A DNA stretch of 64,000 bases from Chitinophagales bacterium (GTDB lineage Bacteria; Bacteroidota; Bacteroidia; Chitinophagales; UBA10324): NCBI GenBank assembly GCA_038326325.1, contig JBBQJW010000013.1, forward strand, positions 15,460 to 79,459. Reading direction: 5' to 3'. Position numbers and translations under genes: made by a program. How positions within the stretch are numbered: the stretch's first letter is position 1; each line of letters starts with the position of its first letter. This document shows positions 1 to 64,000 of the stretch, piece by piece. Below the pieces are notes generated by a model. The model ran no database searches. It saw only the letters and a list, made by a program, of their open reading frames with translations, and had not been told where the DNA came from.

Positions 1-26
1 AATAGACCCAATTGGAAAAAATAGAA

Positions 27-58
27 GCCGCTCCGATAATTTTCGGAGCGGCTTTTTT
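27..58 (+). terminator. Rho-independent terminator hairpin
   Basis: Perfect 10-bp stem GCCGCTCCGA (27-36) / TCGGAGCGGC (43-52), 6-nt loop, T6 tail at 53-58. Confidence 0.7.
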
Positions 59-329
59 ATTTTATCAGATTTAATTTTTTTCACAATACTCATTATTAAG
101 TGCTGCTAGTTATTACTTCGCAATTCGGACTAAAAGACGGCTGAAGGAATTTCTTCTTCCAGCAGTTAGTGTTAAAATACTTAGTGTTTAGGAAATATAT
201 TTTCTATGGTTAGTTTTTTACCACTTTAACTGTTTGTATGTTTTGGTTTTGCTTAATGCGAACGAAGAAAGCACCTACAGGTAATCGGGATTAACAACTG
301 TAATTTGATTTAGGTTGTCTTCAGGAATT

Positions 330-578
330 TACTGAATTAATTTATCAATCATTTCATAAACCTGAACCTTAATATTCGCGGCGCAAAAGATGATAAACTA
401 ACTGTTACACTTACTGATGCTTCGAGCAAACAGGTTTTAAGTTCAACTGTTACACCTGACTCCGATAATTTTTATTTCATAATAAACACTAACCTAACGC
501 AAAACAGACAGCCGATATTACATGGCTGAAATAATAAAGAACGGAAAAGTTTATTCGAAAAGCGTGGTACTGCAATGA
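330..578 (+). pseudogene. Frameshifted 3-prime remnant of a T9SS C-terminal sorting domain gene
   Basis: The frame from 362 reads LNLNIRGAKDDKLTVTLTDASSKQVLSSTVTPDSDNFYFIINTNLTQ and then stops. A shifted frame continues YYMAEIIKNGKVYSKSVVLQ* (stop 576-578). Together these are the two halves of a typical T9SS CTD. No intact ORF lies upstream. Confidence 0.4.
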
Positions 579-672
579 GCAATGGAGAACTAAGAGTGAA
601 GAACGAAGTAAGATTGCTGCTTAATGCAGTGTAGAATTAAAAGTGAAGAGTGAAAAACTCTGCGTTCTTCAC

Positions 673-714
673 AAAAAAAATCCGCGCAACTGTAACAGTC
701 GTGCGGATTTTTTC
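673..714. terminator. Bidirectional terminator hairpin with a CTGTAACAG motif at its tip
   Basis: The layout is an A8 run, outer stem ATCCGCGC/GTGCGGAT (one G.T pair), inner stem ACTG-TAA-CAGT (689-699), then a T-run. It reads as hairpin plus U-tract on both strands and lies just downstream of the minus-strand gene ending at 745. Confidence 0.65.
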
Positions 715-744
715 ATACTAACGACAATTCTAATGTCAGAAAAT

Positions 745-3360
745 TTATTTAGTCAGAATCATTGATTTGGTGTCGATGAGTTTACCATCAATAAACAAAC
801 TATAGGTGTAAGTGCCTGCTGTCAGTTCGCCACTCTGAAGTGTAACAGTTCCGAAACCTGCCATGATATTTTCAAAGCGCTTCATCAGTTTGCCGTTTGT
901 ATCACTCACCTGAATGTATGCGGCTTTAGCAGTTGATGGAATGTAAAAACGGATGTAGCTCGATTGCATAAACGGGTTCGGCACATTCTGCTGTAACGAA
1001 GCAGTTTCCGGATTCAGATTTCCAGATGTAGTTGACCCCTGATAAGCCGAGCAGCATTGCGATAAAGCAGATTGAAAATCCTGTAACGACTTTTTTATGT
1101 CGGCCACTTCATTTTTCAACTGTGTGTTTTCATTTTGTAAATCAGTAATCTGTGCCTGTGCATCTGTGGAAATTCCGGTTTCAATTTCTTTTTGCTGATC
1201 CTGAACCGCTGAAATCAAAACAGGAATCAACTCCTGATAATTTACAGCAAGGTAGTTGAACGAAGATTTATCGTCGTTATAAAATTTATTATCAGAAACC
1301 AATTCAGGAAAAACTTTCTGCAGGTCCTGTGCAATCAATCCGTAATGATTTCCTGATGGTAAAAACATATCGCCGAATTCACCCACTTTAAACTCATATG
1401 AAGAAGGCTTCAACTCCATAATTTTATCAAGCGAATTTGAAATAGGAGTAACATTTTTTTTCAACTTCGCATCGGAAGAGTAAGAGTTGGTTCCGGTTCC
1501 GGTGAAGTTTCCGCTGCAGAAAATTGCATAAGTAGCACCATTGGAATTAGCTAACAAAGCTGCGTTACCATTGGTAGCACCTTTTGCATAAATTCCAAGA
1601 TAATTTCCTTCAAAGTAACCACCAAGTCCAAAGTTGGCATTTGTACCTAATGCTGTTCCTATTACCCCAACACCATCGTTATTTCCAGTACCGTCATAAT
1701 TTCCTTGCAGTGAAAAGGCAGAGCCAGCACCATTGGATCCGCCGGCATAAATTGTGGTAAATAAATTACCATATTGGGCACTTGATTGACCCCTCATTCC
1801 CATACCGCTATTAGAATATCCATAAGATCCAATACCTGTATTTGAAATTCCATAAACACCCATACTTGAATTTGAATTTCCATAAACCCCTGCATTGTTG
1901 CCTGAATTTCCATAAGTTCCAAAACCGGAATTTGAAGTTCCATAAACCCCAGCGCCTGTGAATGAACTTCCGTAAGTACCATTACCGGAATTTGAATATC
2001 CGTAAACCCCTGTGCTTGTGACTGAACTTCCATATGCTCCGTATCCGGAATTTGAATTGCCGACAACTCCATTACCTGTGGTTGCTGTTCCTACTACGCC
2101 ATTGAATCCTCCTAAAGAACCAAAACCGCCATTAGTTGAATATCCCTCAATAGCATAGTTATTACTATTTACATGCGCTTCAATAGCTGCAATTGATGTT
2201 TGGTCAGGGCCAGTGTAGTTTTTATTAATGTAAACACCTCCGCCATTTCCTGTTTTTGTGCAATTGAGTATATAACCTTCCCCCGGATCAGTTACTAAAA
2301 TCCCAGAGTATCCATTTGTAACTACATTGAGTTTATAACTCACATCTGTGGGTGCTCCACCAATACCAACTACCGAGGCGTTATTATTATAAATATCATT
2401 TCCTGTAGCAGTCCATTTGCTGTTAATGGTGTTTCCTGAAAAAGAAATCCCCGTTCCGGCGGTATAGGTTGTTCCTGTTGGAAGTATTACATTATTACCT
2501 CCGCTAATTGATAATGTGCTTCCTACAAGACTGAGTGTTTGAGCATCTGTATTCAATGATGTATTTGAGATTACAGTGCCAACAATTCCAATTCCTGTTC
2601 CGGCAGTATAAGTTGTTCCTGTTGGAAGTGTAACATTATTACCACCACTGATTGATAAGGTGCTTCCGGCAAGACTGAGTGTTTGTGCATCCGTATTCAA
2701 TGAAGTATTTGATATTACAGTGCCAACAATTCCAATTCCTGTTCCAGCGGTATAAGCTGAACCATTATCCGCACTCCATGCAAGCACACCTGCACCGTTG
2801 GTTTTTAATACCTGATTAACTGTTCCGTCAGTAGCAGGTAAAGTATATGCACCGACTTTTAAGTTGCCTTTAAAAATCCCATTCCCGGAGTTCGCGCCAA
2901 TTGAAAATACTGAGAGAGCAGAACTTGTTCTGAATTCATAAAGCAAACCGGAGGAATTAAAAAACAAACCATAGTTCGGGTTTCCGGCATACTGAAATGC
3001 ATATTTATTTCCGGCTACTTTATAAGCAGCTGTTCCGGCAAAAGATAAATTTCCTCCCGAATCAATTTTAGCCAGGTTAAATGAAGCACCAAACTGCCAC
3101 AGTCCGTTCGATTTTACACGACCTTTTTCGGTGTTGTTAGTTTTAAAAACAAAATCTTTATTGTCGGTAGTGCCTATAAAATTTGTTCCGGCGGTAGTTC
3201 CTGAGTTCCCAACTAGGTTCCACGATTGGGCAAAAGAATTGGTTGTGAAAGATGAAGTAATAGTTACAATACATACAACAATGAAGTGTAACAGTCTGAT
3301 ATTGATTTTACTCATTGAATTAATTTTTTTCAACAGGTATTCGTGAATCTTTGATTTCAT
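745..3360 (-). CDS. Secreted tail-fibre-like protein with a peptidase S74 intramolecular-chaperone domain and a T9SS C-terminal sorting domain
   Basis: 871-aa ORF with a signal peptide (alternative start ATG 3315, MSKINIRLLHF...SFAQ). It contains Gly/Ser/Tyr-rich decapeptide repeats. An S74-like block is present (SSDAKLKKNV...HYGLIAQDLQKVFPELV...AVNYQELIPVLISAVQDQQKEIE), followed by a coiled coil. The C-terminal CTD reads NPFMQSSYIRFYIP...GTYTYSLFIDGKLIDTKSMILTK. Confidence 0.75.
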   Translation of the reverse strand: MKSKIHEYLLKKINSMSKINIRLLHFIVVCIVTITSSFTTNSFAQSWNLVGNSGTTAGTNFIGTTDNKDFVFKTNNTEKGRVKSNGLWQFGASFNLAKIDSGGNLSFAGTAAYKVAGNKYAFQYAGNPNYGLFFNSSGLLYEFRTSSALSVFSIGANSGNGIFKGNLKVGAYTLPATDGTVNQVLKTNGAGVLAWSADNGSAYTAGTGIGIVGTVISNTSLNTDAQTLSLAGSTLSISGGNNVTLPTGTTYTAGTGIGIVGTVISNTSLNTDAQTLSLVGSTLSISGGNNVILPTGTTYTAGTGISFSGNTINSKWTATGNDIYNNNASVVGIGGAPTDVSYKLNVVTNGYSGILVTDPGEGYILNCTKTGNGGGVYINKNYTGPDQTSIAAIEAHVNSNNYAIEGYSTNGGFGSLGGFNGVVGTATTGNGVVGNSNSGYGAYGSSVTSTGVYGYSNSGNGTYGSSFTGAGVYGTSNSGFGTYGNSGNNAGVYGNSNSSMGVYGISNTGIGSYGYSNSGMGMRGQSSAQYGNLFTTIYAGGSNGAGSAFSLQGNYDGTGNNDGVGVIGTALGTNANFGLGGYFEGNYLGIYAKGATNGNAALLANSNGATYAIFCSGNFTGTGTNSYSSDAKLKKNVTPISNSLDKIMELKPSSYEFKVGEFGDMFLPSGNHYGLIAQDLQKVFPELVSDNKFYNDDKSSFNYLAVNYQELIPVLISAVQDQQKEIETGISTDAQAQITDLQNENTQLKNEVADIKKSLQDFQSALSQCCSAYQGSTTSGNLNPETASLQQNVPNPFMQSSYIRFYIPSTAKAAYIQVSDTNGKLMKRFENIMAGFGTVTLQSGELTAGTYTYSLFIDGKLIDTKSMILTK
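2462..2760 (-). repeat. 144-bp (48-codon) near-identical tandem duplication inside the CDS
   Basis: Unit starts (GTATAAG/GTATAGG) lie at 2462, 2606 and 2750, exactly 144 bp apart. The encoded peptide YTAGTGIGIVGTVISNTSLNTDAQTLSL(A/V)GSTLSISGGNNV(T/I)LPTGTT occurs twice, plus a partial third copy. Confidence 0.9.
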
Positions 3361-3538
3361 GGTTTAGGGTTGGTTTGTTGAATGTGAATCTATAAATAAT
3401 TTTCATAATTTGCTCCGGTGCAGTTAACCCCACTCACCCCTTATCCCGTCTCCAATGTTTATTCAGTATTTATTCATCGGAACCGATAAGCAATAACCGA
3501 TAACAGATGATTCATGTTTTGACCGGCGTTAAAAATTT

Positions 3539-3895
3539 CTATTCCCTTTGCTGCTTATTATCTCTATTACCCGCTTCAAACAACGAGTTAACTATCGACA
3601 GCACAATACTGAAAAGCAAAGCATACCAGAAACCATCCACCACAAAACCCGGAACAATTTTTCCGGCGAGCATAATCATAAATGCATTGAGCACTAACAG
3701 GAAAAAACCAAGTGTGAAAATGGTAATGGGTATGGTTAGAATAATTAAAACAGGTTTTACAAATGCATTGAGCACTGCAAGCACTGCCGCAACATAAATA
3801 GCGGTGAGCATGTTAGGCACTGTAACACCCGGAAGTAGGTAGGCAGAAACCAACACTGCTAAACCTGTAATTAAAATTTTAATAAGAAAGCGCAT
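3539..3895 (-). CDS. Phage-holin-family-IV / DUF360-like small membrane protein
   Basis: 118 aa with 3-4 TM helices. The pattern LITGLAVLVSAYLLPGV...AVLNAFVKPVL..LT.P is typical of the YvlD/DUF360 family. Confidence 0.6.
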   Translation of the reverse strand: MRFLIKILITGLAVLVSAYLLPGVTVPNMLTAIYVAAVLAVLNAFVKPVLIILTIPITIFTLGFFLLVLNAFMIMLAGKIVPGFVVDGFWYALLFSIVLSIVNSLFEAGNRDNKQQRE

Positions 3896-3977
3896 GTTGT
3901 TTTTTGTTGACCGAAAGATGCAAAGATTTTACAATTTATTCTGAAGGCAATTTCTTGTTTATAAAACACATTGCTAT

Positions 3978-4925
3978 TTAATTTTTATGATACAGAAAAT
4001 AATAGGCCTCCACATTATCTAAGTAAACACCATCGAAGCCGGTATCAATAATTTTTTTCAAATAAGAATCATTATTGCCAAAAATTATTTTCTGCCATTC
4101 GCTGTTCCAGAATTCAACCCACACTTCATCGGGGTATCCTGCATATTTTTTCTTCAGCCAATCGGGGTGGTTCACCTTCCAATCTGATTGCCAGTAGTAG
4201 CGATAGTTTTCTGCCGAACCAATGTTCATGTAAGCAATCACTATTCTTTTTTTACCGTTTGCTTTTGTTTTTAATTGTTCAATTTCAGACGCACTGAATG
4301 GCGCATCATCAAAAAACAAATCCATTATTATCATATCATAATTTGTATTCTCAATAGCCGCGAGCATTGTTTGTTTATCGCTGAATCCGGAATTACTTAT
4401 CAGGTATAAATAATTTTTTACTTCACTTAAAGCAGCGATATTATTTGTGTCTTCGTCCGTAATGTATGTTGGAATGTGTTCGTAGTAATAATCATTTACA
4501 TCTCTGATGAATGGAATAAATCCTTCGTTTTTATTTCTGGTGATGGCATCAGTAATATTATTATCGTCTGTAACAGATTCCGAAACAAAGATGGGTTTTT
4601 GCGATTTCAGGTTTCGTAAAATGTTTAAGCGGTAATCGTCAACGGATAATTTCCCGTTGTAAAATATTTCTTCATTGCCAAATGCATCAACGGCATTCAA
4701 GTAATTCTGATTGATGCCTTGTTGCTCGTCGGCTTGATTGTAAACAAGCTCAGCACCATTCTGCGGAACAATAAAAAACCCGGTGTCTATTGCTTTTGCG
4801 TAAGTAGAAATATCAACCACAAACTGCTGCATTTTAGCCGCTGCTTCATTTGTCTTTTTATTTTTGTTACACGATGAAATAATTCCAATAAGAAAAATTA
4901 AAAAGAAAAAATTAATAAATCTCAT
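3978..4925 (-). CDS. Lipoprotein, MJ1477/TM1410-type putative glycoside hydrolase (COG2342, endo-alpha-1,4-polygalactosaminidase-like)
   Basis: Lipobox IISSC. The C-terminal block IVIAYMNIGSAENYRYYWQSDW...DEVWVEFWNSEWQKII...GFDGVYLDNVEAYY matches the family signature as I recall it. Confidence 0.55.
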   Translation of the reverse strand: MRFINFFFLIFLIGIISSCNKNKKTNEAAAKMQQFVVDISTYAKAIDTGFFIVPQNGAELVYNQADEQQGINQNYLNAVDAFGNEEIFYNGKLSVDDYRLNILRNLKSQKPIFVSESVTDDNNITDAITRNKNEGFIPFIRDVNDYYYEHIPTYITDEDTNNIAALSEVKNYLYLISNSGFSDKQTMLAAIENTNYDMIIMDLFFDDAPFSASEIEQLKTKANGKKRIVIAYMNIGSAENYRYYWQSDWKVNHPDWLKKKYAGYPDEVWVEFWNSEWQKIIFGNNDSYLKKIIDTGFDGVYLDNVEAYYFLYHKN

Positions 4926-5050
4926 CGTATGAATTTAATTTAATAAACGAATGAAGTGTAACACTATTGTGTGAAATATGACTTTTATAAAACAATTTGC
5001 TGCGTAGTTTTTATTTTAAAATATCTACTTTATAATTTCTATTTACTTCT

Positions 5051-5542
5051 TCAACTTTTCATATTCACAAAATCCAACGGAAGTCCGTATTCATTTTTCC
5101 GCAGTAGCGCCATCACTGATTGCAGATCGTCAATTTTTTTTCCTGTTACACGCAGTTGGTCATCCATAATGCTCGTCTGCACTTTCAATCCCGAGTCTTT
5201 AATATCCTTCACCATTTTCTTTGCGTTGTCGCGGTCTATGCCTGCTTTTATTTTTATTTCCTTCCGAATCATGTTTCCAGAAGCATACTGGTCTTTACCA
5301 AAATCGAATGACCGTGGATCAACATGTTGTTTCAAAGCTCGTGATATAAGAATATCACCGATGGCTTTTACGCGCATTTCGTTTTCGGTGGTGATGGTTA
5401 TTTTATTTTCTTTCTTATCGAAATCAATTTCGGTTTTTGTCCCATGAAAATCATAACGATTCAGAATTTCTTTTCGTGCGGTGTTAATAGCATTGTCAAG
5501 CAACTGCGCATCCGATTTACTTACTACATCTACTGAAGGCAT
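5051..5542 (-). CDS. yajQ: YajQ-family (UPF0234) nucleotide / c-di-GMP-binding protein
   Basis: 163 aa, MPSVDVVSK.D.Q.L.NA...A.KEI..RYDF...K..I........I ... LKVQ..I..DQLRVTGKKIDDLQ. This is full-length family resemblance. Confidence 0.85.
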   Translation of the reverse strand: MPSVDVVSKSDAQLLDNAINTARKEILNRYDFHGTKTEIDFDKKENKITITTENEMRVKAIGDILISRALKQHVDPRSFDFGKDQYASGNMIRKEIKIKAGIDRDNAKKMVKDIKDSGLKVQTSIMDDQLRVTGKKIDDLQSVMALLRKNEYGLPLDFVNMKS

Positions 5543-5695
5543 TTTAATTTAATTAAAAGTGAAAAATTAAAAGTGAAAAATAATTAAAGTCTCAAATCCC
5601 TGAACTTTAAATTTATCACGCTGATATTTATTACGCACAGAAAAAAATAATATTTCGATGCCCATCTCTGTGTTCTCTGTGCCTCCGTGGTAAAA

Positions 5696-6016
5696 TCACT
5701 CCTCCAACCCCAGATCAAGATTTGTTAAAGCGTTTTGCAATTCGCTGTAAGTTTTCAGGTTTGTATTCTTTGTTAGTTCCATTCCTTTTTTATAAACTGT
5801 TTTTGCTTCCTCCTCTTTCCCCACTTGCTGTAACAGTTTCCCGTATTGATAATAGGTTCCAATGTAATCAGGATGATGTTCAATCAGAAATTGAAAACAA
5901 ATTTCTGCTTCTGTTAATTTTTCCTGCTTAATATATTCTAACCCCAAAGCATATCTCGAAAAAGTATCTGCCGGATTTTCGTCAATAAATATTTTCAGTT
6001 GTTCTGTTCTTTCCAT
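5696..6016 (-). CDS. Small TPR-repeat protein
   Basis: The ORF track starts at a TTG (6064); ATG 6016 (MERTEQLKIF) is more plausible. TPR-like helices are present (ALGLEYIKQEKLTEAEICFQFLIEHHPDYIGTYYQYGKLL). Confidence 0.5.
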   Translation of the reverse strand: MERTEQLKIFIDENPADTFSRYALGLEYIKQEKLTEAEICFQFLIEHHPDYIGTYYQYGKLLQQVGKEEEAKTVYKKGMELTKNTNLKTYSELQNALTNLDLGLEE

Positions 6017-6125
6017 TAATAAAAAATTATTGTTGATAGTTAACCCGTTGAAGCGAGGTCGCAAAAATAAAATTCAACTGCAGGTTGGAACTTAATTGTT
6101 CCCATTTTTATTTACACTCACAATT

Positions 6126-7196
6126 ATGGAACTCGGACTTTACTCATTTGCAGAATTACCACTCGATACTGTTACAGGAAATGGCGGTGCAGCGCAAAAG
6201 CGCCTGAACGACCTAATGGAAGAAATTGAACTTGCCGACCAAATCGGGTTAGATGTTTATGCAGTAGGCGAACATCATCGTCCTGATTTTGCAATTTCAT
6301 CACCTGCTGTTGTGTTGGGTGCGGCTGCTGTGAAAACTAAAAATATAAAACTGTCAAGTGCTGTAACAGTTTTAAGTTCCGACGATCCGGTGCGTGTGTT
6401 TCAGGATTTTGCAACTGTTGATTTGCTTTCAAATGGTCGCGCAGAAATTATGGCGGGCCGAGGTTCGTTCATCGAATCGTTTCCATTGTTCGGATATAAT
6501 CTGGAAGACTACGATGAACTGTTTTCAGAAAAATTAGAGCTGCTTATCAAATTAAATGAATCAGAAAAAATTTCGTGGAAAGGAAATTATCGCGCTCCTT
6601 TAAATAATCTTGGAGTGTATCCCCGACCTGCTCAAAATAAAATACCGATTTGGTTAGCAATAGGAGGAACTCCTGAATCTGCAGTTCGTGCCGGAACATT
6701 GGGTTTACCAATGGCACTCGCAATCATTGGAGGTACACCCGAACACTTTGTTCAATTGGTAGATTTATTTCGTCGCGCTGCAAAAGAATCCGGACACGAT
6801 GAAAAAAATATTGGAATGGGAATAAACTCTCATGCTTTCATTGGTGATGATTCAAAAAAAACGGCAGATGAATTTTTCCCACCATTCGCGCAGGTAATGG
6901 CAAAAATTGGGAGGGAAAGAGGTTGGTCAGGAATGACACGCGAGCAATATGATTATATGATTTCTCCGAAGGGTGCTTTGTTAATCGGAAGTCCGCAGCA
7001 AGTGATTGATAAAATTTTATATGAGCACGAATTGTTTCACAACAATCGTTTTCTCGCTTACATGAGTGTTGGCGCAATGCAGCATAAAAAAGTAATGCGT
7101 TCAATAGAATTATTCGGAACTGTAGTGGCTCCTGCAATTCGTAAAGCAATTCCTTCTGCAAAAATTGAAATGAATAAAAATTTTAAAAGTTATTGA
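6126..7196 (+). CDS. LLM-class (luciferase-like) flavin-dependent oxidoreductase
   Basis: [11 protein letters not shown]...[69 protein letters not shown]. The ORF track start (6096) is a TTG; ATG 6126 is preferred. Confidence 0.8.
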
Positions 7197-7324
7197 AATA
7201 ATATCGCTCTGATTGTTTCATAGCAAAAACCATTTCTCCCAGTGAGGAAAATATTCCTCAACTGTGGCAAAGCATTCCTGTTTTTATAATTAGTTTTTAA
7301 TGAAAACAGTAATTACTTTAACTG

Positions 7325-7510
7325 TTACACTTTTACATTAAACAGCGAATCCCACACACCGAAAACTTTAAGCAGCCAAATCACTAAAATGATTACCACC
7401 ACTGCATTCAGTAGGTTTTTAATGGTTGATTGCATTGGAATGTATTTGTTTACTAACCACAGTAAAATTCCAACAACAATAATGGTTACAATCACAGTTA
7501 AGAGAGGCAT
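7325..7510 (-). CDS. Small two-TM membrane protein (unknown function)
   Basis: 61 aa with two hydrophobic helices (VTIIVVGILLWLV, AVVVIILVIWLLKVF). The stop codon lies inside a GTGTAACAG motif copy. Confidence 0.5.
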   Translation of the reverse strand: MPLLTVIVTIIVVGILLWLVNKYIPMQSTIKNLLNAVVVIILVIWLLKVFGVWDSLFNVKV

Positions 7511-7605
7511 AAAATTTAATTTGATTTAATAATCAAACAACAAGGTTGGTGCCTCTTAATTTCGGGCATGTTTATTTAGGTAGTTGTTAGTATAAAACGA
7601 GTACA

Positions 7606-7983
7606 ATGAAGACTACAAAAAAAATTTCTAAACCAATTGAAAAGAAAAAAGTTAAATCAATTGTCGAAAGCAAATCAGTAAAGGCAACAAGTATGAATAC
7701 TCCTGTTCCTTCAAAAATTAAACAGTCGAAAAAGAATGTTAAACAAAGTGATAGTTCAACATCAGGAATTTCTGTTATTGAAGTTTTGAAGCAGGCGGAA
7801 GAAATGCACATGGTTCCGGTGCAGAGCGATGTGCATCCCCAAACTATTGAGGAACATAAAAAATTTGAACCTCAGAACCACGGGCGTCAAGAGGTTACTA
7901 TGCGTGGCGAAAACGAAAAAGTGCTTGAAGCCAAGGCAAATCGCAAGGGCACGAAAAGAATTTATCGCATGAGGAAATCGTAA
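7606..7983 (+). CDS. Lys-rich hypothetical protein
   Basis: 125-aa ORF of low-complexity basic sequence with no recognisable domain. Coding status is uncertain. Confidence 0.35.
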   Translation: MKTTKKISKPIEKKKVKSIVESKSVKATSMNTPVPSKIKQSKKNVKQSDSSTSGISVIEVLKQAEEMHMVPVQSDVHPQTIEEHKKFEPQNHGRQEVTMRGENEKVLEAKANRKGTKRIYRMRKS

Positions 7984-8165
7984 ACAATTCATTTTTATTA
8001 GGAATAAGAAGTGACTTTCTAAATTTCACTTTTAAAGAATAATTTAATAATTCACAATGATATTTCCGTTGTTGAATTGTCATTTTGCTCTCCACACTTT
8101 TCGGTTATTTTTACGCCCCTCAATAAAGCTGTTTTCATAAGCAGTTTCAATCCGGAAATAACACT

Positions 8166-8906
8166 ATGAAATTTTTAGTTTGTATTAGCAAGGCACCCGA
8201 TACCACTACCAAAATTGCCTTTACAGATAACAACACGAAATTCAATAACGATAAAGTTCAGTTCATCATCAATCCCTATGACGAATGGTATGCGTTGGTT
8301 CGTGCTTTAGAGTTGAAAGAAAAATCGGGCGGAACTGTTACAGTATTGAATGTTGGTGCAGTAGATAACGAAGCTATTATTCGAAAAGCGCTTGCCATTG
8401 GTGCTGATGATGCAGTCCGCATTGATGCCGAACCTGCTGATGCAATGTTTGTGGCAAAACAAATTGCCGAATATGTTAAAGCAAATGCATTTGATATTGT
8501 TCTCTGCGGAAAAGAAACTATTGACTACAATGGTTCCGAAGTAGGGGGTATGATTGCAGGGTTATTAGATTGGGGTTTTGTTTCTCTCGCTTCAAGCCTT
8601 GAATTAAATGGAAACACCGCAACACTCAATCGCGAAATAGCGGGTGGACACGAAACAGTTGAAGTATCGATTCCTTTTGTATTGAGTGCAGCCAAGGGAA
8701 TGGCAGAAGCACGAATTCCTAACATGCGTGGAATAATGGCCGCGAGAACAAAACCAATTACAGTTGTGCCTGTTGCTGCAAGCGAAAATTATACTTCCAT
8801 TCTTTCTTACGAATTACCGAAAGAAAAAACAGGAGTAAGATTAGTGAGCGCCGATAATGTTGACGAGTTGGTAGCACTGTTACACAACGAAGCGAAAGTG
8901 ATTTAA
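8166..8906 (+). CDS. etfB: Electron transfer flavoprotein, beta subunit
   Basis: 246 aa, MKFLVCISKAPDTTTKI...NPYDEWYALVRALELKE...VLNVG. It is immediately followed by etfA. Confidence 0.9.
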   Translation: MKFLVCISKAPDTTTKIAFTDNNTKFNNDKVQFIINPYDEWYALVRALELKEKSGGTVTVLNVGAVDNEAIIRKALAIGADDAVRIDAEPADAMFVAKQIAEYVKANAFDIVLCGKETIDYNGSEVGGMIAGLLDWGFVSLASSLELNGNTATLNREIAGGHETVEVSIPFVLSAAKGMAEARIPNMRGIMAARTKPITVVPVAASENYTSILSYELPKEKTGVRLVSADNVDELVALLHNEAKVI

Positions 8907-8934
8907 TCAAAAACAAGAAATCAATAAACACGAA

Positions 8935-9912
8935 ATGCCTGTATTAGTTTTTGCAGAAAGTGCGAACGGAACATTTAAGAAATCGAATTTTGAAGCGGTG
9001 AGTTATGGAGCAAAGGTAGCTGCACAATTGGGCACCGAAGCTTTTGTAGTTTCATTTGAAAACCTGAGTGATGATGTTTTAAAATCATTGGGCGATTATG
9101 GCGCAACAAAAATTTATCGCATTGCGAATGATGCATTGAAAAATTTTGAAGCAGGGTTGTATGCGAAAGTGTTACACGATGCCGCAAAAAAACTCAATGC
9201 CAATGTTGTGATATTTTCTTTCAATTATGAGGGCAAAGCGATTGCACCTGTTTTAGCTGCAAAGATGAATGCGGGATATGTTGCAGGAGCATTTGCACTT
9301 CCTGAATTGGAAGGTAGTACAATGAAGATTCGCAAAAATGTTTTCAGCGGAAAGGCAATTGCATTGTATGCGATTCATTCTGAAAATAAAATTATTGCAC
9401 TTACTCCGAATACTGTTGCTCCTGAGAAAACGGAGAACAAATGTTCGGTTGAAAACCTTGATATAACAGTTTCATCAACCGAAAGCAAAGTGAAAGTAAA
9501 GGAAGTGGTGAAAGCATCCGGAAAAATTTCGTTAAGTGATGCAGATATTGTTGTGTCGGCAGGTCGCGGATTAAAAGGTCCTGAGAACTGGGGAATGGTG
9601 GAAGAGATGGCAACAATCCTCGGAGCAGCAACTGCATGTTCTCGTCCCGTTGCAGATATTCACTGGCGCCCGCACGAAGAGCATGTTGGGCAAACCGGTT
9701 TAACGGTTCGCCCCAATTTGTACATTGCTTTAGGAATCAGCGGAGCCATTCAGCATCTCGCGGGTGTGAATGGAAGTAAGGTGATTGTTGTGATTAATAA
9801 AGATCCCGAAGCACCTTTCTTCAAGGCAGCTGACTACGGAATCGTAGGTGATGTGTTTGAGGTTGTGCCGAAGTTGAACGAAGCATTTAAAAAGTTTAAA
9901 TCAGGAGCTTAA
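8935..9912 (+). CDS. etfA: Electron transfer flavoprotein, alpha subunit
   Basis: 325 aa with the C-terminal FAD-binding block VVSAGRGLKG...CSRPVAD..W.P...HVGQTG..V.P.LYIALGISGAIQHLAG. Confidence 0.9.
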   Translation: MPVLVFAESANGTFKKSNFEAVSYGAKVAAQLGTEAFVVSFENLSDDVLKSLGDYGATKIYRIANDALKNFEAGLYAKVLHDAAKKLNANVVIFSFNYEGKAIAPVLAAKMNAGYVAGAFALPELEGSTMKIRKNVFSGKAIALYAIHSENKIIALTPNTVAPEKTENKCSVENLDITVSSTESKVKVKEVVKASGKISLSDADIVVSAGRGLKGPENWGMVEEMATILGAATACSRPVADIHWRPHEEHVGQTGLTVRPNLYIALGISGAIQHLAGVNGSKVIVVINKDPEAPFFKAADYGIVGDVFEVVPKLNEAFKKFKSGA

Positions 9913-9926
9913 TATATTTACATCGG

Positions 9927-10547
9927 ATGAAAAAAATCGAACTTGAAATAGTCGCACTCTCTCATAGTATTACACAATCGCATTCGTATGCGGTGGTGTT
10001 GGGTGAAACAGGTGGCATACGCAGATTACCGATTGTGATTGGTGGTTTCGAAGCCCAGGCAATTGCTGTTGCGTTGGAAAAAATGAATCCAAGCCGACCA
10101 CTCACTCACGATTTAATGAAGAGTTTGTGTTCATCATTCGCCATTGATTTGAAAGAGATTGTGATTAATAATCTGGTGGATGGAATATTTTTTTCGCAGT
10201 TGGTTTGTCAGCGCGATAACGAAATAATTGAAATTGATTCACGCACTTCAGATGCAATTGCATTGGCAATCCGTTTTGACTGTCCGATTTACACTTACGA
10301 TTTTATTCTTGACTCTGCAGGTTTGATTATTGAAGAGCAGGAACAAGATGCACCTGAAGAAAAGGAAAAGAAAAAAAGTGTGAAGAAAACCGAACCGAAA
10401 ATTTCTTCGGGAGTTAGCACCGGAGATTTATCAAAAGTTTCTTTACCAGAACTGAATGAGATGCTTTCGAAATATATTGAGAAAGAAGATTATGAAAAAG
10501 CCATCGCCGTTCGCGACGAAATAGGAAGAAGGAAAAAGCAATCGTAA
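9927..10547 (+). CDS. Bifunctional nuclease family protein (DUF151) with C-terminal UVR motif
   Basis: SYAVVLGETGGIRRLPIVIGGFEAQAIAVALE...RPLTHDLM is the DUF151 core. The C-terminus LNEMLSKYIEKEDYEKAIAVRDEI resembles a UvrB/C motif. Confidence 0.75.
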   Translation: MKKIELEIVALSHSITQSHSYAVVLGETGGIRRLPIVIGGFEAQAIAVALEKMNPSRPLTHDLMKSLCSSFAIDLKEIVINNLVDGIFFSQLVCQRDNEIIEIDSRTSDAIALAIRFDCPIYTYDFILDSAGLIIEEQEQDAPEEKEKKKSVKKTEPKISSGVSTGDLSKVSLPELNEMLSKYIEKEDYEKAIAVRDEIGRRKKQS

Positions 10548-10554
10548 ATCCTTT

Positions 10555-10965
10555 ATGGATTTCAAAATCATTTTATCTGAACTCATTATTAAAGCCACAC
10601 GCAGTGGCGGCAAGGGGGGACAAAATGTAAACAAAGTCAGCACCCGCATTCAGTTGTTCTTTTATGTAAAGAATAGTAGTGGCCTATCTGATGAGGAAAA
10701 AAATCTCATTCAACACAAACTGAAGAACAAGCTAAATGATGAAGGCGTGTTGCTGATAGATGTGCAGGAAGACCGCACGCAACTCGGCAACAAGAAAATT
10801 GCGTTAAAGAAATTAGAAGAGTCGCTGACGAATGCGCTAAAGAAAAAAAAGAAGCGAATAAAAACCGGTGTAACAGTAGCCGCCAAACGAAAAAGAATTG
10901 AAGGCAAAAAAATAGTTGGTGAGAAAAAACAATTGCGGCAGAAAAAATATTCAGCGGAAGATTGA
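10555..10965 (+). CDS. arfB: Alternative ribosome-rescue factor ArfB (GGQ peptidyl-tRNA hydrolase)
   Basis: 136 aa with the GGQ motif SGGKGGQNVNKVST and a Lys/Arg-rich C-terminal tail. Confidence 0.8.
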   Translation: MDFKIILSELIIKATRSGGKGGQNVNKVSTRIQLFFYVKNSSGLSDEEKNLIQHKLKNKLNDEGVLLIDVQEDRTQLGNKKIALKKLEESLTNALKKKKKRIKTGVTVAAKRKRIEGKKIVGEKKQLRQKKYSAED

Positions 10966-10975
10966 AAGATATTCA

Positions 10976-11857
10976 ATGATTCTTCCTCCTTACAATCCCA
11001 TCATTCAACAAATAGAAACCACACTCACAAAAGAAAAAAAAGTGAGTTGGAAAGTGCTGCGATTGGATTTGATTGATGAATTGATTGGGGGAAATAAACT
11101 TTTTAAACTGAAGTATAATCTCGAAGCCGCAAAACAAAGTGGGTTACCTGTTCTCACTTTTGGTGGCGCATTCAGCAATCACATTATCGCAACTGCAAAA
11201 ACTTGTTCGCTTAATAGTGTTACATCTATTGGAATTATACGAGGAGAAAGAGCAACGGAACTGAATCCTGTTTTAAAAACTGTCGAAAGTTTTGGAATGA
11301 AATTGAATTTTGTTTCGCGTGAAGAATACAGAAGGAGAGGAGAAGCAAAGTATCAAGATGAATTGCAAAATAAATTCGGCGAGCATTTCATTATTCCGGA
11401 AGGGGGTGGAAATGAATTGGGTGTAAAAGGTTGTATGGAAATTTTACCGGCTATTAATGAAGAATTTGATTTTGTTTTTACACCCATTGGAAGCGGTGGA
11501 ACATTCGCAGGACTTGCTTTATCAGCGCCAAAAAAAACAAAAGTTATTGGAGTTGCAGTTTTAAAAGGAGCAGAATATCTGGAGGAAACAGTTCAGCAAT
11601 TTATTGGAGAAAGACAATCAGCAACATGGAGCATCATTCACAATTATCATTTTGGTGGTTACGCGAAATGGAACGACGATCTGATAAATTTCATAAACGA
11701 TTTCAAAACTGTTACAGCCATTCCGCTTGAACCGATTTACAGCGGCAAATTATTTTTTGCTGTAAATGATTTGATAAAAAATAATTTTTTTCAAAAAGAA
11801 AGTAAAATTCTTTGTCTCCACACAGGTGGATTATTCACCGGAAAATTCCTGAAATAA
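10976..11857 (+). CDS. PLP-dependent ACC deaminase / D-cysteine desulfhydrase family protein
   Basis: GGNKLFKLKYNL...TFGGAFSNH, IIPEGGGN and GSGGTF motifs are present. The ORF-track start 10916 overlaps arfB; ATG 10976 (MILPPYNP) is preferred. Confidence 0.7.
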   Translation: MILPPYNPIIQQIETTLTKEKKVSWKVLRLDLIDELIGGNKLFKLKYNLEAAKQSGLPVLTFGGAFSNHIIATAKTCSLNSVTSIGIIRGERATELNPVLKTVESFGMKLNFVSREEYRRRGEAKYQDELQNKFGEHFIIPEGGGNELGVKGCMEILPAINEEFDFVFTPIGSGGTFAGLALSAPKKTKVIGVAVLKGAEYLEETVQQFIGERQSATWSIIHNYHFGGYAKWNDDLINFINDFKTVTAIPLEPIYSGKLFFAVNDLIKNNFFQKESKILCLHTGGLFTGKFLK

Positions 11858-11860
11858 AAA

Positions 11861-11890
11861 ATCCTCCAATTTCTTGGAGGATTTATTTTG
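11861..11890. terminator. Bidirectional terminator between convergent genes
   Basis: Stem ATCCTCCAA (11861-69) / TTGGAGGAT (11874-82), loop TTTC, with an A-run upstream and a T-rich tail downstream. Confidence 0.7.
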
Positions 11891-11917
11891 TATTGATTGA
11901 CAATTCACCATTTACAA

Positions 11918-12574
11918 CTACATTCCCATCTTCTGCATTTGCTCCATTGTCATTTCGGTATAGCCGGAAGCAGGAACAACAAACATATCATCACTTACAG
12001 GTTTAAAGTCAACTGAGGTGCACGACATAGTCATTGTATTTCCTTTTTGCTCCATAGAGTATTCCATAAGTACTCCGTCAATTTTAGAATACGGACCGGA
12101 ATAAGTTGTTGTTCCATCTCGTTTAATTTCATTGGTGAAATAGGCGAAGAATGATTTTCCGTCCTTGGTTTTTATAATCGCTTTTTTGCAATTGTATCCG
12201 GCAATTACTTTTGAATCATCGGTAACTGTAACAGTGTAGTCTTCTGGATTCATTTTTTTAGTGTCGTATTGTTTTTTGTCCATAGTCATTTTAATTTTCT
12301 GCCCCATCATATCCATGAGAGTTACAAACTTGTTGTCATCCACCCGGATGGTTCTGGTCTTAATCATTCCCATATCCATAACAGTCGCGAATTTGTCGTT
12401 CTTAATGTATATGTTCAAATTCATATTCTGCATCATTGCCTGCGCCTGCGGATCTGTTACTCCACTCACGCTTACTTTATAGGTGAGTGTTCCTTCAGTA
12501 AAAATTTTTTGCGCGAAAGTTGATTGAGAAGTTGCGACTAAAAAAAGAACGAACAGCGATTTTAAATTTTTCAT
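11918..12574 (-). CDS. Secreted protein of unknown function (distantly GLPGLI/DUF4412-like)
   Basis: Signal peptide MKNLKSLFVLFLVATSQSTFAQ with beta-rich, Met/Lys-rich composition. The family assignment is tentative. Confidence 0.4.
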   Translation of the reverse strand: MKNLKSLFVLFLVATSQSTFAQKIFTEGTLTYKVSVSGVTDPQAQAMMQNMNLNIYIKNDKFATVMDMGMIKTRTIRVDDNKFVTLMDMMGQKIKMTMDKKQYDTKKMNPEDYTVTVTDDSKVIAGYNCKKAIIKTKDGKSFFAYFTNEIKRDGTTTYSGPYSKIDGVLMEYSMEQKGNTMTMSCTSVDFKPVSDDMFVVPASGYTEMTMEQMQKMGM

Positions 12575-12614
12575 TTGGTTTGTGTTTTTGAGAGCTCGAA
12601 AATAGCAGATTGAA

Positions 12615-13391
12615 TTACCACTTCAAATTTTCTTTATTTAAAAATGCAGCGATTCCTTTTTTGCAATCTTCAGTGCCACGGGCTTTTGCATTCATTTCAG
12701 CAGCATAGTTCAATGCTTTCTCCAATGACAATTCCTGCACTTTACCAATCATTTCTTTTGTGAGTGAAAGCGATTGCGCTGAAGTTTCATTGCAAATTGA
12801 AATGGCAAATTCTGTCACCTTCACGGCAATTTCTTCTTTTGAATAAATCGAGTTCACTAATCCCAACTTAGCAGCTTGCGTCGCATCAATCAGTTTTCCG
12901 GTAAGTAAAAGCTCTTTTGCTTTTGCTTCACCGATTTTTCGCAACAGAAAAATCATCACGATTGCAGGAACAAAGCCAATCTTCACTTCGGTGTAACCAA
13001 ACTTTGCTTCTGTAACAGCGAAAGTAAAATCACAAACAGTTGCTAACCCGCAACCACCAGCAATTGCTGCTCCTTCCACTTGTGCGATAATTATTTTCGG
13101 ATGAGTATAAATGGTTTCAAATAGCTCTTTCAATTGCGAACTGTCTATAAAATTTTCTTCAAAAGTGTTCTGCTGCATCTTTTGCAGATGATCTAAATCG
13201 GCACCGGCACTGAAAACGGTTCCGTTACTTTTCAATACAATTACTTTAACTGTTACATCGCTGTTTGCTTTGATGAGGGCATCTTTCAGTGCAGAAATCA
13301 TTTCCGGATTCAGTGCATTGCGTTTGTCTGCGCGGTTGAGGGTGAGATAAGCAATGCGCTCTGTTACTTCATACAAAATAGATTCATTCAT
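12615..13391 (-). CDS. Enoyl-CoA hydratase/isomerase (crotonase) family protein
   Basis: 258 aa with LNRADKRNAL...VFSAGADL...AQVEGAAIAGGCGLA...FGYTEVKIG. Confidence 0.85.
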   Translation of the reverse strand: MNESILYEVTERIAYLTLNRADKRNALNPEMISALKDALIKANSDVTVKVIVLKSNGTVFSAGADLDHLQKMQQNTFEENFIDSSQLKELFETIYTHPKIIIAQVEGAAIAGGCGLATVCDFTFAVTEAKFGYTEVKIGFVPAIVMIFLLRKIGEAKAKELLLTGKLIDATQAAKLGLVNSIYSKEEIAVKVTEFAISICNETSAQSLSLTKEMIGKVQELSLEKALNYAAEMNAKARGTEDCKKGIAAFLNKENLKW

Positions 13392-13393
13392 AG

Positions 13394-15496
13394 TTAAAAT
13401 TGTTTAATCCACGGACCGTCAATCGGTAAATAATGGAGTTGTAAACTTAATTCTGCGCAATGATTCTTTAGCAATTTGAAATTAAAATTCTTTTGCTCAC
13501 TATCTGCAATCCAGTAATCAGGAGTGAAGTTTTCTTTTATTGTTTCAGCTTTTGCATGAGTGGTTTTTCCAATCACAAAATCAAGATTGACAGGTTCAGC
13601 AGAAGATTTAAAATTATCGTCAACCAAAACACCTTTCATCCCTTCAAACGAAATAAATTTTCCGTAAGAATTAAACTTTTTCCATGAATGAGCAGATGAA
13701 TCATTGATGCTGCTTAACGGAATTATTTGAAGATTGGAAACAGGAGTGTGTTTGAGAAAACTATTTGTGTATTGACTGAAGTAGGCATCGCTCAGCAATG
13801 TGTCATCAGCAATCATCAGCGCATTATTCCGTTCTCTGAAAACATATAAGTCACCTTTCCCGAAATGAAGAAACAGTAATTCTTTTTTCTCCAAATAATT
13901 TATTGCAGCATAAGTATTAATAATGATCACAATCAACATTGTTGATAAACTGTAAATGATTTTTCGAGGGATTCTTTTTTCAATGAATTCATAAAAGAAA
14001 TAAAGTGCGAGTGCGGTAAGTATCAGACTCGCAATTCCGAATGAAGGAATATTTAAAGTTGAGAATGAAAACGATTGTACCCAATTGATATAGCCATCGA
14101 GCCATTGAGTCGCAGTTTTTAAAATTATCCCTGCATACAATGCTATTGGAGGAATTAATGAAAGCACAAATAGTCCTAAACCGCCAAACAAAATTCCGGT
14201 TGAAAGTGGAACAGCAATAATGTTCGCAACCAAAAACAATAAAGGAAACTGATTGAAATAAAAAAGAGTGAGTGGTAAAACTCCTAATTGCGCGGCCATG
14301 CTCACACTACACATTCGCCAGACCAAGTGTAACACCGGATTACGGAATTCAATCATCTGAGCAAAATTTCTTTCCCAAAGTGCAATACCTACAAGAGCAG
14401 TAAACGATAATTGAAAACCCGCATCAATAAATGTGAAAGGAGAAATCAATAAAATCAGAAACGCAGAAGAGCAAAGCGAGTTGATAATATCCATTCGCCG
14501 TTTTAGATTTTTTCCGATGATAACCATACTAATCATTGCAGCGGCTCTTACAATTGAACCACCTAAACCTGTAATCATTGCGAACAACCAAATGCAACTG
14601 ATAAGAATAATTACTTTTATAATTTTTGTTGAACTGTTACGGTTTAAAAATTTCAAAAGAAACTCAAGCATTATGTAAAGCAAACCGACATGCATGCCTG
14701 AAACTGCAAGGATGTGAATGACTCCCGCTGATGAAAACGATTGCACAATATCCTGAGTTACTTCATCGCGATAACCAACTGTGAGTGCTGATACAACAGC
14801 GGCCTCTTTCGGTGAAGCAACATATTTTTTAATGCAGGTCACACACCAGTCGCGTAGGTAATATGCCACGCGTAATAAAGTGTATCCGTCATTTTCATTC
14901 AGCGGAATAAATTCTTTTTCGCGAAGGAAAATGCTGCAATGAATATTCATTTTATCGAGATACCCTTTGTAATCGTATTGATAAGGAATGTTCGGTGCAT
15001 CAAGTGCTGAAGGTTTGTTTTTCACCATCACCAAATCACCATAATGAAATTTCAATGCTTCATCGGTGTTGCTGAAATATGCAACGGCATTTCCTGAACA
15101 AGTATGAAATTGATTTTTGTTTCCTGATTGCTCTGCCTTCACTACACAACGCACAAATTTTTCTTTGAACACAGGTGGCTGATTAATTTTCAGAATAAGG
15201 AAGTCATCTTTCTTAAAATTGATAAAATGGTCGGCGTGATGCAAATCGTAATCATCTGAGAAAAAAGAAAATCCGGCAATAAATAAAAATACTGTTACAC
15301 TCAATCCGTACAGCCAGTTATAGCGAATGGTGTACAAATACTTTCTGTGAACAAGAAAATAAATTAAACAAAGGGTAAGTGTAACAGGAATGAGATACCA
15401 AATAGGAAAATAAATACCGCTCCAATATGCAGCAAGCATTCCTGCGGCAAATGAAATGAGAAGTTTAAGAAATATGCGTCCACTGTTTTTATACAC
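13394..15496 (-). CDS. comEC: ComEC/Rec2 family DNA internalisation channel protein
   Basis: 700-aa polytopic membrane protein with the competence-domain motif AGVIHILAVSGMHVGLLY. It has an N-terminal DUF4131-like part and a C-terminal soluble part. Confidence 0.85.
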   Translation of the reverse strand: MYKNSGRIFLKLLISFAAGMLAAYWSGIYFPIWYLIPVTLTLCLIYFLVHRKYLYTIRYNWLYGLSVTVFLFIAGFSFFSDDYDLHHADHFINFKKDDFLILKINQPPVFKEKFVRCVVKAEQSGNKNQFHTCSGNAVAYFSNTDEALKFHYGDLVMVKNKPSALDAPNIPYQYDYKGYLDKMNIHCSIFLREKEFIPLNENDGYTLLRVAYYLRDWCVTCIKKYVASPKEAAVVSALTVGYRDEVTQDIVQSFSSAGVIHILAVSGMHVGLLYIMLEFLLKFLNRNSSTKIIKVIILISCIWLFAMITGLGGSIVRAAAMISMVIIGKNLKRRMDIINSLCSSAFLILLISPFTFIDAGFQLSFTALVGIALWERNFAQMIEFRNPVLHLVWRMCSVSMAAQLGVLPLTLFYFNQFPLLFLVANIIAVPLSTGILFGGLGLFVLSLIPPIALYAGIILKTATQWLDGYINWVQSFSFSTLNIPSFGIASLILTALALYFFYEFIEKRIPRKIIYSLSTMLIVIIINTYAAINYLEKKELLFLHFGKGDLYVFRERNNALMIADDTLLSDAYFSQYTNSFLKHTPVSNLQIIPLSSINDSSAHSWKKFNSYGKFISFEGMKGVLVDDNFKSSAEPVNLDFVIGKTTHAKAETIKENFTPDYWIADSEQKNFNFKLLKNHCAELSLQLHYLPIDGPWIKQF

Positions 15497-15726
15497 TGAA
15501 GAAATATTCTTCGGGTAAAATACTTTAAAATTGAAAAACTAAAAATGAAAATTTAAAAGCCACTCCGATTTATGGGGGCTTTTTTGTTTTTTAGTATTTT
15601 GTGCTGCGAAGAAATTTTGCCAGTGAAAACACTCCCGACGATTACATTGGGACTATTCGCATGTAAGAACGCAAGGGTTTTAAAAAGTGTAACACCAACA
15701 AGAACGAAAAAAATTGTAATTGTAAA

Positions 15727-17568
15727 ATGATAAGTCGAATATTGATATTTTACTTTTTACTCTGTCCTCTTTTTTCTTTTGCTCAGAAGGAGGATCGAGT
15801 ATGGGTGTTTGATGATAGTATATCAGTTGACTGGAATGACACTTTAAATCCTATAGTTTATAATGTCAGTATGAATACTCCTTTCTATAATGAAAACTAT
15901 GCTTCAATTGCTGATAAGAATGGGAACTTACTTTATTATGTGGCAGAAGGTTCGCAGTACTTGGGATACTCAGGTTTTTTTGGGGCTATTTACAATGACA
16001 ACGAAATAATTATTCCAAATGGTGACAGTATCGGAAGCGACCGATCAATTACAAATGGTAATTTGTTTATCCCTTCATTAATTGATTCGAATATTACTTA
16101 CTTATTTTATTTAGCTCAAGATGCATCTAGTACTGCCATTGTTGAGCATGGATTTTATTATGCTTTAATTGATAGAACAATTGGTTGTATATCAAAAGTA
16201 AATCTACTCTTAAATGATACTCTGACCGAAAAACTGACTGCAGTCAGACATGGCAATGGTCGAGATTGGTGGATACTTATACATAAAAATGAAAGTAAGA
16301 TTTTTTATAAATTTCTATTTACACCGCAGGGAATAACAGGTCCTTTTCTTCAGAATATCGGTCCAAAACTTACTAATTATTCAGCAGGGCAAATGAAGTT
16401 TTCGCCTGATGGGAGCAAATTAGGTTTAGTGAGTATTGAAAAACATGTTTCATTATTTGATTTTGACAGATGTACGGGTGTTTTAAGTAATTATAAAAAT
16501 CTTGGCAACTTTAAGACTTATGGTTGTTCGTTTTCTCCTTCCGGTAAAATTTTTTATACCTCAACAATTTATAGTAATAGCGGGATTGACAGTTTATTCC
16601 AATACAATCTTGATTCATCTAATATTTTAGCGAGCCGGTTTTTACTTTGGACTGACAGGGATAGTTTTCTTATTGGTCAGCATCTACTTGGCCCGAATGG
16701 GAAAATTTATATTGCAAATCTTTTCAATGCAATGACCACTATTAATATTTATGATACAGCAAATATGAATCTTAGCGTAATAACTGAGCCCGATGTATAT
16801 GGTTCAGGGTGCAATTTTCAACCTTATTCGTTTAATTTGAATGGGGGCAGATGCAGATTAGGGTTACCAAATATGGTTAATTACGGTTTGGGGGCATTAG
16901 CAGGAAGTGCTTGTGATACTTTAAACTGTATGCTATCAAACTCACAAACAATAAAACTCTGCGTTGGTGATAGTATTTATTTACAAGGTGCTTATCAAAC
17001 AACAGCTGGAATATATCACGATACACTAAATAATGCAGTTGGATGCGATAGTATTGTTATTACAACTGTTTCAATGCAGGTTCCAGTTAATGATTCTGTG
17101 ATACAGACAAGTGATACACTAACCGCGCAATTATCAGGTGTAACCTATCAATGGTTTAACTGCGTCAGCAGTGCAAATATTTCGGGTGCAACATCTCAAT
17201 CATTTGTTGCAACAACAACAGGGCATTTTGCAGTTTGGGTAACGGATGGATTTAATTGTAGTATGCTATCTGCTTGCGTGTTTGTAGATGTGTTGGGAGT
17301 TGGTTCGTGGATGGTTGATGGTGTTTTGGAACTTATGGTTTATCCGAATCCAACAGAAGGACAATTAACAGTTTCATTAGTGAATGGTGAATGGTCAATA
17401 GTGAATGAAATTATAATTACTGATGCTCTTGGTGTAACAGTTGTGAAGTTGAAGCAAACGAAGCCAAGGGCACAGATAAATATTAAATCGTTTACTGCCG
17501 GAATTTATTTTGTGAAGGTGAGAATGAAGGATGGAAGTGTAACGGTGAGGAAATTTATTAAACAATAA
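15727..17568 (+). CDS. Secreted T9SS cargo protein (unknown passenger domain)
   Basis: Signal peptide ...LFSFAQ. The C-terminal CTD reads VYPNPTEGQLTVSL...FTAGIYFVKVRMKDGSVTVRKFIKQ. Confidence 0.7.
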   Translation: MISRILIFYFLLCPLFSFAQKEDRVWVFDDSISVDWNDTLNPIVYNVSMNTPFYNENYASIADKNGNLLYYVAEGSQYLGYSGFFGAIYNDNEIIIPNGDSIGSDRSITNGNLFIPSLIDSNITYLFYLAQDASSTAIVEHGFYYALIDRTIGCISKVNLLLNDTLTEKLTAVRHGNGRDWWILIHKNESKIFYKFLFTPQGITGPFLQNIGPKLTNYSAGQMKFSPDGSKLGLVSIEKHVSLFDFDRCTGVLSNYKNLGNFKTYGCSFSPSGKIFYTSTIYSNSGIDSLFQYNLDSSNILASRFLLWTDRDSFLIGQHLLGPNGKIYIANLFNAMTTINIYDTANMNLSVITEPDVYGSGCNFQPYSFNLNGGRCRLGLPNMVNYGLGALAGSACDTLNCMLSNSQTIKLCVGDSIYLQGAYQTTAGIYHDTLNNAVGCDSIVITTVSMQVPVNDSVIQTSDTLTAQLSGVTYQWFNCVSSANISGATSQSFVATTTGHFAVWVTDGFNCSMLSACVFVDVLGVGSWMVDGVLELMVYPNPTEGQLTVSLVNGEWSIVNEIIITDALGVTVVKLKQTKPRAQINIKSFTAGIYFVKVRMKDGSVTVRKFIKQ

Positions 17569-17721
17569 AGTATATTAGTTTTTCACTTTCGATACGGTGT
17601 TGCTTCCCGAATTCTTCGGGATAAATCGGGTGAAGGATGGCAGCGGAAATCATTTTATTGTAATCAATAAAATATTGCAGTGAACAGCCTGACAGCATTT
17701 TTGATTTGAAAGGTGTAACGG

Positions 17722-17772
17722 TTTTTAAAAAAGGAGATTGCTTCAGAAAGTGATTACACTTTCTGAAGCAAT
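17722..17772 (-). terminator. yidC terminator
   Basis: Perfect 16-bp stem (17737-17752 / 17757-17772, loop ATTA). On the minus strand it is followed by CTCCTTTTTTAAAAA. Confidence 0.75.
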
Positions 17773-17814
17773 GACACCGCAAAAAAATGGTGGCACCCCA
17801 AAAATGAAACTGGT

Positions 17815-19695
17815 TTATTTTCTTCCTCTTTCGCGCTGGGCTTGCTGTTGTTTTTTCTGCATGTCTTCGAGGCGCGCCATGAATCCGGTTTTCTTTCCAG
17901 GAGTTTTCTTTTTGTTTTCCTGAATCTGAGCGTGAATGGCTTTCTCGTCAATCATGTATTTCTGAACACCCCACTGCATGAGGATTGAAAACACATTGAA
18001 CAGAAAATAATAGTAGGTGAGGGCAGCAGGTAAATTATTGAATATGCCTAGCAACATCACAGGGAAAATGTATTGCATCCATTTCATCTGACCTGTTACA
18101 TTATTCATTTGACTTGTGTAAACTGCCATTACAATTTGTGTAACAGTCATGAGCAGAGTGAACAAACTTACATGGTCGCCATAAAAGGGAAGTGAGAAAT
18201 GGTTGGGAAAATTCCAGATGCTATCGTATGATGATAAATCTTTCGCCCACAAAAATGGCTGCATGCGCAACTCAATCGCATTCGGGAATAAACTGTACAT
18301 CGCAGTCAGAATCGGAAGTTGTATCAGTAAAGGAAGACAACCACCTAAAGGATTCACACCTGCTTTGCCAAACAATTTCATTTGCTCTTGACCGAACTTT
18401 GCTTGATCGTCTTTGTATTTTTCTTTCAGTTCATCAATCTCAGGTTTCAACACTTTCATTTTAGCCGCAGATACCATTGACTTGTAAGTCAATGGCAAAG
18501 TGACACCACGAATAAGAATGGTCATGATGAGAATGATGATTCCATAATTGAAAATGAAACCATTCAGAAAATTGAAAAGCGGAAGGATAAAATATTTATT
18601 AATCGGAGCTGCGAACCATGAGAAAATTCCCCAGCCTAAAGGAATGATTTCATCCAAACCAATTCCAAATTTTTTCAAACTCGCATAGTGATTCGGACCG
18701 AAATAAAAATTCATCGAATAATTATTATCAATGTTATGCTTGTATGGAATCACCAATTCTGCTTCCATTGTTTTTACATAAGTATTACTTGTGTCGAGTG
18801 ATACTTTCACATTTCCCTGCTCAAAAACTTTAGGAGCAATAAGCGCAGTATTAAAGAAGTGTTGCTTGAAAGAAATCCAGTCAACAAAAGTTGTCAGTTT
18901 TTCTGTTCCCTCAGCAGAAGTAGAAAGACTGCTTGCACTTTCACTTGGATATTTAAAATAGACTGTTGAGTAAGTTCTGTTGTTTGTAATTGTGTGTTCT
19001 CCATTCAGCAATTTCTGTTTCCAAACTAGAGTGAAGTAATCATCTTTTTGAGCGATGATACTGTCAAGTCCTTTCAGATTCAGTTTATATCCAAGCATGT
19101 ACGAACCATCACGAATGGTGTAGTTCTGTTCGATGTAACGGTCGGCACTTAAGTATGCGCGGTAACGAATGGAAGCAGAATCTTTTCCGGTAACAAATGC
19201 TGATTGATTTTCAGCTTTGAAATAAATGTCGCCGGTGTTTACCTGATTGGTTCCGGTGAAAAAAACATATTCAAATTTGTTGCTCGATTCTTCAAACAGA
19301 ACCATCGGCTTTCCATCAAAGGTTTTATATTTTTTTAATTCAACCGAATGAACTTTTCCGCCCTTGTTGCTGAGCGTAACTTTCATTACATCATTTTCCA
19401 ATGTCAGAAAATCTTCGCGTGTAACAGTTGAGTCAATAAAGTATCCTGCATTAATAACGGGTGCCGCAGTAGTTGCAACTTTATTTGTGTCGGTTGACGA
19501 AAGTGTAACAGAATCTTTCGGTGTACTCGCGAGCTTCGAAGCTTCCTTTTTTTCGGCCGTTGTTTTTACAAGTGCAACGGAATCCTCTATTCTTTTTTGC
19601 TGAGCGAGTTCAGTTGCAGAAGGTTGATTGAAAATACTCCACATCAATAATAAAGCACCAATCAGCACCAAGCCGATAATCGTATTCCTATCCAT
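17815..19695 (-). CDS. yidC: Membrane protein insertase YidC (long Bacteroidota type)
   Basis: 626 aa with a large periplasmic domain, then GWGIFSW...LTYKSMVSAAKMKVLKPEI..LKEKYKDD...GVNPLGGCLP.LIQ.PI. Confidence 0.9.
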   Translation of the reverse strand: MDRNTIIGLVLIGALLLMWSIFNQPSATELAQQKRIEDSVALVKTTAEKKEASKLASTPKDSVTLSSTDTNKVATTAAPVINAGYFIDSTVTREDFLTLENDVMKVTLSNKGGKVHSVELKKYKTFDGKPMVLFEESSNKFEYVFFTGTNQVNTGDIYFKAENQSAFVTGKDSASIRYRAYLSADRYIEQNYTIRDGSYMLGYKLNLKGLDSIIAQKDDYFTLVWKQKLLNGEHTITNNRTYSTVYFKYPSESASSLSTSAEGTEKLTTFVDWISFKQHFFNTALIAPKVFEQGNVKVSLDTSNTYVKTMEAELVIPYKHNIDNNYSMNFYFGPNHYASLKKFGIGLDEIIPLGWGIFSWFAAPINKYFILPLFNFLNGFIFNYGIIILIMTILIRGVTLPLTYKSMVSAAKMKVLKPEIDELKEKYKDDQAKFGQEQMKLFGKAGVNPLGGCLPLLIQLPILTAMYSLFPNAIELRMQPFLWAKDLSSYDSIWNFPNHFSLPFYGDHVSLFTLLMTVTQIVMAVYTSQMNNVTGQMKWMQYIFPVMLLGIFNNLPAALTYYYFLFNVFSILMQWGVQKYMIDEKAIHAQIQENKKKTPGKKTGFMARLEDMQKKQQQAQRERGRK

Positions 19696-19734
19696 TTAAT
19701 TTTTTATCAAACTTTTTTTTTGAGGGCGGCAAAC

Positions 19735-21411
<1,677 letters not shown>

Positions 21412-21669
21412 TTACGGGCTGTAAATGTAAACCAAAGAGTTAAAATGAAATGGTGAAATGATTTTTTTGTTAAATAATTTATTTGTTCTGTGTTTTTAAT
21501 TTTTTATTTTAAACATGCAATAATTGATAACAAAACCACCTATGAAAACTAAGAATCATAGTCGTGCACAAAAAAATCATGTTTGTCTAATTATGGGGTA
21601 CAATACATTTCCACTATTCAGATAATAAATATCAGAGAGTTCCGTTTCATTTCCGATTTTTACCCGCTC

Positions 21670-22725
21670 ATGAAAATAGCATCGCTACTCACTGTTACAC
21701 TTTTTACAACTGCGTTACAAAATTATTCCATTGCTCAGACTGCAGGGAATCAGATTTTTTTATCCCTTACATTTCCAACATCATCGCACATTGCTTCGTT
21801 AGGCGGTCAGGATTTGGCAACATGGAATAAAGAGGGAGCATATTTTTTTCAGAACCCTGCTACTCTGGATAAACGAAACTCGAATAGTTTCTTTTTTAAT
21901 TATACCCCGCTCTCAGGTCATGTTCAGAATTCAGTTGCCGGATTTTCTCATTCATTTAAAAAGTTAGGAAACTTTGGAATGGGATTGCAGTTTCTGGACT
22001 ATGGAATTTTTGATAAAACAGATGAGTATGGGTACGATTTAGGGAAAACTTTTTATGCAAAAGATTTTACTGTTACAGCAGGATATTCCAACAAACTCAC
22101 TGAAAAAATTAATTACGGTGCTTCATTAAAATATGTTTATTCAAAAATTGAATCTTATGCTGCAACGGGTTTGGCAATGGATATGGGTTTGGTTTTTCAG
22201 GATTCAGTTAAGGGAATTACAATTGGCACAGCAATTAAAAACATTGGAGTGGTTGCAAAAGATTTTACGGAAACTTCAACCAGCAAATTGCCTTTTAATA
22301 TTGAAGCAGGAATTAGTCAGCACTTAGTTCATACACCGTTTTCTTTGTTTCTGAATTTGCACGATCTGAATCAATATGATACTCGATATCCGAAAACGGA
22401 AGCGCAGCAACAACTCATTGTTGATTCGACTAATCTGAAAGTGAATAAATATACTGTCGACAAAATTTTCCGTCACGCTAACTTCGGGTTGCAGATTGAT
22501 GCCGGAAAAAGTTTAAGATTTAATGTGAGTTACAATCATCAACGCCGTCAGGAATTGGCTTACGATGTTCGAAAGAGTCTCGCAGGTTTTTCATTCGGGT
22601 TTCAGTTAAGTGTGAAAAAAATAAATTTCGGATATAGTTATTCTGTTTACAATATTTCAGGGGGGCAAAACAATCTGTCTATTTCAATGAATTTCAATGA
22701 ATTTGTTGGTGTAAGAAAGATGTGA
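21670..22725 (+). CDS. porQ: T9SS-associated outer-membrane beta-barrel, PorQ-like
   Basis: Start ATG 21670 (MKIASLLTVTLF...IAQ). FLSLTFPTSSHIASLGGQDLA...NPATLD and later beta-strands resemble PorQ. The assignment is from memory of the family. Confidence 0.55.
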   Translation: MKIASLLTVTLFTTALQNYSIAQTAGNQIFLSLTFPTSSHIASLGGQDLATWNKEGAYFFQNPATLDKRNSNSFFFNYTPLSGHVQNSVAGFSHSFKKLGNFGMGLQFLDYGIFDKTDEYGYDLGKTFYAKDFTVTAGYSNKLTEKINYGASLKYVYSKIESYAATGLAMDMGLVFQDSVKGITIGTAIKNIGVVAKDFTETSTSKLPFNIEAGISQHLVHTPFSLFLNLHDLNQYDTRYPKTEAQQQLIVDSTNLKVNKYTVDKIFRHANFGLQIDAGKSLRFNVSYNHQRRQELAYDVRKSLAGFSFGFQLSVKKINFGYSYSVYNISGGQNNLSISMNFNEFVGVRKM

Positions 22726-22802
22726 ATTAATTAAACGGAAAGTTGTTTGATTATTGTGGCAGGTGATATACTTTCACGCAATCAATTTATACAAAAATCA
22801 GA

Positions 22803-25331
22803 ATGAAAAAACTTTCGTTACTCGTTTTTCTCCTTGCCGTGGTTTCCACTAAAAATTCATTTTCTCAAATCGTCATCAATGAGTATTCGTGTTCGAATAT
22901 TGGAGACATTCAGGATAATAATTCAAGCTTTGAAAACTGGATTGAACTTTATAACACTACCGGAGCGACGATAAATTTATCCGGGTATTATTTAAGTGAT
23001 AAATCTTCTAACCCAACAAAGTGGCAGTTTACAGGTGGAAGTATTCCTGCAAACGGAATTGTTTTGGTTTGGGCCTCAGGAAATGATGTTTCTGCAGCAC
23101 CACCTTTTCACACAAGTTTTACTCTAACTCAAACAAAACCTGAAGAAATAGTTCTTTCAAATTCAAGTGCAACTATCATTGACCAATTAACCTTGAATCC
23201 AACTTTAAGAGATAATTCAAGAGGGAGAACCACAAATGGTGCAGCCACCTGGTCAGTATTTACCACTACCACTCCAGGAACTGCAAATAATGGAGCTATG
23301 CAGGAATATGCAGCCAAACCAGTTTTTAATTTGGCACCTGGAAATTATCCCGGAGCACAAAACATTGCTATCAGTTGTTCAACACCCAATACGGAGATCA
23401 GATACACGACTAACGGATCTGAACCGACTGTTACATCAACACTTTATGCTGGGGCAATTAATGTTTCAATAACAACTTTAATAAAAGCAAAAGCATTTAG
23501 CACAGTTGCCGGTGTGCCAGCAAGTTTTACTGAAACAAATACATACTTCATAAATCTGAATACCACTTTAAATGTAGTTTCTCTTGGTTCGGATCAATAC
23601 CCCAATCTTTTTGCAACCCAGCAAGATATTTATTCTACTTATGAATACTTTACACCATCTGGAAGTTTTTTATACGAATGTTCAGGAGATGTAGGTAAAC
23701 ATGGAAATGATTCCTGGGCTTATCCTCAGAAAGGAGTTGACTTTGTTTGCAATGATAAATATGGGTATAGTTATGAAATGAATTATCCAATATTTGATCC
23801 AACGCTAACCGATAGAACTGAATTTGATAGAGTTATATTAAAAGCTGCTGCTTCTGATAATTATCCGTTTGGTCCGTCAGTTAGTTGCCATATTCGAGAT
23901 GCTTTCACGCAAACACTTTCACAAAAAGCAGATTTGGAAACAGATGAAAGGACAAATCATGCCTGCATCGTTTATATCAACGGGCAATATTGGGGTGTAT
24001 ATGAAATTAGAGAAAGAATGAGTCATGCCGGATATACAAAGTATTATTATAATCAAGGAGCAAACGATATTGATTTATTAAGATTTTGGGGCGGATTGGT
24101 AATTCAATATGGCACAAATACTCAATGGAATAGTCTTTATGCATATATCATGGCTAATGATTTATCCATTCAAGCTAATTACGATTATGTTGATTCTTTA
24201 CTAAACATAAAGAATATAATTGACTATACAATTTTGAATACATATATTGTGAATTCTGATTGGATTAATTGGAATACAATGTGGTGGCATGGCAAAAATC
24301 CTGCAGGAAATAAAAAGAAGTGGCGCTATGTTTTGTGGGACGAAGATAATACATGGAATCTCGGTCAGAATTATACTGGATGGCCAACTACAGGTTGGAA
24401 TGCCGATCCTTGTGATTTAGCTGGTAGTTATAGCAATCAAGGCCCAAACATGGCAACTATGGATATTTTAAATAAATTGCTTGCTAATTCTGATTTTGAA
24501 GATGCTTATATTAATCGGTACGCTGATTTGATGAATACTTGTTTATCATGTCCTTCAACAATAGCTTTATATGATTCAATGATTGGTGTAATTACTCCAG
24601 AAATGCCGAACCAGGTGGCCCGATGGGGAGGGAGTATGGCTGGCTGGCAAAACAATGTATCAACAATGCATGATTTTATTACCAATCGTTGTGCGTTTAT
24701 TGATAGTTCACTAATCGGTTGTTACAATTTAACCGGACCTTATGATGTAACAGTTTCTGTTTCGCCTCCCGGATCAGGAAATGCAATGATTAGTACTTTG
24801 ATTCCTTCTTCTTATCCATGGACAGGAACTTATTTTGGTGGAGTAAATCTGAAATTTCAGGCAATGGCAAATTCAGGATGGTACTTTGATCATTGGGGGT
24901 TATTGGTCAATGCTCCAAACCCAAGTGCCACTTCAGATACAATGAGTATTAATTTAACTTCAAGCGATAACATCGTTGCATACTTTGTTCAGCAACCTGT
25001 TCCTCCTATTCCTCCGGTTATTATACCTCCTGTTATAACTGTTACACAGGTTCCAGATGTATTTATACCAACTGCATTTAGTCCGAATGGTGATGGAAAA
25101 AATGATATTCTTTTCATCTATGATTACTTCAACAACATAGCATCAATGGATTTTAAAGTGTATGATAGAACCGGTGAAATGGTTTATCAAAGCACTGATA
25201 AAACAAGAGGTTGGGATGGAACATTTAACAGCTTGTCATTAAATGTTGGCGTATATGTGTATCAATTAAATGCCAGGTTATACGATGGTACTGAAATCGT
25301 AAAAAGTGGTGACTTTACACTTTTAAAGTAA
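22803..25331 (+). CDS. CotH-family protein with N-terminal lamin-tail domain and gliding-motility (type B T9SS) C-terminal domain
   Basis: LTD (IVINEYS...WIELYNTTGATINLSGYYLSD). CotH core (IRDAFTQTLS...ACIVYINGQYWGVYEIRERM). CTD (FSPNGDGKNDILFI...GWDGTFN...GVYVYQL). Confidence 0.7.
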   Translation: MKKLSLLVFLLAVVSTKNSFSQIVINEYSCSNIGDIQDNNSSFENWIELYNTTGATINLSGYYLSDKSSNPTKWQFTGGSIPANGIVLVWASGNDVSAAPPFHTSFTLTQTKPEEIVLSNSSATIIDQLTLNPTLRDNSRGRTTNGAATWSVFTTTTPGTANNGAMQEYAAKPVFNLAPGNYPGAQNIAISCSTPNTEIRYTTNGSEPTVTSTLYAGAINVSITTLIKAKAFSTVAGVPASFTETNTYFINLNTTLNVVSLGSDQYPNLFATQQDIYSTYEYFTPSGSFLYECSGDVGKHGNDSWAYPQKGVDFVCNDKYGYSYEMNYPIFDPTLTDRTEFDRVILKAAASDNYPFGPSVSCHIRDAFTQTLSQKADLETDERTNHACIVYINGQYWGVYEIRERMSHAGYTKYYYNQGANDIDLLRFWGGLVIQYGTNTQWNSLYAYIMANDLSIQANYDYVDSLLNIKNIIDYTILNTYIVNSDWINWNTMWWHGKNPAGNKKKWRYVLWDEDNTWNLGQNYTGWPTTGWNADPCDLAGSYSNQGPNMATMDILNKLLANSDFEDAYINRYADLMNTCLSCPSTIALYDSMIGVITPEMPNQVARWGGSMAGWQNNVSTMHDFITNRCAFIDSSLIGCYNLTGPYDVTVSVSPPGSGNAMISTLIPSSYPWTGTYFGGVNLKFQAMANSGWYFDHWGLLVNAPNPSATSDTMSINLTSSDNIVAYFVQQPVPPIPPVIIPPVITVTQVPDVFIPTAFSPNGDGKNDILFIYDYFNNIASMDFKVYDRTGEMVYQSTDKTRGWDGTFNSLSLNVGVYVYQLNARLYDGTEIVKSGDFTLLK

Positions 25332-25353
25332 GAAGCAAATGAACTATTATTGT

Positions 25354-25390
25354 GCCGCTGACAATCATTGATTGTCGGCGGTTTTTTTTT
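25354..25390 (+). terminator. Rho-independent terminator
   Basis: 12-bp stem (25355-66 / 25370-81, one G.T pair), loop ATT, T9 tail. Confidence 0.75.
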
Positions 25391-25394
25391 ATCT

Positions 25395-26300
25395 ATGTCC
25401 CAAATGAAAATCATTTTGATACCCATAATATTGCTTTCCGGTTTTTACTATCGGTCGCTGGGTCAAGATGCACCACCTTCAACTGACATCTGGTTATTGA
25501 AGTTACAGAAAAGCGAATCAAACAATTATCAGGTTTCCAACTACAAAAAAATTACCGATAATCCCGGTTACGATAATCAACCCTACTTTCTTCCGGCAAT
25601 GAATAGTCTTTTATATGTGTCGGATAAAAATTCAAATCAAACAGATATCTATCAGTTTTATTTTGCAACGGGAGCTTCAAAAAAAGTTTTGAGTACGGAA
25701 TATTATAAAGAGTATTCTCCGATGTTGAGTTATGATGGCGATAAAATCAGTTGCATCAGTATTGAGCCAGATGGTTCGTCGCAGCGCTTTTGGGAGTTTC
25801 CATTTACAGGTGGAATAGGTAAACCATTGTTTCCAGATATCACAGATGTTGGATACTACAGTTGGTTAGATGAAACTCAGATTGCATTTTTGAGATTGGA
25901 GAAAAATACAATTTACATTGCCAATACATCTTCAGGTGATATGCAAAAATTGGAAGAGAACACCGGCAGATGTATTCAGAAAGCAAGAAATCATAATTGG
26001 ATGTTTTATGTGAAAAAATATGATTCGCTCAATTGGCGAATTAAGTGTTATGACATTGGCAAGTCAATGGTGATTGGAGAAATTCAATTACCGCAGGGTC
26101 AAGAAGATTTTACTGTTGGACCTAACGATGCAATCTGGCTGAGCGATGACGAAAAAATAATGGAGGCATCGGTTCAAAATCCAACATGGAAAAAAGTTTT
26201 CGACTTTTCAACTTATCCCTTTAAAAATTTTTATAGGATAACTTTCTCTCCTGAATATAATATGCTTGCCCTAGTAACTTATGATGGCAAGAAACCCTGA
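25395..26300 (+). CDS. Periplasmic TolB/PD40-like beta-propeller protein (unknown function)
   Basis: The ORF-track start lies inside the preceding terminator; ATG 25395 or 25404 (MKIILIPIILL) is likely. DNQPYFLP and LLYVSD-type repeats are present. Confidence 0.4.
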   Translation: MSQMKIILIPIILLSGFYYRSLGQDAPPSTDIWLLKLQKSESNNYQVSNYKKITDNPGYDNQPYFLPAMNSLLYVSDKNSNQTDIYQFYFATGASKKVLSTEYYKEYSPMLSYDGDKISCISIEPDGSSQRFWEFPFTGGIGKPLFPDITDVGYYSWLDETQIAFLRLEKNTIYIANTSSGDMQKLEENTGRCIQKARNHNWMFYVKKYDSLNWRIKCYDIGKSMVIGEIQLPQGQEDFTVGPNDAIWLSDDEKIMEASVQNPTWKKVFDFSTYPFKNFYRITFSPEYNMLALVTYDGKKP

Positions 26301-27266
26301 TTAATTTTTTTCAATATTTTTTCCTCTTACATATTGCCGTGTTTGTGATGCAGCGCTCACCAATTGTTTTCGATATTTATAAATTGTATAAATTACAACT
26401 GAAGAGAGAATGATTCCCGAACCTAAATAAAACCCAGGCTTCAGTTCTTTTTGTTCATGAAAGAAAATAAACGCGAAAATAATTCCGTAAATAGGTTCAA
26501 GGTTGATGTAAAGGTTGGATGTAAAAGCTGTTACATGTTGCAAAGCTTTAAGCGAGAGATTGAATGGAATTACAGTACAGAAGATACTGAAAAATAAAAG
26601 CAGCACTAAATCTTTTGCTGAAGGAATCAGACTTGAGGTAGGAAAAATATGCTGATAAAAAGGAAGCGCTGCGGTTATAAAAATCAATCCACTCGCGAGT
26701 TCATAAAATGTAACAGTTTCTGAAGTGAAATCTTTTACGAGTTTAGCATTCAGTATTGTGAAGTAAGAACCGACTAATGCAGCTCCTATACCTAAGATTA
26801 TTCCAGTTCGTTGCAATTCCTGAACATTGAATATGACAAGCATTCCTATTAAAGCAAAAACAGCCAAGAGCAATTCCCTGAAATTAATTTTCGTCTTATT
26901 AATTAGGGGATCCAAAAATGAAGTGAATACCGCAATCGTACTCAAGCAACTTAACCCGATTGAAATATTTGAATATTTTATACTTCCATAAAACAACACC
27001 CAGTGAATAGCAACTAAAAAACCAACTAAAGCTATCCGATTTATTTCCTTTAGCGAAAGTTTTTTAATTTTTCTGGAGAAGGCAGGAATAAGCAACAGAA
27101 GTGTAACAGTAAAAATTAAACGGTACCATACCAATACCAATTCTTTTAAATCAATTGCCCGACCGAATATGCCTGTGAAACCCCACAGAAAAATGGAAAT
27201 ATGTAAGTAGATAAGTGCTTTGCGCATTATTATTTCGGAACAAATATTTATAAATACTTTGGGCAT
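26301..27266 (-). CDS. EamA/DMT-family transporter
   Basis: 10-TM profile with two EamA-like halves. The likely true start is MRKALIYL (27227). Confidence 0.7.
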   Translation of the reverse strand: MPKVFINICSEIIMRKALIYLHISIFLWGFTGIFGRAIDLKELVLVWYRLIFTVTLLLLIPAFSRKIKKLSLKEINRIALVGFLVAIHWVLFYGSIKYSNISIGLSCLSTIAVFTSFLDPLINKTKINFRELLLAVFALIGMLVIFNVQELQRTGIILGIGAALVGSYFTILNAKLVKDFTSETVTFYELASGLIFITAALPFYQHIFPTSSLIPSAKDLVLLLFFSIFCTVIPFNLSLKALQHVTAFTSNLYINLEPIYGIIFAFIFFHEQKELKPGFYLGSGIILSSVVIYTIYKYRKQLVSAASQTRQYVRGKNIEKN

Positions 27267-27370
27267 TAATAATATTCATTTCAACATTTTAATCTGATTA
27301 GTTTTAATTAAATGAAAAATAAAAAACATTCGCGCTATATAAATTCGCAAAGAGAAAACAGAAATCAATC

Positions 27371-28756
27371 ATGACTTTAATAAAATCTATTTCAGGAATT
27401 CGAGGAACGATAGGAGGAAAGCCAGGGGATAATTTAACCCCGATTGAAGTTGTGAAATTTACAGCTGCTTATGCTGTATGGATGAGAAATAATAATCGCA
27501 TCAACAAAGTAATTATCGGTCGCGACGCTCGCAAGAGTGGTGCGATGGTTTCTCAACTCGTAGGTGGAACATTGATTGGAATGGGAATGGAAGTGATTGA
27601 TTTAGGTTTAAGCACTACACCAACAGTTGAAGTAGCTGTAACAGGCGAAAATGCGGGTGGCGGAATTATTATCACCGCCAGTCACAATCCAGGACAATGG
27701 AATGCTTTGAAATTATTAAATCACAATGGGGAATTTATTTCTGATGCTGACGGAAAGAATATTCTCTCCATTGCTGAACTGGAACAATATGATTTTCCAA
27801 CTATTGAAAATATTGGTTCATATAAAACTGATGATAGTTGGATTCAGAAGCACATAGATTTGATTTTGAAATTGTCAATGGTGAAAAAAGAAAAAATTGC
27901 TGCAACGAATTTTAAAATTGTTGTTGACGCGGTTAATTCAACAGGAGGAATTGCTGTACCGCAATTACTAAGAGCATTAGGTGTAACACAAGTGGTTGAA
28001 ATTTTCTGTACACCCGATGGAAATTTCCCTCACAACCCTGAACCGCTTCCTGAAAATCTCACCGCAATTTCAGCGGAGGTGAAAAAACAAAAAGCTGATT
28101 TAGGAATTGTCGTTGACCCAGATGTCGATCGCCTTGCATTTGTGTGCGATGATGGAAGCATGTTTGGTGAAGAATATACTTTGGTCGCTATTGCTGATTA
28201 TATTTTAAAAAACAAGAAAGGGAATTCAGTTTCTAATCTTTCTTCAACCCGCGCCTTGCGTGATGTAACAGAAAAAGCAGGAGGAACTTATAGCGGCGCT
28301 GCGGTAGGTGAAGTGAATGTGGTGAACAAAATGAAAGAAGTAAACGCAGTAATAGGCGGCGAAGGAAACGGCGGTGTGATATATCCGGAATTACATTATG
28401 GTCGTGATGCACTTGTAGGAATCGCTTTATTCCTTTCTCATCTTGCTGAAGTTAAAATGAATTCAACAGCATTGCGGACTTCGTATCCGAATTATTTTAT
28501 TGCGAAAAATAAAATTGAGTTAAAAAAAGGAATTGATGTTGACGCGATTCTGAAGAACATTCATCAGAAATTTATCGCTCAACCCTGTAACACCCAAGAT
28601 GGCTTAAAAATAGAATTTGGCAACGAGTGGGTGCACATGCGAAAGAGCAATACCGAACCCATTATTCGCATTTATGCAGAAAGCCAAAATGAAAAACAGG
28701 CGAATGAGTTAGCGATGAAAATGATTGGTGAAATTGAATCAATAAGTAAAGTGTAA
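27371..28756 (+). CDS. glmM: Phosphoglucosamine mutase (alpha-D-phosphohexomutase family)
   Basis: Active-site loop TASHNPGQWNALK, Mg site VVDPDVDRLAF, GEGNGG. The stop codon lies within GTGTAACAC. Confidence 0.85.
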   Translation: MTLIKSISGIRGTIGGKPGDNLTPIEVVKFTAAYAVWMRNNNRINKVIIGRDARKSGAMVSQLVGGTLIGMGMEVIDLGLSTTPTVEVAVTGENAGGGIIITASHNPGQWNALKLLNHNGEFISDADGKNILSIAELEQYDFPTIENIGSYKTDDSWIQKHIDLILKLSMVKKEKIAATNFKIVVDAVNSTGGIAVPQLLRALGVTQVVEIFCTPDGNFPHNPEPLPENLTAISAEVKKQKADLGIVVDPDVDRLAFVCDDGSMFGEEYTLVAIADYILKNKKGNSVSNLSSTRALRDVTEKAGGTYSGAAVGEVNVVNKMKEVNAVIGGEGNGGVIYPELHYGRDALVGIALFLSHLAEVKMNSTALRTSYPNYFIAKNKIELKKGIDVDAILKNIHQKFIAQPCNTQDGLKIEFGNEWVHMRKSNTEPIIRIYAESQNEKQANELAMKMIGEIESISKV

Positions 28757-28760
28757 CACC

Positions 28761-29585
28761 TTATTCTTTTTCGTTTGTGATTTTGTCTAAAAGCAAGTCA
28801 GGATTCTTTTTCAGAATTTCAGGATTTATTCTCAAGCTTAACTGAACAGGAGAGAAGTAGCCCATCAATTCAGTTTTTTTTAATCCGATAAATGTTGCAC
28901 ACTCCACCCGAACATTCGGGATTTTCTTCAGTACAAATTGCAATCCAGGCTCCACAAAAATATTCTGATTATAAAATCCTCGTTCGGTTGAAGGCTTATT
29001 CAAATCAATTCCTGATTTTAAAGCATCAGCAAATACATAAGAGAAGCGACAAGTTAAATAAATATTATTTCGTTTTTCAGGAAAATGAAAATATGAAAAC
29101 TGCAGAGCCGGAATCAAAAAATTTATTCTTTGAGTTAAATGATTGGGGGTTGTATTTGCATAATAATTCGGAAAGAAATTAAAATATAGCTGATTGTGTT
29201 CAACAATAACTTGCGGAACAATTTCAAAACCGCTATGAACTTTGTTGGTTGAAAAAAAACCGGCACCCGCATTCACCGAGTATGCGTAATCAGTTGCGCT
29301 TGTTCCATCATGAGTTTTATAAAGCGGAACAATTGCAGAATTTAATTGTGTGCTTCCTTCTAAAAAAAAATGATTAGTAAAACTGTGCGACACTCCTAAC
29401 TGCGCACCTATAATTTGCATGAAGGGTCGTGTGATAACTTTTGTTTCATGCGCTGAATCGTAATTGAAAACTGTTAATCGTTGCGGGTAATAAATCTGAT
29501 AACTGCATGAATTGAAATTCAAAATTGAAATTGCAATCAGAGAAAAATAAAATACTGTTTTTAAAAATACCTTGTGTGTCTCCAT
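28761..29585 (-). CDS. Hypothetical outer-membrane-type protein
   Basis: 274 aa with an N-terminal hydrophobic segment and beta-rich, aromatic-rich composition. It is the last gene of a 3-gene minus-strand cluster. Confidence 0.35.
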   Translation of the reverse strand: METHKVFLKTVFYFSLIAISILNFNSCSYQIYYPQRLTVFNYDSAHETKVITRPFMQIIGAQLGVSHSFTNHFFLEGSTQLNSAIVPLYKTHDGTSATDYAYSVNAGAGFFSTNKVHSGFEIVPQVIVEHNQLYFNFFPNYYANTTPNHLTQRINFLIPALQFSYFHFPEKRNNIYLTCRFSYVFADALKSGIDLNKPSTERGFYNQNIFVEPGLQFVLKKIPNVRVECATFIGLKKTELMGYFSPVQLSLRINPEILKKNPDLLLDKITNEKE

Positions 29586-29640
29586 CTAAAATTTCGTGGA
29601 GGCAAATCTATGCTTATTAGAATATTACCGGTAAAAGAAA

Positions 29641-31071
29641 TTAAAACTCCATACCCATCCCAATGCTTCCGTTGATACTCTTAGTGTTGTAGGGAGAAAT
29701 TATTGAAAGAAGATTATTAGAACTCATCCATATCTGGTAATGGCTGAATTGAAAAGATAAGTTAGCACCTAAACTTTTACCGGTCAATCCTCCAGTAGCG
29801 GCTACCAATCCTGCATTCACAATATTCCCGATGCTGTAGTTGTATCCAATTGTTGCTAATGGTTTTTTTGTTGAATTAAGATAATCAGAGAAACCCTTTA
29901 TGTAAGTGAAGTTGAAGCGATGACGGAAATAAACTGTGTTGTTCTTCTTTCTCTTCTTCAATAAATTAATTGAAGTGTTTACAAAAACTTTTGTCGCGAG
30001 TGGAACTTTATACCCAGCAGTTGTAACAGTTGGCTTAAGTAATGAAACCATTGAGTCCAATTGAGTTTTTATTCCGGTTGTAGTTTCAGAATAACTCAAA
30101 TCAAAACCATCGAATTTAATTTGGCTACTGTTTGAAATATTAGCAGCATGATTTTTAAAACTGATTGAACCCACATCTGTTACAGCAGCATTTATTTTTA
30201 TCCAGTCATTCACATCAACTCCGCAGCCAAAATCGAAAGCAGTTCCGCTTCCTACCCCTTTAAAAAAATTTTTAGTGATATCTTTTGCATTTATATCTCC
30301 AAGCAAACCATGAACTCCAACCCGGTCTCCCGGCGAAGCAATATTTATATCATAATTGTAATTCAAATCCAATTCTCTTCCATCTGTCTGTGTAAATAAA
30401 CTGAGTGATGAAGATTTTGTGTAAACATTTGCAAGACTTGTTAAGTAATGGAACTGCATCGCAGGTTTTACTTTCAGTAAAGTATTTTTTCCCACTTTAA
30501 ATTTCAACTGTGTTCTTGCCCCGAAATAATAATCGGTGCATTGCAAGAAATTAATGGCAAGCGGGCCAAGTGTAACGGTTTTTCCTTCGAATTGTTTATT
30601 GCCTTTATAAAGAAGTGAAATCAGGTTCTGGCTGTAAAGAAGATTCATATCCATTCTTTCGCGAGCGCCTAATGAAAAGGAAAGGAATTTACTTTCTGTT
30701 TTCTTTCTGATATTGAATTCAGTATTAAGTATCGAAATAGCTGCGCCTGCATAAATATTATTTTGATTTTTTAGTACAGATAAAACTGAATCAACTGTTT
30801 GCTCAGTTAATTGCTTTGCGTTAAGAAAATGATTGAGAGCGTCTAAAGTCAATGAGTTATTTCCTGCGTCAGCATAAAAATCAAAAAAAGTAATCTTGAA
30901 TTTGCGGACTCCTTCCCCAATGAACGAAGGCATGTATTGCGATGCCTGCGAAAAAGTATGCTGATTCTGAAATTGAGAAAATGAAACCTGCGCATTTGTT
31001 TGATTTGAAGCAAAGAAAAAAAGCCCTGATAAAAGTGAACCCGTTAAATATTTTTTGTTGAAATCAACCAT
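29641..31071 (-). CDS. Hypothetical outer-membrane beta-barrel-like protein
   Basis: 476 aa with signal peptide ...SNQTNAQ, alternating beta-strand pattern and a C-terminal aromatic residue (GMGMEF). Confidence 0.35.
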   Translation of the reverse strand: MVDFNKKYLTGSLLSGLFFFASNQTNAQVSFSQFQNQHTFSQASQYMPSFIGEGVRKFKITFFDFYADAGNNSLTLDALNHFLNAKQLTEQTVDSVLSVLKNQNNIYAGAAISILNTEFNIRKKTESKFLSFSLGARERMDMNLLYSQNLISLLYKGNKQFEGKTVTLGPLAINFLQCTDYYFGARTQLKFKVGKNTLLKVKPAMQFHYLTSLANVYTKSSSLSLFTQTDGRELDLNYNYDINIASPGDRVGVHGLLGDINAKDITKNFFKGVGSGTAFDFGCGVDVNDWIKINAAVTDVGSISFKNHAANISNSSQIKFDGFDLSYSETTTGIKTQLDSMVSLLKPTVTTAGYKVPLATKVFVNTSINLLKKRKKNNTVYFRHRFNFTYIKGFSDYLNSTKKPLATIGYNYSIGNIVNAGLVAATGGLTGKSLGANLSFQFSHYQIWMSSNNLLSIISPYNTKSINGSIGMGMEF

Positions 31072-31079
31072 TGATTTTC

Positions 31080-32159
31080 TTAAAGTTTGAAATTCATTTT
31101 TAAATCACCTGTTATCTGAATGTTTAAATAAGTTTCATTATTAGCTGTAACGAAAGGTAATGCCGAATTAAAAGTGTTCATGTCAAGAACTGTTACAGCA
31201 TATTTCGATTGCTTTATTTTTGAAAGATGTGCCGCACTTATTTTAATTGAATCAATTGAATGCGTTACTTCAAGAGGAGAGCCTGCGGAATTTGTTTGAG
31301 CTCCTTGCAAAATAATTTGTGTATCGAACAACGAATCAATCACATTTCGTTTTGAAGCATCTAAAAAATAAATCTGAAAACCTGCATTCAGCGGCAACGC
31401 ATTATCCATAAATATTTTTAAATGACCCGCTATAGTTGAGTCTTCTATTGTAGAAGTTGATGATTGATTTGTGATTTCAAAATCAGAAGTATCACGAATT
31501 GATTTTGTTCTGTCAGTATAAAATTTCACTTCATCAACTGCAATAACATTTAATCCAATAACTATTTGAGAGGAATTATTTGTAAAAGTGACATTGTTTT
31601 GGGCAGACGAATTAAAATTATCGAGATAAAGAAATACGGTGTCTTCAATCACTTTATCTGAGAGTTGAAAATTGATGGAGAAAGTTTCTCCAGGCAAAAC
31701 ATCATTTGAAATCGGTTGCTGAGTAATAATGTTCTGAGTGTTGAGCGTATCAGCTCCGTTACGAATGGTAATTGTTGTTCCGGCTCCAATAATTATCGGA
31801 AATGAATTCGTCAGTGATAAACTGACAGCAAGCGTGTGAACATGAATCTCTTTCACCCAGTCAGAAACAACGATCGGATATGGACCTAAATGATTGTAAG
31901 TAAATGCAGGTACATTAATATTTACACCAATCGGGAAACCTAAATCGGGAGCGGGAATATTTCTTTTAAAATTCGTGCTGTCAAGAAGTGACAATGTTCC
32001 AAGTGATGCAGTTCCGTTCGCAATCGGAACTAACCATTCTGAATTTGTTGGAAGGAGAGGATTTAAATGGTCTAATTTTTTGCACCCGAAAATTGAAACA
32101 AGAAGAATAAAAAGCAACGGGCGTGAAGATATCATAGTGGCGAAAAATCGAGGAGCCAC
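31080..32159 (-). CDS. Hypothetical lipoprotein
   Basis: Lipobox LVSIFGC, 359 aa, no recognisable domain. Confidence 0.4.
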   Translation of the reverse strand: MAPRFFATMISSRPLLFILLVSIFGCKKLDHLNPLLPTNSEWLVPIANGTASLGTLSLLDSTNFKRNIPAPDLGFPIGVNINVPAFTYNHLGPYPIVVSDWVKEIHVHTLAVSLSLTNSFPIIIGAGTTITIRNGADTLNTQNIITQQPISNDVLPGETFSINFQLSDKVIEDTVFLYLDNFNSSAQNNVTFTNNSSQIVIGLNVIAVDEVKFYTDRTKSIRDTSDFEITNQSSTSTIEDSTIAGHLKIFMDNALPLNAGFQIYFLDASKRNVIDSLFDTQIILQGAQTNSAGSPLEVTHSIDSIKISAAHLSKIKQSKYAVTVLDMNTFNSALPFVTANNETYLNIQITGDLKMNFKL

Positions 32160-32380
32160 TTTTTACTAAAGGCAAGGAGAGAAGTTTCGTTTTGCTGATT
32201 TTTATTTTGAGTGTAACAGTAATTGACTGCATTATTTTTACTTTTTTCGCTATGAAATTGCAAAGTCTTTTTTTCTTCTATACAAAAAACATTGAAATTT
32301 TTATTGCCTATATTTATTCCAAGTTGGTTTTTTAGAATATATAATCGCGGTATGATTCTTTCATCCTAAAGAAAAAATTT

Positions 32381-33172
32381 ATGAGCACTTTAGAAAAAAA
32401 CAATCAGAACGGAATGTCTTTGGGTATTACGATGTTAAATAAGGTACCTGAGATAACACTCTACTTTTGGATTATAAAAATTTTGTGTACCACCGTTGGT
32501 GAAACCGCAGCCGATTTCCTTAATGAAAACCTGAACCTTGGCCTAACCGGTACAAGTTTAGTAATGGGTTTATTGTTGCTTGTTGTGCTCTTCTTTCAGT
32601 TCAGGTCAAAAAAATATTCTCCGAAAATTTATTGGCTTGCGGTAGTGCTTATCAGTATAGTTGGAACATTAATTACAGATAATCTAACCGACAACCTTGG
32701 AGTATCTCTTGATGTAACATCTATTGTCTTTGCAATCGCTTTAGCAATTACATTTCTAATCTGGTATCAAAGTGAAAAAACTCTTTCCGTTCATAAAATA
32801 AATACGAGCCGGAGAGAAGCATATTACTGGCTCGCGATACTTTTTACTTTCGCTTTAGGCACGGCCACAGGAGATTTATTAGCCGAAAAACTAAATGTGG
32901 GCTACTTAAACTCGGCATTACTTTTTGCGGGCGCTATTGCATTGGTTTTTGTCTTACATAAACTTTTGAAATTAAATGCGGTACTGTCTTTTTGGATTGC
33001 CTATATTTTAACTCGACCATTAGGCGCCTCCATTGGCGACTATCTCTCGCAATCAACCGACGATGGAGGGTTGGCATTAGGCACAGTTGTAACGAGCGCG
33101 CTATTTCTTGTTGCGATTTTACTTACTGTTATTTATTTGACCATGACTAAAAAGGATGTGATTACTGATTAA
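32381..33172 (+). CDS. COG4705-type polytopic membrane protein (unknown function)
   Basis: NKVPEITLYFWIIKILCTTVGETAADFL followed by about 7 more TM helices. Confidence 0.5.
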   Translation: MSTLEKNNQNGMSLGITMLNKVPEITLYFWIIKILCTTVGETAADFLNENLNLGLTGTSLVMGLLLLVVLFFQFRSKKYSPKIYWLAVVLISIVGTLITDNLTDNLGVSLDVTSIVFAIALAITFLIWYQSEKTLSVHKINTSRREAYYWLAILFTFALGTATGDLLAEKLNVGYLNSALLFAGAIALVFVLHKLLKLNAVLSFWIAYILTRPLGASIGDYLSQSTDDGGLALGTVVTSALFLVAILLTVIYLTMTKKDVITD

Positions 33173-33228
33173 ATGAAATTTTATAATTAAAGTTGATCGC
33201 AAATAAAATTTCAGTTTAAATTAAATCA

Positions 33229-34443
33229 ATGAAAATAATTTTAACAATGGTTTTATTTTTTGTTTCGGCAAATGCTTTTCCGCAAACAATAAAAATTTTA
33301 TTTGATGCAACAAAAGCTGAAACAGCAGGCAATGCTGATTGGGTAATTGATGCTGATCAGCACAACCTCGACTGGAATCCCAATGCACAAACAGGCAACG
33401 GGGATGAATCGAATGCACAACAATTTTCAACTCCCTCACAAAGTTCTGTTACTCTTAATACAACCGGAATATATTGGAACGGTGGTATTTCTAGCTGGGG
33501 AATTGATTGTGTAAAGCAGGGTTATGAAGTGGAGACTCTCCCTTATACAGGAAGCATTACATATAACAGCACATCAAACCCCCAAGATTTATCAAACTAT
33601 AAATTGTTCGTTGTTTGTGAGCCAAATATTTTATTTACCACTTCTGAAAAAACAGCGATACTCAATTATGTTCAGAATGGGGGCAGATTATTTATGATTT
33701 CTGATCACAATCAAAGTGATCGCAATGGAGATGGTTATGATTCGCCAGCTATATGGAATGATTTAATGAGTGCAAATCCGTTTGCAATACATTTTAACCT
33801 TAACAATTTCAGCGAAACATCCACAAGTGTTATAACCTCTTTAGCAGATAGTATTGAGAATGGAAATTATGGAACTGTTACACAGGTTTTATGGAGTGGT
33901 GGAACTGATATGACTATTGACACCAATATAAATGCGACTGTAAAAGGAGTTGTTTTTAAAAATGGATTTTTAAATGATAATACGAAGGTGATGTTTGCTT
34001 ATGCGCATTACGGCAGTGGTAGAATTGCTGCAATGGGAGATAGTTCGCCTGCCGATGATGGCAACGGTGATACGAATGATAATTTATATGATGGATACAT
34101 TGTTGATGCAAATGGGAATCATCAGAAATTAATTATGAATGCAACTGTCTGGTTGATGAGCGATAATGTGAGTTTACCTTCGGGCATAAATGAGTCGAAA
34201 ACAGCTAAAAACGATTTTCAAATTTTATCAAATCATAAAAATCTTTTTATAAAAAATAATTCATTGGAAGAAATACAGATTAAAATAGTTGATTATACGG
34301 GGAAATTAGTTTTTGAAAACTCATTAAATAAAAACGAAAATGCAAAAAATTTCACCCTTAATTTTTTAGCAACTGGAATTTATTTCGTTGAAACTCACAA
34401 TAGTAAAATTGTTACAACACAAAAAATATTCTTAACTGATTAG
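33229..34443 (+). CDS. Secreted T9SS cargo protein (unknown passenger)
   Basis: Signal peptide ...SANAFPQ. C-terminal CTD ...IQIKIVDYTGKLVFE...LATGIYFVETHNSKIVTTQKIFL. Confidence 0.6.
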   Translation: MKIILTMVLFFVSANAFPQTIKILFDATKAETAGNADWVIDADQHNLDWNPNAQTGNGDESNAQQFSTPSQSSVTLNTTGIYWNGGISSWGIDCVKQGYEVETLPYTGSITYNSTSNPQDLSNYKLFVVCEPNILFTTSEKTAILNYVQNGGRLFMISDHNQSDRNGDGYDSPAIWNDLMSANPFAIHFNLNNFSETSTSVITSLADSIENGNYGTVTQVLWSGGTDMTIDTNINATVKGVVFKNGFLNDNTKVMFAYAHYGSGRIAAMGDSSPADDGNGDTNDNLYDGYIVDANGNHQKLIMNATVWLMSDNVSLPSGINESKTAKNDFQILSNHKNLFIKNNSLEEIQIKIVDYTGKLVFENSLNKNENAKNFTLNFLATGIYFVETHNSKIVTTQKIFLTD

Positions 34444-34464
34444 CTAAAGAGAATAAAAATATTT

Positions 34465-35064
34465 CTATCTGAAATAAAATCCCATTCCTAAACTTAGCGT
34501 GTTGAAATTGTATTGCTCCATTCCTTTTGGAGTAAATGGAAGAATATGATAATTAGCAAATACATTGAAGCGCTTATGCTTCAATAACATTTCCGCTTGC
34601 GAAGCGAAGTTGAAACCTACCTGCGAGGTTTTTTTAGAAATGAAATTATCGTTGATTGAATTCCATCCAAAGCCGGTTCCTGCAGTCCACCTGAAGGTTT
34701 TTAACGCATTGTTAGTTAATACAAAATAAAAATTCATACTGATTTGAAGATTGCTCAATGATTTATTTGATGAGTCTGCACCATTAGCTTTATTATACAA
34801 TCCTTCCACTTCTAAAAAAGCAGGGCTGTCTTTATCATCATCTTCCTCGCGAACTCCCCCTCCAAAATTGTAAGCAGGTCTTCCAGCGAATGGCAATCTT
34901 GTTGTCGCATCAGTGTAACAACTAAAACCGTGCTTCACAAAAAAAGTAAACGGACGGTCAACTTCACCATTTGGTAAAAGGTGTTTTGGCTTTGTTGGCG
35001 TTTGGGCAACTGTTACACAAAAAATAAATTGGGCGAACAGAATTGAAAGTAGAATCTTTTTCAT
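34465..35064 (-). CDS. Small outer-membrane beta-barrel (porin-family) protein
   Basis: Signal peptide ...VTVAQ, 199 aa, C-terminal LSLGMGFYFR. Confidence 0.5.
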   Translation of the reverse strand: MKKILLSILFAQFIFCVTVAQTPTKPKHLLPNGEVDRPFTFFVKHGFSCYTDATTRLPFAGRPAYNFGGGVREEDDDKDSPAFLEVEGLYNKANGADSSNKSLSNLQISMNFYFVLTNNALKTFRWTAGTGFGWNSINDNFISKKTSQVGFNFASQAEMLLKHKRFNVFANYHILPFTPKGMEQYNFNTLSLGMGFYFR

Positions 35065-35158
35065 GCAGCAAATCTATGTTTCAATTTTAACAACAAGCAA
35101 ACAAAATATTTACCCGATAAAAAATTGAATTAAAAATGCAGGAAATAAAAAACTAAAT

Positions 35159-35569
35159 TTGCCGTTCAGCATCTCAATGAAACAAATCACTTCCATCTTA
35201 ATTCTTTCTTATTTTTTGGGTGGAATAGCTTTTTTACCTCAGGGAGATTTTTCAGTAATGCCTGATTTGCCTAAGATGTATCAACATTGCAAACTTACAG
35301 AGGATGCAGATTTGAACTTGATGGATTTTGTGACGGACCATTTGCTTGATATTAATGGTTCGTTTGACAAACACGATTTCGGCGATGCGCAGAAGCGACA
35401 CTCATCCACGCCCTTTTAGCACCAACAGCATCAATTAAGTTATAGTGTTGCCAATGTTTTTGTTTATACTTTTATTTCTTTCAATCAGAAAATTATTGTT
35501 CCGGCAATTAAATCTGTTCTTTATTATTCTGATTTTGCCAGTGGAATATTTCATCCGCCAAGCTTGTAA
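35159..35569 (+). pseudogene. Small conserved-looking membrane/His-rich protein interrupted by an in-frame TAG
   Basis: The ORF stops at TAG 35417-35419. The same frame then stays open for 49 more codons (HQQHQLSYSVANVFVYTF...SGIFHPPSL*, stop 35567-69). There is no independent start for the downstream part. Confidence 0.45.
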
Positions 35570-35641
35570 ATAATTATTTTTTTCGTGCAGCTGGTTTCAG
35601 ACTACATTTTTAATTTTTTTTCAAACTTTAAATACAAACAA

Positions 35642-36001
35642 ATGAAAAACCTTTTTTTAATGCTTGTCGCATTGGGTGTATTTGCATCTTGCGAAAAGCA
35701 CAATCAGAAATCAACACCTTGCCCGACAGTGGCTGCTGATGCAGTTCCAAAAACTGTTACAGATGCATTTGCTTTGAAGTATCCAACCGATTCAGCCACC
35801 ACATGGTACAATGTTGATGGCAAAGCATATTGCGCCAGGTTTTCTGCAAAGGGCGTTGACTCTTATGCTCACTTTTCAGTTGACGGAACATTTCAGAATG
35901 AAGTAACTCCAGGAGCGGAAGGTGATAATGTGAAGCAAACGGGAAACCATCAAGACAGCAGTTGCGATTGTGGAACTGAAAATACAGAAGGAACAGATTA
36001 A
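35642..36001 (+). CDS. PepSY-like (DUF2874-type) lipoprotein
   Basis: Start ATG 35642 (MKNLFLMLVALGVFASC lipobox). VPKTVTDAFALKYPTDSATTWYNVDGKAYCARF resembles the paralogue at 36929. Confidence 0.6.
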   Translation: MKNLFLMLVALGVFASCEKHNQKSTPCPTVAADAVPKTVTDAFALKYPTDSATTWYNVDGKAYCARFSAKGVDSYAHFSVDGTFQNEVTPGAEGDNVKQTGNHQDSSCDCGTENTEGTD

Positions 36002-36061
36002 ACATTCACAAAAAAGAAGTTGTGAATTTATTCGCTGCTTCTTTTATTAAAAAAATTCAAA

Positions 36062-36877
36062 ATGAAATTCAAAATAAATTTCTCAATCGTATTAATTTGT
36101 ATCTTAATGATTCCTTTCTATTCCAAATCACAGGCATTGGAAACGGAAGAATCAAAACCACTATTGCCTGGTCAGGTGGAGTTAGGAACCGGGTTGGAAT
36201 ATCAAATTTCGACTGAAGGAACTGAAAAAGCTTTGCCCATGGCAATTGAAGTTGGAATTGCAAAACGATTGACATTGTTGGTTGAGCCGGTTGCTTTCAC
36301 AACTATATCTCCAAAAATCGGAAATTCATCTACCGACTTCGGCGATTTGGAAGCAACATTGTTTTTTCAGATAGCAAAGGAGAAAAAAATAATGCCTTCC
36401 ATTTCGCTTTCTGCAGAAGTGAAATTTCCAATTACACATAATCCTAAAATAGGAACCGGTAAGACAGATTACTCGCCTTACTTTATTGCAAGTAAAACAA
36501 CGGGGAAATTTTTCACCAGCTTGAATCTTAGTTATACTATTCTTGGTAAACCTGCCGATGCACAAATTAAAAATATTTTTGGCTATGCACTCGGAACCAT
36601 TTTTACTGTATCAAAGAAAAGTATATTGTTCGGCGAAGTGTACGGAAACACTTCCGCACTCGTTGGAGGAGAAACTCCTGAGGGGCAAATTCCACTTACC
36701 AGTTCCACAATTCAGATTTCCGAATTAACCGGTGGAGAAACGGTTGGCGCAATTGGTTTCGGATTTTACCTGAAGAAAGAACTGCTTTTATCTTTAGGCA
36801 TAAATTATGATAACAATGCGGCGCTGCTAATTCGACCAGGAATAGAATGGAAGTTTGGCGGAAAACCAAAACCTTAA
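36062..36877 (+). CDS. Outer-membrane beta-barrel, MetA-pathway/transporter-like
   Basis: Signal peptide ...YSKSQA, beta-strand alternation, C-terminal IEWKF. Confidence 0.45.
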   Translation: MKFKINFSIVLICILMIPFYSKSQALETEESKPLLPGQVELGTGLEYQISTEGTEKALPMAIEVGIAKRLTLLVEPVAFTTISPKIGNSSTDFGDLEATLFFQIAKEKKIMPSISLSAEVKFPITHNPKIGTGKTDYSPYFIASKTTGKFFTSLNLSYTILGKPADAQIKNIFGYALGTIFTVSKKSILFGEVYGNTSALVGGETPEGQIPLTSSTIQISELTGGETVGAIGFGFYLKKELLLSLGINYDNNAALLIRPGIEWKFGGKPKP

Positions 36878-36928
36878 AAAAATTTAATTTCAAAACAAAA
36901 ACAAAAACTAAAAACAAAATTCAAAACC

Positions 36929-37351
36929 ATGAAAAAGATTTTAATTTGGATGAGCGTAATTCTATTTGCAGTTGTTGCGTATTCATTTGCAGGTGTTACT
37001 CCTCCGAAAGTTGTTACAGATGCTTTCAAAACTAAATTTCCAAAAGCAACGGATGTTGAATGGGGAATGGAAGGCAAAACGGAATACGAAGCTGAGTTTA
37101 AATTAGATGGAAAAGATGTGTCAGCTAACTTTAAAGTAGACGGAAGCTGGACCGAAACAGAAGCTTCAGTGGAGAAAGCAGATTTACCTGCAGGAGTTAT
37201 GGAGTACATGAAAAAAAATGTTCCGGATGCAGATATTAAAGAAACTGCTAAAATTGATAGCCCTACCGGTTCTGTTTATGAAGTGGAAGTAAAAGGATTG
37301 GCTTATCTGTTTGATATGTCAGGAAAGTTTATTAAATCTAGTAAGGATTAA
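36929..37351 (+). CDS. PepSY-like domain protein
   Basis: PPKVVTDAFKTKFPKATDVEWGMEGKTEYEAEF and ADLPAGVMEYMKKNVPDADIKETAKID...YEVEV form the classic two-repeat PepSY-like pattern. Confidence 0.7.
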   Translation: MKKILIWMSVILFAVVAYSFAGVTPPKVVTDAFKTKFPKATDVEWGMEGKTEYEAEFKLDGKDVSANFKVDGSWTETEASVEKADLPAGVMEYMKKNVPDADIKETAKIDSPTGSVYEVEVKGLAYLFDMSGKFIKSSKD

Positions 37352-37364
37352 TTTTTTTATAGAG

Positions 37365-37399
37365 AAGAAGTTCTCCGATTTGTCGGAGAACTTCTTTTT
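37365..37399 (+). terminator. Rho-independent terminator
   Basis: 14-bp perfect stem AAGAAGTTCTCCGA / TCGGAGAACTTCTT, loop TTTG, T-tail. Confidence 0.8.
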
Positions 37400-37443
37400 A
37401 TGTTTGAACACAGCAAAAAATTTCTTCCACTGAAAATATTTTA

Positions 37444-38751
37444 ATGATTGGAAATTATACTAGGTCTATATCTCAATTCTTTCTGTTTTGGAAAGCAAGC
37501 TTAACTGGCAGGTGGATATTCAAGTCCGGTTTATTTATTCTTTTGTGCTGTAAGAGTTCAGTATTATTTGCACAACAAAAATCGCTGGATGAGTTTATTC
37601 AGTCAGCAATAAAATTCAGTCCTGTTTATATTGATAATACAAATCAGCTACAATCGCTCGCGCTCGATAGTCTATTGATTCGCGCCGGGTTGAAACCTCA
37701 GGTCAATTTTATAAGCAACGATATGTATGCTCCGGTGATAAATGGTTTTGGATATGATAACGCAATTACAAATGGTGCTAATGTGAATGCATTGCTCGGA
37801 GTGAATTACACTCTTGTTGGAAGGAAAAACCTGATGAATCAATATGGGTTTATCAATATTCAGAAAAACATTCTCACATTAAAATTAAAACTCAGTGAGC
37901 GCGATTTGAAACAATCAGTCGAGCAGCAGTTCATCACCGTATATGGCGAACAGGAGTCAATCAGAAATGAAGAAGAAGTGCTTGCCTTGTTTAAAAAAGA
38001 AGAAGCAATTTTAAAGCAACTCACCCAATCAGCCGTTTACAACCAAACCGATTACCTTAACTTTTTAGTTACACTTAATCAGCGCAAGTTGAGTTACTCG
38101 CAGCAACTGTTACAGGCACGAAATGATTTTTATGTTTTGAATTACCTGTGCGGCATAGCCGATACAACTTATTATAGTTTGAGTCCACCAACTATTTCAA
38201 TCGCAAAAAATTATTCTGTAACACAATCACTTTTATTTCAGCAATTTGTTTTTGATAGTTTGAGAATTAAGAACTCATTTGACAAAATTCAATATCTCTA
38301 CAAACCAAGACTTAGTGTGATGGGCGATGCTGGTTATAATTCCTCGCTCGCCGTTCATCCGGAGAAAAATTTCGGTGCAAGTTTGGGATTAAATCTGTCT
38401 GTTCCTATTTACAATGGAAGGCAGCGGAACTTTCAGGAGCAGAAAATTTTCTTTGAACAAAATTCAAATAAGTCATACCGGAATTATTTTATTGCTCAAT
38501 ACAATATCAAACAAACTCAATTAATAGAACAGATTGCAGGAATCGAAAAAATTCTCGCCGATGGACAACAGCAGCTATTACTTTCAAAAACATTAATTGA
38601 TGCTTACGAAAAAATGCTTCCTTCCGGAGATTTAAAAATTGCCGATTATCTTTTTTCAGTTTCCAATTACCTTTCATCGCAGAACACTATTTCACAACTG
38701 AAAATAAATCGCATTCAATTGATTAGTCAGTTCAACTACTTCATTCAATAA
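37444..38751 (+). CDS. TolC-family outer-membrane efflux protein
   Basis: 435 aa with OEP-type two-repeat coiled-coil/beta pattern. It is the first gene of the efflux operon. Confidence 0.75.
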   Translation: MIGNYTRSISQFFLFWKASLTGRWIFKSGLFILLCCKSSVLFAQQKSLDEFIQSAIKFSPVYIDNTNQLQSLALDSLLIRAGLKPQVNFISNDMYAPVINGFGYDNAITNGANVNALLGVNYTLVGRKNLMNQYGFINIQKNILTLKLKLSERDLKQSVEQQFITVYGEQESIRNEEEVLALFKKEEAILKQLTQSAVYNQTDYLNFLVTLNQRKLSYSQQLLQARNDFYVLNYLCGIADTTYYSLSPPTISIAKNYSVTQSLLFQQFVFDSLRIKNSFDKIQYLYKPRLSVMGDAGYNSSLAVHPEKNFGASLGLNLSVPIYNGRQRNFQEQKIFFEQNSNKSYRNYFIAQYNIKQTQLIEQIAGIEKILADGQQQLLLSKTLIDAYEKMLPSGDLKIADYLFSVSNYLSSQNTISQLKINRIQLISQFNYFIQ

Positions 38752-38755
38752 CTCA

Positions 38756-39688
38756 ATGAAAAAAAATCATTCATACTTTCTACTGATTATTTGTTTCGCA
38801 CTTTTATATTCATGCGGAAACAGCGACAATATAACTGATACTAAAGAAGTAATAAATGCAACTCCAGTAACTGTTACATCTATAATTGTTGGCCCACTGT
38901 TACAGACTATTGAATTGAGTGCAACTGCTTCCTTCCTCCAAAAAACAATTGTGAAGGCAAGCACTTCCGGCTATATCAGTGATTTAAAAATTAAACCAGG
39001 GGATTTTATAAATAAGGGCGAAACTCTTTTCACCATTAAATCAAAAGAAGCAACAAGTGTTGGCAACGCTATAAATAAAATTGATACTTCCTTCCACTTC
39101 ACTGGAATTTCAATTGTGAAATCGCCTGCAAGTGGTTACATCAACGAACTCAATTATGCGAACGGAGATTTTGTGCAGGAAGGAGAGCAGATTTCAATTA
39201 TAAATGATGCATCAAGTTTTTCTTTTGTAATGAACATTCCTTATGAGCAGATTTCTCTTTTGAAAAATAATTCCTCGGTTCAACTGCGATTGCCTGATGG
39301 AAATACTATAAATGGAATAATTGATAAGGCAATGCCCTCGGTAGATGCTGCTTCTCAAACACAAAATATTTTAATTCATGTCCAGTCAACGACTATGATT
39401 CCTGAAAACCTGATTGCAAAAGTGATATTGGTGAAATCGAAAAAGGATAATGTTGTTACACTTCCGAAAGAATCTGTATTGACCAACGAAACCCAAGATG
39501 AATACTGGGTGATGAAAATGCTGAACGATACTATTGCAATAAAAATTTCGATACAAAAAGGAATGGAAACAACTGATGCTGTTGAAATTCTTTCACCGAC
39601 TTTTTCTGCAACTGATAAATTTTTATTGACAGGAAATTACGGCCTTCCTGATACCGCTATTGTTCAAATAGAAAACGGAAAACGATAA
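38756..39688 (+). CDS. Efflux RND periplasmic adaptor (membrane fusion protein)
   Basis: Lipobox LLYSC and a biotinyl-lipoyl-like hairpin (SGYISDLKIKPGDFINKGETLFTI ... SGYINELNYANGDFVQEGEQISII). Its stop overlaps the next start (TAATG). Confidence 0.8.
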   Translation: MKKNHSYFLLIICFALLYSCGNSDNITDTKEVINATPVTVTSIIVGPLLQTIELSATASFLQKTIVKASTSGYISDLKIKPGDFINKGETLFTIKSKEATSVGNAINKIDTSFHFTGISIVKSPASGYINELNYANGDFVQEGEQISIINDASSFSFVMNIPYEQISLLKNNSSVQLRLPDGNTINGIIDKAMPSVDAASQTQNILIHVQSTTMIPENLIAKVILVKSKKDNVVTLPKESVLTNETQDEYWVMKMLNDTIAIKISIQKGMETTDAVEILSPTFSATDKFLLTGNYGLPDTAIVQIENGKR

Positions 39689-42600
39689 TGCGGTTTTTTA
39701 AAACTTACAGAAGCCCGCTTGCAGTTGTTTCTGTTATCATTCTTTTAGCAGGAGTTTTTATGTACGACAAAATGCAGTCGTCACTGTTTCCAGAAATTAC
39801 ATTCCCTAAAATAAAAATCATTTGTGATGCTGGACAGATGCCGGTTGATAAAATGATGGTGAGTGTTACACGCCCTATTGAGCAGGCCGTAAAGCAGGTT
39901 CCTTCATTAAAATTATTGCGAAGTACAACGAGCCGCGGCAGTTGTGAGTTGAGCGCGTTCATGGATTGGTCGGTTGACATTGATAAAAGCCAGCAACAGA
40001 TTGAATCGAAAATTAACGCAATAAAAAATTTGTTGCCTGCCGATGTGGAGATTACAGTAGAGAAAATGAATCCCTCCATTCTACCTGTGATTGGATACAC
40101 GCTGGAAAGTAATTCGTTCTCGCCGGTTGAATTAAAAATGCTCGCGCTTTATAACATCAAACCATTTCTTTCGCAAGTGGACGGAGTAAGTGAAGTGCGT
40201 GTGATAGGGGGCAAGCAAAAGGAATATCAGTTACAGCTCAATGCCGAAAAAATGACCGCGTTGGGTGTTACACCTGATAAAGTAAGCCTGTCATTAAGCG
40301 AAACAGGATTCATTCGCAGCAATGGGTATCAGAATGATTATCGGCGCATGTATTTGAGCATTACCGATGCGCAACTTAGAAACAAAGTTGATTTGGAAAA
40401 TTTAGTCGTGAGTAACGACGGCAAAAGAATTGTTCGTCTTTCCGATATTTCTACAATAGAAATTAAGGAAGCGAAGGAGTATATAAAAATTAACGCGAAC
40501 GGTAAGGAAGCTATTTTGTTGGCAGTCGTGAAACAGCCAAACGCAAATCTGTTACAGTTATCGGCTGACATGAATGCCAAGGTGGAGGAACTGAAAAAAG
40601 CATTACCAAAAAATGTAATCATCAAACCATACTATGAGCAAGCTGATTTTGTTAATGATTCTATAAAAAGTGTTCGCGATAGTTTACTTATTGGTTTGTT
40701 GCTGGCAATAGTTGTTGCCATTTTATTTTTGCGTTCGTTTAAAGCAAGTACCACCATTCTTGTTGGCATTCCGCTCACACTTTGCTTAACTGTTATTGTG
40801 TTGTATGCAATGGGAATGACATTTAATATTATGACACTCGGTGCTATTGCAGCAGCTATCGGGTTAATTATTGACGATGCAATTGTAGTGGTCGAACAAA
40901 TTCATAGAACGAAAGAAGAAAATCCGAATGAAAAATATTCAACTATTGTAGGCAAGGCATTGAGTTATTTATTTCCGGCAATGATTGGTTCATCGCTCAG
41001 CACTATAGTAATTTTTATTCCATTCCTATTAATGAGCGGAGTAGCAGGCGCTTACTTTAAAGTGATGACGAACACCATGATTGTTACACTCGTGTGTTCA
41101 TTCTTTGTTACCTGGTTGCTCTTGCCCGTGGTGTATTTATTTCTTTCAAGTGATTCGCGTAGAAAAAAAGAAGATGACTCACATGAAGTTAAAACACGAC
41201 CCTGGATTAAATTTTTCATTACTAAACCCTACATCAGTTTTCTAATCATTTTACTTTTTGCCGGAAGCATTGTGTTCATTCTTCCTCGATTGACAACCGG
41301 ATTTTTACCTGAGATGGATGAAGGAAGTATTGTGATGGATTATTCTTCACCACCCGGAACTTCATTGGAGGAAACTGACCATATGCTTAGTGAAGCAAAT
41401 AAAATTATTTTGCAAATTCCGGAGGTGGATGCTTACTCCTGCAGAATTGGAACACAGATGGGGTTTTTTATTACTGAACCCAATACCGGAGATTATTTAA
41501 TTCAACTTAAGAAAAACAGAACACGAACTACAGAACAGGTGATTGAAGATATACGAGCAAGAATTGAAGCTCGTGAACCTGCACTGCGCATTGATTTCGG
41601 ACAAGTGATTGGCGATATGCTTGGCGATTTAATGGCGAGCGTGCAACCTGTTGAAGTAAAAATTTTCGGAAGCGACAGAAAAGTGTTACACCAACTGGCG
41701 CGACAGATAGCTGCGAAAGTGGAAAAGGTGGATGGCGCGGCGGATGTGTTTGACGGAATTGTGATTGCAGGTCCTTCGGTTTCTGTCCAACCACGCTCAG
41801 CACAGTTGGCGCAATTAGGGATTACACCAGCAAATCTTCAAACTCAAATACAAAATTCCGTTGAAGGAACTTTAGTTGGAAATATTTTTGAAAGCGATCA
41901 ACTCACCAATGTTCGCATGGTGTATTCGAACTTTGGAAAAAATTCTATTGAGCAATTGAACAATCTGAATTTGTTTTTGCCTGATGGAAAATTGCAGCCC
42001 GTAAAAAATTTGGTGGACATAAAAATTGATAGCGGTGATGCAGAAATTGAAAGAGAGAATTTACAGAACATGTGCGCCGTTACAGCACGATTGGAAAGCC
42101 GCGATTTAGGAAGTGTGATGAATGATGTAAAGAAAATTGTTTCCACTATTTCTCTTCCCACCGGATATCACATTGAATATGGTGGCGCATATGCCGAGCA
42201 GCAAAAATCATTTGATGAATTGCTCATGATTTTAATAACTGCTTGTCTATTGGTGTTTGGAGTAATTCTATTCCTGTTTCGTGATTTTAAAATTGCCTGT
42301 ACAATATTGTTGATTTCTGTTTTAGGAATAGCAGGAAGTTATGTTGCGCTCTTTATTACAAACACCCCACTCAATGTTGGAAGTTACACCGGCATCATTA
42401 TGATTGTTGGAATCATTGGCGAGAATGCAATATTTACATTTCTCCAGTTTCGTGAATCAATGAATGGTGGACAAAAACCTGATGACGCAATTATTTACTC
42501 CATCTCTACGCGACTGCGTCCAAAGTTAATGACTGCATTCGGAGCCATCATTGCACTCATGCCCATCGCACTTGGAATTGGAACAGGAGCACAGCTTCAT

Positions 42601-42720
42601 CAACCACTTGCCATTGCAGTGATTGGTGGATTCCTTTCTGCGCTTCCACTACTGTTGATTGTTTTTCCAAGTTTGTTAAATATTATTTATCGGAATCAAA
42701 AAATAAAAACCAACTCATGA
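39688..42720 (+). CDS. RND efflux permease (AcrB/CzcA/CusA superfamily)
   Basis: 1010 aa with a 12-TM, two-large-loop architecture. GLIIDDAIVVVE motif. It overlaps the next gene by ATGA. Confidence 0.9.
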   Translation: MRFFKTYRSPLAVVSVIILLAGVFMYDKMQSSLFPEITFPKIKIICDAGQMPVDKMMVSVTRPIEQAVKQVPSLKLLRSTTSRGSCELSAFMDWSVDIDKSQQQIESKINAIKNLLPADVEITVEKMNPSILPVIGYTLESNSFSPVELKMLALYNIKPFLSQVDGVSEVRVIGGKQKEYQLQLNAEKMTALGVTPDKVSLSLSETGFIRSNGYQNDYRRMYLSITDAQLRNKVDLENLVVSNDGKRIVRLSDISTIEIKEAKEYIKINANGKEAILLAVVKQPNANLLQLSADMNAKVEELKKALPKNVIIKPYYEQADFVNDSIKSVRDSLLIGLLLAIVVAILFLRSFKASTTILVGIPLTLCLTVIVLYAMGMTFNIMTLGAIAAAIGLIIDDAIVVVEQIHRTKEENPNEKYSTIVGKALSYLFPAMIGSSLSTIVIFIPFLLMSGVAGAYFKVMTNTMIVTLVCSFFVTWLLLPVVYLFLSSDSRRKKEDDSHEVKTRPWIKFFITKPYISFLIILLFAGSIVFILPRLTTGFLPEMDEGSIVMDYSSPPGTSLEETDHMLSEANKIILQIPEVDAYSCRIGTQMGFFITEPNTGDYLIQLKKNRTRTTEQVIEDIRARIEAREPALRIDFGQVIGDMLGDLMASVQPVEVKIFGSDRKVLHQLARQIAAKVEKVDGAADVFDGIVIAGPSVSVQPRSAQLAQLGITPANLQTQIQNSVEGTLVGNIFESDQLTNVRMVYSNFGKNSIEQLNNLNLFLPDGKLQPVKNLVDIKIDSGDAEIERENLQNMCAVTARLESRDLGSVMNDVKKIVSTISLPTGYHIEYGGAYAEQQKSFDELLMILITACLLVFGVILFLFRDFKIACTILLISVLGIAGSYVALFITNTPLNVGSYTGIIMIVGIIGENAIFTFLQFRESMNGGQKPDDAIIYSISTRLRPKLMTAFGAIIALMPIALGIGTGAQLHQPLAIAVIGGFLSALPLLLIVFPSLLNIIYRNQKIKTNS

Positions 42721-43739
42721 AAATTTACAGTTTATTAACTGTTACAGTAGCGATACTTTCAGTTAGCATTTTCATTTGTAAAGCACAATCAACTAACGAC
42801 TACAAAATCACAAACCGATTTTATTTGGAAGGTGATGGAGGTTGGGATTATTTAATAGTTGATACAGCAAGCGAGCATTTGTTTGTTTCTCATAGCACTG
42901 TTACTCAAGTGGTGGATTTAAAAACCGGAAAACTCATTCACACCATAGAAGACACTAAGGGAGTTCATGGAATTGCAATTGCTTATGATTTAAACAAAGG
43001 ATTTATCAGCAACGGAAAGGATTCGTCTGTAACAGTTTTTGATTTGAATACTTTTGAAGTGATTACTAAAGTTCCTGTTACAGGCAAAAATCCTGATGCA
43101 ATTCTTTACGACCCATTCACGCATCGTGTTTTTACTTTCAATGCAAGAACTAATAACTCAACTGTAATTGATGCTGTTACGAATAAAGTAATTGCAACTA
43201 TTCCGTTAGAAGGGAATCCTGAGTTTGCAGTTAGTAATAGTGAAGGAAAAATTTATTTGAATATTGAAGACAAGAGTTTACTGTGTCAAATAAATGCGGT
43301 GGATTTGAAAGTGGTGAATAATTGGTCGGTGGCACCCGGAAAGGAGCCAAGCGGATTAGCTTTCGATAAAAAAAATAATCGCCTGTTCAGTGTGTGTGAT
43401 AATAAAACTATGGTGATTACTGACGCCCTTACAGGGAAAGTAATTAAAACACTTCCCATTGGAGAAAATGTGGATGGGGCAGCATTTGATGCTTCGACAA
43501 ATTCTGCTTTCAGTTCTAACGGTGATGGAAGTGTAACAGTAGTAAAGGAAATTTCTCCGAACGATTTTAAAGTTATTCAAACTGTAACAACTGAAAAATG
43601 GGCACGCACCATTGCACTTGATTGCAAAACGCATAAATTATACTTGCCAACAAAGGAAGTTGACGAATCAATTGCGGAAAAAAATGCAAAACCTTATTCT
43701 TTGCCTGGCAAGTTTGTGATATTGGAGGTGAGTCAGTAA
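42717..43739 (+). CDS. YncE/YVTN-type beta-propeller protein
   Basis: Signal peptide, then repeated ...G..P.g.a.d.....l[YF]v.n...... blades (VHGIAIAYD, PDAILYDP, PEFAVSNS, PSGLAFDK, VDGAAFDA). Confidence 0.6.
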   Translation: MKIYSLLTVTVAILSVSIFICKAQSTNDYKITNRFYLEGDGGWDYLIVDTASEHLFVSHSTVTQVVDLKTGKLIHTIEDTKGVHGIAIAYDLNKGFISNGKDSSVTVFDLNTFEVITKVPVTGKNPDAILYDPFTHRVFTFNARTNNSTVIDAVTNKVIATIPLEGNPEFAVSNSEGKIYLNIEDKSLLCQINAVDLKVVNNWSVAPGKEPSGLAFDKKNNRLFSVCDNKTMVITDALTGKVIKTLPIGENVDGAAFDASTNSAFSSNGDGSVTVVKEISPNDFKVIQTVTTEKWARTIALDCKTHKLYLPTKEVDESIAEKNAKPYSLPGKFVILEVSQ

Positions 43740-43771
43740 GTTTTTAAAATCATATTAATAGCAGGAATAAA

Positions 43772-43805
43772 AAAGCCGCTCCAATTGAAGCGGCTTTAAT
43801 TTTTC
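43772..43805. terminator. Bidirectional terminator between convergent genes
   Basis: Stem AAAGCCGCT (43772-80) / AGCGGCTTT (43789-97), flanked by an A-run upstream and a T-run downstream. Confidence 0.7.
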
Positions 43806-43833
43806 ACTTTATACTTTTAGTTTTTCACTATTC

Positions 43834-45603
43834 TTAATTTATCTCAATCGCATAAGGCAAACGCATTTGCATTCCTTTCAATTCGCTTACTGATTTTATT
43901 TGTGCGTACATAGAATACCAATCGCCTAACTGAGATTTTACTTCATCATCTTTTGCATCATTCAATACACTGAAAATTTTCGACCACTTATCATCAACAG
44001 TCGGGTATTCAACCATACGATAGTTTTTACTCTTAATCATTTTCGCTGCGATATTAATTGCATCCTGAATGCCGCCAAGTGTATCAACCAATCCCCATGC
44101 AAGTCCCTGAGTTCCTGTCCATACTCTTCCTTGGGCAATTGAATCAACTAATTCCGGGGCAAGATTTCTTCCGGTATAAACGCGCTTTTTAAACTGCGCA
44201 TAAATGCTGTCCACTTCATTCTGTATAATCATTTTCTCGCCATCGTTAAACGGACGAGTCAAATCTCCGAAGTCAGAAAATTTTCCGGTGCCTACATGAT
44301 CGAAAGTAATTCCGAGTTTGTCGTTCAGTAATTTTTGTGCGCATGGAATAATTGCAAACACACCAATGCTACCTGTGAGCGTAGTTGGTTGTGCAACAAT
44401 TTTACTTGCGCTGCACGAAATAAAATATCCACCTGAGGCAGCATAATCTCCCATTGAAACCACAACCGGTTTCACTGCTTTTGTTAAACTCACTTCACGC
44501 CAGATTACATCTGATGCAACGGCACTTCCACCCGGAGAATTCACGCGAAACACAATCGCTTTTATTTTATCGTCGCGACGCAATTTTTCAAACAGTGCAG
44601 CGTAACGGTCACCGCCAATATTGTCTTTGTCACCTTGACCATCCACGATATCACCTTGTGCATATACAATTGCAATTTTATCCTGATCTAAACTTTTCTT
44701 TTCATTATCAGGTGTGTTAGAATATTTCGAAAGAGAAATGAAATTCAATTTCTTCTTATCATCCAACTTCATTTTCTCACGCATGTATTTTTTTGCTGCA
44801 TCGCTATATCCAACTTCATCAATAAAATGATATTGCAATGCCTGATAAGCAGTGCGAATCAACATGCTATCAGCAATTTGATTGACTGTTACAGTATCAA
44901 TATTACGCGAAGCACCAACTGCTGTTACATAATTGTTCTGAATGTCTTTAAGTAAAGCAAGTGTCATTACTTTATTCGATTCACTCATTTTATCGTAACG
45001 GAAAGGTTCAGTTGCAGTTTTAAATCTTCCATCATAGAACACCTGGACTTCAACTCCAATTTTTTCTAACATTCCTTTAAAGAACATTATTTGTGCATTC
45101 AATCCGCGCCATTCAACAACGCCCGCAGGATTCAAAACAACTCTGTCAGCAACACATGATACATAATATCCTTTCTGCGAATACGCATCGGCATAAGCGA
45201 CAATAAATTTTTTCGAATCTTTAAAATCAATCAGTGCATCGCGAATTGCTTTTGCAGTTGAAACACCACTACCGAAAGTTCCGGCATTTAAATAAATTCC
45301 TTTGATGTTGTTATCTGTTTTTGCTTTTTTAATCAGTTTCACAATATCATTTAAGCCCAGAGAAACATTCGTTTCCATACCTGTGAAACTTAATGTTGCC
45401 AGCGGATTAAAATTGGTTTGCTCAGGAATTGCATAATCCAAAGTGAGGGTTAGCACACTGTTAGTCTCCGCCTGTTTTTTGTCGGGTTCAGAAACGGAAG
45501 AAACGATTCCAACCAGAATTCCAATCATGATAAAAGTAAGAACAATAGAGCCGACTATAAAGCCGAGCATCGAAGCAAAAAAGAATTTAAAAAACTGTTT
45601 CAT
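43834..45603 (-). CDS. sppA: Signal peptide peptidase SppA, 67K type
   Basis: 589 aa with an N-terminal TM and two S49 repeats (YADAYSQKGYYVS; SMGDYAASGGYFIS). Confidence 0.85.
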   Translation of the reverse strand: MKQFFKFFFASMLGFIVGSIVLTFIMIGILVGIVSSVSEPDKKQAETNSVLTLTLDYAIPEQTNFNPLATLSFTGMETNVSLGLNDIVKLIKKAKTDNNIKGIYLNAGTFGSGVSTAKAIRDALIDFKDSKKFIVAYADAYSQKGYYVSCVADRVVLNPAGVVEWRGLNAQIMFFKGMLEKIGVEVQVFYDGRFKTATEPFRYDKMSESNKVMTLALLKDIQNNYVTAVGASRNIDTVTVNQIADSMLIRTAYQALQYHFIDEVGYSDAAKKYMREKMKLDDKKKLNFISLSKYSNTPDNEKKSLDQDKIAIVYAQGDIVDGQGDKDNIGGDRYAALFEKLRRDDKIKAIVFRVNSPGGSAVASDVIWREVSLTKAVKPVVVSMGDYAASGGYFISCSASKIVAQPTTLTGSIGVFAIIPCAQKLLNDKLGITFDHVGTGKFSDFGDLTRPFNDGEKMIIQNEVDSIYAQFKKRVYTGRNLAPELVDSIAQGRVWTGTQGLAWGLVDTLGGIQDAINIAAKMIKSKNYRMVEYPTVDDKWSKIFSVLNDAKDDEVKSQLGDWYSMYAQIKSVSELKGMQMRLPYAIEIN

Positions 45604-45693
45604 TGGGGGTTTATGTATTTAGTAGTTGTTTGTTTTTATAAAGGGTGCCAAAAGTAAGTGTTCCGAAGTAATCGCTGAGCGAAAAAGTGAATT

Positions 45694-46209
45694 GTGTTTA
45701 CATTCGCCTCCATCGCTATTAAATTGAATCAGGTTTATCTTTCTTTAGGCAGTAATGCGGGTAACAGGGCTAAAATGTTACAGCAGGCGATTGAGTTATT
45801 GCTCAAAGTGGGAGAGGTGCAAACAGTTTCATCGGTTTACGAAACTGCTGCATGGGGAAACACTAATCAACCTGCCTTTCTTAATCTTGTTTTGCTGATG
45901 CAGACGAAGAGCGGCGCACAAAATTTTATGAAGGAATTAATTTCCATTGAAGAAAAAATGGGACGAGTTCGGAATCAAAAATGGGAATCGAGAATCATTG
46001 ACCTCGACATTTTATTTTTTAACGATGAAGTGATTGATGAAACGGATTTAAAAATTCCGCATCCGTTTTTACACGGACGGAAATTTGTATTGGAACCATT
46101 AGCGGAAATTGCTTCTCACTTTGTTCATCCTGTTTTAAAGAAGGAAGTGTTACAGTTGCTTGAAGATTGTGCTGATAAATTACCGGTGAACCGACTCGTA
46201 CATGCATAA
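45694..46209 (+). CDS. folK: 2-amino-4-hydroxy-6-hydroxymethyldihydropteridine diphosphokinase (HPPK)
   Basis: YLSLGSN.GN...W..R.IDLDILFF...LKIPHP....R.FVL.PL.EI. The GTG start in the ORF track is uncertain. Confidence 0.85.
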   Translation: MFTFASIAIKLNQVYLSLGSNAGNRAKMLQQAIELLLKVGEVQTVSSVYETAAWGNTNQPAFLNLVLLMQTKSGAQNFMKELISIEEKMGRVRNQKWESRIIDLDILFFNDEVIDETDLKIPHPFLHGRKFVLEPLAEIASHFVHPVLKKEVLQLLEDCADKLPVNRLVHA

Positions 46210-46831
46210 CTATATTGTGATAGAAGGAAATATCGGAGCAGGCAAAACTTCTTTGACCGAAAAGTTTGCTTCCGAAATCAATGCTCGATTAGTTCTTGAG
46301 CAATTTGCCGACAATCCTTTTCTCCCACAGTTTTATACCGACCGCGAGCGATTTGCTTTTCCGTTAGAGTTATTTTTTGTTGCAGAAAGGTTTCAGCAAT
46401 TGAAAGACACACTTGGAAAGCAGGATATGTTTCAGCAAACCACCGTTGCCGATTATATTTTTATCAAGAGTTTATTGTTTGCTCGTGTTAACCTGAGCGA
46501 AGAAGAATTCAAATTGTATCAGCGGCTGTTTTATATCATTCACTCCACATTACCCGAACCTGATGTGTTGGTTTATTTGCACTGCGAAGTTGACCGTCTC
46601 ATGCAAAACATCAGCAAGCGCGGAAGGGCTTACGAACAAAATATTTCTGCCGATTATTTACTTAGCATTCAAAACACCTACTTCGAATATTTTAAAACTG
46701 TAACAGATTTTCCGGTGCTGATTATTGATGTGACGAAAGCTGATTTTGTTTCGAACGAAAACGATTACCTGAAAATAAAATCACTTATTGAATCTTCGCA
46801 TACTATTGGGTTGCATTATTATAAGGTGTAA
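46202..46831 (+). CDS. Deoxynucleoside kinase
   Basis: P-loop IEGNIGAGKTSL and the dNK family pattern LEQFADNPFL..FY.D..R.AF..ELFF. It overlaps folK by 8 nt. Confidence 0.85.
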   Translation: MHNYIVIEGNIGAGKTSLTEKFASEINARLVLEQFADNPFLPQFYTDRERFAFPLELFFVAERFQQLKDTLGKQDMFQQTTVADYIFIKSLLFARVNLSEEEFKLYQRLFYIIHSTLPEPDVLVYLHCEVDRLMQNISKRGRAYEQNISADYLLSIQNTYFEYFKTVTDFPVLIIDVTKADFVSNENDYLKIKSLIESSHTIGLHYYKV

Positions 46832-46844
46832 CGGAGCAGATTAA

Positions 46845-46876
46845 CTGTTACATGCAATTTATTTTTACTGTAACAG
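46845..46876 (+). other. Inverted pair of the TGTWACA motif forming a hairpin after the kinase gene (possible terminator)
   Basis: CTGTTACA (46845-52) pairs with TGTAACAG (46869-76), with a 16-nt loop and a T-rich tract at 46888-46897. Confidence 0.4.
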
Positions 46877-47008
46877 ATTGCAAATCTTATTTTTTATTGT
46901 GTACGATTACAAATCGAGCCGAACTGGCGGGAGCAATCAATGTCTGAACTATGATTCCTGTCATTATGTGATTTCAGGTTTTTCTATTAGACCTCATGCA
47001 TAAATAGT

Positions 47009-47097
47009 ATGGAACGCAGATTTTTTTATGATCATTAGGATCAACTATGATTTTTTATCTGCGGAAATCATAAAAATCATGATGATCTGCGTTCCAT
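47009..47097. repeat. Long imperfect hairpin / MITE-like element
   Basis: Perfect 13-bp inverted repeat ATGGAACGCAGAT (47009-21) / ATCTGCGTTCCAT (47085-97), plus an inner 10-bp stem TTTTTATGAT (47023-32) / ATCATAAAAA (47067-76). A T7 run follows. Confidence 0.6.
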
Positions 47098-47185
47098 TTT
47101 TTTAGTTGATTTATGCAATAGGTTTACTGTTACACGCCACTGAATCATTAGGTTACCGGCAATGGAATAGAGATAAGTGAAGACA

Positions 47186-47797
47186 CTAAAGTATTCCTGC
47201 GAATTTGAGTTTGTGTTTCTTTAACAGCTTGCCTAAAAATTCAATATCCTTTTTATTAAATCCATGAGCAACTAAAGCATAGGGCGTGAATGAAGAAAGA
47301 TTTGCAAGGTTAATAATTTTATCAGAAAGTAATTTCCACTTGATGTGGTTGGGCAAATTCATTTCCTGCAACCTCATTCTTAATATTTTTATATCGCCGA
47401 ATTTTTTCTTAGTGGGCTTTGGTTTTTCCGATGAACTATTTTCAGTCTTTATTTCTTCTTCTTTTCCGTCCAATGCATTAAATCTTGACTGATATGCATT
47501 CACGAGATTAAGGAGTTCCTCATTCTCCTTTTTTATTTTCTCAATTTCGGGAACTTCTCGTATAAACCTAGCCATTGTCTGAATCGCTCTTTCTAATAAA
47601 ATTTTTATGCGTTCTTCGGAAAGAGAAAGTGCTTTTGCAATATATCCCATGCTTTTTCCATCTCTCCAGGCAAGTGTAGCAATAATTTTCCCCCTGTCAT
47701 CAAAGGGAAGCAAATCAATAAATGCTGAGTCGGCAACTATGCGTAAAATTCTTTTTGATTCGTATTCTTCCGGCTTCTCTTTTATATCCTTTTTCAT
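47186..47797 (-). CDS. Hypothetical DNA-binding protein (sigma-70 region-4-like HTH, coiled coil, HhH-like C-terminus)
   Basis: 203 aa. GKSMGYIAKALSLSEERIKILLERAIQTMARFI looks like a region-4 HTH. The family is not recognised, and the gene contains no TGTWACA copy. Confidence 0.4.
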   Translation of the reverse strand: MKKDIKEKPEEYESKRILRIVADSAFIDLLPFDDRGKIIATLAWRDGKSMGYIAKALSLSEERIKILLERAIQTMARFIREVPEIEKIKKENEELLNLVNAYQSRFNALDGKEEEIKTENSSSEKPKPTKKKFGDIKILRMRLQEMNLPNHIKWKLLSDKIINLANLSSFTPYALVAHGFNKKDIEFLGKLLKKHKLKFAGIL

Positions 47798-47934
47798 TTC
47801 AATTATTTAATCTATGATTTTTTTGATTCCTGCGACTATGTGATTTTGTTTTTACTTATTTCTTTTTTCTCCTTTTATTTTTTCTATTTAATCATGGCAA
47901 TCATTCAATCACATCAATCATTGCTCAGGCAATT

Positions 47935-48015
47935 TAGGTGCGACTTGTTGCTTGGCTCGCATGGCTTTACAATGGATGAAGCTATTATTATTGGTTAATT
48001 TTTTAACTGTAACAC
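47935..48015 (+). repeat. Direct repeat R2, copy a (about 81 bp)
   Basis: About 85% identical by eye to 52018-52098 (TAGGTG.GACTTGTTG...GGCTCG...CTTTACA..GGATGAAG.TATTATTATTG.TTAATTTTTTAACTGTWACAC). Confidence 0.8.
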
Positions 48016-48104
48016 TAGTTGTTTGTAACTCAAGCAGATTGTGTTTCTTGTTTTTTAATTTCCACTTGATTACAAATCGAGCGGAAAAGAGTCGAGTGGA
48101 ATAC

Positions 48105-49364
48105 TCAGTGCCGTACAATCAGTTTTATCATTTTGTTGGAATTACCATTCGTCATTATTGCCATGTATAACCCATCGGCCAATTCAGAAACGGAATAACG
48201 AAAATCTGAACCCGGGTTTTCTTTTTGCATCACTAAAGAACCCAGTGAGTTATAAATGCTGAGTGTAACAGCCGAAGGTTTTGTATTGTTGAAATGAAAA
48301 TTCAGGAACCCGTCTGAAGGATTAGGGTAAACGGAAAAACTGTTGTTATCGGTTATTTCAGCAATTCCGTTTGGTTGCACTGTGAGCAATGCGTCACCGG
48401 AAGTATCGGCACACGCGGCCAAATCAACCACGCAACGAAAAACCTCGTTATTGTTTGAAGGTGTTACAGCTGTAACAGTCAGCGTGTCGTTGTTCACACC
48501 GTTGTATTGACCGCCATTCGCGAGGTTAGAAAATCCGGAACCGATATTGTTTTGCCATTGATAAGTCGCCGCGGTATCGTTGGCGGCAACAGTAAACGCG
48601 GCATCGTTTCCGTCTGTAACAGTTTCATTTACCGGCTGCGCGGTGAGCGCCAATTGACAACTATGATACATGACTGAAACTTCGCTGTGCGAAAGCGCGC
48701 GATTCCAGAGGCCGATGTCGTCGAGTTTACCATTGAACACTTCAGTAGCTCCGGGAACATCTCTTCCGAATTCAAGCGGCAGTGAGTTAACTGTTATGTT
48801 GGTGGTATATGCATTCGTTGCCACCAACGAATCATTCATGTAGAAATAAGAATTAAAACTATCGAGCACCGCCGTTAAAAGATACCATTGATTCAACGAA
48901 AAATTATATGCCGCTCCTGTATTATTAGTCCAGTTATTGGTGCCTGCATAAAAACTTACCCCATTGATGTCAATTGTAAAACGATACATGTAAGCATTCG
49001 CGGGGTTATCGCTTTTGGTCATTATAGGACCGAATGCCTGACCCACCAAACTATAACCATTCAAATAAACCCAGGCAGTCATGCTTACCCCTACGGTAGG
49101 GCTTTCGAGCGAAGCAGAAGTCGGAACGGAAATGTAAGTGGAAATTCCATCAAACAGATAAGCACTGCTGTCGTTGCCAAAGCGGTCGGTTGTGAGAGTC
49201 GCACCCATGCTTGTTCCATTGTTGTTGCTCCCGCTTTCGTCATTCGCATTTCCGTTAAACGGCCACCAGCCAATTAATCCATTGGTTGGAATATAAGATG
49301 GAATTTGCGCTGAAGCGCTCACGGCGCAAGCTATAAATGCAATCAGTAAAAAATTTCTTTTCAT
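48105..49364 (-). CDS. LamG/concanavalin-like lectin domain protein with T9SS C-terminal sorting domain
   Basis: Signal peptide. LIGWWPFNGNANDESGSNNNGT...FGNDSSAYLFDG..YISVP is LamG-type. The CTD reads VYPNPSDGFLNFHF...LADGLYMAIMTNGNSNKMIKLIV. Confidence 0.7.
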   Translation of the reverse strand: MKRNFLLIAFIACAVSASAQIPSYIPTNGLIGWWPFNGNANDESGSNNNGTSMGATLTTDRFGNDSSAYLFDGISTYISVPTSASLESPTVGVSMTAWVYLNGYSLVGQAFGPIMTKSDNPANAYMYRFTIDINGVSFYAGTNNWTNNTGAAYNFSLNQWYLLTAVLDSFNSYFYMNDSLVATNAYTTNITVNSLPLEFGRDVPGATEVFNGKLDDIGLWNRALSHSEVSVMYHSCQLALTAQPVNETVTDGNDAAFTVAANDTAATYQWQNNIGSGFSNLANGGQYNGVNNDTLTVTAVTPSNNNEVFRCVVDLAACADTSGDALLTVQPNGIAEITDNNSFSVYPNPSDGFLNFHFNNTKPSAVTLSIYNSLGSLVMQKENPGSDFRYSVSELADGLYMAIMTNGNSNKMIKLIVRH

Positions 49365-49672
49365 GGTGTTTTGCTATTTGGAGAGAATAAAAATACTTAA
49401 ACTGAATAAAAAGATTCACTTTTAATTTATTATAAAACTGTTACACCTGTTGCCGGCAACTGAAGCAGCTTGTGAAACTTGTTGCTGTTTCCGCAAAGTC
49501 TCCCTTACGCTGTTGGGCACTTTGAGGTTACGCGATTTTAGCGGGAAGACTGTACCGGAACTGAATAGCGCATAACAGAAATATGTTTTGGTTTTGGAAA
49601 AAAAAATTCCTGTTAAGATGCATAAAATTTAATTTTACCCCAGGAAAGTAATTCACCAAACAGCATTAAAAA

Positions 49673-50485
49673 ATGCAAAACGAAGATTCAAAATTTATAG
49701 GGCAGCTTCCCAAAATGTATGATCAATATCTTGTTCCGATATTCTTTGATCCTTATGCAAAGGATATTGTAACACGGCTGCAACACCGGCAACCGCAACG
49801 GGTGCTGGAAATTGCAGCGGGCACCGGAGCCGTAACACGGCATCTTGATTCCATGCTTTCTGCCGAAACAAAAATTGTTGCCTCTGATTTAAACCAGCCC
49901 ATGCTCGACCAGGCATCGCAGCATTCATTCAAACATGCTATTGAGTGGAAGGCAGCAGATGCACAGCAACTGCCTTTCGAAGATGAATCATTCGATGCGG
50001 TGGTGTGCCAGTTCGGTGCTATGTTTTTTCCTGACCAGCCAAAAGCATACAGCGAAATCAGGCGGGTGCTGAAGCCCGGCGGTGTTTTTCTGTTTAATGT
50101 ATGGGGCGATATAAAACAGAATGATTTTTTCTTTGTGGTGCAAACGGCCATGGAAAAATTGTTTCCGTCAGATCCTCCCGGGTTTCTTAAACGGATACCT
50201 TATGCTTATCATGACGAGGGCATTATTACACAACATCTTAAAAACGGGGGATTCATTGCTGCACCCTCAATTGAAACTGTTACATTCACTACTGTTGCCG
50301 ACTCACCTGTTATTCCGGCTATAGCCATCTGTTATGGAACTCCCCTTCGAAATGAAATCGAAAGTCGCAGTTCGGGTAAAACCGATAGTGCTGTAAAAGC
50401 TGCCACTACTGCAATGACTGAACAATTTGGTGACGGAAAAGTGGTGGGTAAAATGCTTGCTAAGGTGGTTGAAGTAATGAAGTAA
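49673..50485 (+). CDS. Class I SAM-dependent methyltransferase (Methyltransf_11-like, small-molecule type)
   Basis: VLEIAAGTGAVTRHL (motif I), DLNQPMLDQA and FDAVVCQFGAMFFPD...VLKPGGVFLFNVW. GC content is visibly higher (about 50% in sampled stretches). Confidence 0.8.
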   Translation: MQNEDSKFIGQLPKMYDQYLVPIFFDPYAKDIVTRLQHRQPQRVLEIAAGTGAVTRHLDSMLSAETKIVASDLNQPMLDQASQHSFKHAIEWKAADAQQLPFEDESFDAVVCQFGAMFFPDQPKAYSEIRRVLKPGGVFLFNVWGDIKQNDFFFVVQTAMEKLFPSDPPGFLKRIPYAYHDEGIITQHLKNGGFIAAPSIETVTFTTVADSPVIPAIAICYGTPLRNEIESRSSGKTDSAVKAATTAMTEQFGDGKVVGKMLAKVVEVMK

Positions 50486-50488
50486 CTG

Positions 50489-50572
50489 CACATTGCAATC
50501 AAGCTCAGTTAAGTGCCGCTATTTTAAATCTATTTATTTAACGCGACCCGATTGCAAATCGGGACGAACTGA
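50489..50572 (+). repeat. MITE-like repeat R1, copy A (about 84 bp)
   Basis: About 85% identical to 51247-51330. It has imperfect terminal inverted repeats around TTGCAATC / GATTGCAA and contains the hairpin CCCGATT-GCA-AATCGGG. Confidence 0.8.
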
Positions 50573-50600
50573 TTAATTGCCCGCAACCGCGACGAAGGAT

Positions 50601-51116
50601 TTAATCAGATTGAACGGCAATATCCTCATCATTATCCAATTCAAAATCCTTCTGTTCTAGCTCTCCCTCTCCCTTAATTGGAGCATTGAACAAAAAATGT
50701 CTCACTTCAGCAGTTAAAATATCTTCTATTAATTCAAAGGTAAATTCGTTTTCGTCCAATGTTATCAGATTTTTAGTTCCCAGATTTTCTGTTTTGATAA
50801 ACAATTTTTCGGTTTCATAATTTATTCCGAAGCGTGCAATCAAAGACCCTGTTTTTTTAGCTCTGTATTCGTAGAATGCTATTCTTATTTCTATTTTTAA
50901 ATCAGATGCCTTGCTGCACTTAAAAAAAACTGAAGTACCGAATGCAAATGCTTTACGAAGAGGTGAAATAATTTTCACCACCGCCGGTTTTATGACCTCC
51001 TTAAATAAGGATTGATACTTTTCATTCAGTACTTTTCTTTTTTTAACCAGATCGTTTTCCCGCTGTTTCCATTCAAGAACCAGTAATGCCATTTTTGATT
51101 CAGCATCTGTAACCAT
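50601..51116 (-). CDS. Hypothetical protein (171 aa, no recognisable domain) bracketed by R1 repeats
   Basis: Clean ORF with an N-terminal helix (KQRENDLVKKRKVLNEKYQSLFKEV), a beta-rich middle and an acidic tail (ELDNDEDIAVQSD). Confidence 0.4.
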   Translation of the reverse strand: MVTDAESKMALLVLEWKQRENDLVKKRKVLNEKYQSLFKEVIKPAVVKIISPLRKAFAFGTSVFFKCSKASDLKIEIRIAFYEYRAKKTGSLIARFGINYETEKLFIKTENLGTKNLITLDENEFTFELIEDILTAEVRHFLFNAPIKGEGELEQKDFELDNDEDIAVQSD

Positions 51117-51246
51117 AGGAACTAATTTAATGATTTGATTTGTGAATGCCCATGAGTAGCCAACTTTATGTCACTGATAACAACGAAGATATTCAGAATT
51201 TATTTCCTCCACCACTTTATACGAAACCATGCGTTCTCGGTTGTGC

Positions 51247-51330
51247 TCAAATTGCAATCGGGCTCACTTAAGTGCCGCGATTTTAAATCTATTTATTTAA
51301 CGCCACTCGATTGCAAATTGAACCGAACTG
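51247..51330 (+). repeat. MITE-like repeat R1, copy B
   Basis: See copy A. It is in the same orientation and lies between the 171-aa ORF and the four-helix-bundle gene. Confidence 0.8.
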
Positions 51331-51423
51331 GGCAACTGTTACACCTGCTGTTGTGTAATTATTCTATATCATTTTCAAAGGACTTCAAGCACTTGCGGGA
51401 CTTCTAACATCGTACTTAAGCAG

Positions 51424-51999
51424 TCACTCGTGTTCTTTGTTTCTTTTATTAATTCTTGCCTTAAACATTCTTTCGCGTAATCCTCCTTCATTGATAAAAG
51501 CAATTTCAAGTGCTTTTATTTGTTGAGCGAGTAAATAACTGACAACCTTTATTAAGCCAATCATTGTGTTGGCGCATATTTCGGGGCTGTCGTTTTCAAT
51601 GGCCTTGCGAAATATTTCATAGTTAGCATTCGGAATTTTATTTAACTCACGAAGCCGCGCAACCAATTTATGTTCCTTAGCCCAAAGGGGTAATTTATTT
51701 GTTCTTAAAAAATCTTCGTAATCTATTTTCAGTTCTTCGAGACTGGCGCGTGCGACATTGGTGAGTTTTATTTCTGTTTCTTTTGAAGTGCCCGATGCCA
51801 TGCTTGCTTCAACAATATTTTGTTTTCCGCTGCGCGCCGCTTGTACCATCTGGTCTATGGTGCGGTCGTATTTCTGAAAAAACCGTTTCGTGAAATACAT
51901 TGTGCCATCATAAACTATTTCCGACTTCTGATAACTGATTAAATTTTGGTAACCACCGTGCACCGGAATAAAACCATCGGGGTTGGTTGGGTGTTGCAT
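51424..51999 (-). CDS. Four-helix-bundle protein (23S rRNA IVS-protein family) with C-terminal suffix domain
   Basis: DQMVQAARSGKQNIVEAS...ARASLEELKIDYEDFL is the TIGR02436-type core. The C-terminal GGLRERMFKAR resembles the associated suffix domain. This family is frequently embedded in R-M loci. Confidence 0.7.
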   Translation of the reverse strand: MQHPTNPDGFIPVHGGYQNLISYQKSEIVYDGTMYFTKRFFQKYDRTIDQMVQAARSGKQNIVEASMASGTSKETEIKLTNVARASLEELKIDYEDFLRTNKLPLWAKEHKLVARLRELNKIPNANYEIFRKAIENDSPEICANTMIGLIKVVSYLLAQQIKALEIAFINEGGLRERMFKARINKRNKEHE

Positions 52000-52017
52000 T
52001 TTGTTTTTCGCTTGTTA

Positions 52018-52098
52018 TAGGTGGGACTTGTTGGACGGCTCGGACGACTTTACAGAGGATGAAGATATTATTATTGATTAATTTTTTAACTGTTACAC
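52018..52098 (+). repeat. Direct repeat R2, copy b
   Basis: See copy a. It spans the hsdR stop codon and the hsdR/four-helix-bundle spacer. Confidence 0.8.
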
Positions 52099-54417
52099 CG
52101 CAACTCTCTCATCATATAAATGTTTTTGAAACCCGATAAACAGTTCGCGGATTTTTGGAATGCCGCCCAACTTTTCAGCGGCATCACTTACCGCATGATA
52201 TTTTAATTCAAGTAAACTTGGTAATTTTTCCTGGTCGAGTTCTTCCACTCCTGATTCAATGTATTTCGATAAAACAAATTCCAGAAACTCTTTCTGATTA
52301 TTATCGAGCATCGTGAAAATATTTTTCTGCGCGTTGGCAACACGCTTCTCGCGGGTGATTGGATTTTTAGAGTAGGAAATAAATTCCAGCACATCAAACA
52401 AATCGCTCTGCTCCGCGTCAATAATTTTTTGTAGTGTAGCCAATTCATCTTTTCCAAAACCCGCTTCATCCAATTGCTCCAATAAAGTTTTTCGTGTTAA
52501 AGGGTTTGACCATATTCTGCGCAACTCCTCTTCGTTTTTAAAAAGGTCGGGAAGTTTACCGAACAGACTATCTAAAAACTCCTCCAATGTCATTGGGTTG
52601 CCATCGGCTCCCATAAACAAAGAAGAAACCGTGTGTTGAATATCGAACTCCCTACCATTGCGCAACTTCACTCTTATTTTTATACGAGGTTCCGGTGGTT
52701 CCAGAATTCCGCCACCTTCATCAGTATTGCTATCATCTGGCTTTTCACTTGGTGGCTGAGGGTTTGTTTCAATTGTGTCTTCAGGTTCGCCATCCCATTG
52801 CGGGTCTTTGAATTTTTCACTTGCGTTTACAAAATCATAAATGGTGAAAAAGTTTTTATCGTCGAACAACCTCGTGCCTCTCCCTATAATTTGCTTGAAC
52901 TCTATAATATCGTTTATCGGTCGCATGAGCACGATGTTTCGGATGTTGCGAGCATCTACTCCCGTACTTAATTTTCTTGAAGTGGTGAGTATGGTCGGCG
53001 TGCTTCTTTCATTATCCTGAAACTGACGCAAATACTCTTCGCCCATTTCGCCGTCGTTGGCTGTTACACGCACGCAATAATTCGGCTCCTTGCTTTTTTT
53101 GTACTGGTTAATTAAATCACGCACCGCCGCCGCGTGTTCCTGCGTGGCGCAAAACACCAATGTTTTTTCTTTCTGATTAATTAAATCCATAAAGATTTTT
53201 ACGCGCTTTGCCTCGCGTGCTTTTATCTCTATGATTTTATTAAAATCACTTTCAGTGTATGTTTTGGTTTCATCTATTTCTCCTTCAATCACATTGTCGT
53301 CCGGCTGATAAGTGTAGGTATCAAGCGTGGTGGTAAATTTTTTAACTTTAAACGGCGTGAGAAATCCATCGTTGATTCCTTCCTTGAGCGAGTAAATAAA
53401 AACGGGCTCGCCGAAATATTTATAGGTGTTAACATTCACCTTTTTTTTAGGAGTGGCGGTTAATCCGATTTGCACCGCCGGAGAAAAATATTTTAATATC
53501 TCGCGCCAGGTGCTTTCATCATTTGCGCCGCCGCGATGACATTCGTCAATGATGATGAAATCAAAATAGTCTTTCGGATACTCACCGAAGTAGGGTGTAT
53601 CATTCGGACCGTTCATGAATGTTTGAAAGATGGTGAAGAAGATACTGCCGTTTGTCGGCACACTTCCTTTCTTTTTTATTTCTTTCGGACTGATGCGCAC
53701 GAGTGCATCTTCAGGAAAAGCATTGAAGGCGTTGTATGCCTGATCGGCTAAAATATTACGGTCTGCTAAAAATAAAATGCGCGGACGGCGGCCACCGTCG
53801 TATTTCAGATTCCAGCGCGTGTGAAATAATTTCCACGCAATCTGAAAAGCAATAAAAGTTTTTCCGGTGCCTGTTGCGAGTGTGAGTAGCACCCGATTTT
53901 TTTTTGCTGCAATGGCATCCAATGTTTTTTCTACGGCAATATCCTGATAAAATCTACCGCCCATGCTGCCGCCTTTTGTTTCGTAAGGCACTGCATCAAA
54001 CTTATCCTGCCATTGATTGGTGACAGGAAAAACTTTGTGCCACAACTCTTCAGGCGAATGAAAATTTTCTATCAATTCTTCTTTGGCTGAATCCATATCA
54101 ATATGATATATCTCTCTGCCGTTTGCGGAGTAGGTATCGTCAATTTTTAATTTCTCTGCATAGTCTTTTGCCTGCGCCACTCCTTCACCTACTTGCTGCT
54201 CATCACTCTTTGCTTCCACCACGGCGAGTTTGCGACCTTTGTAAGCAAGCACATAATCGGCAATGGTTGCTTTGCCTCTTCCTCCGGTAGCTTTTATTTT
54301 TCCGTCAGTAATCTGAAACTCACGATGCACTTTCACTTCGGGGTTGGCTTTGCCATCCCATCCGTTTTCTTTCAGCTTCGGGTCTATCAGTTCCGCTCGT
54401 GTTTCTGCTTCGTTCAT
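52093..54417 (-). CDS. hsdR: Type I restriction endonuclease, R subunit
   Basis: MNEAETRAELIDPKL N-terminus, helicase motifs LATGTGKTF, IIDECHRGG and QIIGRGTRL, and an EcoEI-R-like C-terminal domain. Confidence 0.9.
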   Translation of the reverse strand: MNEAETRAELIDPKLKENGWDGKANPEVKVHREFQITDGKIKATGGRGKATIADYVLAYKGRKLAVVEAKSDEQQVGEGVAQAKDYAEKLKIDDTYSANGREIYHIDMDSAKEELIENFHSPEELWHKVFPVTNQWQDKFDAVPYETKGGSMGGRFYQDIAVEKTLDAIAAKKNRVLLTLATGTGKTFIAFQIAWKLFHTRWNLKYDGGRRPRILFLADRNILADQAYNAFNAFPEDALVRISPKEIKKKGSVPTNGSIFFTIFQTFMNGPNDTPYFGEYPKDYFDFIIIDECHRGGANDESTWREILKYFSPAVQIGLTATPKKKVNVNTYKYFGEPVFIYSLKEGINDGFLTPFKVKKFTTTLDTYTYQPDDNVIEGEIDETKTYTESDFNKIIEIKAREAKRVKIFMDLINQKEKTLVFCATQEHAAAVRDLINQYKKSKEPNYCVRVTANDGEMGEEYLRQFQDNERSTPTILTTSRKLSTGVDARNIRNIVLMRPINDIIEFKQIIGRGTRLFDDKNFFTIYDFVNASEKFKDPQWDGEPEDTIETNPQPPSEKPDDSNTDEGGGILEPPEPRIKIRVKLRNGREFDIQHTVSSLFMGADGNPMTLEEFLDSLFGKLPDLFKNEEELRRIWSNPLTRKTLLEQLDEAGFGKDELATLQKIIDAEQSDLFDVLEFISYSKNPITREKRVANAQKNIFTMLDNNQKEFLEFVLSKYIESGVEELDQEKLPSLLELKYHAVSDAAEKLGGIPKIRELFIGFQKHLYDERVAV

Positions 54418-54428
54418 GTTTTTCTTTT

Positions 54429-54616
54429 ATGCGATGGACGATACCCATCGTTAGCGTATATCGCCTCTTCGTGGCTGATAGTATTATCCATCCTTAGATG
54501 CGATGGGCTACACCCATCATTAGCATATGTCGCCACTTCGTGGCTGAGAGTGTTATCTGTCATTAGATGCGATGGGCTACACCCATCGTTAGCATATGTC
54601 GCCACTTCGTGGCTTG
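54429..54616. repeat. 69-bp tandem repeat (about 2.7 units) of composite REP hairpins
   Basis: Unit starts ATGCGATGG lie at 54429, 54498 and 54567. Each unit carries hairpins GATGGGCTACACCCATC and GCCACTTCGTGGC. The array begins 12 nt upstream of the hsdR ATG. Confidence 0.9.
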
Positions 54617-54753
54617 CCCTGAAAGGGCATAATATTCCAACACAGGGTGCAGCCCTGTGGTAACAGGGTGCAGCCCTGTGGTAAGCACTAACATAGGGTG
54701 TAGCCCTATGAAGTGGCATCGCCACGAAACCCAAGCCCTGCAAGGGCGGCATA

Positions 54754-55206
54754 TTAATCCCACACATACTTCTCATCATATTCCACTTCGTATTTTTTTA
54801 AGAAGGCGCGGTACTCGTCCTGAAATGTTTTTTTGCTGTGATGTTCTTTCTGATTGGCGATGTAGTTTATTACCGTGTCAATCTCACTTGGGTTTACTGA
54901 GAATGCGCCATATCCATCCTGCCAGTAAAAGTTTTTATAATCATCACCTTTTGTCTTTATCCATTTTGATGAATGCGATTTTACTTCTTCTAATAATTTC
55001 ATCAATGCAATTTTTTTCGAGAGCATGCACAGGATGTGAATGTGGTCGGTGTATCCTCCCACTTTTATTGGCGGACACTCTAAGTTTTTACAGATGCCTC
55101 CTAAATAACTATGCAACTCGGCTTCTACCGGCGGATGTATGAGCGGCTCGCGGTGCTTGGTGCTGAATACGATGTGCATGTAGTTTTTTACGAGTGACTG
55201 TCCCAT
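54754..55206 (-). CDS. IS200/IS605-like Y1 HUH transposase (RAYT type)
   Basis: 150 aa with NYMHIVFSTKHREPLI, the HUH motif GGYTDHIHILC and the catalytic Tyr region FYWQDGYGAFSV. Confidence 0.8.
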   Translation of the reverse strand: MGQSLVKNYMHIVFSTKHREPLIHPPVEAELHSYLGGICKNLECPPIKVGGYTDHIHILCMLSKKIALMKLLEEVKSHSSKWIKTKGDDYKNFYWQDGYGAFSVNPSEIDTVINYIANQKEHHSKKTFQDEYRAFLKKYEVEYDEKYVWD

Positions 55207-55239
55207 GTTTTTCGATGGGCTGCACCCATCTTTATTAGA

Positions 55240-56499
55240 TTACGCCCCTTCAGGGCTTGGTTGTTTGTTTTTTTTATCTCGAATGGCGTTGCCATTCGCT
55301 AATGATTTTGCCCCTTCGGGGTTGCGCAACTCTCCGCTAAACGCCTTCTGTAACACACTCTTCTTCAACTCTTCCAAATCGGCTATCTTCTTTTCGTAGA
55401 TGCTTTCTAATTTTTTTGTTTCGGTTGAGAGGGCATCAAGTTTTTTAACGATGGCTTGTTGCTCTTTTAAGGATTTTGGAAAAGGAATGATTATATTCTT
55501 CACTTCACTATCTGTTACAGCAGGATAGCTTGCTCCTTTTTGAAGTTTTTCCATTTGCTTGTTAAATCCATAAGTTAAGAGAAAATAAAAAATAAAATTA
55601 CTATTAAGAAAGTCCTTTGCTCTTAAAACAAAGTAACCGGTACTACAAATTTGCTCGTTATATTCTTTTGTTATTAAAGCAACCCGGCTGTGCGTTGGTC
55701 TAACAGTTGCAAAAATTACATCGTTTGTTCTTATAAGTTTTCTTGCTCGGCTTGGTGCATCTTTACCTTTTAGTACAGTTGCATTTTCAATTTCTTTTGT
55801 TTCTTTATTAACGCTCGATACATCAAGATAAATAAATTCTTTATTTGGTTTTTTGGTTGGGTCAGCCGTTTCTGTTTTTTGAAGAACCTCTCCCAATTTT
55901 TTCTCCTCCCAACCCTCACCTTTATTTTCAAACACACTTTGCAAGTAACTCTCAAAAAGTTCTTTAGCGTTTTTAAGATTTTGTTCGGCATTGGCTTTTG
56001 CCTTGGCTATGGCGGCAAATGCTTCATCTAATATTGATACTATCCGTTGTTGTTCGAGGAGAGGGGGAAGTGGTACAGGATATTTATCTAATAATTCCTT
56101 TCTTACCCCATCCTGACCAGCAGCTCGTTTTGAAGAATGTTCTACAAACTCTCTTAGTTTGTCCGTTTTAAGAAATAAGAAGAAATAATCTCTGTTACAA
56201 ATTTTCTCATTAATAACAGCTTTCATTAAAGCCACATTATACGCACCTTCAATTCCTTTAAATATTCCAAAAATTGGTGGCCCATAACGACCTATCATTA
56301 TGTCTTCTTTATTACAAAATCTTTTTGCTTTTGCTTTTGGAATGTATGTAACAAACTTATCTGTTCGATAATCTCTGACTTGAACTAGTCTTATGTATCC
56401 ACTTTTTGGTTCATAGATAAATTCATCTTTTGATGGTTGACTTCCACCAACCAATTCACATACATCAATAAAATTCTTTATTTCCCACCCTTGTTTCAT
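55240..56499 (-). CDS. hsdS: Type I R-M specificity subunit
   Basis: Two TRDs are separated by conserved spacers (PLPPLLEQQRIVSILDEAF; FPKSLKEQQAIVKKLDALS). It overlaps hsdM by 4 nt. The last 28 codons are encoded by REP-like hairpin DNA. Confidence 0.85.
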   Translation of the reverse strand: MKQGWEIKNFIDVCELVGGSQPSKDEFIYEPKSGYIRLVQVRDYRTDKFVTYIPKAKAKRFCNKEDIMIGRYGPPIFGIFKGIEGAYNVALMKAVINEKICNRDYFFLFLKTDKLREFVEHSSKRAAGQDGVRKELLDKYPVPLPPLLEQQRIVSILDEAFAAIAKAKANAEQNLKNAKELFESYLQSVFENKGEGWEEKKLGEVLQKTETADPTKKPNKEFIYLDVSSVNKETKEIENATVLKGKDAPSRARKLIRTNDVIFATVRPTHSRVALITKEYNEQICSTGYFVLRAKDFLNSNFIFYFLLTYGFNKQMEKLQKGASYPAVTDSEVKNIIIPFPKSLKEQQAIVKKLDALSTETKKLESIYEKKIADLEELKKSVLQKAFSGELRNPEGAKSLANGNAIRDKKNKQPSPEGA

Positions 56500-57968
56500 A
56501 TCAATTCTAAAATAGAATTTAAAATATCTGTGCTCTCTTCATCTAATATTTTCATTTCTTCTAAAATTTCTTCGGGTTGGCGCAGTGCGGCTTCTGCTTT
56601 TTTGTTTGGGTTTTTGGCGCCCAAGTCAAAAGTGGTTTGGTCAATGTCTTTAATATTTATTGTCCATGAGTTTTCGCTTTCTCCCTTCGACTGGCTCAGG
56701 GTGACAGCTTTTTGTAGTGTTACAAAGTCAGCCAAATCATTTTCATTCAGCGCATTGGTTTTGCCGAGGTTGCGGTCTAAGTTCAGTTGGTAGTACCACA
56801 CTTTTTTTGTGGCAGTACCTTTTTCAAAAAACAACACCACCGTTTTTACTCCCGCGCCGGTAAAGGTTCCCCCCGGCAAATCAAGCACGGTGTGCAGGTT
56901 GCAGGTTTCTAATAACAGTTTGCGCAAACTCACAGAGGCATTATCGGTGTTACTCAAAAAAGTATTTTTAATCACCACGCCTGCCTTGCCTCCTGCTTTC
57001 AATATTTTTATAAAGTGCTGCAAAAACAGCGAAGCGGTTTCACCTGTTTTTATCGTAAAGTTCTGCTGTACTTCTGCTCTTTCCTTTCCGCCAAACGGTG
57101 GGTTGGCGAGTACCACATCGTAGCGGTCTTTGTCCTGTATGTCGGCGAGGTTTTCACTCAGCGTATTCGTATGAATAATATTGGGCGCTTCCACGCCATG
57201 CAATATCATGTTCATGATACCTATAATGTAGGCGAGTGATTTTTTCTCTTTGCCGTAAAAAGTTTTGGTCTGAAGTGTTACAGCATCTTTAGTCGAGAGA
57301 TTTTTGTTCTGCTTCAGGTATTCAAACGATTCGGTTAAGAAACCGCCGGAGCCGCACGCGCCATCATAAATTTTATTTCCGATTTCAGGTGCCACTACTT
57401 TCACAATTGTTTTTATCAGCGGGCGCGGCCTGTAATACTCGCCGCCGTTGCGCCCTGCATTGCCCATGTTCTTTATCTTGTCTTCATACAGATGGCTCAT
57501 CTCGTGCTTCTCTGCACTCGAATTAAATCGAAGTTCATCCACTAAGTTTATTATCTCGCGCAAATTGTACCCGCTCTGAATTTTATTTTTCAGCTCGCTA
57601 AAAATTTCTCCAATCTTATATTCAATCGTGTTAGCATGGTCGGCATCAACTTTAAATTTTTTTAGGTAAGGAAACAGTTTGCCATCTACAAAATCTTTCA
57701 GGTCATCACCCGTCAACGCTTTGTGATGGTCGAGCTTGCCTTCTTTTCCTTTCGGAGCTGCCCACACATTCCATTGAAATTCTTTTTTAATAAGCGGCTC
57801 ATAAGTTTTGCCGGTGAGTTCGGCTTTCGCTTCGCGTTCTTTTTCTAAGTCGGATAAATATTTCAGAAAGATTATCCAGGAGGTTTGCTCTACATAATCC
57901 AGTTCGTTGCTGCACCCCGCTTCCTTCCAAAGTATATCATCAATATTTTTAAAAGATTGTTCAAACAT
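56496..57968 (-). CDS. hsdM: Type I R-M N6-adenine DNA methyltransferase subunit
   Basis: AdoMet motif IYDGACGSGGFL, catalytic motif VLANPPFGGKE, and an HsdM N-terminal domain (ILWKEAGCSNELDYVEQTSWIIFLKYL). Confidence 0.9.
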   Translation of the reverse strand: MFEQSFKNIDDILWKEAGCSNELDYVEQTSWIIFLKYLSDLEKEREAKAELTGKTYEPLIKKEFQWNVWAAPKGKEGKLDHHKALTGDDLKDFVDGKLFPYLKKFKVDADHANTIEYKIGEIFSELKNKIQSGYNLREIINLVDELRFNSSAEKHEMSHLYEDKIKNMGNAGRNGGEYYRPRPLIKTIVKVVAPEIGNKIYDGACGSGGFLTESFEYLKQNKNLSTKDAVTLQTKTFYGKEKKSLAYIIGIMNMILHGVEAPNIIHTNTLSENLADIQDKDRYDVVLANPPFGGKERAEVQQNFTIKTGETASLFLQHFIKILKAGGKAGVVIKNTFLSNTDNASVSLRKLLLETCNLHTVLDLPGGTFTGAGVKTVVLFFEKGTATKKVWYYQLNLDRNLGKTNALNENDLADFVTLQKAVTLSQSKGESENSWTINIKDIDQTTFDLGAKNPNKKAEAALRQPEEILEEMKILDEESTDILNSILELI

Positions 57969-57976
57969 ATTTTATT

Positions 57977-58004
57977 GTTTTTTTCTTCTTGACAACAATA
58001 ACCA
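57977..58004 (-). promoter_or_regulatory. Putative hsdM promoter/leader box shared with the upstream 184-aa ORF
   Basis: The minus strand reads TGGTTATTGTTGTCAAGAAGAAAAAAAC, 9 nt before the ATG. TATTGTTG resembles the Bacteroidota -7 box TAnnTTTG. 12-mer and 10-mer exact matches to 58660-58684 are present. Confidence 0.4.
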
Positions 58005-58090
58005 TAAAATGTGAATTGAAAATGGATAATTGATAATTAAGAATAGTGAAGAGTGAAGAACGAAAAGTGAAGAGTGAGTTGTCAAGTTTT

Positions 58091-58645
58091 TTATTCTGAA
58101 GATTTTATTTCCTGTTTTACTTCATCAATCACTTCGTCAAATAGTTGCTTCCCGGTTTTTAATGCTTCCAAATAACATTCAGCAATATTTCTTTTAACAG
58201 GAAAGGTAAAAGTGAACATATTATTTACAGTATCTATGGATAGTTCTTTATAAGGTTTTATACCCAGGGTTTTTGCTTTTTTTATTGCAAGCTTCAATAT
58301 TAAAAACGGGTTAAGCAATAAATTAAAATGTTGCTGTTGCTTAAACCCCAGCCAGCAATTAATTTTAATTTCATTTTGTTTCCGCGACAAAATCATGCTC
58401 TGCAGGTAGGGGCGCGGTTTTGTATCTTCAAAACCATAAAAAAAGTTTTCGGGCAGAACCGTTCCGCTCATATTAAGCAGTTTAGCAAGGTCAGCCCTGA
58501 CAATTGGCGCATCAAAGCCTTCGGGCAACGGTAATAGTTCCGTAAATGAATTGATCTTTTTTTTTATTTCCATCTGATGATGGTACTGAAGTGTAACAGC
58601 TATTGATTTTTCTTTTACTGCTTTATTTTTCACCTGCTTTGCCAT
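58091..58645 (-). CDS. Hypothetical protein (184 aa) immediately upstream of hsdM
   Basis: Clean ORF with no recognisable domain. It is on the same strand as the R-M genes and has its own copy of the hsdM leader box. Confidence 0.45.
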   Translation of the reverse strand: MAKQVKNKAVKEKSIAVTLQYHHQMEIKKKINSFTELLPLPEGFDAPIVRADLAKLLNMSGTVLPENFFYGFEDTKPRPYLQSMILSRKQNEIKINCWLGFKQQQHFNLLLNPFLILKLAIKKAKTLGIKPYKELSIDTVNNMFTFTFPVKRNIAECYLEALKTGKQLFDEVIDEVKQEIKSSE

Positions 58646-58659
58646 ACCTTTTTACACTC

Positions 58660-58684
58660 GGTTTTTTTCTTCACAACAATAATC
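58660..58684 (-). promoter_or_regulatory. Second copy of the leader box (upstream of the 184-aa ORF)
   Basis: The minus strand reads GATTATTGTTGTGAAGAAAAAAACC, 15 nt before the ATG at 58645. Confidence 0.4.
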
Positions 58685-58822
58685 AAAATAGCTAACACCT
58701 TAAATATAAGATGGAGTGTAACAGTCGGCATCGGACTTTAAACAATAACTTTTACATTAAAATGACACCGTGTTGAGCAATTAATTCCCCATCCTGTCGT
58801 TACTTAGAAAAAATTCAAGTGT

Positions 58823-59056
58823 ATGAAATACCCCGATGGATTAACGAATCGCGAAATGGAAGTGCTTGGTTATGTAGTTCGCGGGTTCCCAGTAAAAATG
58901 ATTGCGGCAGCCATGGGCATCAGCCCCAATACCGTAAATACTTATCTGCGCGAAATGCGCTTTAAATCTGATACACACAATATGCGCGAACTGGCTCGCT
59001 ATGCACGCAAAATAGGTTTTAATGACGATGGCGTTTATCTGGCTATCGCAATATAA
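58823..59056 (+). CDS. LuxR/GerE-type HTH transcriptional regulator (stand-alone)
   Basis: 77 aa, LTNREMEVLGYVVRGFPVKMIAAAMGISPNTVNTYLREMRFK. Confidence 0.75.
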   Translation: MKYPDGLTNREMEVLGYVVRGFPVKMIAAAMGISPNTVNTYLREMRFKSDTHNMRELARYARKIGFNDDGVYLAIAI

Positions 59057-59193
59057 ACGAACCGCACTGATACACCTTGCGGTCACCTGTTTTAATTAGT
59101 TGATTGCTGCTAACATTATTTTGGATTACACGGGTCATTGCGCTGTTGGAATTTTACAAAAGAAAATTTCACCCCGCCATGAGAAATACTTCA

Positions 59194-59481
59194 CCTGTTA
59201 CACTTTACGCTACACTATTTACTTGTAAAGAAAAGTATTGCAAAAGTAACAGGAGCACTGTAACACTACACCGCATTCCATTCACATACCATTCTATTCA
59301 GGTATGGCTATATTCTGAACTATTGGTGTTGTTTTTTATTCCTGTAGCTCATTGCATGGAACAAGTACTGCTGATGATTAAACTGTTTGCACATGACAGG
59401 GAACAAGTAGCCCTAAATAAATTACCTGTAACACTTTACATTGAACATTTATCTGAACAACAGTCGCCTGTAACATTTTAC
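59194..59481 (+). promoter_or_regulatory. Phased array of CCTGTWACAYTTTAC sites (iteron/operator-like)
   Basis: Sites start at 59194, 59257, 59425 and 59467, with a degenerate site at 59341. All offsets are multiples of 21 bp (63, 147, 231, 273). GGAACAAGTA occurs at 59358 and 59400 (42 bp apart). Confidence 0.5.
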
Positions 59482-59619
59482 CGGAACAAACACACACGGC
59501 AATGGTTTGTGCGGCCGCGATCGCCAACCTGTTGAGAATAGTAAAGCGCATTGTTGCTGAATGGTAACGATGCCGATGATGGAATTTCAATTTTTTTAAA
59601 CTTTTAAAATCAATTTTTT

Positions 59620-60255
59620 ATGCCTACAAAATCAAAAATTCCGGCCGTGGTGTTTACTGCATCAAAGTTTCGCAAGGTCGGCGACTTTATTCTGAACATG
59701 AAAACGATAGTGCTAAACATCGGCGCGGCGGTTGGTTACTTCCCTACTCCGAACCCGACACTTGCCTCTGTAACAACCAACATTGGCACCCTGGAAATTG
59801 CCGAAACAAAAGTTAAAACCCGTATTGTAGGTGCCGCCGCCGCCCGCGATTTGATTTACGATACCTGTTACAAAGATTTGCTTGCGCTGGTGGCATATGT
59901 GCAACTCATTGCCAACGCTTCTGCCGATGCCGCCACAGCTATTGCCATTATTGAATCGGCGGGGTTTAATGTGAAACTGAATGGTGTGCGTGTGAAAGCT
60001 CCCATCATTGCTACAAACAGTACCAGTGAGGGTGTTATTTTACTCTCGGCTAAGGCGGTAGGTAAAAAAACAGTGTACATGTGGCAGATGAGCGCCGATG
60101 GTGTTGCCTGGAGCGATTTGCCTATTACGCAGATTACTAAAACAGCAGTTAGTGATTTAACAGCGGGTCAGAAAAAATATTTCCGCGTGCGCACCATGAA
60201 CAAACCCAACGGCACCAGCGACTGGAGTGCAGCAGTGGCGATTTTTGTGGTGTAA
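59620..60255 (+). CDS. Hypothetical protein with C-terminal fibronectin-III-like domain
   Basis: 211 aa with an Ala-rich helical N-terminal half. The C-terminus VYMWQMSADGVAWSDLP...LTAGQKKYFRVRTMNKPNGTSDWSAAVAI is FN3-like. GC content is elevated. Confidence 0.5.
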   Translation: MPTKSKIPAVVFTASKFRKVGDFILNMKTIVLNIGAAVGYFPTPNPTLASVTTNIGTLEIAETKVKTRIVGAAAARDLIYDTCYKDLLALVAYVQLIANASADAATAIAIIESAGFNVKLNGVRVKAPIIATNSTSEGVILLSAKAVGKKTVYMWQMSADGVAWSDLPITQITKTAVSDLTAGQKKYFRVRTMNKPNGTSDWSAAVAIFVV

Positions 60256-60269
60256 CGGTGGGAGGAGTG

Positions 60270-60304
60270 AGCAGTTAGCAGCTAGCAGTTAGCAGCTAGC
60301 AGTT
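60270..60304. repeat. Heptanucleotide microsatellite (AGCAGYT)x5
   Basis: AGCAGTT AGCAGCT AGCAGTT AGCAGCT AGCAGTT, that is a 14-bp unit x2.5, lying 15 nt after the preceding stop codon. Confidence 0.9.
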
Positions 60305-60547
60305 AATCATATTCAGAAATCAGTTTGAATCTGTTACATCAGTGTCATCAGTGTTCTATTGTATTTCTGCGGAAAGCAAAAGCAACCTAGCAGCTTGTTA
60401 CTGACGATTTATGACTACGAACTTTTACCTAATGACTCAAAAAAACAAACTGGAAAGACAGGGCCAATGTTATTCAGGCGACGCTTTAATATAGATTCGG
60501 TAATTAATTGATAAAATTCTGAAATGATAAACGGGAGTTATATAGGA

Positions 60548-62962
60548 TTATCTTAACAGTGTTACATTTCCTTTTACTTCTCCGGTAGTAATTACACCAT
60601 CACTCTCTCCCGAATATTTCGAATAAAAAATATATACACCTATACCACAAGGCGCATCATCTTTCTTTCCATCCCAGTGATCATGAATATCATTAGTTAT
60701 AAAAATCAATTGCCCCCAGCGGTCGTAAATTTCAAGATGATAACTTGAGATATTAAATCCAATGCCAAAGAAGCCATCATTTATTCCATCTTCATTCGGC
60801 GAAAACCCATTTGGGAAATAAAGCAGCACAGGGCATTTCTCTTGCACTAAAAAAGAATCAGTTGCAGAACACCCGACAAAATTTGTAACAGTAAGCGAAT
60901 AAACTCCCGGCATGTTAACCATGATGGAAGAAAATACAGAGCTATCCTGCCACAGATAATGAGTAAAAGTTCCGGGGGCAATAATTTGAATAGGAGTACC
61001 GGGGCACATAAAAGTATCGGGCATCACAAGGTCTGGCGGATTAAAATAACCGAGAATGTTTCCTCCTGCCTGTGCCGTGCAGCCGAAAGCATCTGTAACA
61101 GTCACCGAATACAAGCCGGGTACTGTTACAGTTATAGTTTGAGTGGTACTGCCATCATTCCAAACAAAGGCAGTAGCACCTGTTCCTGCATCAAAGGTAT
61201 GCGAACCGCTTATGCAAATAGAAGTGTCATTTCCTAAATCAGGTTGTGGGGGAATATTCCAATAAATCATCATTGTGTCGGTTCCTGTGCAACCAAGATT
61301 ATTTGCAACTGTTACATTTACTAATCCTGAATCGTTGGTCGGAAAAGTTTGTGCGGTAGAACCATCGTTCCATAAATATCCAGCGTATCCGTTTCCGGCA
61401 TCTAAAAGCACAATTTCGTTTTGACAAACTGTTGTATCGTTTCCAAGAGAAAAAATAATAGGAGGAAGCAGTGAGAGTGTAACAGTGTCAATATCGGTGC
61501 AGCCACTACCGGTGGTCACTGTTACAGCAAAAACCCCAGTTTGCAAAGCATTGATGTTTTCAGTTGTGCTTCCGTCGTTCCATACATAGGAAGCATAACC
61601 CGCACCGGCATCGAGTACTAAAGTTTGTAACGGACACAGCGAAGTATCAGGTCCCAAATCAACAGGTACTAACAATTGCGCAAGCGGGAGATTAAATAAA
61701 ACCCCTCCGGCATTTCCTGCTGCTGCGCCAAAAGAAGTGTTGTAACAGCTACTTGCCGGATTCTGCACTAAGCCAGGTTGTCCCGCTGCTGCAGTGTAAT
61801 TTACAGATGCAGGAAGTGTGGCACCACTTATCCAAAGCAATCCACCACCGCCACCGCCACCTGGACCATGACACTGCCCGGTGAAAATATTATTATAGGT
61901 GTTTCCACCATCGCCACCATTGGTTGTGATATTAGTAGTACTTAAAAAATTCGGAACAGCCAAAATAATTGAACCTCCTGAGCCACCTCCTCCAGCCGAT
62001 TCATCATTGGCAACCAAAGTCTGGTTGGGTGCATCGGAGCGAATGAAAAAATTATTTCCATCAATTGCTGATGCCGTGATTAGCACAATTCCGCCTCCAT
62101 CTGTTCCGGGTGTTACACTTTGTGAGTTATCGCTGAAACCGCCGCCACCGCCGCCACCCATAAATATTTTTAGTCCGGTATTCGAAACAACAGAACCACC
62201 AATTCCCTGTATTCCTGTAGTGCCGCAACCGCTGTATTCATTACCACCGATTCCACCTGAACCAAAATTTCCGCCACCTCCGCCACCACAATTTCCGGGG
62301 TTGCCACCACCACCACCATTCGCAATTTTTCCCATACCGCCTTCCTGACCTCCAATATATTGCGCGATACTTTCTCCTTTAACTCCTCCTGAACCCAGCC
62401 CTAAAAAGAAATTTGTGTTGCTACATCCAAAACCACTCAGGCATGTTGCACCTCCTGTAAATCCATTTCCGCTTACATCTATATCTGCATTAAGTGTAAC
62501 AGTTCCACTCGCATCAAAAACAAGAACTCCCCCTGTTGTGCCGTTCCAATCCTGTGCAAGCAGAGTGGCTGTTACAGTTGGATTTGTAAATTGAGGAACA
62601 GTTATCAACTGGACTAAATCAGCGATGGTGTATTGGCGGCAAAGCGGAGATTGAATGGTAATCGTATTTCCGTTTATGGCTGTAACAATTGCGTATTCGT
62701 AATTGCCCGCGTTGTTGTAAGAAAGAATATCGCCATACGAAAGTGTGTTGGTTTGGTTAATCGCTGCACCCTTCATTTGAATGATGAGCACTTTTCCTGT
62801 AACTGAAAACCCAACGGATGATGTAACGGAAATATTAACTCCGGTAATGGCTGTTACACTTGTATAGGAATTTATTATTCCGCTGATGTTTTGCGAATAA
62901 GAAATAAAGGGTGACACAATAAGGATACTAAGCAGTAGTGTCTTTAATTTTTTTTTGTTCAT
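60548..62962 (-). CDS. Large Gly-rich adhesin-like protein with gliding-motility (type B T9SS) C-terminal domain
   Basis: Signal peptide, poly-Gly tracts and four repeats of about 70 aa (LG.DT..C......LDAG.G...Y.WNDGSTT....... G...VTV....GC...D). The CTD reads FPNGFSPNEDGINDGF...IYDRWGQLIF...WDGK...GVYIFY. Confidence 0.75.
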   Translation of the reverse strand: MNKKKLKTLLLSILIVSPFISYSQNISGIINSYTSVTAITGVNISVTSSVGFSVTGKVLIIQMKGAAINQTNTLSYGDILSYNNAGNYEYAIVTAINGNTITIQSPLCRQYTIADLVQLITVPQFTNPTVTATLLAQDWNGTTGGVLVFDASGTVTLNADIDVSGNGFTGGATCLSGFGCSNTNFFLGLGSGGVKGESIAQYIGGQEGGMGKIANGGGGGNPGNCGGGGGGNFGSGGIGGNEYSGCGTTGIQGIGGSVVSNTGLKIFMGGGGGGGFSDNSQSVTPGTDGGGIVLITASAIDGNNFFIRSDAPNQTLVANDESAGGGGSGGSIILAVPNFLSTTNITTNGGDGGNTYNNIFTGQCHGPGGGGGGGLLWISGATLPASVNYTAAAGQPGLVQNPASSCYNTSFGAAAGNAGGVLFNLPLAQLLVPVDLGPDTSLCPLQTLVLDAGAGYASYVWNDGSTTENINALQTGVFAVTVTTGSGCTDIDTVTLSLLPPIIFSLGNDTTVCQNEIVLLDAGNGYAGYLWNDGSTAQTFPTNDSGLVNVTVANNLGCTGTDTMMIYWNIPPQPDLGNDTSICISGSHTFDAGTGATAFVWNDGSTTQTITVTVPGLYSVTVTDAFGCTAQAGGNILGYFNPPDLVMPDTFMCPGTPIQIIAPGTFTHYLWQDSSVFSSIMVNMPGVYSLTVTNFVGCSATDSFLVQEKCPVLLYFPNGFSPNEDGINDGFFGIGFNISSYHLEIYDRWGQLIFITNDIHDHWDGKKDDAPCGIGVYIFYSKYSGESDGVITTGEVKGNVTLLR

Positions 62963-63165
62963 AACGGGAAGTTAATCGCAATGCTCAAAAATAACTTTTC
63001 ACCTGTGATTGCAATGATTATTAAAACGGGAATTATCAATAATCTTACTGTTTCGTTCCCTTCCATATTTCCGCTATTCACCGACTGCAATCTGTTTCAT
63101 ACCTAATTGTCCTTGCCGGAAGTTGCGCATACAAATAGGTTTGTCGCATCAAATAAAAAAATCAA

Positions 63166-63939
63166 ATGGAAACAATCAATCATCCCGACTTTGACTCGAA
63201 CAAAAACCGAATTCCCAATCGTCATAATCCTGCCGGGCGTGTGCTTGCAGGAATAGTCATTGTTGCGGCCGGTGGAGTATTGCTGGCGAAGCAGGCAGGA
63301 ATTTATTTTCCTGATTGGGTTTTTACCTGGCAGATGTTTTTAATTGTGCTTGGAATTTTTCTCGGATTCAGAAATTTGTTTCGGGGTAGTGGATGGCTCA
63401 TTCCAATCATTATCGGTAGCGTGATGATGGTTGATGAATTTTATCCTGATGTACAAATGAAACAATATCTATGGCCCATAGTTTTAATTTGTGTGGGACT
63501 GTTTATGGTTTTTCGGCCGCGCAATTATCGTCGCGAAAATTGGAAAAAAAGATGGAGACGCGATTACAGTGGATATAATTCAAAAGCTACTGCGTCTGAA
63601 GAATTTTTGGATGTCACCTGCGTGTTCAGTGGAATGAAAAGAAATGTAATGACTAAAGATTTTAAAGGGGGTGAAGTGAATTGTGTTTTCGGTGGAACAG
63701 AAATTAACCTGAGCAATGCGGATATAAAAGGACCGGTGAGATTAGAAATCAATCAGGTGTTTGGTGGTACGAGTTTAATTATTCCATCGAATTGGGAATT
63801 GAGATCAGAGATAAATGCAATTCTTGGAGGAGTTGAAGACAAAAGATCTGTATCACCTTCCATAAAAACTGATCCTGAAAAAATTTTGATTCTCGAAGGC
63901 AATTGTGTTTTCGGCGGCATTGATATTAAAAGTTATTAA
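63166..63939 (+). CDS. LiaF-like (cell-wall-active antibiotic response) membrane protein
   Basis: 4 TM helices followed by repeated VFGG blocks (CVFSGMKRNV, VNCVFGGTEINL, INQVFGGTSLIIP, ILGGVEDKR, NCVFGGIDI). Confidence 0.6.
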   Translation: METINHPDFDSNKNRIPNRHNPAGRVLAGIVIVAAGGVLLAKQAGIYFPDWVFTWQMFLIVLGIFLGFRNLFRGSGWLIPIIIGSVMMVDEFYPDVQMKQYLWPIVLICVGLFMVFRPRNYRRENWKKRWRRDYSGYNSKATASEEFLDVTCVFSGMKRNVMTKDFKGGEVNCVFGGTEINLSNADIKGPVRLEINQVFGGTSLIIPSNWELRSEINAILGGVEDKRSVSPSIKTDPEKILILEGNCVFGGIDIKSY

Positions 63940-64000
63940 TCGCATTAATAAAACCCTGTTAGTATGAAATGGTTTTTAGCTAAAATAATTTTCAGAATAA

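Follow-up and report, generated by a model that had tools for sequence, protein, structure and literature searches.

The window, a 64-kb stretch of DNA analysed at its full length (1..64000), carries among its genes comEC (13394..15496, minus strand; Competence and DUF4131 domains), pyrG (19735..21390, minus strand), a Type I restriction-modification (R-M) operon (52093..57968, minus strand; hsdM 56496-57968, hsdS 55240-56499, hsdR 52093-54417) and a gene for a T9SS-secreted beta-rich protein with a CHU_C domain (60548..62962, minus strand). Through genes and spacers alike runs the word TGTWACA, with 121 copies by exact count on the plus strand (TGTAACA 56, TGTTACA 65), a density of about 1.89 per kb (1,890 per Mb) or one copy per 500 bases or so. 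An earlier sequence-only reading had estimated about 120 copies split 55 to 65, and about 30 copies of the 9-mer CTGTTACAC/GTGTAACAG against fewer than one expected; both estimates hold, with 33 copies of the 9-mer against 0.44 expected (75x), and every coordinate it quoted is correct within 1 base. Copies, in both orientations, start at 403, 448, 691, 841, 2629, 3287, 3821, 4569, 4865, 4957, 5144, 5829, 6170, 6362, 7323, 8336, 8878, 9170, 10869, 11218, 11710, 12227, 13011, 13251, 14328, 15293, 15380, 15688, 17433, 18094, 18139, 19420, 19504, 21205, 21693, 22071, 23429, 24720, 24746, 25040, 26529, 26709, 27102, 27637, 27982, 28264, 28586, 28752, 30022, 30178, 31191, 32212, 32713, 33876, 34410, 34914, 35011, 35755, 37012, 38108, 38217, 38872, 38898, 39454, 39864, 40266, 40550, 41082, 41684, 42740, 43028, 43076, 43532, 43583, 44887, 44923, 45776, 46148, 46699, 46846, 46869, 47128, 48008, 48264, 48462, 48471, 48615, 49439, 49768, 50278, 51337, 52091, 53062, 55349, 55513, 56193, 56347, 56718, 57276, 58592, 58717, 59196, 59259, 59427, 59469, 59769, 59866, 60332, 60560, 60884, 61094, 61124, 61310, 61478, 61520, 61741, 62111, 62495, 62570, 62681 and 62852.

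At least one copy lies in 43 of the 53 long open reading frames (ORFs), which corrects the earlier 'almost every gene'. The T9SS-secreted protein gene holds the most (13 copies, 5.4 per kb), each in a different peptide context, and is exceeded per kb only by a doubtful 143-aa ORF at 59104-59535, within which four copies cluster in 280 bp (59196..59475). As this ORF has a TTG start and no Pfam or PADLOC match, it is probably spacer. comEC has three copies, hsdR only one in 2.3 kb, and pyrG, the most conserved among the genes compared, just one (0.6 per kb), located at a Tyr-Val-Thr that is conserved. The two intergenic copies AACTGTTACACTT and AACTGTTACACCT (403..454, plus strand), directly oriented and downstream of the minus-strand gene 745-3360, sit where the Val-Thr frame is stop-free for at most 62 codons. 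Further intergenic copies are AACTGTTACACTT at 7323..7329 and AACTGTTACACCTG at 49439..49445 and 51337..51343 (all plus strand), the 14-mer at 49439 being identical at 448 and 51337. An inverted pair, TGTTACA and TGTAACA 23 nt apart, lies between convergent genes (46846..46875). Only one or two copies sit in terminator hairpins, a point against the self-tag reading proposed below, the sole clear case being a terminator-like hairpin (676..712) with the copy 691-697 at its apex, TCCGCGCAAC-TGTAACA-GTCGTGCGGA, followed by a T-run.

The 121 copies compare with 11.0 ± 3.3 (maximum 19) in dinucleotide shuffles and 11-18 under Markov models of orders 0-3. The sequence-only reading had named a ratio near 1, under a Markov model of order 4 or above or a codon-aware null, as the outcome that would speak against the word. 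Shuffling synonymous codons within genes gives 20.0 ± 4.1 copies (maximum 31) against 104 observed, while orders 4 and 5 expect 40 and 103, but are circular because the word itself supplies most TGTAAC and GTAACA 6-mers. Specificity for the 7-mer is sharp: the perfect word stands at about 13x expectation and most one-mismatch neighbours at 0.6-1.3x, the exceptions being TGTAACG (4x), TGTATCA (2x) and a depleted S-centre variant (1 against about 5 expected). For the 8-mer CTGTTACA, 82 copies stand against an expectation of 2.5 (33x). The extended consensus is AA-S-TGTWACA-S-TT, with C46/G48 of 121 at position -1 and, in the TGTAACA orientation, G82/C24 at +7, T73 at +8 and T60 at +9; information content is gone beyond about ±3 bases of the word. 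The flanks are thus non-random, as claimed, but their alleged dyad symmetry is quasi only, the two being independent of each other and the half-sites unequal (CTGTT 82, GTGTA 48, CTGTA 46, GTGTT 24).

The comparison with relatives covered 64 kb of the source genome and about 37 kb of a second lineage (L087/L091), and bears on the suggestion that the word might be lineage-specific. The trait is patchy: it is present in these two lineages, whereas five relatives that are closer lack the enrichment, as do about 158 further Bacteroidota loci; relatives with 86-90% PyrG identity are among those without it. comEC, the only competence gene seen in the window, had been offered as weak support for DNA uptake; it gives none, because it is also present in close relatives without the word. 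Flank preference in L087/L091 is slightly shifted, with CTGTA above CTGTT, unlike in the window. Word sites are conserved between these two related genomes: at 78% nucleotide identity, 10/17 and 10/15 sites stay words against 32% of all 7-mers, a frame-matched comparison gives 8/13 against 25.4% (P = 0.006), and at one site the central W has flipped and still leaves a word. Five genes syntenic with the non-enriched relative L081 contain 11 window sites; L081 has the word at none of these, and the amino acids are the same in only 2/11. The orthologues in L081 and L088 likewise lack the three comEC copies, and there the amino acids differ too. Orthologous alignments at word sites are ungapped and the sequence departs from the word at up to 6/7 positions. 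The copies arose in place, mostly via nonsynonymous change at variable protein positions.

Selection on proteins or translation, for Val-Thr or the GTW-ACA codon pair, might be suspected from the reading frames, since one of them, nnT-GTW-ACA, encodes Val-Thr in 85 of 104 genic copies (82%), as it does in 23/28 (L087) and 12/15 (L091), where the shuffle nulls are 6.4 and 3.1. This explanation is effectively refuted. Each frame is enriched 3-6x over the synonymous shuffle (85 against 15.4; nTG-TTA-CAn, 12 against 1.95; TGT-WAC-A, 7 against 2.5), the T that comes before and the S in the flanks are specified too, and intergenic DNA is 11x enriched (15 against 1.3 expected), with copies in short stop-free stretches. 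The earlier claim that spacers are at least as dense as genes is borne out, at 15-17 copies in 7.2 kb of spacer and 1.83 genic copies per kb. The statement that copies occupy all three frames is correct but misleading, since it passes over their unevenness, and was overstated as an argument against codon bias; that dismissal stands solely because the codon-aware null was run. The excess sits at the DNA level. One dispersed repeat or MITE family as the source of the copies, which the sequence-only reading had allowed could undo its finding, is refuted: a few short 'families' seeded by the word exist (D7, D11, D12), but no long repeat family holds the copies, which occupy 52 distinct peptide contexts, and the loss of information past the immediate flanks and the ungapped orthologues speak against it as well.

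Other explanations accept a signal in the DNA. It is possible, if rather doubtful, that TGTWACA is a HIP-like target of a Type II-like or orphan methyltransferase, selected for a chromosomal role such as mismatch-repair strand marking or nucleoid organisation, with no role for uptake. Palindromes of odd length around a central W are typical among Type II recognition sites, uncultured marine genomes show a methylated GTWAC that matches nothing in REBASE (PMC8919816), patchiness fits mobile methyltransferases and the cyanobacterial 'alternate HIPs' (PMC4390886), and site conservation is the argument used for selection on HIP1 (PMC5861425). R-M-type forces also dominate word usage in the clade (observed/expected ACGT 0/158, CTAG 17/95, GATC 49/192; CCGG enriched 2-4x). 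On the other side, selection spread over thousands of copies should lack the strength, at any one site, to impose amino-acid changes, and the only candidate methyltransferase in the window belongs to the Type I system, whose specificity is of the bipartite type and so a poor match for the word; no Type II methyltransferase, Vsr or DNA receptor was found in the window. Dense binding sites, kept by selection, of an abundant protein that associates with the nucleoid or organises the chromosome (a winged-helix dimer, say) would suit the dyad-like word, the four-copy cluster at 59196-59475 and a spacing slightly more even than random, although not significantly so (CV 0.89 vs 0.99 ± 0.09); TGTWACAW is moreover a known winged-helix (OmpR) consensus (PMC3586657). 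We consider this improbable, as known sites of this kind are degenerate, leave coding sequence as it is and fall short of the 30-75x excess seen here for an exact 8-9-mer, and close relatives do without the word. A shade less probable again is a purely mutational origin, in which sequence-specific biased repair (very-short-patch (VSP)-like, coupled to a cytosine methyltransferase) makes the word out of near-cognate sites. Given the CCGG enrichment of the clade, a VSP-like process may be at work there, and the transition neighbours TATAACA (0.58) and TGTAATA (0.76) are mildly low, but VSP-type repair fixes one position with an excess below 2x, whereas here seven positions are sharply specified at 10-75x, the expected deamination-product neighbour is depleted only weakly, and site and orthologue differ at up to six positions. 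A polar signal for recombination or segregation, of the Chi or KOPS type, is very improbable: those words are likewise over-represented short oligomers (PMC4390886), but are strongly co-oriented with replication and far sparser than TGTWACA, which has a slight strand bias (CTGTTACA 47:35, overall 56:65) and no switch along 64 kb.

In this uncultured freshwater Bacteroidota genome, then, TGTWACA is written even into protein-coding sequence. No earlier description of such a hyper-abundant word in Bacteroidota was found in the literature, and naturally transforming Bacteroidota, e.g. Riemerella, are not known to rely on an uptake sequence. Our best guess, put forward tentatively and at somewhat less than even confidence, is that TGTWACA (AA-S-TGTWACA-S-TT) is a lineage-specific quasi-palindromic word that arose in place and is maintained at the DNA level as a self-DNA tag. 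The tag may be methylated; a dimeric protein would bind it, and bias in uptake or recombination would amplify it. We infer the protein, the methylation, if there is any, and a connection with uptake or recombination. Point substitutions would create the word in place, and it would then be actively maintained as a site recognised by a dimeric DNA-binding protein with sequence specificity, which may be coupled to a methyltransferase. Serving as a self-DNA tag, it would give word-bearing alleles preference in uptake, protection or recombination, and word-completing mutations could spread by molecular drive, as for the uptake sequences USS and DUS and as now proposed for HIP1.

The earlier assignment of the word to the statistical class of USS, DUS and HIP1 is sound, as it is hyper-abundant in genes and spacers, nearly equal in its two orientations, independent of any dispersed repeat and not explained by codon usage; that interpretation as a whole is partly supported. 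USS of Pasteurellaceae and DUS of Neisseriaceae (PMC2817400, PMC3630211) share with TGTWACA the near-equal orientations, genome-wide spread and lineage 'dialects' in the flanks. True uptake sequences leave a proteome footprint of a preferred frame, a higher frequency of the peptide they encode and placement at poorly conserved residues (PMC2817400), and these too are shared. The word raises Val-Thr frequency, and the proteome carries a Val-Thr footprint: observed/expected Val-Thr is 1.59 in both the window and L087+L091, whereas background relatives stand at 1.21 and 80 Bacteroidota loci at 1.20, and GTW-ACA encodes 72% and 62% of it in the first pair against 29% and 14% in the second, respectively. 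USS and DUS are, however, asymmetric, conserved family-wide and tied to demonstrated competence, DUS with the known receptor ComP, whereas TGTWACA is quasi-palindromic and its distribution is patchy, closer to that of the cyanobacterial 'alternate HIPs' (PMC4390886).

HIP1 and the 'alternate HIPs' (GCGATCGC; PMC4390886, PMC5861425) are likewise hyper-abundant short palindromic words, found both in genes and in spacers at about 10^3 per Mb, and the density of TGTWACA falls in the USS/DUS/HIP1 range (300-2,700 per Mb for HIP1; PMC4390886). Both have a most constrained centre, flank extensions that preserve the palindrome and between-genome site conservation above expectation, and close relatives may be without either. 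The function of HIP1, long obscure, is now tied to transformation: the palindrome, which is methylated, enhances natural transformation, an effect that depends on methylation (bioRxiv 10.1101/2024.09.10.611283), and it co-varies with DNA-uptake genes (bioRxiv 10.64898/2026.06.24.733823). Unlike HIP1, TGTWACA belongs to another phylum, is AT-rich, of odd length and degenerate at its W centre, with flanks that are quasi-symmetric only and no candidate cognate methyltransferase in the 64-kb window; its 7-mer core excess of about 10x is below the 55-228x of HIP1, although its 9-mers reach 56-75x. R-M word biases (palindrome avoidance; CCWGG/VSP-type) also involve palindromic words and lineage-specific, patchy shifts in frequency, but R-M depletes words and VSP repair enriches them less than 2x, whereas TGTWACA is enriched 10-75x and rewrites protein sequence. 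The clade with TGTWACA also shows extreme palindrome avoidance of the R-M kind, and the complete absence of ACGT from the window, against about 158 expected, is clade-wide.

TGTWACA (TGTAACA or TGTTACA, W being A or T) is present in the window in real excess. It occurs 121 times in 64,000 bp of 37.6% G+C, a density of 1,890 per Mb, with 56 copies of TGTAACA and 65 of TGTTACA on the plus strand. Dinucleotide-preserving shuffles of the window yield 11.0 ± 3.3 copies (maximum 19), and Markov models of order 0–3 predict 11–18. Models of order 4 and 5 predict 40 and 103 respectively, which does not refute the excess, as their 5-mers and 6-mers derive mostly from the word itself. For copies inside genes the proper comparison is to shuffle synonymous codons gene by gene, and this gives 20.0 ± 4.1 copies (maximum 31) vs the 104 observed; shuffling codon order within genes gives 11.3 ± 3.4. 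The excess is approximately 10x for the 7-mer core (approximately 13x for the perfect word when the background is computed with the word masked), and 33–75x for the 8-mer and 9-mer forms CTGTTACA (82 observed, 2.5 expected) and CTGTTACAC (33 observed, 0.44 expected). Two other longer forms, ACTGTTACA and AAGTGTAACAGT, are found 55 and 8 times, with 0.8 and 0.02 expected. The coordinates quoted for individual copies in the sequence-only reading are all within one base of the true positions.

Read in the TGTAACA orientation, position −1 is C in 46 and G in 48 of the 121 copies, position +7 is G in 82 and C in 24, and T occupies positions +8 and +9 in 73 and 60, with A weakly preferred at −2 and −3. 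The half-site counts in the window are CTGTT 82, GTGTA 48, CTGTA 46 and GTGTT 24, and together with the flank counts they bear out the consensus AA-S-TGTWACA-S-TT (S being C or G) that had been proposed by eye. This is a quasi-palindrome with an intrinsically asymmetric W centre. Independent flank preferences roughly predict the 9-mer counts, by our own calculation from the word, flank and 9-mer counts. The word is sharply specified. Of its twenty one-mismatch neighbours, most stand at 0.6–1.3x of expectation, the exceptions being TGTAACG (4x), TGTATCA (2x) and the central S variant, TGTSACA, observed once vs about 5 expected. At the local scale of the 64-kb window, the coefficient of variation of the spacing is 0.89, vs 0.99 ± 0.09 for random placement.

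With ORFs called mechanically, 104 of the 121 copies lie inside long ORFs and 17 in spacers. Codon effects had earlier been dismissed on the ground that copies occur in all three frames, an argument that fails because 85 of the 104 genic copies share one frame, nnT-GTW-ACA (X-Val-Thr); the conclusion survives, however, since every frame exceeds the synonymous shuffle, with 85 copies vs 15.4 in this frame, 12 vs 1.95 in nTG-TTA-CAn (Leu-Leu-His/Gln) and 7 vs 2.5 in TGT-WAC-A. Spacers hold 15 fully internal copies vs 1.3 expected, and these do not mark hidden genes, as the stop-free stretches around them are short. The genic copies fall in 52 distinct four-residue contexts and at least one copy is found in 43 of the 53 ORFs of the window, so the word is not an artefact of low-complexity protein.

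The word leaves a footprint on the proteome. Val-Thr is the second most over-represented dipeptide in the window (134 vs 82 expected), and 97 of these 134 pairs use GTW-ACA, vs about 35 predicted from codon usage. Among the sets compared, this footprint is confined to enriched genomes: Val-Thr observed/expected and the GTW-ACA share of Val-Thr are 1.59 and 0.72 in the window, 1.59 and 0.62 in two other enriched loci (L087 and L091), 1.21 and 0.29 in five background relatives, and 1.20 and 0.14 in 80 other Bacteroidota loci. The origin of the copies was followed in five window genes (pyrG, yidC, comEC, an enoyl-CoA hydratase gene and that of a DUF4412 protein) syntenic with L081 (GCA_014190575.1), a close relative without the excess at 79–90% amino-acid identity. 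The five genes contain 11 window sites; L081 lacks the word at all of them and has the same three amino acids at only two. At the nine that differ, TVT in the window is matched by, for example, TNT, TAT, SVI, SIP, PSL or NSE. Comparison with another relative, L088, gives the same pattern, and these differences indicate that the word was written in place, mostly by substitutions that change the amino acid and fall at variable positions. In pyrG, which is highly conserved, the only copy lies at a Tyr-Val-Thr that is itself conserved. Genuine uptake sequences show frame bias, a rough doubling of the encoded peptides and location at poorly conserved residues (Findlay and Redfield, PMC2817400), and the footprint in the window is the pattern described there.

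The source lineage belongs to uncultured Bacteroidota with T9SS sorting domains in the window. Its best PyrG matches are MAG proteins at 88–90% identity, with named genomes at 77% or less, and the record names of the closest contigs resemble what we take to be lake metagenome sample codes. A PyrG genome scan returned only relatives of at most 75% identity, all without TGTWACA enrichment. In the 80 GTDB Bacteroidota loci around pyrG the median observed/expected is 0.5, and neither these nor 78 distant metagenome loci from a YidC scan show an excess; the YidC scan also yielded two 5-kb close relatives with 5 and 3 copies and no ACGT. The loci L081, L089, L090 (GCA_947483535.1) and L085/L086, at 86–90% PyrG identity, are at background (0.18–0.31 per kb), and L083 is weakly raised (0.46 per kb). 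L088 has 16 copies, but 12 of them sit in one giant repetitive gene and are without S flanks, and it was rejected as an enriched relative. L087 (GCA_964424455.1) and L091 (SRR35206414 assembly) are enriched across all their genes, at 1.39 and 1.16 copies per kb, and at 82–83% PyrG identity are more distant from the window than the close relatives at background. Their genic copies are mostly in the Val-Thr frame (23/28 and 12/15, vs synonymous-shuffle nulls of 6.4 ± 2.2 and 3.1 ± 1.5), and the flank preference is shifted to CTGTA > CTGTT. A PyrG neighbour-joining tree places the window as sister to a background clade, with L087/L091 branching below L085, which as a single-gene guide would imply that the trait was gained twice, or was ancestral and lost at least twice. 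The enriched DNA covered amounts to 64 kb for the source genome and about 37 kb for the second enriched lineage.

L087 and L091 share 78% nucleotide identity. Of 17 sites in L087, 10 are still words in L091, as are 10 of 15 in the reverse direction, vs only 32% of all aligned 7-mers; in a frame-matched control, 8/13 sites are conserved vs 25.4% (binomial P = 0.006). At one conserved site the central base has switched, TGTTACA to TGTAACA, compatible with a W-degenerate recognition site. On this test of 13–17 sites, copies appear to be maintained between the two loci.

A separate feature of these genomes is the avoidance of ACGT, which is absent from the window (about 158 expected), from eight related loci (L081–L086, L088 and L089; 24–46 expected each) and from L092/L093, and stands at 0.2x in L087, L090 and L091. 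ACGT is avoided across the whole clade, independently of any TGTWACA excess, which suggests that these genomes have long been exposed to a nuclease specific for ACGT and have had no methylation to protect the site. Other palindromes strongly depleted in the window (observed/expected) are GTATAC (0/9.8), ATCGAT (1/17.8), AGATCT (1/9.1), TGGCCA (1/8.7), CTAG (17/95; 0–1 copies in L087/L091) and GATC (49/192). The window has CCGG at 2x of expectation (172 vs 88) and L087/L091 at about 4x, possibly a VSP-like effect.

To our knowledge, only a handful of bacterial groups, namely Pasteurellaceae, Neisseriaceae and cyanobacteria, carry short words of this abundance. Whether such words originate by molecular drive or by selection is debated, and the function of HIP1 has been unresolved for 30 years. 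No description of TGTWACA, or of any hyper-abundant word in Bacteroidota, was found in the searchable literature, where the word was matched by a CRISPR repeat, by the OmpR consensus TGTWACAW and by a methylated GTWAC motif. We file TGTWACA as a further case within this known class. It resembles USS/DUS in standing far above composition and codon models in both orientations throughout the 64-kb window, and in its frame preference, raised encoded peptide, poorly conserved residues and flank dialects. However, USS/DUS are conserved, with dialects, across a whole family, whereas TGTWACA is patchy among close relatives, L081, L089, L090 and L085 being without it and L087/L091 having it. HIPs are palindromic, with about 15–300x excess and about 300–2,700 copies per Mb, a description into which TGTWACA falls, and the site conservation above expectation that is expected of HIPs between related genomes (PMC5861425) is seen in L087/L091. 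Further marks of HIPs are a co-occurring DNA methyltransferase, often an orphan, whose target lies within the word, and a periodicity of 10–90 kb. The likeness to HIP1 and alternate HIPs extends to density, palindromic form, constrained centre, site conservation and absence from some close relatives. The earlier likening to USS/DUS and HIP1 holds for the statistics, the footprint and site conservation, and breaks down at the family-wide conservation of DUS/USS. The two families are defined by function, through uptake bias or a cognate methyltransferase; the likeness here is one of sequence statistics, and membership in either is not claimed.

Several other readings were considered and set aside. 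A polar signal of the Chi/KOPS type, which is strongly co-oriented with replication, is contradicted by CTGTTACA, with 47 copies on the plus and 35 on the minus strand and no polarity switch across 8-kb bins. VSP-driven enrichment leaves its deamination-product neighbour strongly depleted and its target modestly enriched. Here the word is raised 10–75x with all seven positions specified and the deamination neighbours only mildly low (TGTAATA 0.76 and TATAACA 0.58 of expectation), so VSP-type repair alone does not account for it. A protein-level effect is excluded by the spacer copies, the other two frames and the specified flanks, and a dispersed repeat of the MITE/REP kind by flank information that falls to approximately zero past ±3 bases; no long direct or inverted repeat family containing copies was found in the window. 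A terminator-like hairpin carries one copy (691) at its apex, and an inverted pair (46846/46869) lies between convergent genes; a general association with terminators was rejected. Avoidance of ACGT is unlinked, being shared by relatives that have the word and relatives that do not, and avoidance of GTSAC (GTS-ACN encodes 13 of the 134 Val-Thr pairs) would leave the ACA, T and S preferences unexplained.

In the classical USS/DUS argument, whole-word completion that is rewarded and overrides amino-acid preference is taken as drive rather than per-site selection. A process that would reward completing the whole word from any one-off neighbour, and could overrule the amino acid preferred where constraint is weak, has the look of drive in this sense. 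The W-centred quasi-palindrome points to a dimeric protein acting on duplex DNA, as Type II methyltransferases and many HTH dimers do. Our preferred reading, held tentatively, is that TGTWACA may be a self-DNA tag that is possibly methylated and owes its amplification to biased uptake or recombination. The palindromic, methylated HIP1 gives a methylation-dependent enhancement of natural transformation (bioRxiv 10.1101/2024.09.10.611283) and is also tied to DNA-uptake genes (bioRxiv 10.64898/2026.06.24.733823), so the 'uptake sequence' and 'HIP' readings are not mutually exclusive. The main rival, a methylation-target palindrome with a purely chromosomal role, we consider unlikely; a methylated GTWAC motif absent from REBASE, in uncultured marine genomes (PMC8919816), is a lead only, and the sole DNA methyltransferase of the window is the Type I HsdM. 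Searches of most long ORFs of the window with Pfam and PADLOC found no Type II methyltransferase, Vsr, DprA, ComEA, ComF or pilin, and no sequence-specific DNA receptor was found within the 64 kb. The comEC gene in the window is equally present in relatives without the word and gives no support for uptake. Neither an uptake tag nor a methylation target has direct support within the window.

A fuller version of the self-tag reading, somewhat doubtful as a whole, is a Bacteroidota counterpart of USS/DUS/HIP1: a probably methylated tag whose recognition by a dimeric protein would bias uptake or recombination, the specificity determinant being gained or lost between close relatives. If true, a phylum with no known sequence-biased genetic exchange would turn out to have it. 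The plus/minus contrast among relatives at 86–90% PyrG identity could make the driver protein findable by comparative genomics alone, and L087/L091, with their shifted flank preference, serve as a replicate. The case extends the statistics and proteome signatures of hyper-abundant words to uncultured freshwater Bacteroidota, with a word that is strong enough to alter protein sequences. TGTWACA is also a strong lineage marker for binning and, should it serve as a tag for uptake, methylation or recombination, would offer a rule for designing genetic tools for these organisms. A different hyper-abundant word may be present in another Bacteroidota lineage, where the 8-mer ACAGTTAC/GTAACTGT has 11 copies in 21.6 kb at 50% G+C (L030, Cyclobacteriaceae MAG DASRSO010000023.1).

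A scan of viral contigs for triple clusters of the word returned 120 loci, the dense ones of which (the IMG/VR contigs L260, L236 and L176, and others) are low-complexity giant ORFs. Their copies sit in TPTNTVTP linkers and collagen-like GVTG repeats, and they were rejected as cases of a genome-wide word; the scan is evidence about phages neither way. In the giant ORFs of L260, L236 and L176, the exact 11-mers ACTGTWACACC or CCTGTWACACC recur 20–52 times with little synonymous variation. One ORF of L260 exceeds 4,200 codons and is 48% Thr, and ACGT occurs once in this contig vs 85 expected.

Within the window, three tandem 69-nt direct repeats (54424–54630; 67–81% identical to the reference copy) lie between hsdR (52093–54417, –) and hsdS (55240–56499) of the Type I R-M operon, which also includes hsdM (56496–57968), in overlapping short ORFs without a Pfam or PADLOC match. 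Two pairs of direct repeats of 81–83 nt (47935–48015 / 52018–52098 and 50489–50571 / 51248–51330; 85–87% identical) flank small unannotated genes adjoining this system, in what may be a small cassette or island of paralogous genes, and each repeat of the 47935–48015 / 52018–52098 pair terminates in a TGTWACA copy. Towards the start of the window, an 871-aa protein (745–3360, –) carries a Peptidase_S74 domain of the endosialidase-chaperone, tail-fibre-like kind, along with internal tandem repeats of 30 nt and 144 nt, and its gene adjoins a holin-family gene (3539–3895, –); the two may be a phage-derived remnant.

Follow-up and report, generated by a model that had tools for sequence, protein, structure and literature searches.

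A low-copy Y1 transposase-like gene with two-hairpin repeat units at the hsdS–hsdR junction of a Bacteroidota type I restriction–modification operon

The hsdS–hsdR junction and its hairpin units

The window analysed here, a 64-kb stretch of a Chitinophagales bacterium contig, contained a type I restriction–modification (R-M) operon on the reverse strand, in which hsdM, hsdS and hsdR were all intact and encoded the characteristic domains (Pfam). The hsdR product was identical to protein P0121. The gap between hsdS and hsdR was a 0.9-kb block composed of the tnpA gene and six full and three partial 45-nt two-hairpin units. Such a block of a Y1-HUH gene and hairpins had been described at this position in the initial annotation, and its coordinates needed only small corrections. 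The Rfam motif RF01687 and a 45-nt covariance model, R1, which was built from related loci only and without the window, gave the unit scores in the following list.

56496–57968, reverse strand: hsdM, type I methyltransferase subunit of 490 aa (Pfam N6_Mtase, 204.6 bits, and HsdM_N)
55240–56499, reverse strand: hsdS, whole gene
55327–56499, reverse strand: hsdS core, ending in ...LQKAFSGEL, with the GEL end aligned with orthologs (Pfam Methylase_S, two domains, 116.9 bits)
55240–55326, reverse strand: HsdS tail of 28 codons (RNPEGAKSLANGNAIRDKKNKQPSPEGA) and stop, read from the reverse complement of units; homologous tails elsewhere
55280–55323, forward strand, antisense to the genes: full-length unit inside the hsdS tail (R1 37.5 bits, E = 9e-7)
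55213–55257, forward strand, antisense: unit upstream of tnpA (R1 45.0 bits, E = 2e-8; RF01687 15.3 bits)
54754–55206, reverse strand: tnpA, intact Y1_Tnp gene for a 150-aa Y1 HUH enzyme, assigned by its motifs to the IS200-like subclass 1.2
54735–54754, reverse strand, sense: partial unit that begins at the stop codon of tnpA and comprises linker and short hairpin (GCCCTTGCAGGGC) (R1 positions 25–44; terminator-like match)
54663–54710, reverse strand: two long hairpins alone (CAGGGCTGCACCCTG, TAGGGCTACACCCTA), part of a 21-bp tandem (R1 54684–54710, 26.5 bits, and 54663–54679)
54615–54659, reverse strand, sense: full unit (R1 55.7 bits, E = 9e-11; RF01687 22.5 bits)
54432–54614, forward strand, antisense: three tandem units at 54432–54476, 54501–54545 and 54570–54614 (R1 44.7, 49.7 and 59.3 bits; RF01687 24.3 bits)
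54418–54431, reverse strand: A-rich leader of 14 nt (CATAAAAGAAAAAC) that separates the hsdR ATG from the last unit, read from the sequence
52093–54417, reverse strand: hsdR, intact, 774 aa (Pfam ResIII, SWI2_SNF2, Helicase_C and EcoEI_R_C)

The 45-nt unit was composed of a long hairpin, a conserved 12-nt linker and a short GC hairpin. The stem of the long hairpin measured 7 bp and combined an invariant GGG/CCC core with an outer stem that was free to vary, and the short hairpin was closed by a TTC/GAA triloop. All six full units matched by R1 were located inside the block (E = 1e-11 to 9e-7), and the R1 scan found no unit elsewhere in the 64-kb window, the next best match having an E value of 5.9. 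The three tandem units were separated by 24-nt spacers and constituted the 69-bp repeat. Tandem Repeats Finder (TRF) reported a 69-bp unit repeated 2.7 times at 54429–54614 (88% matches, score 288) and a 21-bp unit repeated 2.0 times at 54642–54684 (100%), reproducing both tandems of the initial annotation.

The sequence GATGGGCTRCACCCATC was found at 54502, 54571 and 55214, with a copy carrying three mismatches at 54433; these four matches compared with 0.14 expected, none of 100 shuffles reached four, and no match lay elsewhere in the window. A repeat on both sides of tnpA, as previously proposed, was thus present. The long hairpin of unit 55213–55257 ended 6 nt upstream of the tnpA ATG. Positions 55243–55260 and 54731–54748 were 89% complementary and bracketed tnpA as an inverted repeat (I4), the partial unit at 54735–54754 being the inverted partner of 55243–55260. 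The unit at 54615–54659 abutted its neighbour tail to tail and formed a REPIN-like inverted dimer. As single-stranded DNA, the 336-nt array had a folding energy of −75.6 kcal/mol, compared with −45.4 ± 3.9 kcal/mol for shuffles (z = −7.8). Scans for sigma-70 promoters and terminators gave matches no commoner than in shuffles, Bacteroidota promoters being outside the scope of the tool. A Flavo-1 RNA was also present in the window. A nearby gene for a four-helix bundle was considered as part of the tnpA/unit system and was rejected, as no units surrounded that gene.

The last 28 codons of hsdS (55243–55326), which followed ...KAFSGEL, covered the unit at 55280–55323 wholly and the short hairpin of the unit at 55213–55257. 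Most of these codons were encoded by the two units, in agreement with the earlier claim that the end of HsdS is translated from repeats. Homologous tails (xSPEGA..NDGxSPS..SPERA followed by a stop) were found in 17 of 23 related loci. HsdS orthologs without hairpins did not share the tail and had short native ends, such as TEKAIVA, so the native tail of 7–10 residues was replaced in the window by 28 codons running into the repeats. The repeat may have been exapted as an HsdS tail. At the other side of the block, 14 nt separated the unit from the hsdR ATG, because the nearest unit ended at 54432. The array had been placed 12 nt from this ATG; the proximity stood, and the distance was corrected to 14 nt from the unit end or 11 nt from the start of the TRF array. 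A-rich leaders of a similar kind preceded hsdR in the other loci with a filled junction.

The TnpA enzyme and its cognate units

TnpA contained the motifs DHIH, YWQDGY (including WQ) and YIANQKEHH. It matched Pfam Y1_Tnp (PF01797) with 88 bits and passed the NCBIfam IS200 model NF033573 (65.6 bits, cut-off 55), and it failed the NCBIfam RAYT model NF047646 (20.7 bits, cut-off 80). In a structure-database search, the HUH and Y/Q residues were aligned with those of IS608 TnpA (PDB code 2A6M, E = 1e-7), which was the closest solved structure; the DHIH motif and the tyrosine of YIANQ paired with H64/H66 and Y127 of IS608 TnpA, respectively. E. coli TnpA-REP (PDB code 4ER8) was absent among the PDB matches at E ≤ 1. 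Look-up of the exact TnpA protein sequence returned no record.

The RAYT/TnpA-REP proteins are class 2 Y1 enzymes with the tyrosine motif Y---NP (PMC6006769). Subclass 1.2 of TnpA_Y1 is characterized by DH[IV]H, WQ and YIxNQKEHH signatures, a length of about 148 aa, a conserved C-terminal extension, low copy number and occurrence in Bacteroidetes and Cyanobacteria (Quentin et al. 2018, PMC6006769), with a mean of 1.7 gene copies per genome. All of these features were found in the window TnpA, and its relatives were Bacteroidota. On these motifs, TnpA is a member of subclass 1.2 (Y---Q--HH) and no canonical RAYT. Of the earlier term "RAYT-type transposase", the Y1-HUH gene, the cognate hairpins and the RAYT/REP-like layout were retained, and the RAYT identity was not, given the model score and the Y---Q--HH motif in place of Y---NP.

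Homologous tnpA reading frames were intact in 83 of 84 cases. The pN of 0.117 against a pS of 0.80, at which synonymous sites were saturated, indicated strong purifying selection, and the 80 best tnpA loci were spread over about 79 genomes, so tnpA was a low-copy gene. Complete genomes bearing the module include those of Niabella insulamsoli N803 (NZ_CP190246), Formosa sp. A9 (NZ_CP195158) and Spirosoma sp. KCTC 42546 (CP041360). TnpAs that adjoined units and had diverged to 38–52% identity still retained Y---Q--HH.

Subclass 1.2 was listed as "REP: no" and was described as IS200-like, though lacking both IS properties and IS200-type ends (PMC6006769); the survey behind this entry was restricted to hairpins that had a GTAG/GTGG tag and a stem of 7 bp or more. 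Unlike this published description, cognate two-hairpin units adjoined tnpA in all 81 related loci. The 81 loci contained 355 units, of which 342 were located within 600 bp of tnpA, and none lay more than 4 kb from tnpA in about 534 kb of flanks. Within 100 nt upstream of tnpA, 63 antisense and 17 sense units were counted; within 100 nt downstream, 69 were sense and 9 antisense. The gene was bracketed by inverted units across related loci, as in a REPtron. The number and order of units differed at every locus, and therefore no fixed element ends were present.

The units were conserved despite the saturation of tnpA synonymous sites. In an alignment that was fitted to the model and whose sequences were gathered with the short-hairpin pattern, 96.8% of cells were paired, 11 of 12 pairs had changed on both sides, and the covariation score of 0.464 exceeded the values for shuffles (0.115) and for slid controls (no more than 0.09). 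In metagenome contigs, solo copies, tandem arrays and inverted pairs of units occurred without tnpA; 32 of 38 informative matches had no tnpA within 1 kb, and some contigs carried several unit clusters. The view that the units are purely local and form no repeat family was thereby rejected in general, and locality still held for close relatives of the window locus. Units were also inserted in frame at one hsdR site in three loci (L009, L023 and L027, with one to five repeats) and in hsdM of another (L032). Carriage of the module by phages was rejected, with one unit match and no TnpA among 2.9 million viral contigs, and so was carriage by plasmids, with just two distant homologs (40–55%) on megaplasmids and no clear units. 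Full-text literature searches returned nothing relevant for the hairpin sequences or for IS200 together with hsd genes.

By sequence and fold, the unit is the Rfam motif Acido-Lenti-1 (RF01687), of which the window copies are divergent members below the gathering score. The window units were full-length matches to both the 46-nt Rfam model and the 45-nt R1, and scored 24.3, 22.5, 15.3, 15.0 and 13.5 bits against RF01687, under the gathering threshold of 37. In related loci, units belonging to this family gave 16 matches above this score (37.7–49.7 bits). In both the motif and the unit, a hairpin of 8 bp is followed by a 12-nt linker (GCUAAUnUAUnnCG) and then by a hairpin of 5 bp with a UUC loop. 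Acido-Lenti-1, which shows covariation, was classed as a probable RNA (Weinberg et al. 2010, PMC2864571; Rfam) and described as an sRNA of unknown function in Acidobacteria and Lentisphaerae, with group II introns as the sole noted context (PMC2864571). Neither Rfam nor PMC2864571 links it to transposases. Genomes of the Rfam seed hold dozens of copies, and many are carried by the complete genomes of Lentisphaera araneosa and Koribacter versatilis. The seed copies lie on both strands and in tandem, two traits shared by the present units; unlike the filed motif, the repeat here occurred in Bacteroidota, behaved as a DNA repeat and was tied to a transposase-like gene.

Empty, filled and otherwise occupied junctions

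Among the 80 best related loci, tnpA was in the same hsdS–hsdR slot and orientation in 31 and in unrelated contexts in 49; other tnpA copies adjoined other R-M genes. With 31 of 80 loci in the same slot and the same kind of tail in 17 of 23, this placement was no one-off event. In two orthologous operons, L083 (HsdM 89% and HsdR 82% identical to the window) and L085, hsdS overlapped hsdR by a 4-nt ATGA and no units were present. The block is therefore an insertion, as the closest operons lacked it, and the splitting of the operon proposed earlier agreed with these orthologous loci. The accompanying proposal that hsdR had lost its native upstream region did not hold; hsdR had none of its own, and the overlap with hsdS was what was lost.

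The same slot held other cargo in further operons among the closest ones, namely three small genes in L087 and a PDDEXK_3 gene in L089. Accessory genes are known from this junction in other systems, prrC of the EcoprrI locus being an example. The junction served as a cargo slot in both cases, and the window cargo differed in being a transposase-like gene with repeats rather than a defence effector. Intact hsdR was found in 14 of 21 assessable filled loci, and one third were damaged.

In the TnpA tree, the R-M-linked members grouped together (15 Fitch changes, compared with a mean of 26.4 under the null), and TnpA and HsdR showed partial co-divergence (rho = 0.44, Mantel p = 0.0045). The window operon was nearest to an empty operon, and its TnpA was nearest to same-slot TnpAs of a different R-M subclade. 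The block therefore either arrived in this slot on two occasions or passed from one cassette to another. Capture by the R-M cassette in one ancestral event was rejected, since about 15 state changes and the incongruent window require more than one event. A recombination tract at the junctions was also tried and set aside: the last 150 nt of the hsdS core and the first 30 nt of hsdR were somewhat nearer to filled loci than to L083, in stretches too short to decide.

A probable REPtron-like module and its alternatives

We consider it likely that the block is a REPtron-like module, in which a low-copy, conserved gene for a subclass 1.2 enzyme and its cognate DNA repeats were placed at the hsdS/hsdR junction. 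REPtrons are reportedly RAYT/TnpA-REP genes flanked by REP/BIME elements (Nunvar 2010; Ton-Hoang 2012; Bertels 2017), and their classes are reviewed in PMC6006769. The window module resembled them in its single-copy Y1 HUH gene bracketed by inverted, short GC-rich hairpin repeats, in the occurrence of the repeats alone, as inverted dimers and in clusters, and in the purifying selection on a gene that was not spreading as identical copies. It differed in its class 1 enzyme (IS200-like, Y---Q--HH), which failed the RAYT model, in its 45-nt two-hairpin repeat without a GTAG tag, and in the massing of copies within 600 bp of the gene in the lineage of the window, whereas REPs have genome-wide dispersal as their hallmark, with hundreds of copies spread along the chromosome.

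By analogy with IS608 TnpA and E. coli TnpA-REP, the enzyme would bind the unit hairpins on single-stranded DNA and cut and rejoin beside them, thereby copying or moving units, mostly over short distances. Such activity would account for the inverted bracket, for the tandem arrays with periods in multiples of three, for the inverted dimers and for units that intrude in frame into adjacent genes. Rickettsia palindromic elements are likewise reported to insert in frame into genes (Ogata et al. 2000). The likeness lies in palindromic repeats that keep the frame of a coding sequence and add a peptide (the HsdS tail, HsdR loops and HsdM); the repeat families are unrelated, and a candidate mobilising enzyme was encoded beside the present repeats. 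The Rickettsia families are mentioned in PMC3733652.

The module would have arrived exactly at the junction, either as an insertion or through recombination with a different R-M cassette. As a result, 0.9 kb of DNA rich in hairpins came to lie between hsdS and hsdR, and hsdR started after a unit and an A-rich leader. Translational coupling between hsdS and hsdR would be lost, and transcripts would have to cross many stable hairpins. The lost coupling and the hairpins in the transcript path probably reduce HsdR output or uncouple it from that of HsdM/S, with hsdR itself staying intact.

Other readings were weighed against this module. IS200/IS605 family enzymes recognise subterminal hairpins on single strands, and the block could be an ordinary autonomous IS200-family element inserted at the junction, its hairpins being left and right ends with debris. 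We regard this as unlikely. IS608 TnpA was the closest relative in sequence and structure, with HUH, Tyr and Gln retained; the IS200/IS605 model was passed (65.6 against 55), 49 of 80 loci lay in many unrelated genomic contexts, and antisense units on both sides of the window tnpA made direct ends conceivable. However, the units nearest to tnpA were inverted rather than in direct orientation, unit number and order differed per locus with no fixed left and right ends, units also occurred alone and in arrays, and tnpB was absent. About one copy per genome with saturated synonymous differences argued against recent bursts of identical copies or multicopy identical elements, and the properties of an IS are denied to subclass 1.2 in the literature (PMC6006769). 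It is less probable still that the units are functional RNA elements of the Acido-Lenti-1 sRNA type, for example cis-acting terminators or stabilisers setting hsdS, tnpA and hsdR transcript levels, with the link to the enzyme secondary. The filing of the motif as a likely RNA with covariation in Rfam and by Weinberg et al. 2010 (PMC2864571) favoured this reading, as did the strong compensatory changes in the units and the short hairpin followed by a T-rich stretch directly after the tnpA stop in most loci, which fitted a terminator pattern; the background that REPs in E. coli stabilise upstream mRNA (PMC6006769) was also counted for it. The covariation signal, however, is equal for DNA and RNA hairpins, and terminator- and promoter-like matches did not exceed those in shuffles. 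Furthermore, units of a single operon pointed both with and against transcription, formed inverted dimers and tandem arrays, ran in frame inside coding sequences and were tied to an enzyme family acting on single-stranded DNA hairpins.

The least probable reading, in our judgement, makes the module a functional partner of the type I R-M family that is targeted to the hsdS–hsdR junction, or kept there since the array delays or limits HsdR on entry into a new host. The shared slot and orientation in 31 of 80 closest homologs, the additional tnpA copies beside other R-M genes and the mismatch between operon and TnpA in the window, by which the block reached the same slot twice or switched cassettes, were consistent with it. 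The clustering of R-M-linked TnpAs and their partial co-divergence with HsdR were consistent too, but both are also expected from simple hitch-hiking on a mobile cassette, and the same pattern would also result if the block were transferred by homologous recombination through the conserved 3′ end of hsdS and 5′ end of hsdR. The 49 loci in unrelated contexts, the operons that were empty or held other cargo, and the damage to hsdR in one third of assessable filled loci argued against it. We likewise give only a slender chance to a mutual arrangement in which the array, aimed at or kept in the junction, would break coupling and throttle HsdR, easing establishment of the cassette before restriction, and the cassette in return would carry the module to new genomes.

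The preferred reading, a REPtron-like module, is a variant of the REP/RAYT kind, with an effect on restriction that we infer. It joins two orphans: a Y1 subclass recorded in 2018 as having no REPs and as "without IS properties", and an Rfam motif reported in 2010 as an sRNA whose function was unknown. Should the link hold, Acido-Lenti-1 would be re-filed as a REP-like DNA repeat, and partnerships of the REP/RAYT type would have arisen at least twice, once within the IS200 branch. The module would then offer an intermediate for the study of transposase domestication, and the 45-nt unit would be a compact candidate substrate for an uncharacterised HUH enzyme. For the R-M systems themselves, the hsdS–hsdR junction is a site of repeated insertion in a type I family that is widespread in Bacteroidota. 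HsdS, HsdR and HsdM can all accommodate repeat units without loss of frame, a point that matters for annotation and for the balance between restriction and modification.

The tnpA block and its hairpin units

In the window, the overlap between hsdS and hsdR was replaced by 0.9 kb of hairpin-rich DNA carrying tnpA, a gene of the Y1_Tnp family.

Genes and hairpin units of the locus (window positions, strand, feature; units from the covariance model)
52093–54417, minus, hsdR
54754–55206, minus, tnpA (Y1_Tnp gene, 150 aa)
55240–56499, minus, hsdS
56496–57968, minus, hsdM
54432–54476, plus, full unit
54501–54545, plus, full unit
54570–54614, plus, full unit
54615–54659, minus, full unit
55213–55257, plus, full unit
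55280–55323, plus, full unit
54663–54679, partial copy
54684–54710, partial copy
54735–54754, partial copy

The repeats of the initial annotation were confirmed by TRF, by word counts against shuffles and by single-stranded DNA folding. TRF recovered a 69-bp tandem (×2.7, 54429–54614) and a 21-bp tandem (×2, 54642–54684). The sequence GATGGGCTRCACCCATC occurred four times, only in the block (one copy with 3 mismatches; 0.14 expected), and 0 of 100 shuffles reached four. The 336 nt between tnpA and hsdR folded as single-stranded DNA with −75.6 kcal/mol, compared with −45.4 ± 3.9 kcal/mol in shuffles (z −7.8).

When related loci were compared, the repeat pieces resolved to one 45-nt two-hairpin unit, composed of a long hairpin (5-nt loop on a 7-bp stem whose inner GGG/CCC is invariant), a linker of 12 nt with a consensus like GCTAATATATTACG, and a short GC hairpin (5 bp, TTC triloop; GAA on the opposite strand). 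The 69-bp repeat consisted of this unit and 24 nt of spacer, and the 21-bp repeat of the long hairpin by itself; the units at 54570–54614 and 54615–54659 abutted tail to tail as an inverted dimer. A covariance model built from 79 units, all of other loci, and run unfiltered across the whole window placed 6 full units and 3 partial copies, all within the block; it found none elsewhere in the 64 kb, the next best match having an E value of 5.9.

Other features of the window were also recorded. Directly downstream of the intact hsdR lay a gene of the four-helix-bundle/23S rRNA intervening-sequence-protein family (51424–51999, minus; TIGR04258 suffix domain, 67.5 bits) with no hairpin units around it, and this gene likewise followed hsdR in an identical metagenome contig (L001). 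A Flavo-1 RNA (RF01705; 17620–17698, plus) barely exceeded its gathering score of 42 with 43.8 bits, which suggests a source within the Bacteroidota. The segment 1798–2756 contains tandem repeats with periods of 30, 60 and 144 bp (the last ×2.2, 89% matches) and probably belongs to a repetitive coding region.

The enzyme and the identity of its units

The tnpA product matched Pfam Y1_Tnp with 88 bits and the NCBIfam IS200/IS605 model with 65.6 (cut-off 55), and fell below the cut-off of the NCBIfam RAYT model (20.7; cut-off 80). Among solved structures IS608 TnpA came closest (E 1e-7), and the alignment paired DHIH and YIxNQ; no match to E. coli TnpA-REP was obtained in this search. In length, taxon and motifs (DHIH, WQ, YIANQKEHH) TnpA agrees with subclass 1.2 of Quentin et al. 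2018 (PMC6006769), and it belongs to that subclass and not to the RAYTs. Subclass 1.2 was described there as IS200-related without IS properties, confined to Cyanobacteria and Bacteroidetes at a low copy number (1.7), and entered as 'REP: no'. The published REP search was limited to hairpins tagged with GTAG/GTGG and having stems of 7 bp or more, and would miss the 45-nt unit.

Among 7,998 TnpA homologs scored, the best 120 were 81–91% identical. Purifying selection on the gene was strong: 83 of 84 ORFs were intact, with pN 0.117 and pS 0.80. In one-genome-per-species contigs, 459 stretches encoded a TnpA relative and the best 80 of these loci were kept. Multiple tnpA copies occurred only in L017 (3240–4694) and L041 (9102–10922, plus a further fragment) of these 80, as tandem pairs about 1 kb apart.

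With a Spirosoma locus (L002) added, the unit profile found 355 units; all 81 tnpA loci had at least one, 342 of the 355 units lay within 600 bp of tnpA, and none lay more than 4 kb away. Units in the 100 nt upstream of tnpA were mostly antisense (63, against 17 sense), and those in the 100 nt downstream mostly sense (69, against 9 antisense). This regular orientation indicates that tnpA is bracketed by inverted copies, an arrangement that subclass-1.2 tnpA shares with RAYT genes. The pairing of gene and unit extended to divergent enzymes: TnpAs of only 38–52% identity adjoining units in metagenome contigs retained the motif Y---Q--HH. The units were recognisably conserved despite saturated synonymous sites in tnpA.

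The evidence for the units as a dispersed family was mixed. In the window's lineage they were local, near tnpA genes. A metagenome scan with AGCCCTGAAAGGGCGWWATA gave at least 120 contigs with matches, and among the matches listed, TnpA lay within 1 kb of only 6 of the 38 having at least 1.5 kb on both sides. Metagenome contigs also carried a tandem array with a 66-bp period (L143), inverted unit pairs (L103 and L175) and, in L137, L143 and L188, clusters separated by kilobases.

In a permissive Rfam scan, the block gave two full-length matches to Acido-Lenti-1 RNA (RF01687), 24.3 and 22.5 bits, below the gathering score of 37 bits; units of related loci exceeded this score 16 times (37.7–49.7 bits). 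In an alignment of 132 distinct metagenome units, which had been fitted to the model, 96.8% of cells paired and double changes were seen at 11 of 12 pairs; the covariation score was 0.464, whereas shuffles gave 0.115 and slid controls no more than 0.09. The block hairpins are assigned to the Acido-Lenti-1 motif. In the seed alignment of Weinberg (PMC2864571), Lentisphaera araneosa and Koribacter versatilis contribute dozens of copies, which occur in tandem and on both strands, and the sole context given by its authors is that the motif lies near group II introns. According to a 2026 preprint the function of the motif is still poorly understood, and our literature search found no paper linking Acido-Lenti-1 to a transposase.

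Insertion between hsdS and hsdR

The operon closest to that of the window was L083 (HsdM 89%, HsdR 82% identical). In L083 and L085 the hsdS stop codon overlapped the hsdR start (ATGA), no unit was present, and HsdS ended in GELTEKAIVA or GELTFSIEKIIA. The block was therefore an insertion splitting the operon, as originally proposed. Other small genes also filled this slot: three, including one HTH protein, in L087 (3389–5000), and a PDDEXK_3 gene set among short repeats of another kind (AATCCGTGCAATCTGCGTAATC) in L089 (4032–5000). A HEPN_AbiV gene lay between hsdM and hsdS of L083 (3209–3796).

The tnpA block arrangement was widespread, with recurrent insertion. In 31 of the best 80 of 459 loci, tnpA occupied the slot of an orthologous operon in the same orientation (HsdM 72–84%, HsdR 55–79% identical); the other 49 had unrelated neighbours, plus a sprinkling of other restriction–modification genes. 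The TnpAs linked to restriction–modification genes clustered on the tree (15 Fitch changes; null mean 26.4, null minimum 19). TnpA and HsdR distances were correlated (rho 0.44, Mantel p 0.0045), and therefore the recurrence is in large part explained by common descent with a mobile cassette. The window was an exception: its nearest TnpAs came from another HsdR subclade (62–70% identity), whereas the operons nearest to its own were empty. Its block must have arrived in the slot in an independent event or been brought in when the conserved hsdS 3′ and hsdR 5′ ends recombined. Recombination at the conserved hsdR start is hinted at by L033, in which hsdR 5′ fragments (72 nt and ~30 nt; 1915–2000 and about 3040–3090) were duplicated on the flanks of the tnpA block, with the full hsdR 1.7 kb further on. 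The junction comparison was compatible with both routes, and neither it nor the duplication was decisive.

Consequences for the restriction–modification proteins

The 28 extra HsdS codons directly followed GEL and, as the initial annotation held, came from the repeats: the reverse complement of a full unit, an A-rich spacer and a short hairpin, with the stop codon within the conserved unit linker (GCG TAA). The end of HsdS could be recognised in 23 filled loci. A tail of this kind (xSPEGA..NDGxSPS..K-rich..SPERA*) was present in 17 of them; in four others the block followed the stop codon and HsdS kept a short native ending (KTEKALTV-like). The hsdS frame of one locus, L075 (about 9007–10450), ran without a stop into tnpA, a predicted HsdS–TnpA fusion. 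When orthologous HsdS proteins were checked for the same tail without hairpins, tails and hairpins co-occurred, and the repeat origin of the tail therefore stood.

Units also lay in frame inside other genes, in hsdR at one site after FTIFQTFMT (1 to 5 repeats).

In-frame units in related loci
L009, 11535–11790, units inside hsdR (up to five repeats across L009 and L023)
L023, 2519–2633, units inside hsdR
L027, 3817–3862, one unit inside hsdR
L032, 8304–8348, unit inside hsdM

Each insertion lengthened its protein by segments such as SPEGAKS..ATPLA. The unit length (45 nt) and the array periods (51, 66 and 69 nt) are all divisible by three. The intrusions resemble the Rickettsia palindromic elements, and the evidence favours read-through that is tolerated over a proven exaptation.

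In the window the hsdR start lay 14 nt beyond the nearest unit (12 nt in the initial annotation), with an A-rich leader between them. Generic promoter and terminator scans were uninformative. HsdR production may be lowered or uncoupled; hsdR was intact in 14 of 21 assessable filled loci. Three close HsdR homologs (P0123, P0237 and P0240; 898–918 aa) had an extra GIY-YIG domain (PF01541), which suggests that a nuclease was inserted into, or fused with, the restriction subunit.

Of the RAYT/REP element first proposed in this restriction operon, the Y1 enzyme, cognate hairpins, insertion and HsdS tail were upheld, whereas the RAYT assignment was not, and the block was rated a variant of the REP/RAYT kind. 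The main value of the finding is that it ties an orphan enzyme subclass (1.2) to an orphan 'RNA' motif (Acido-Lenti-1).
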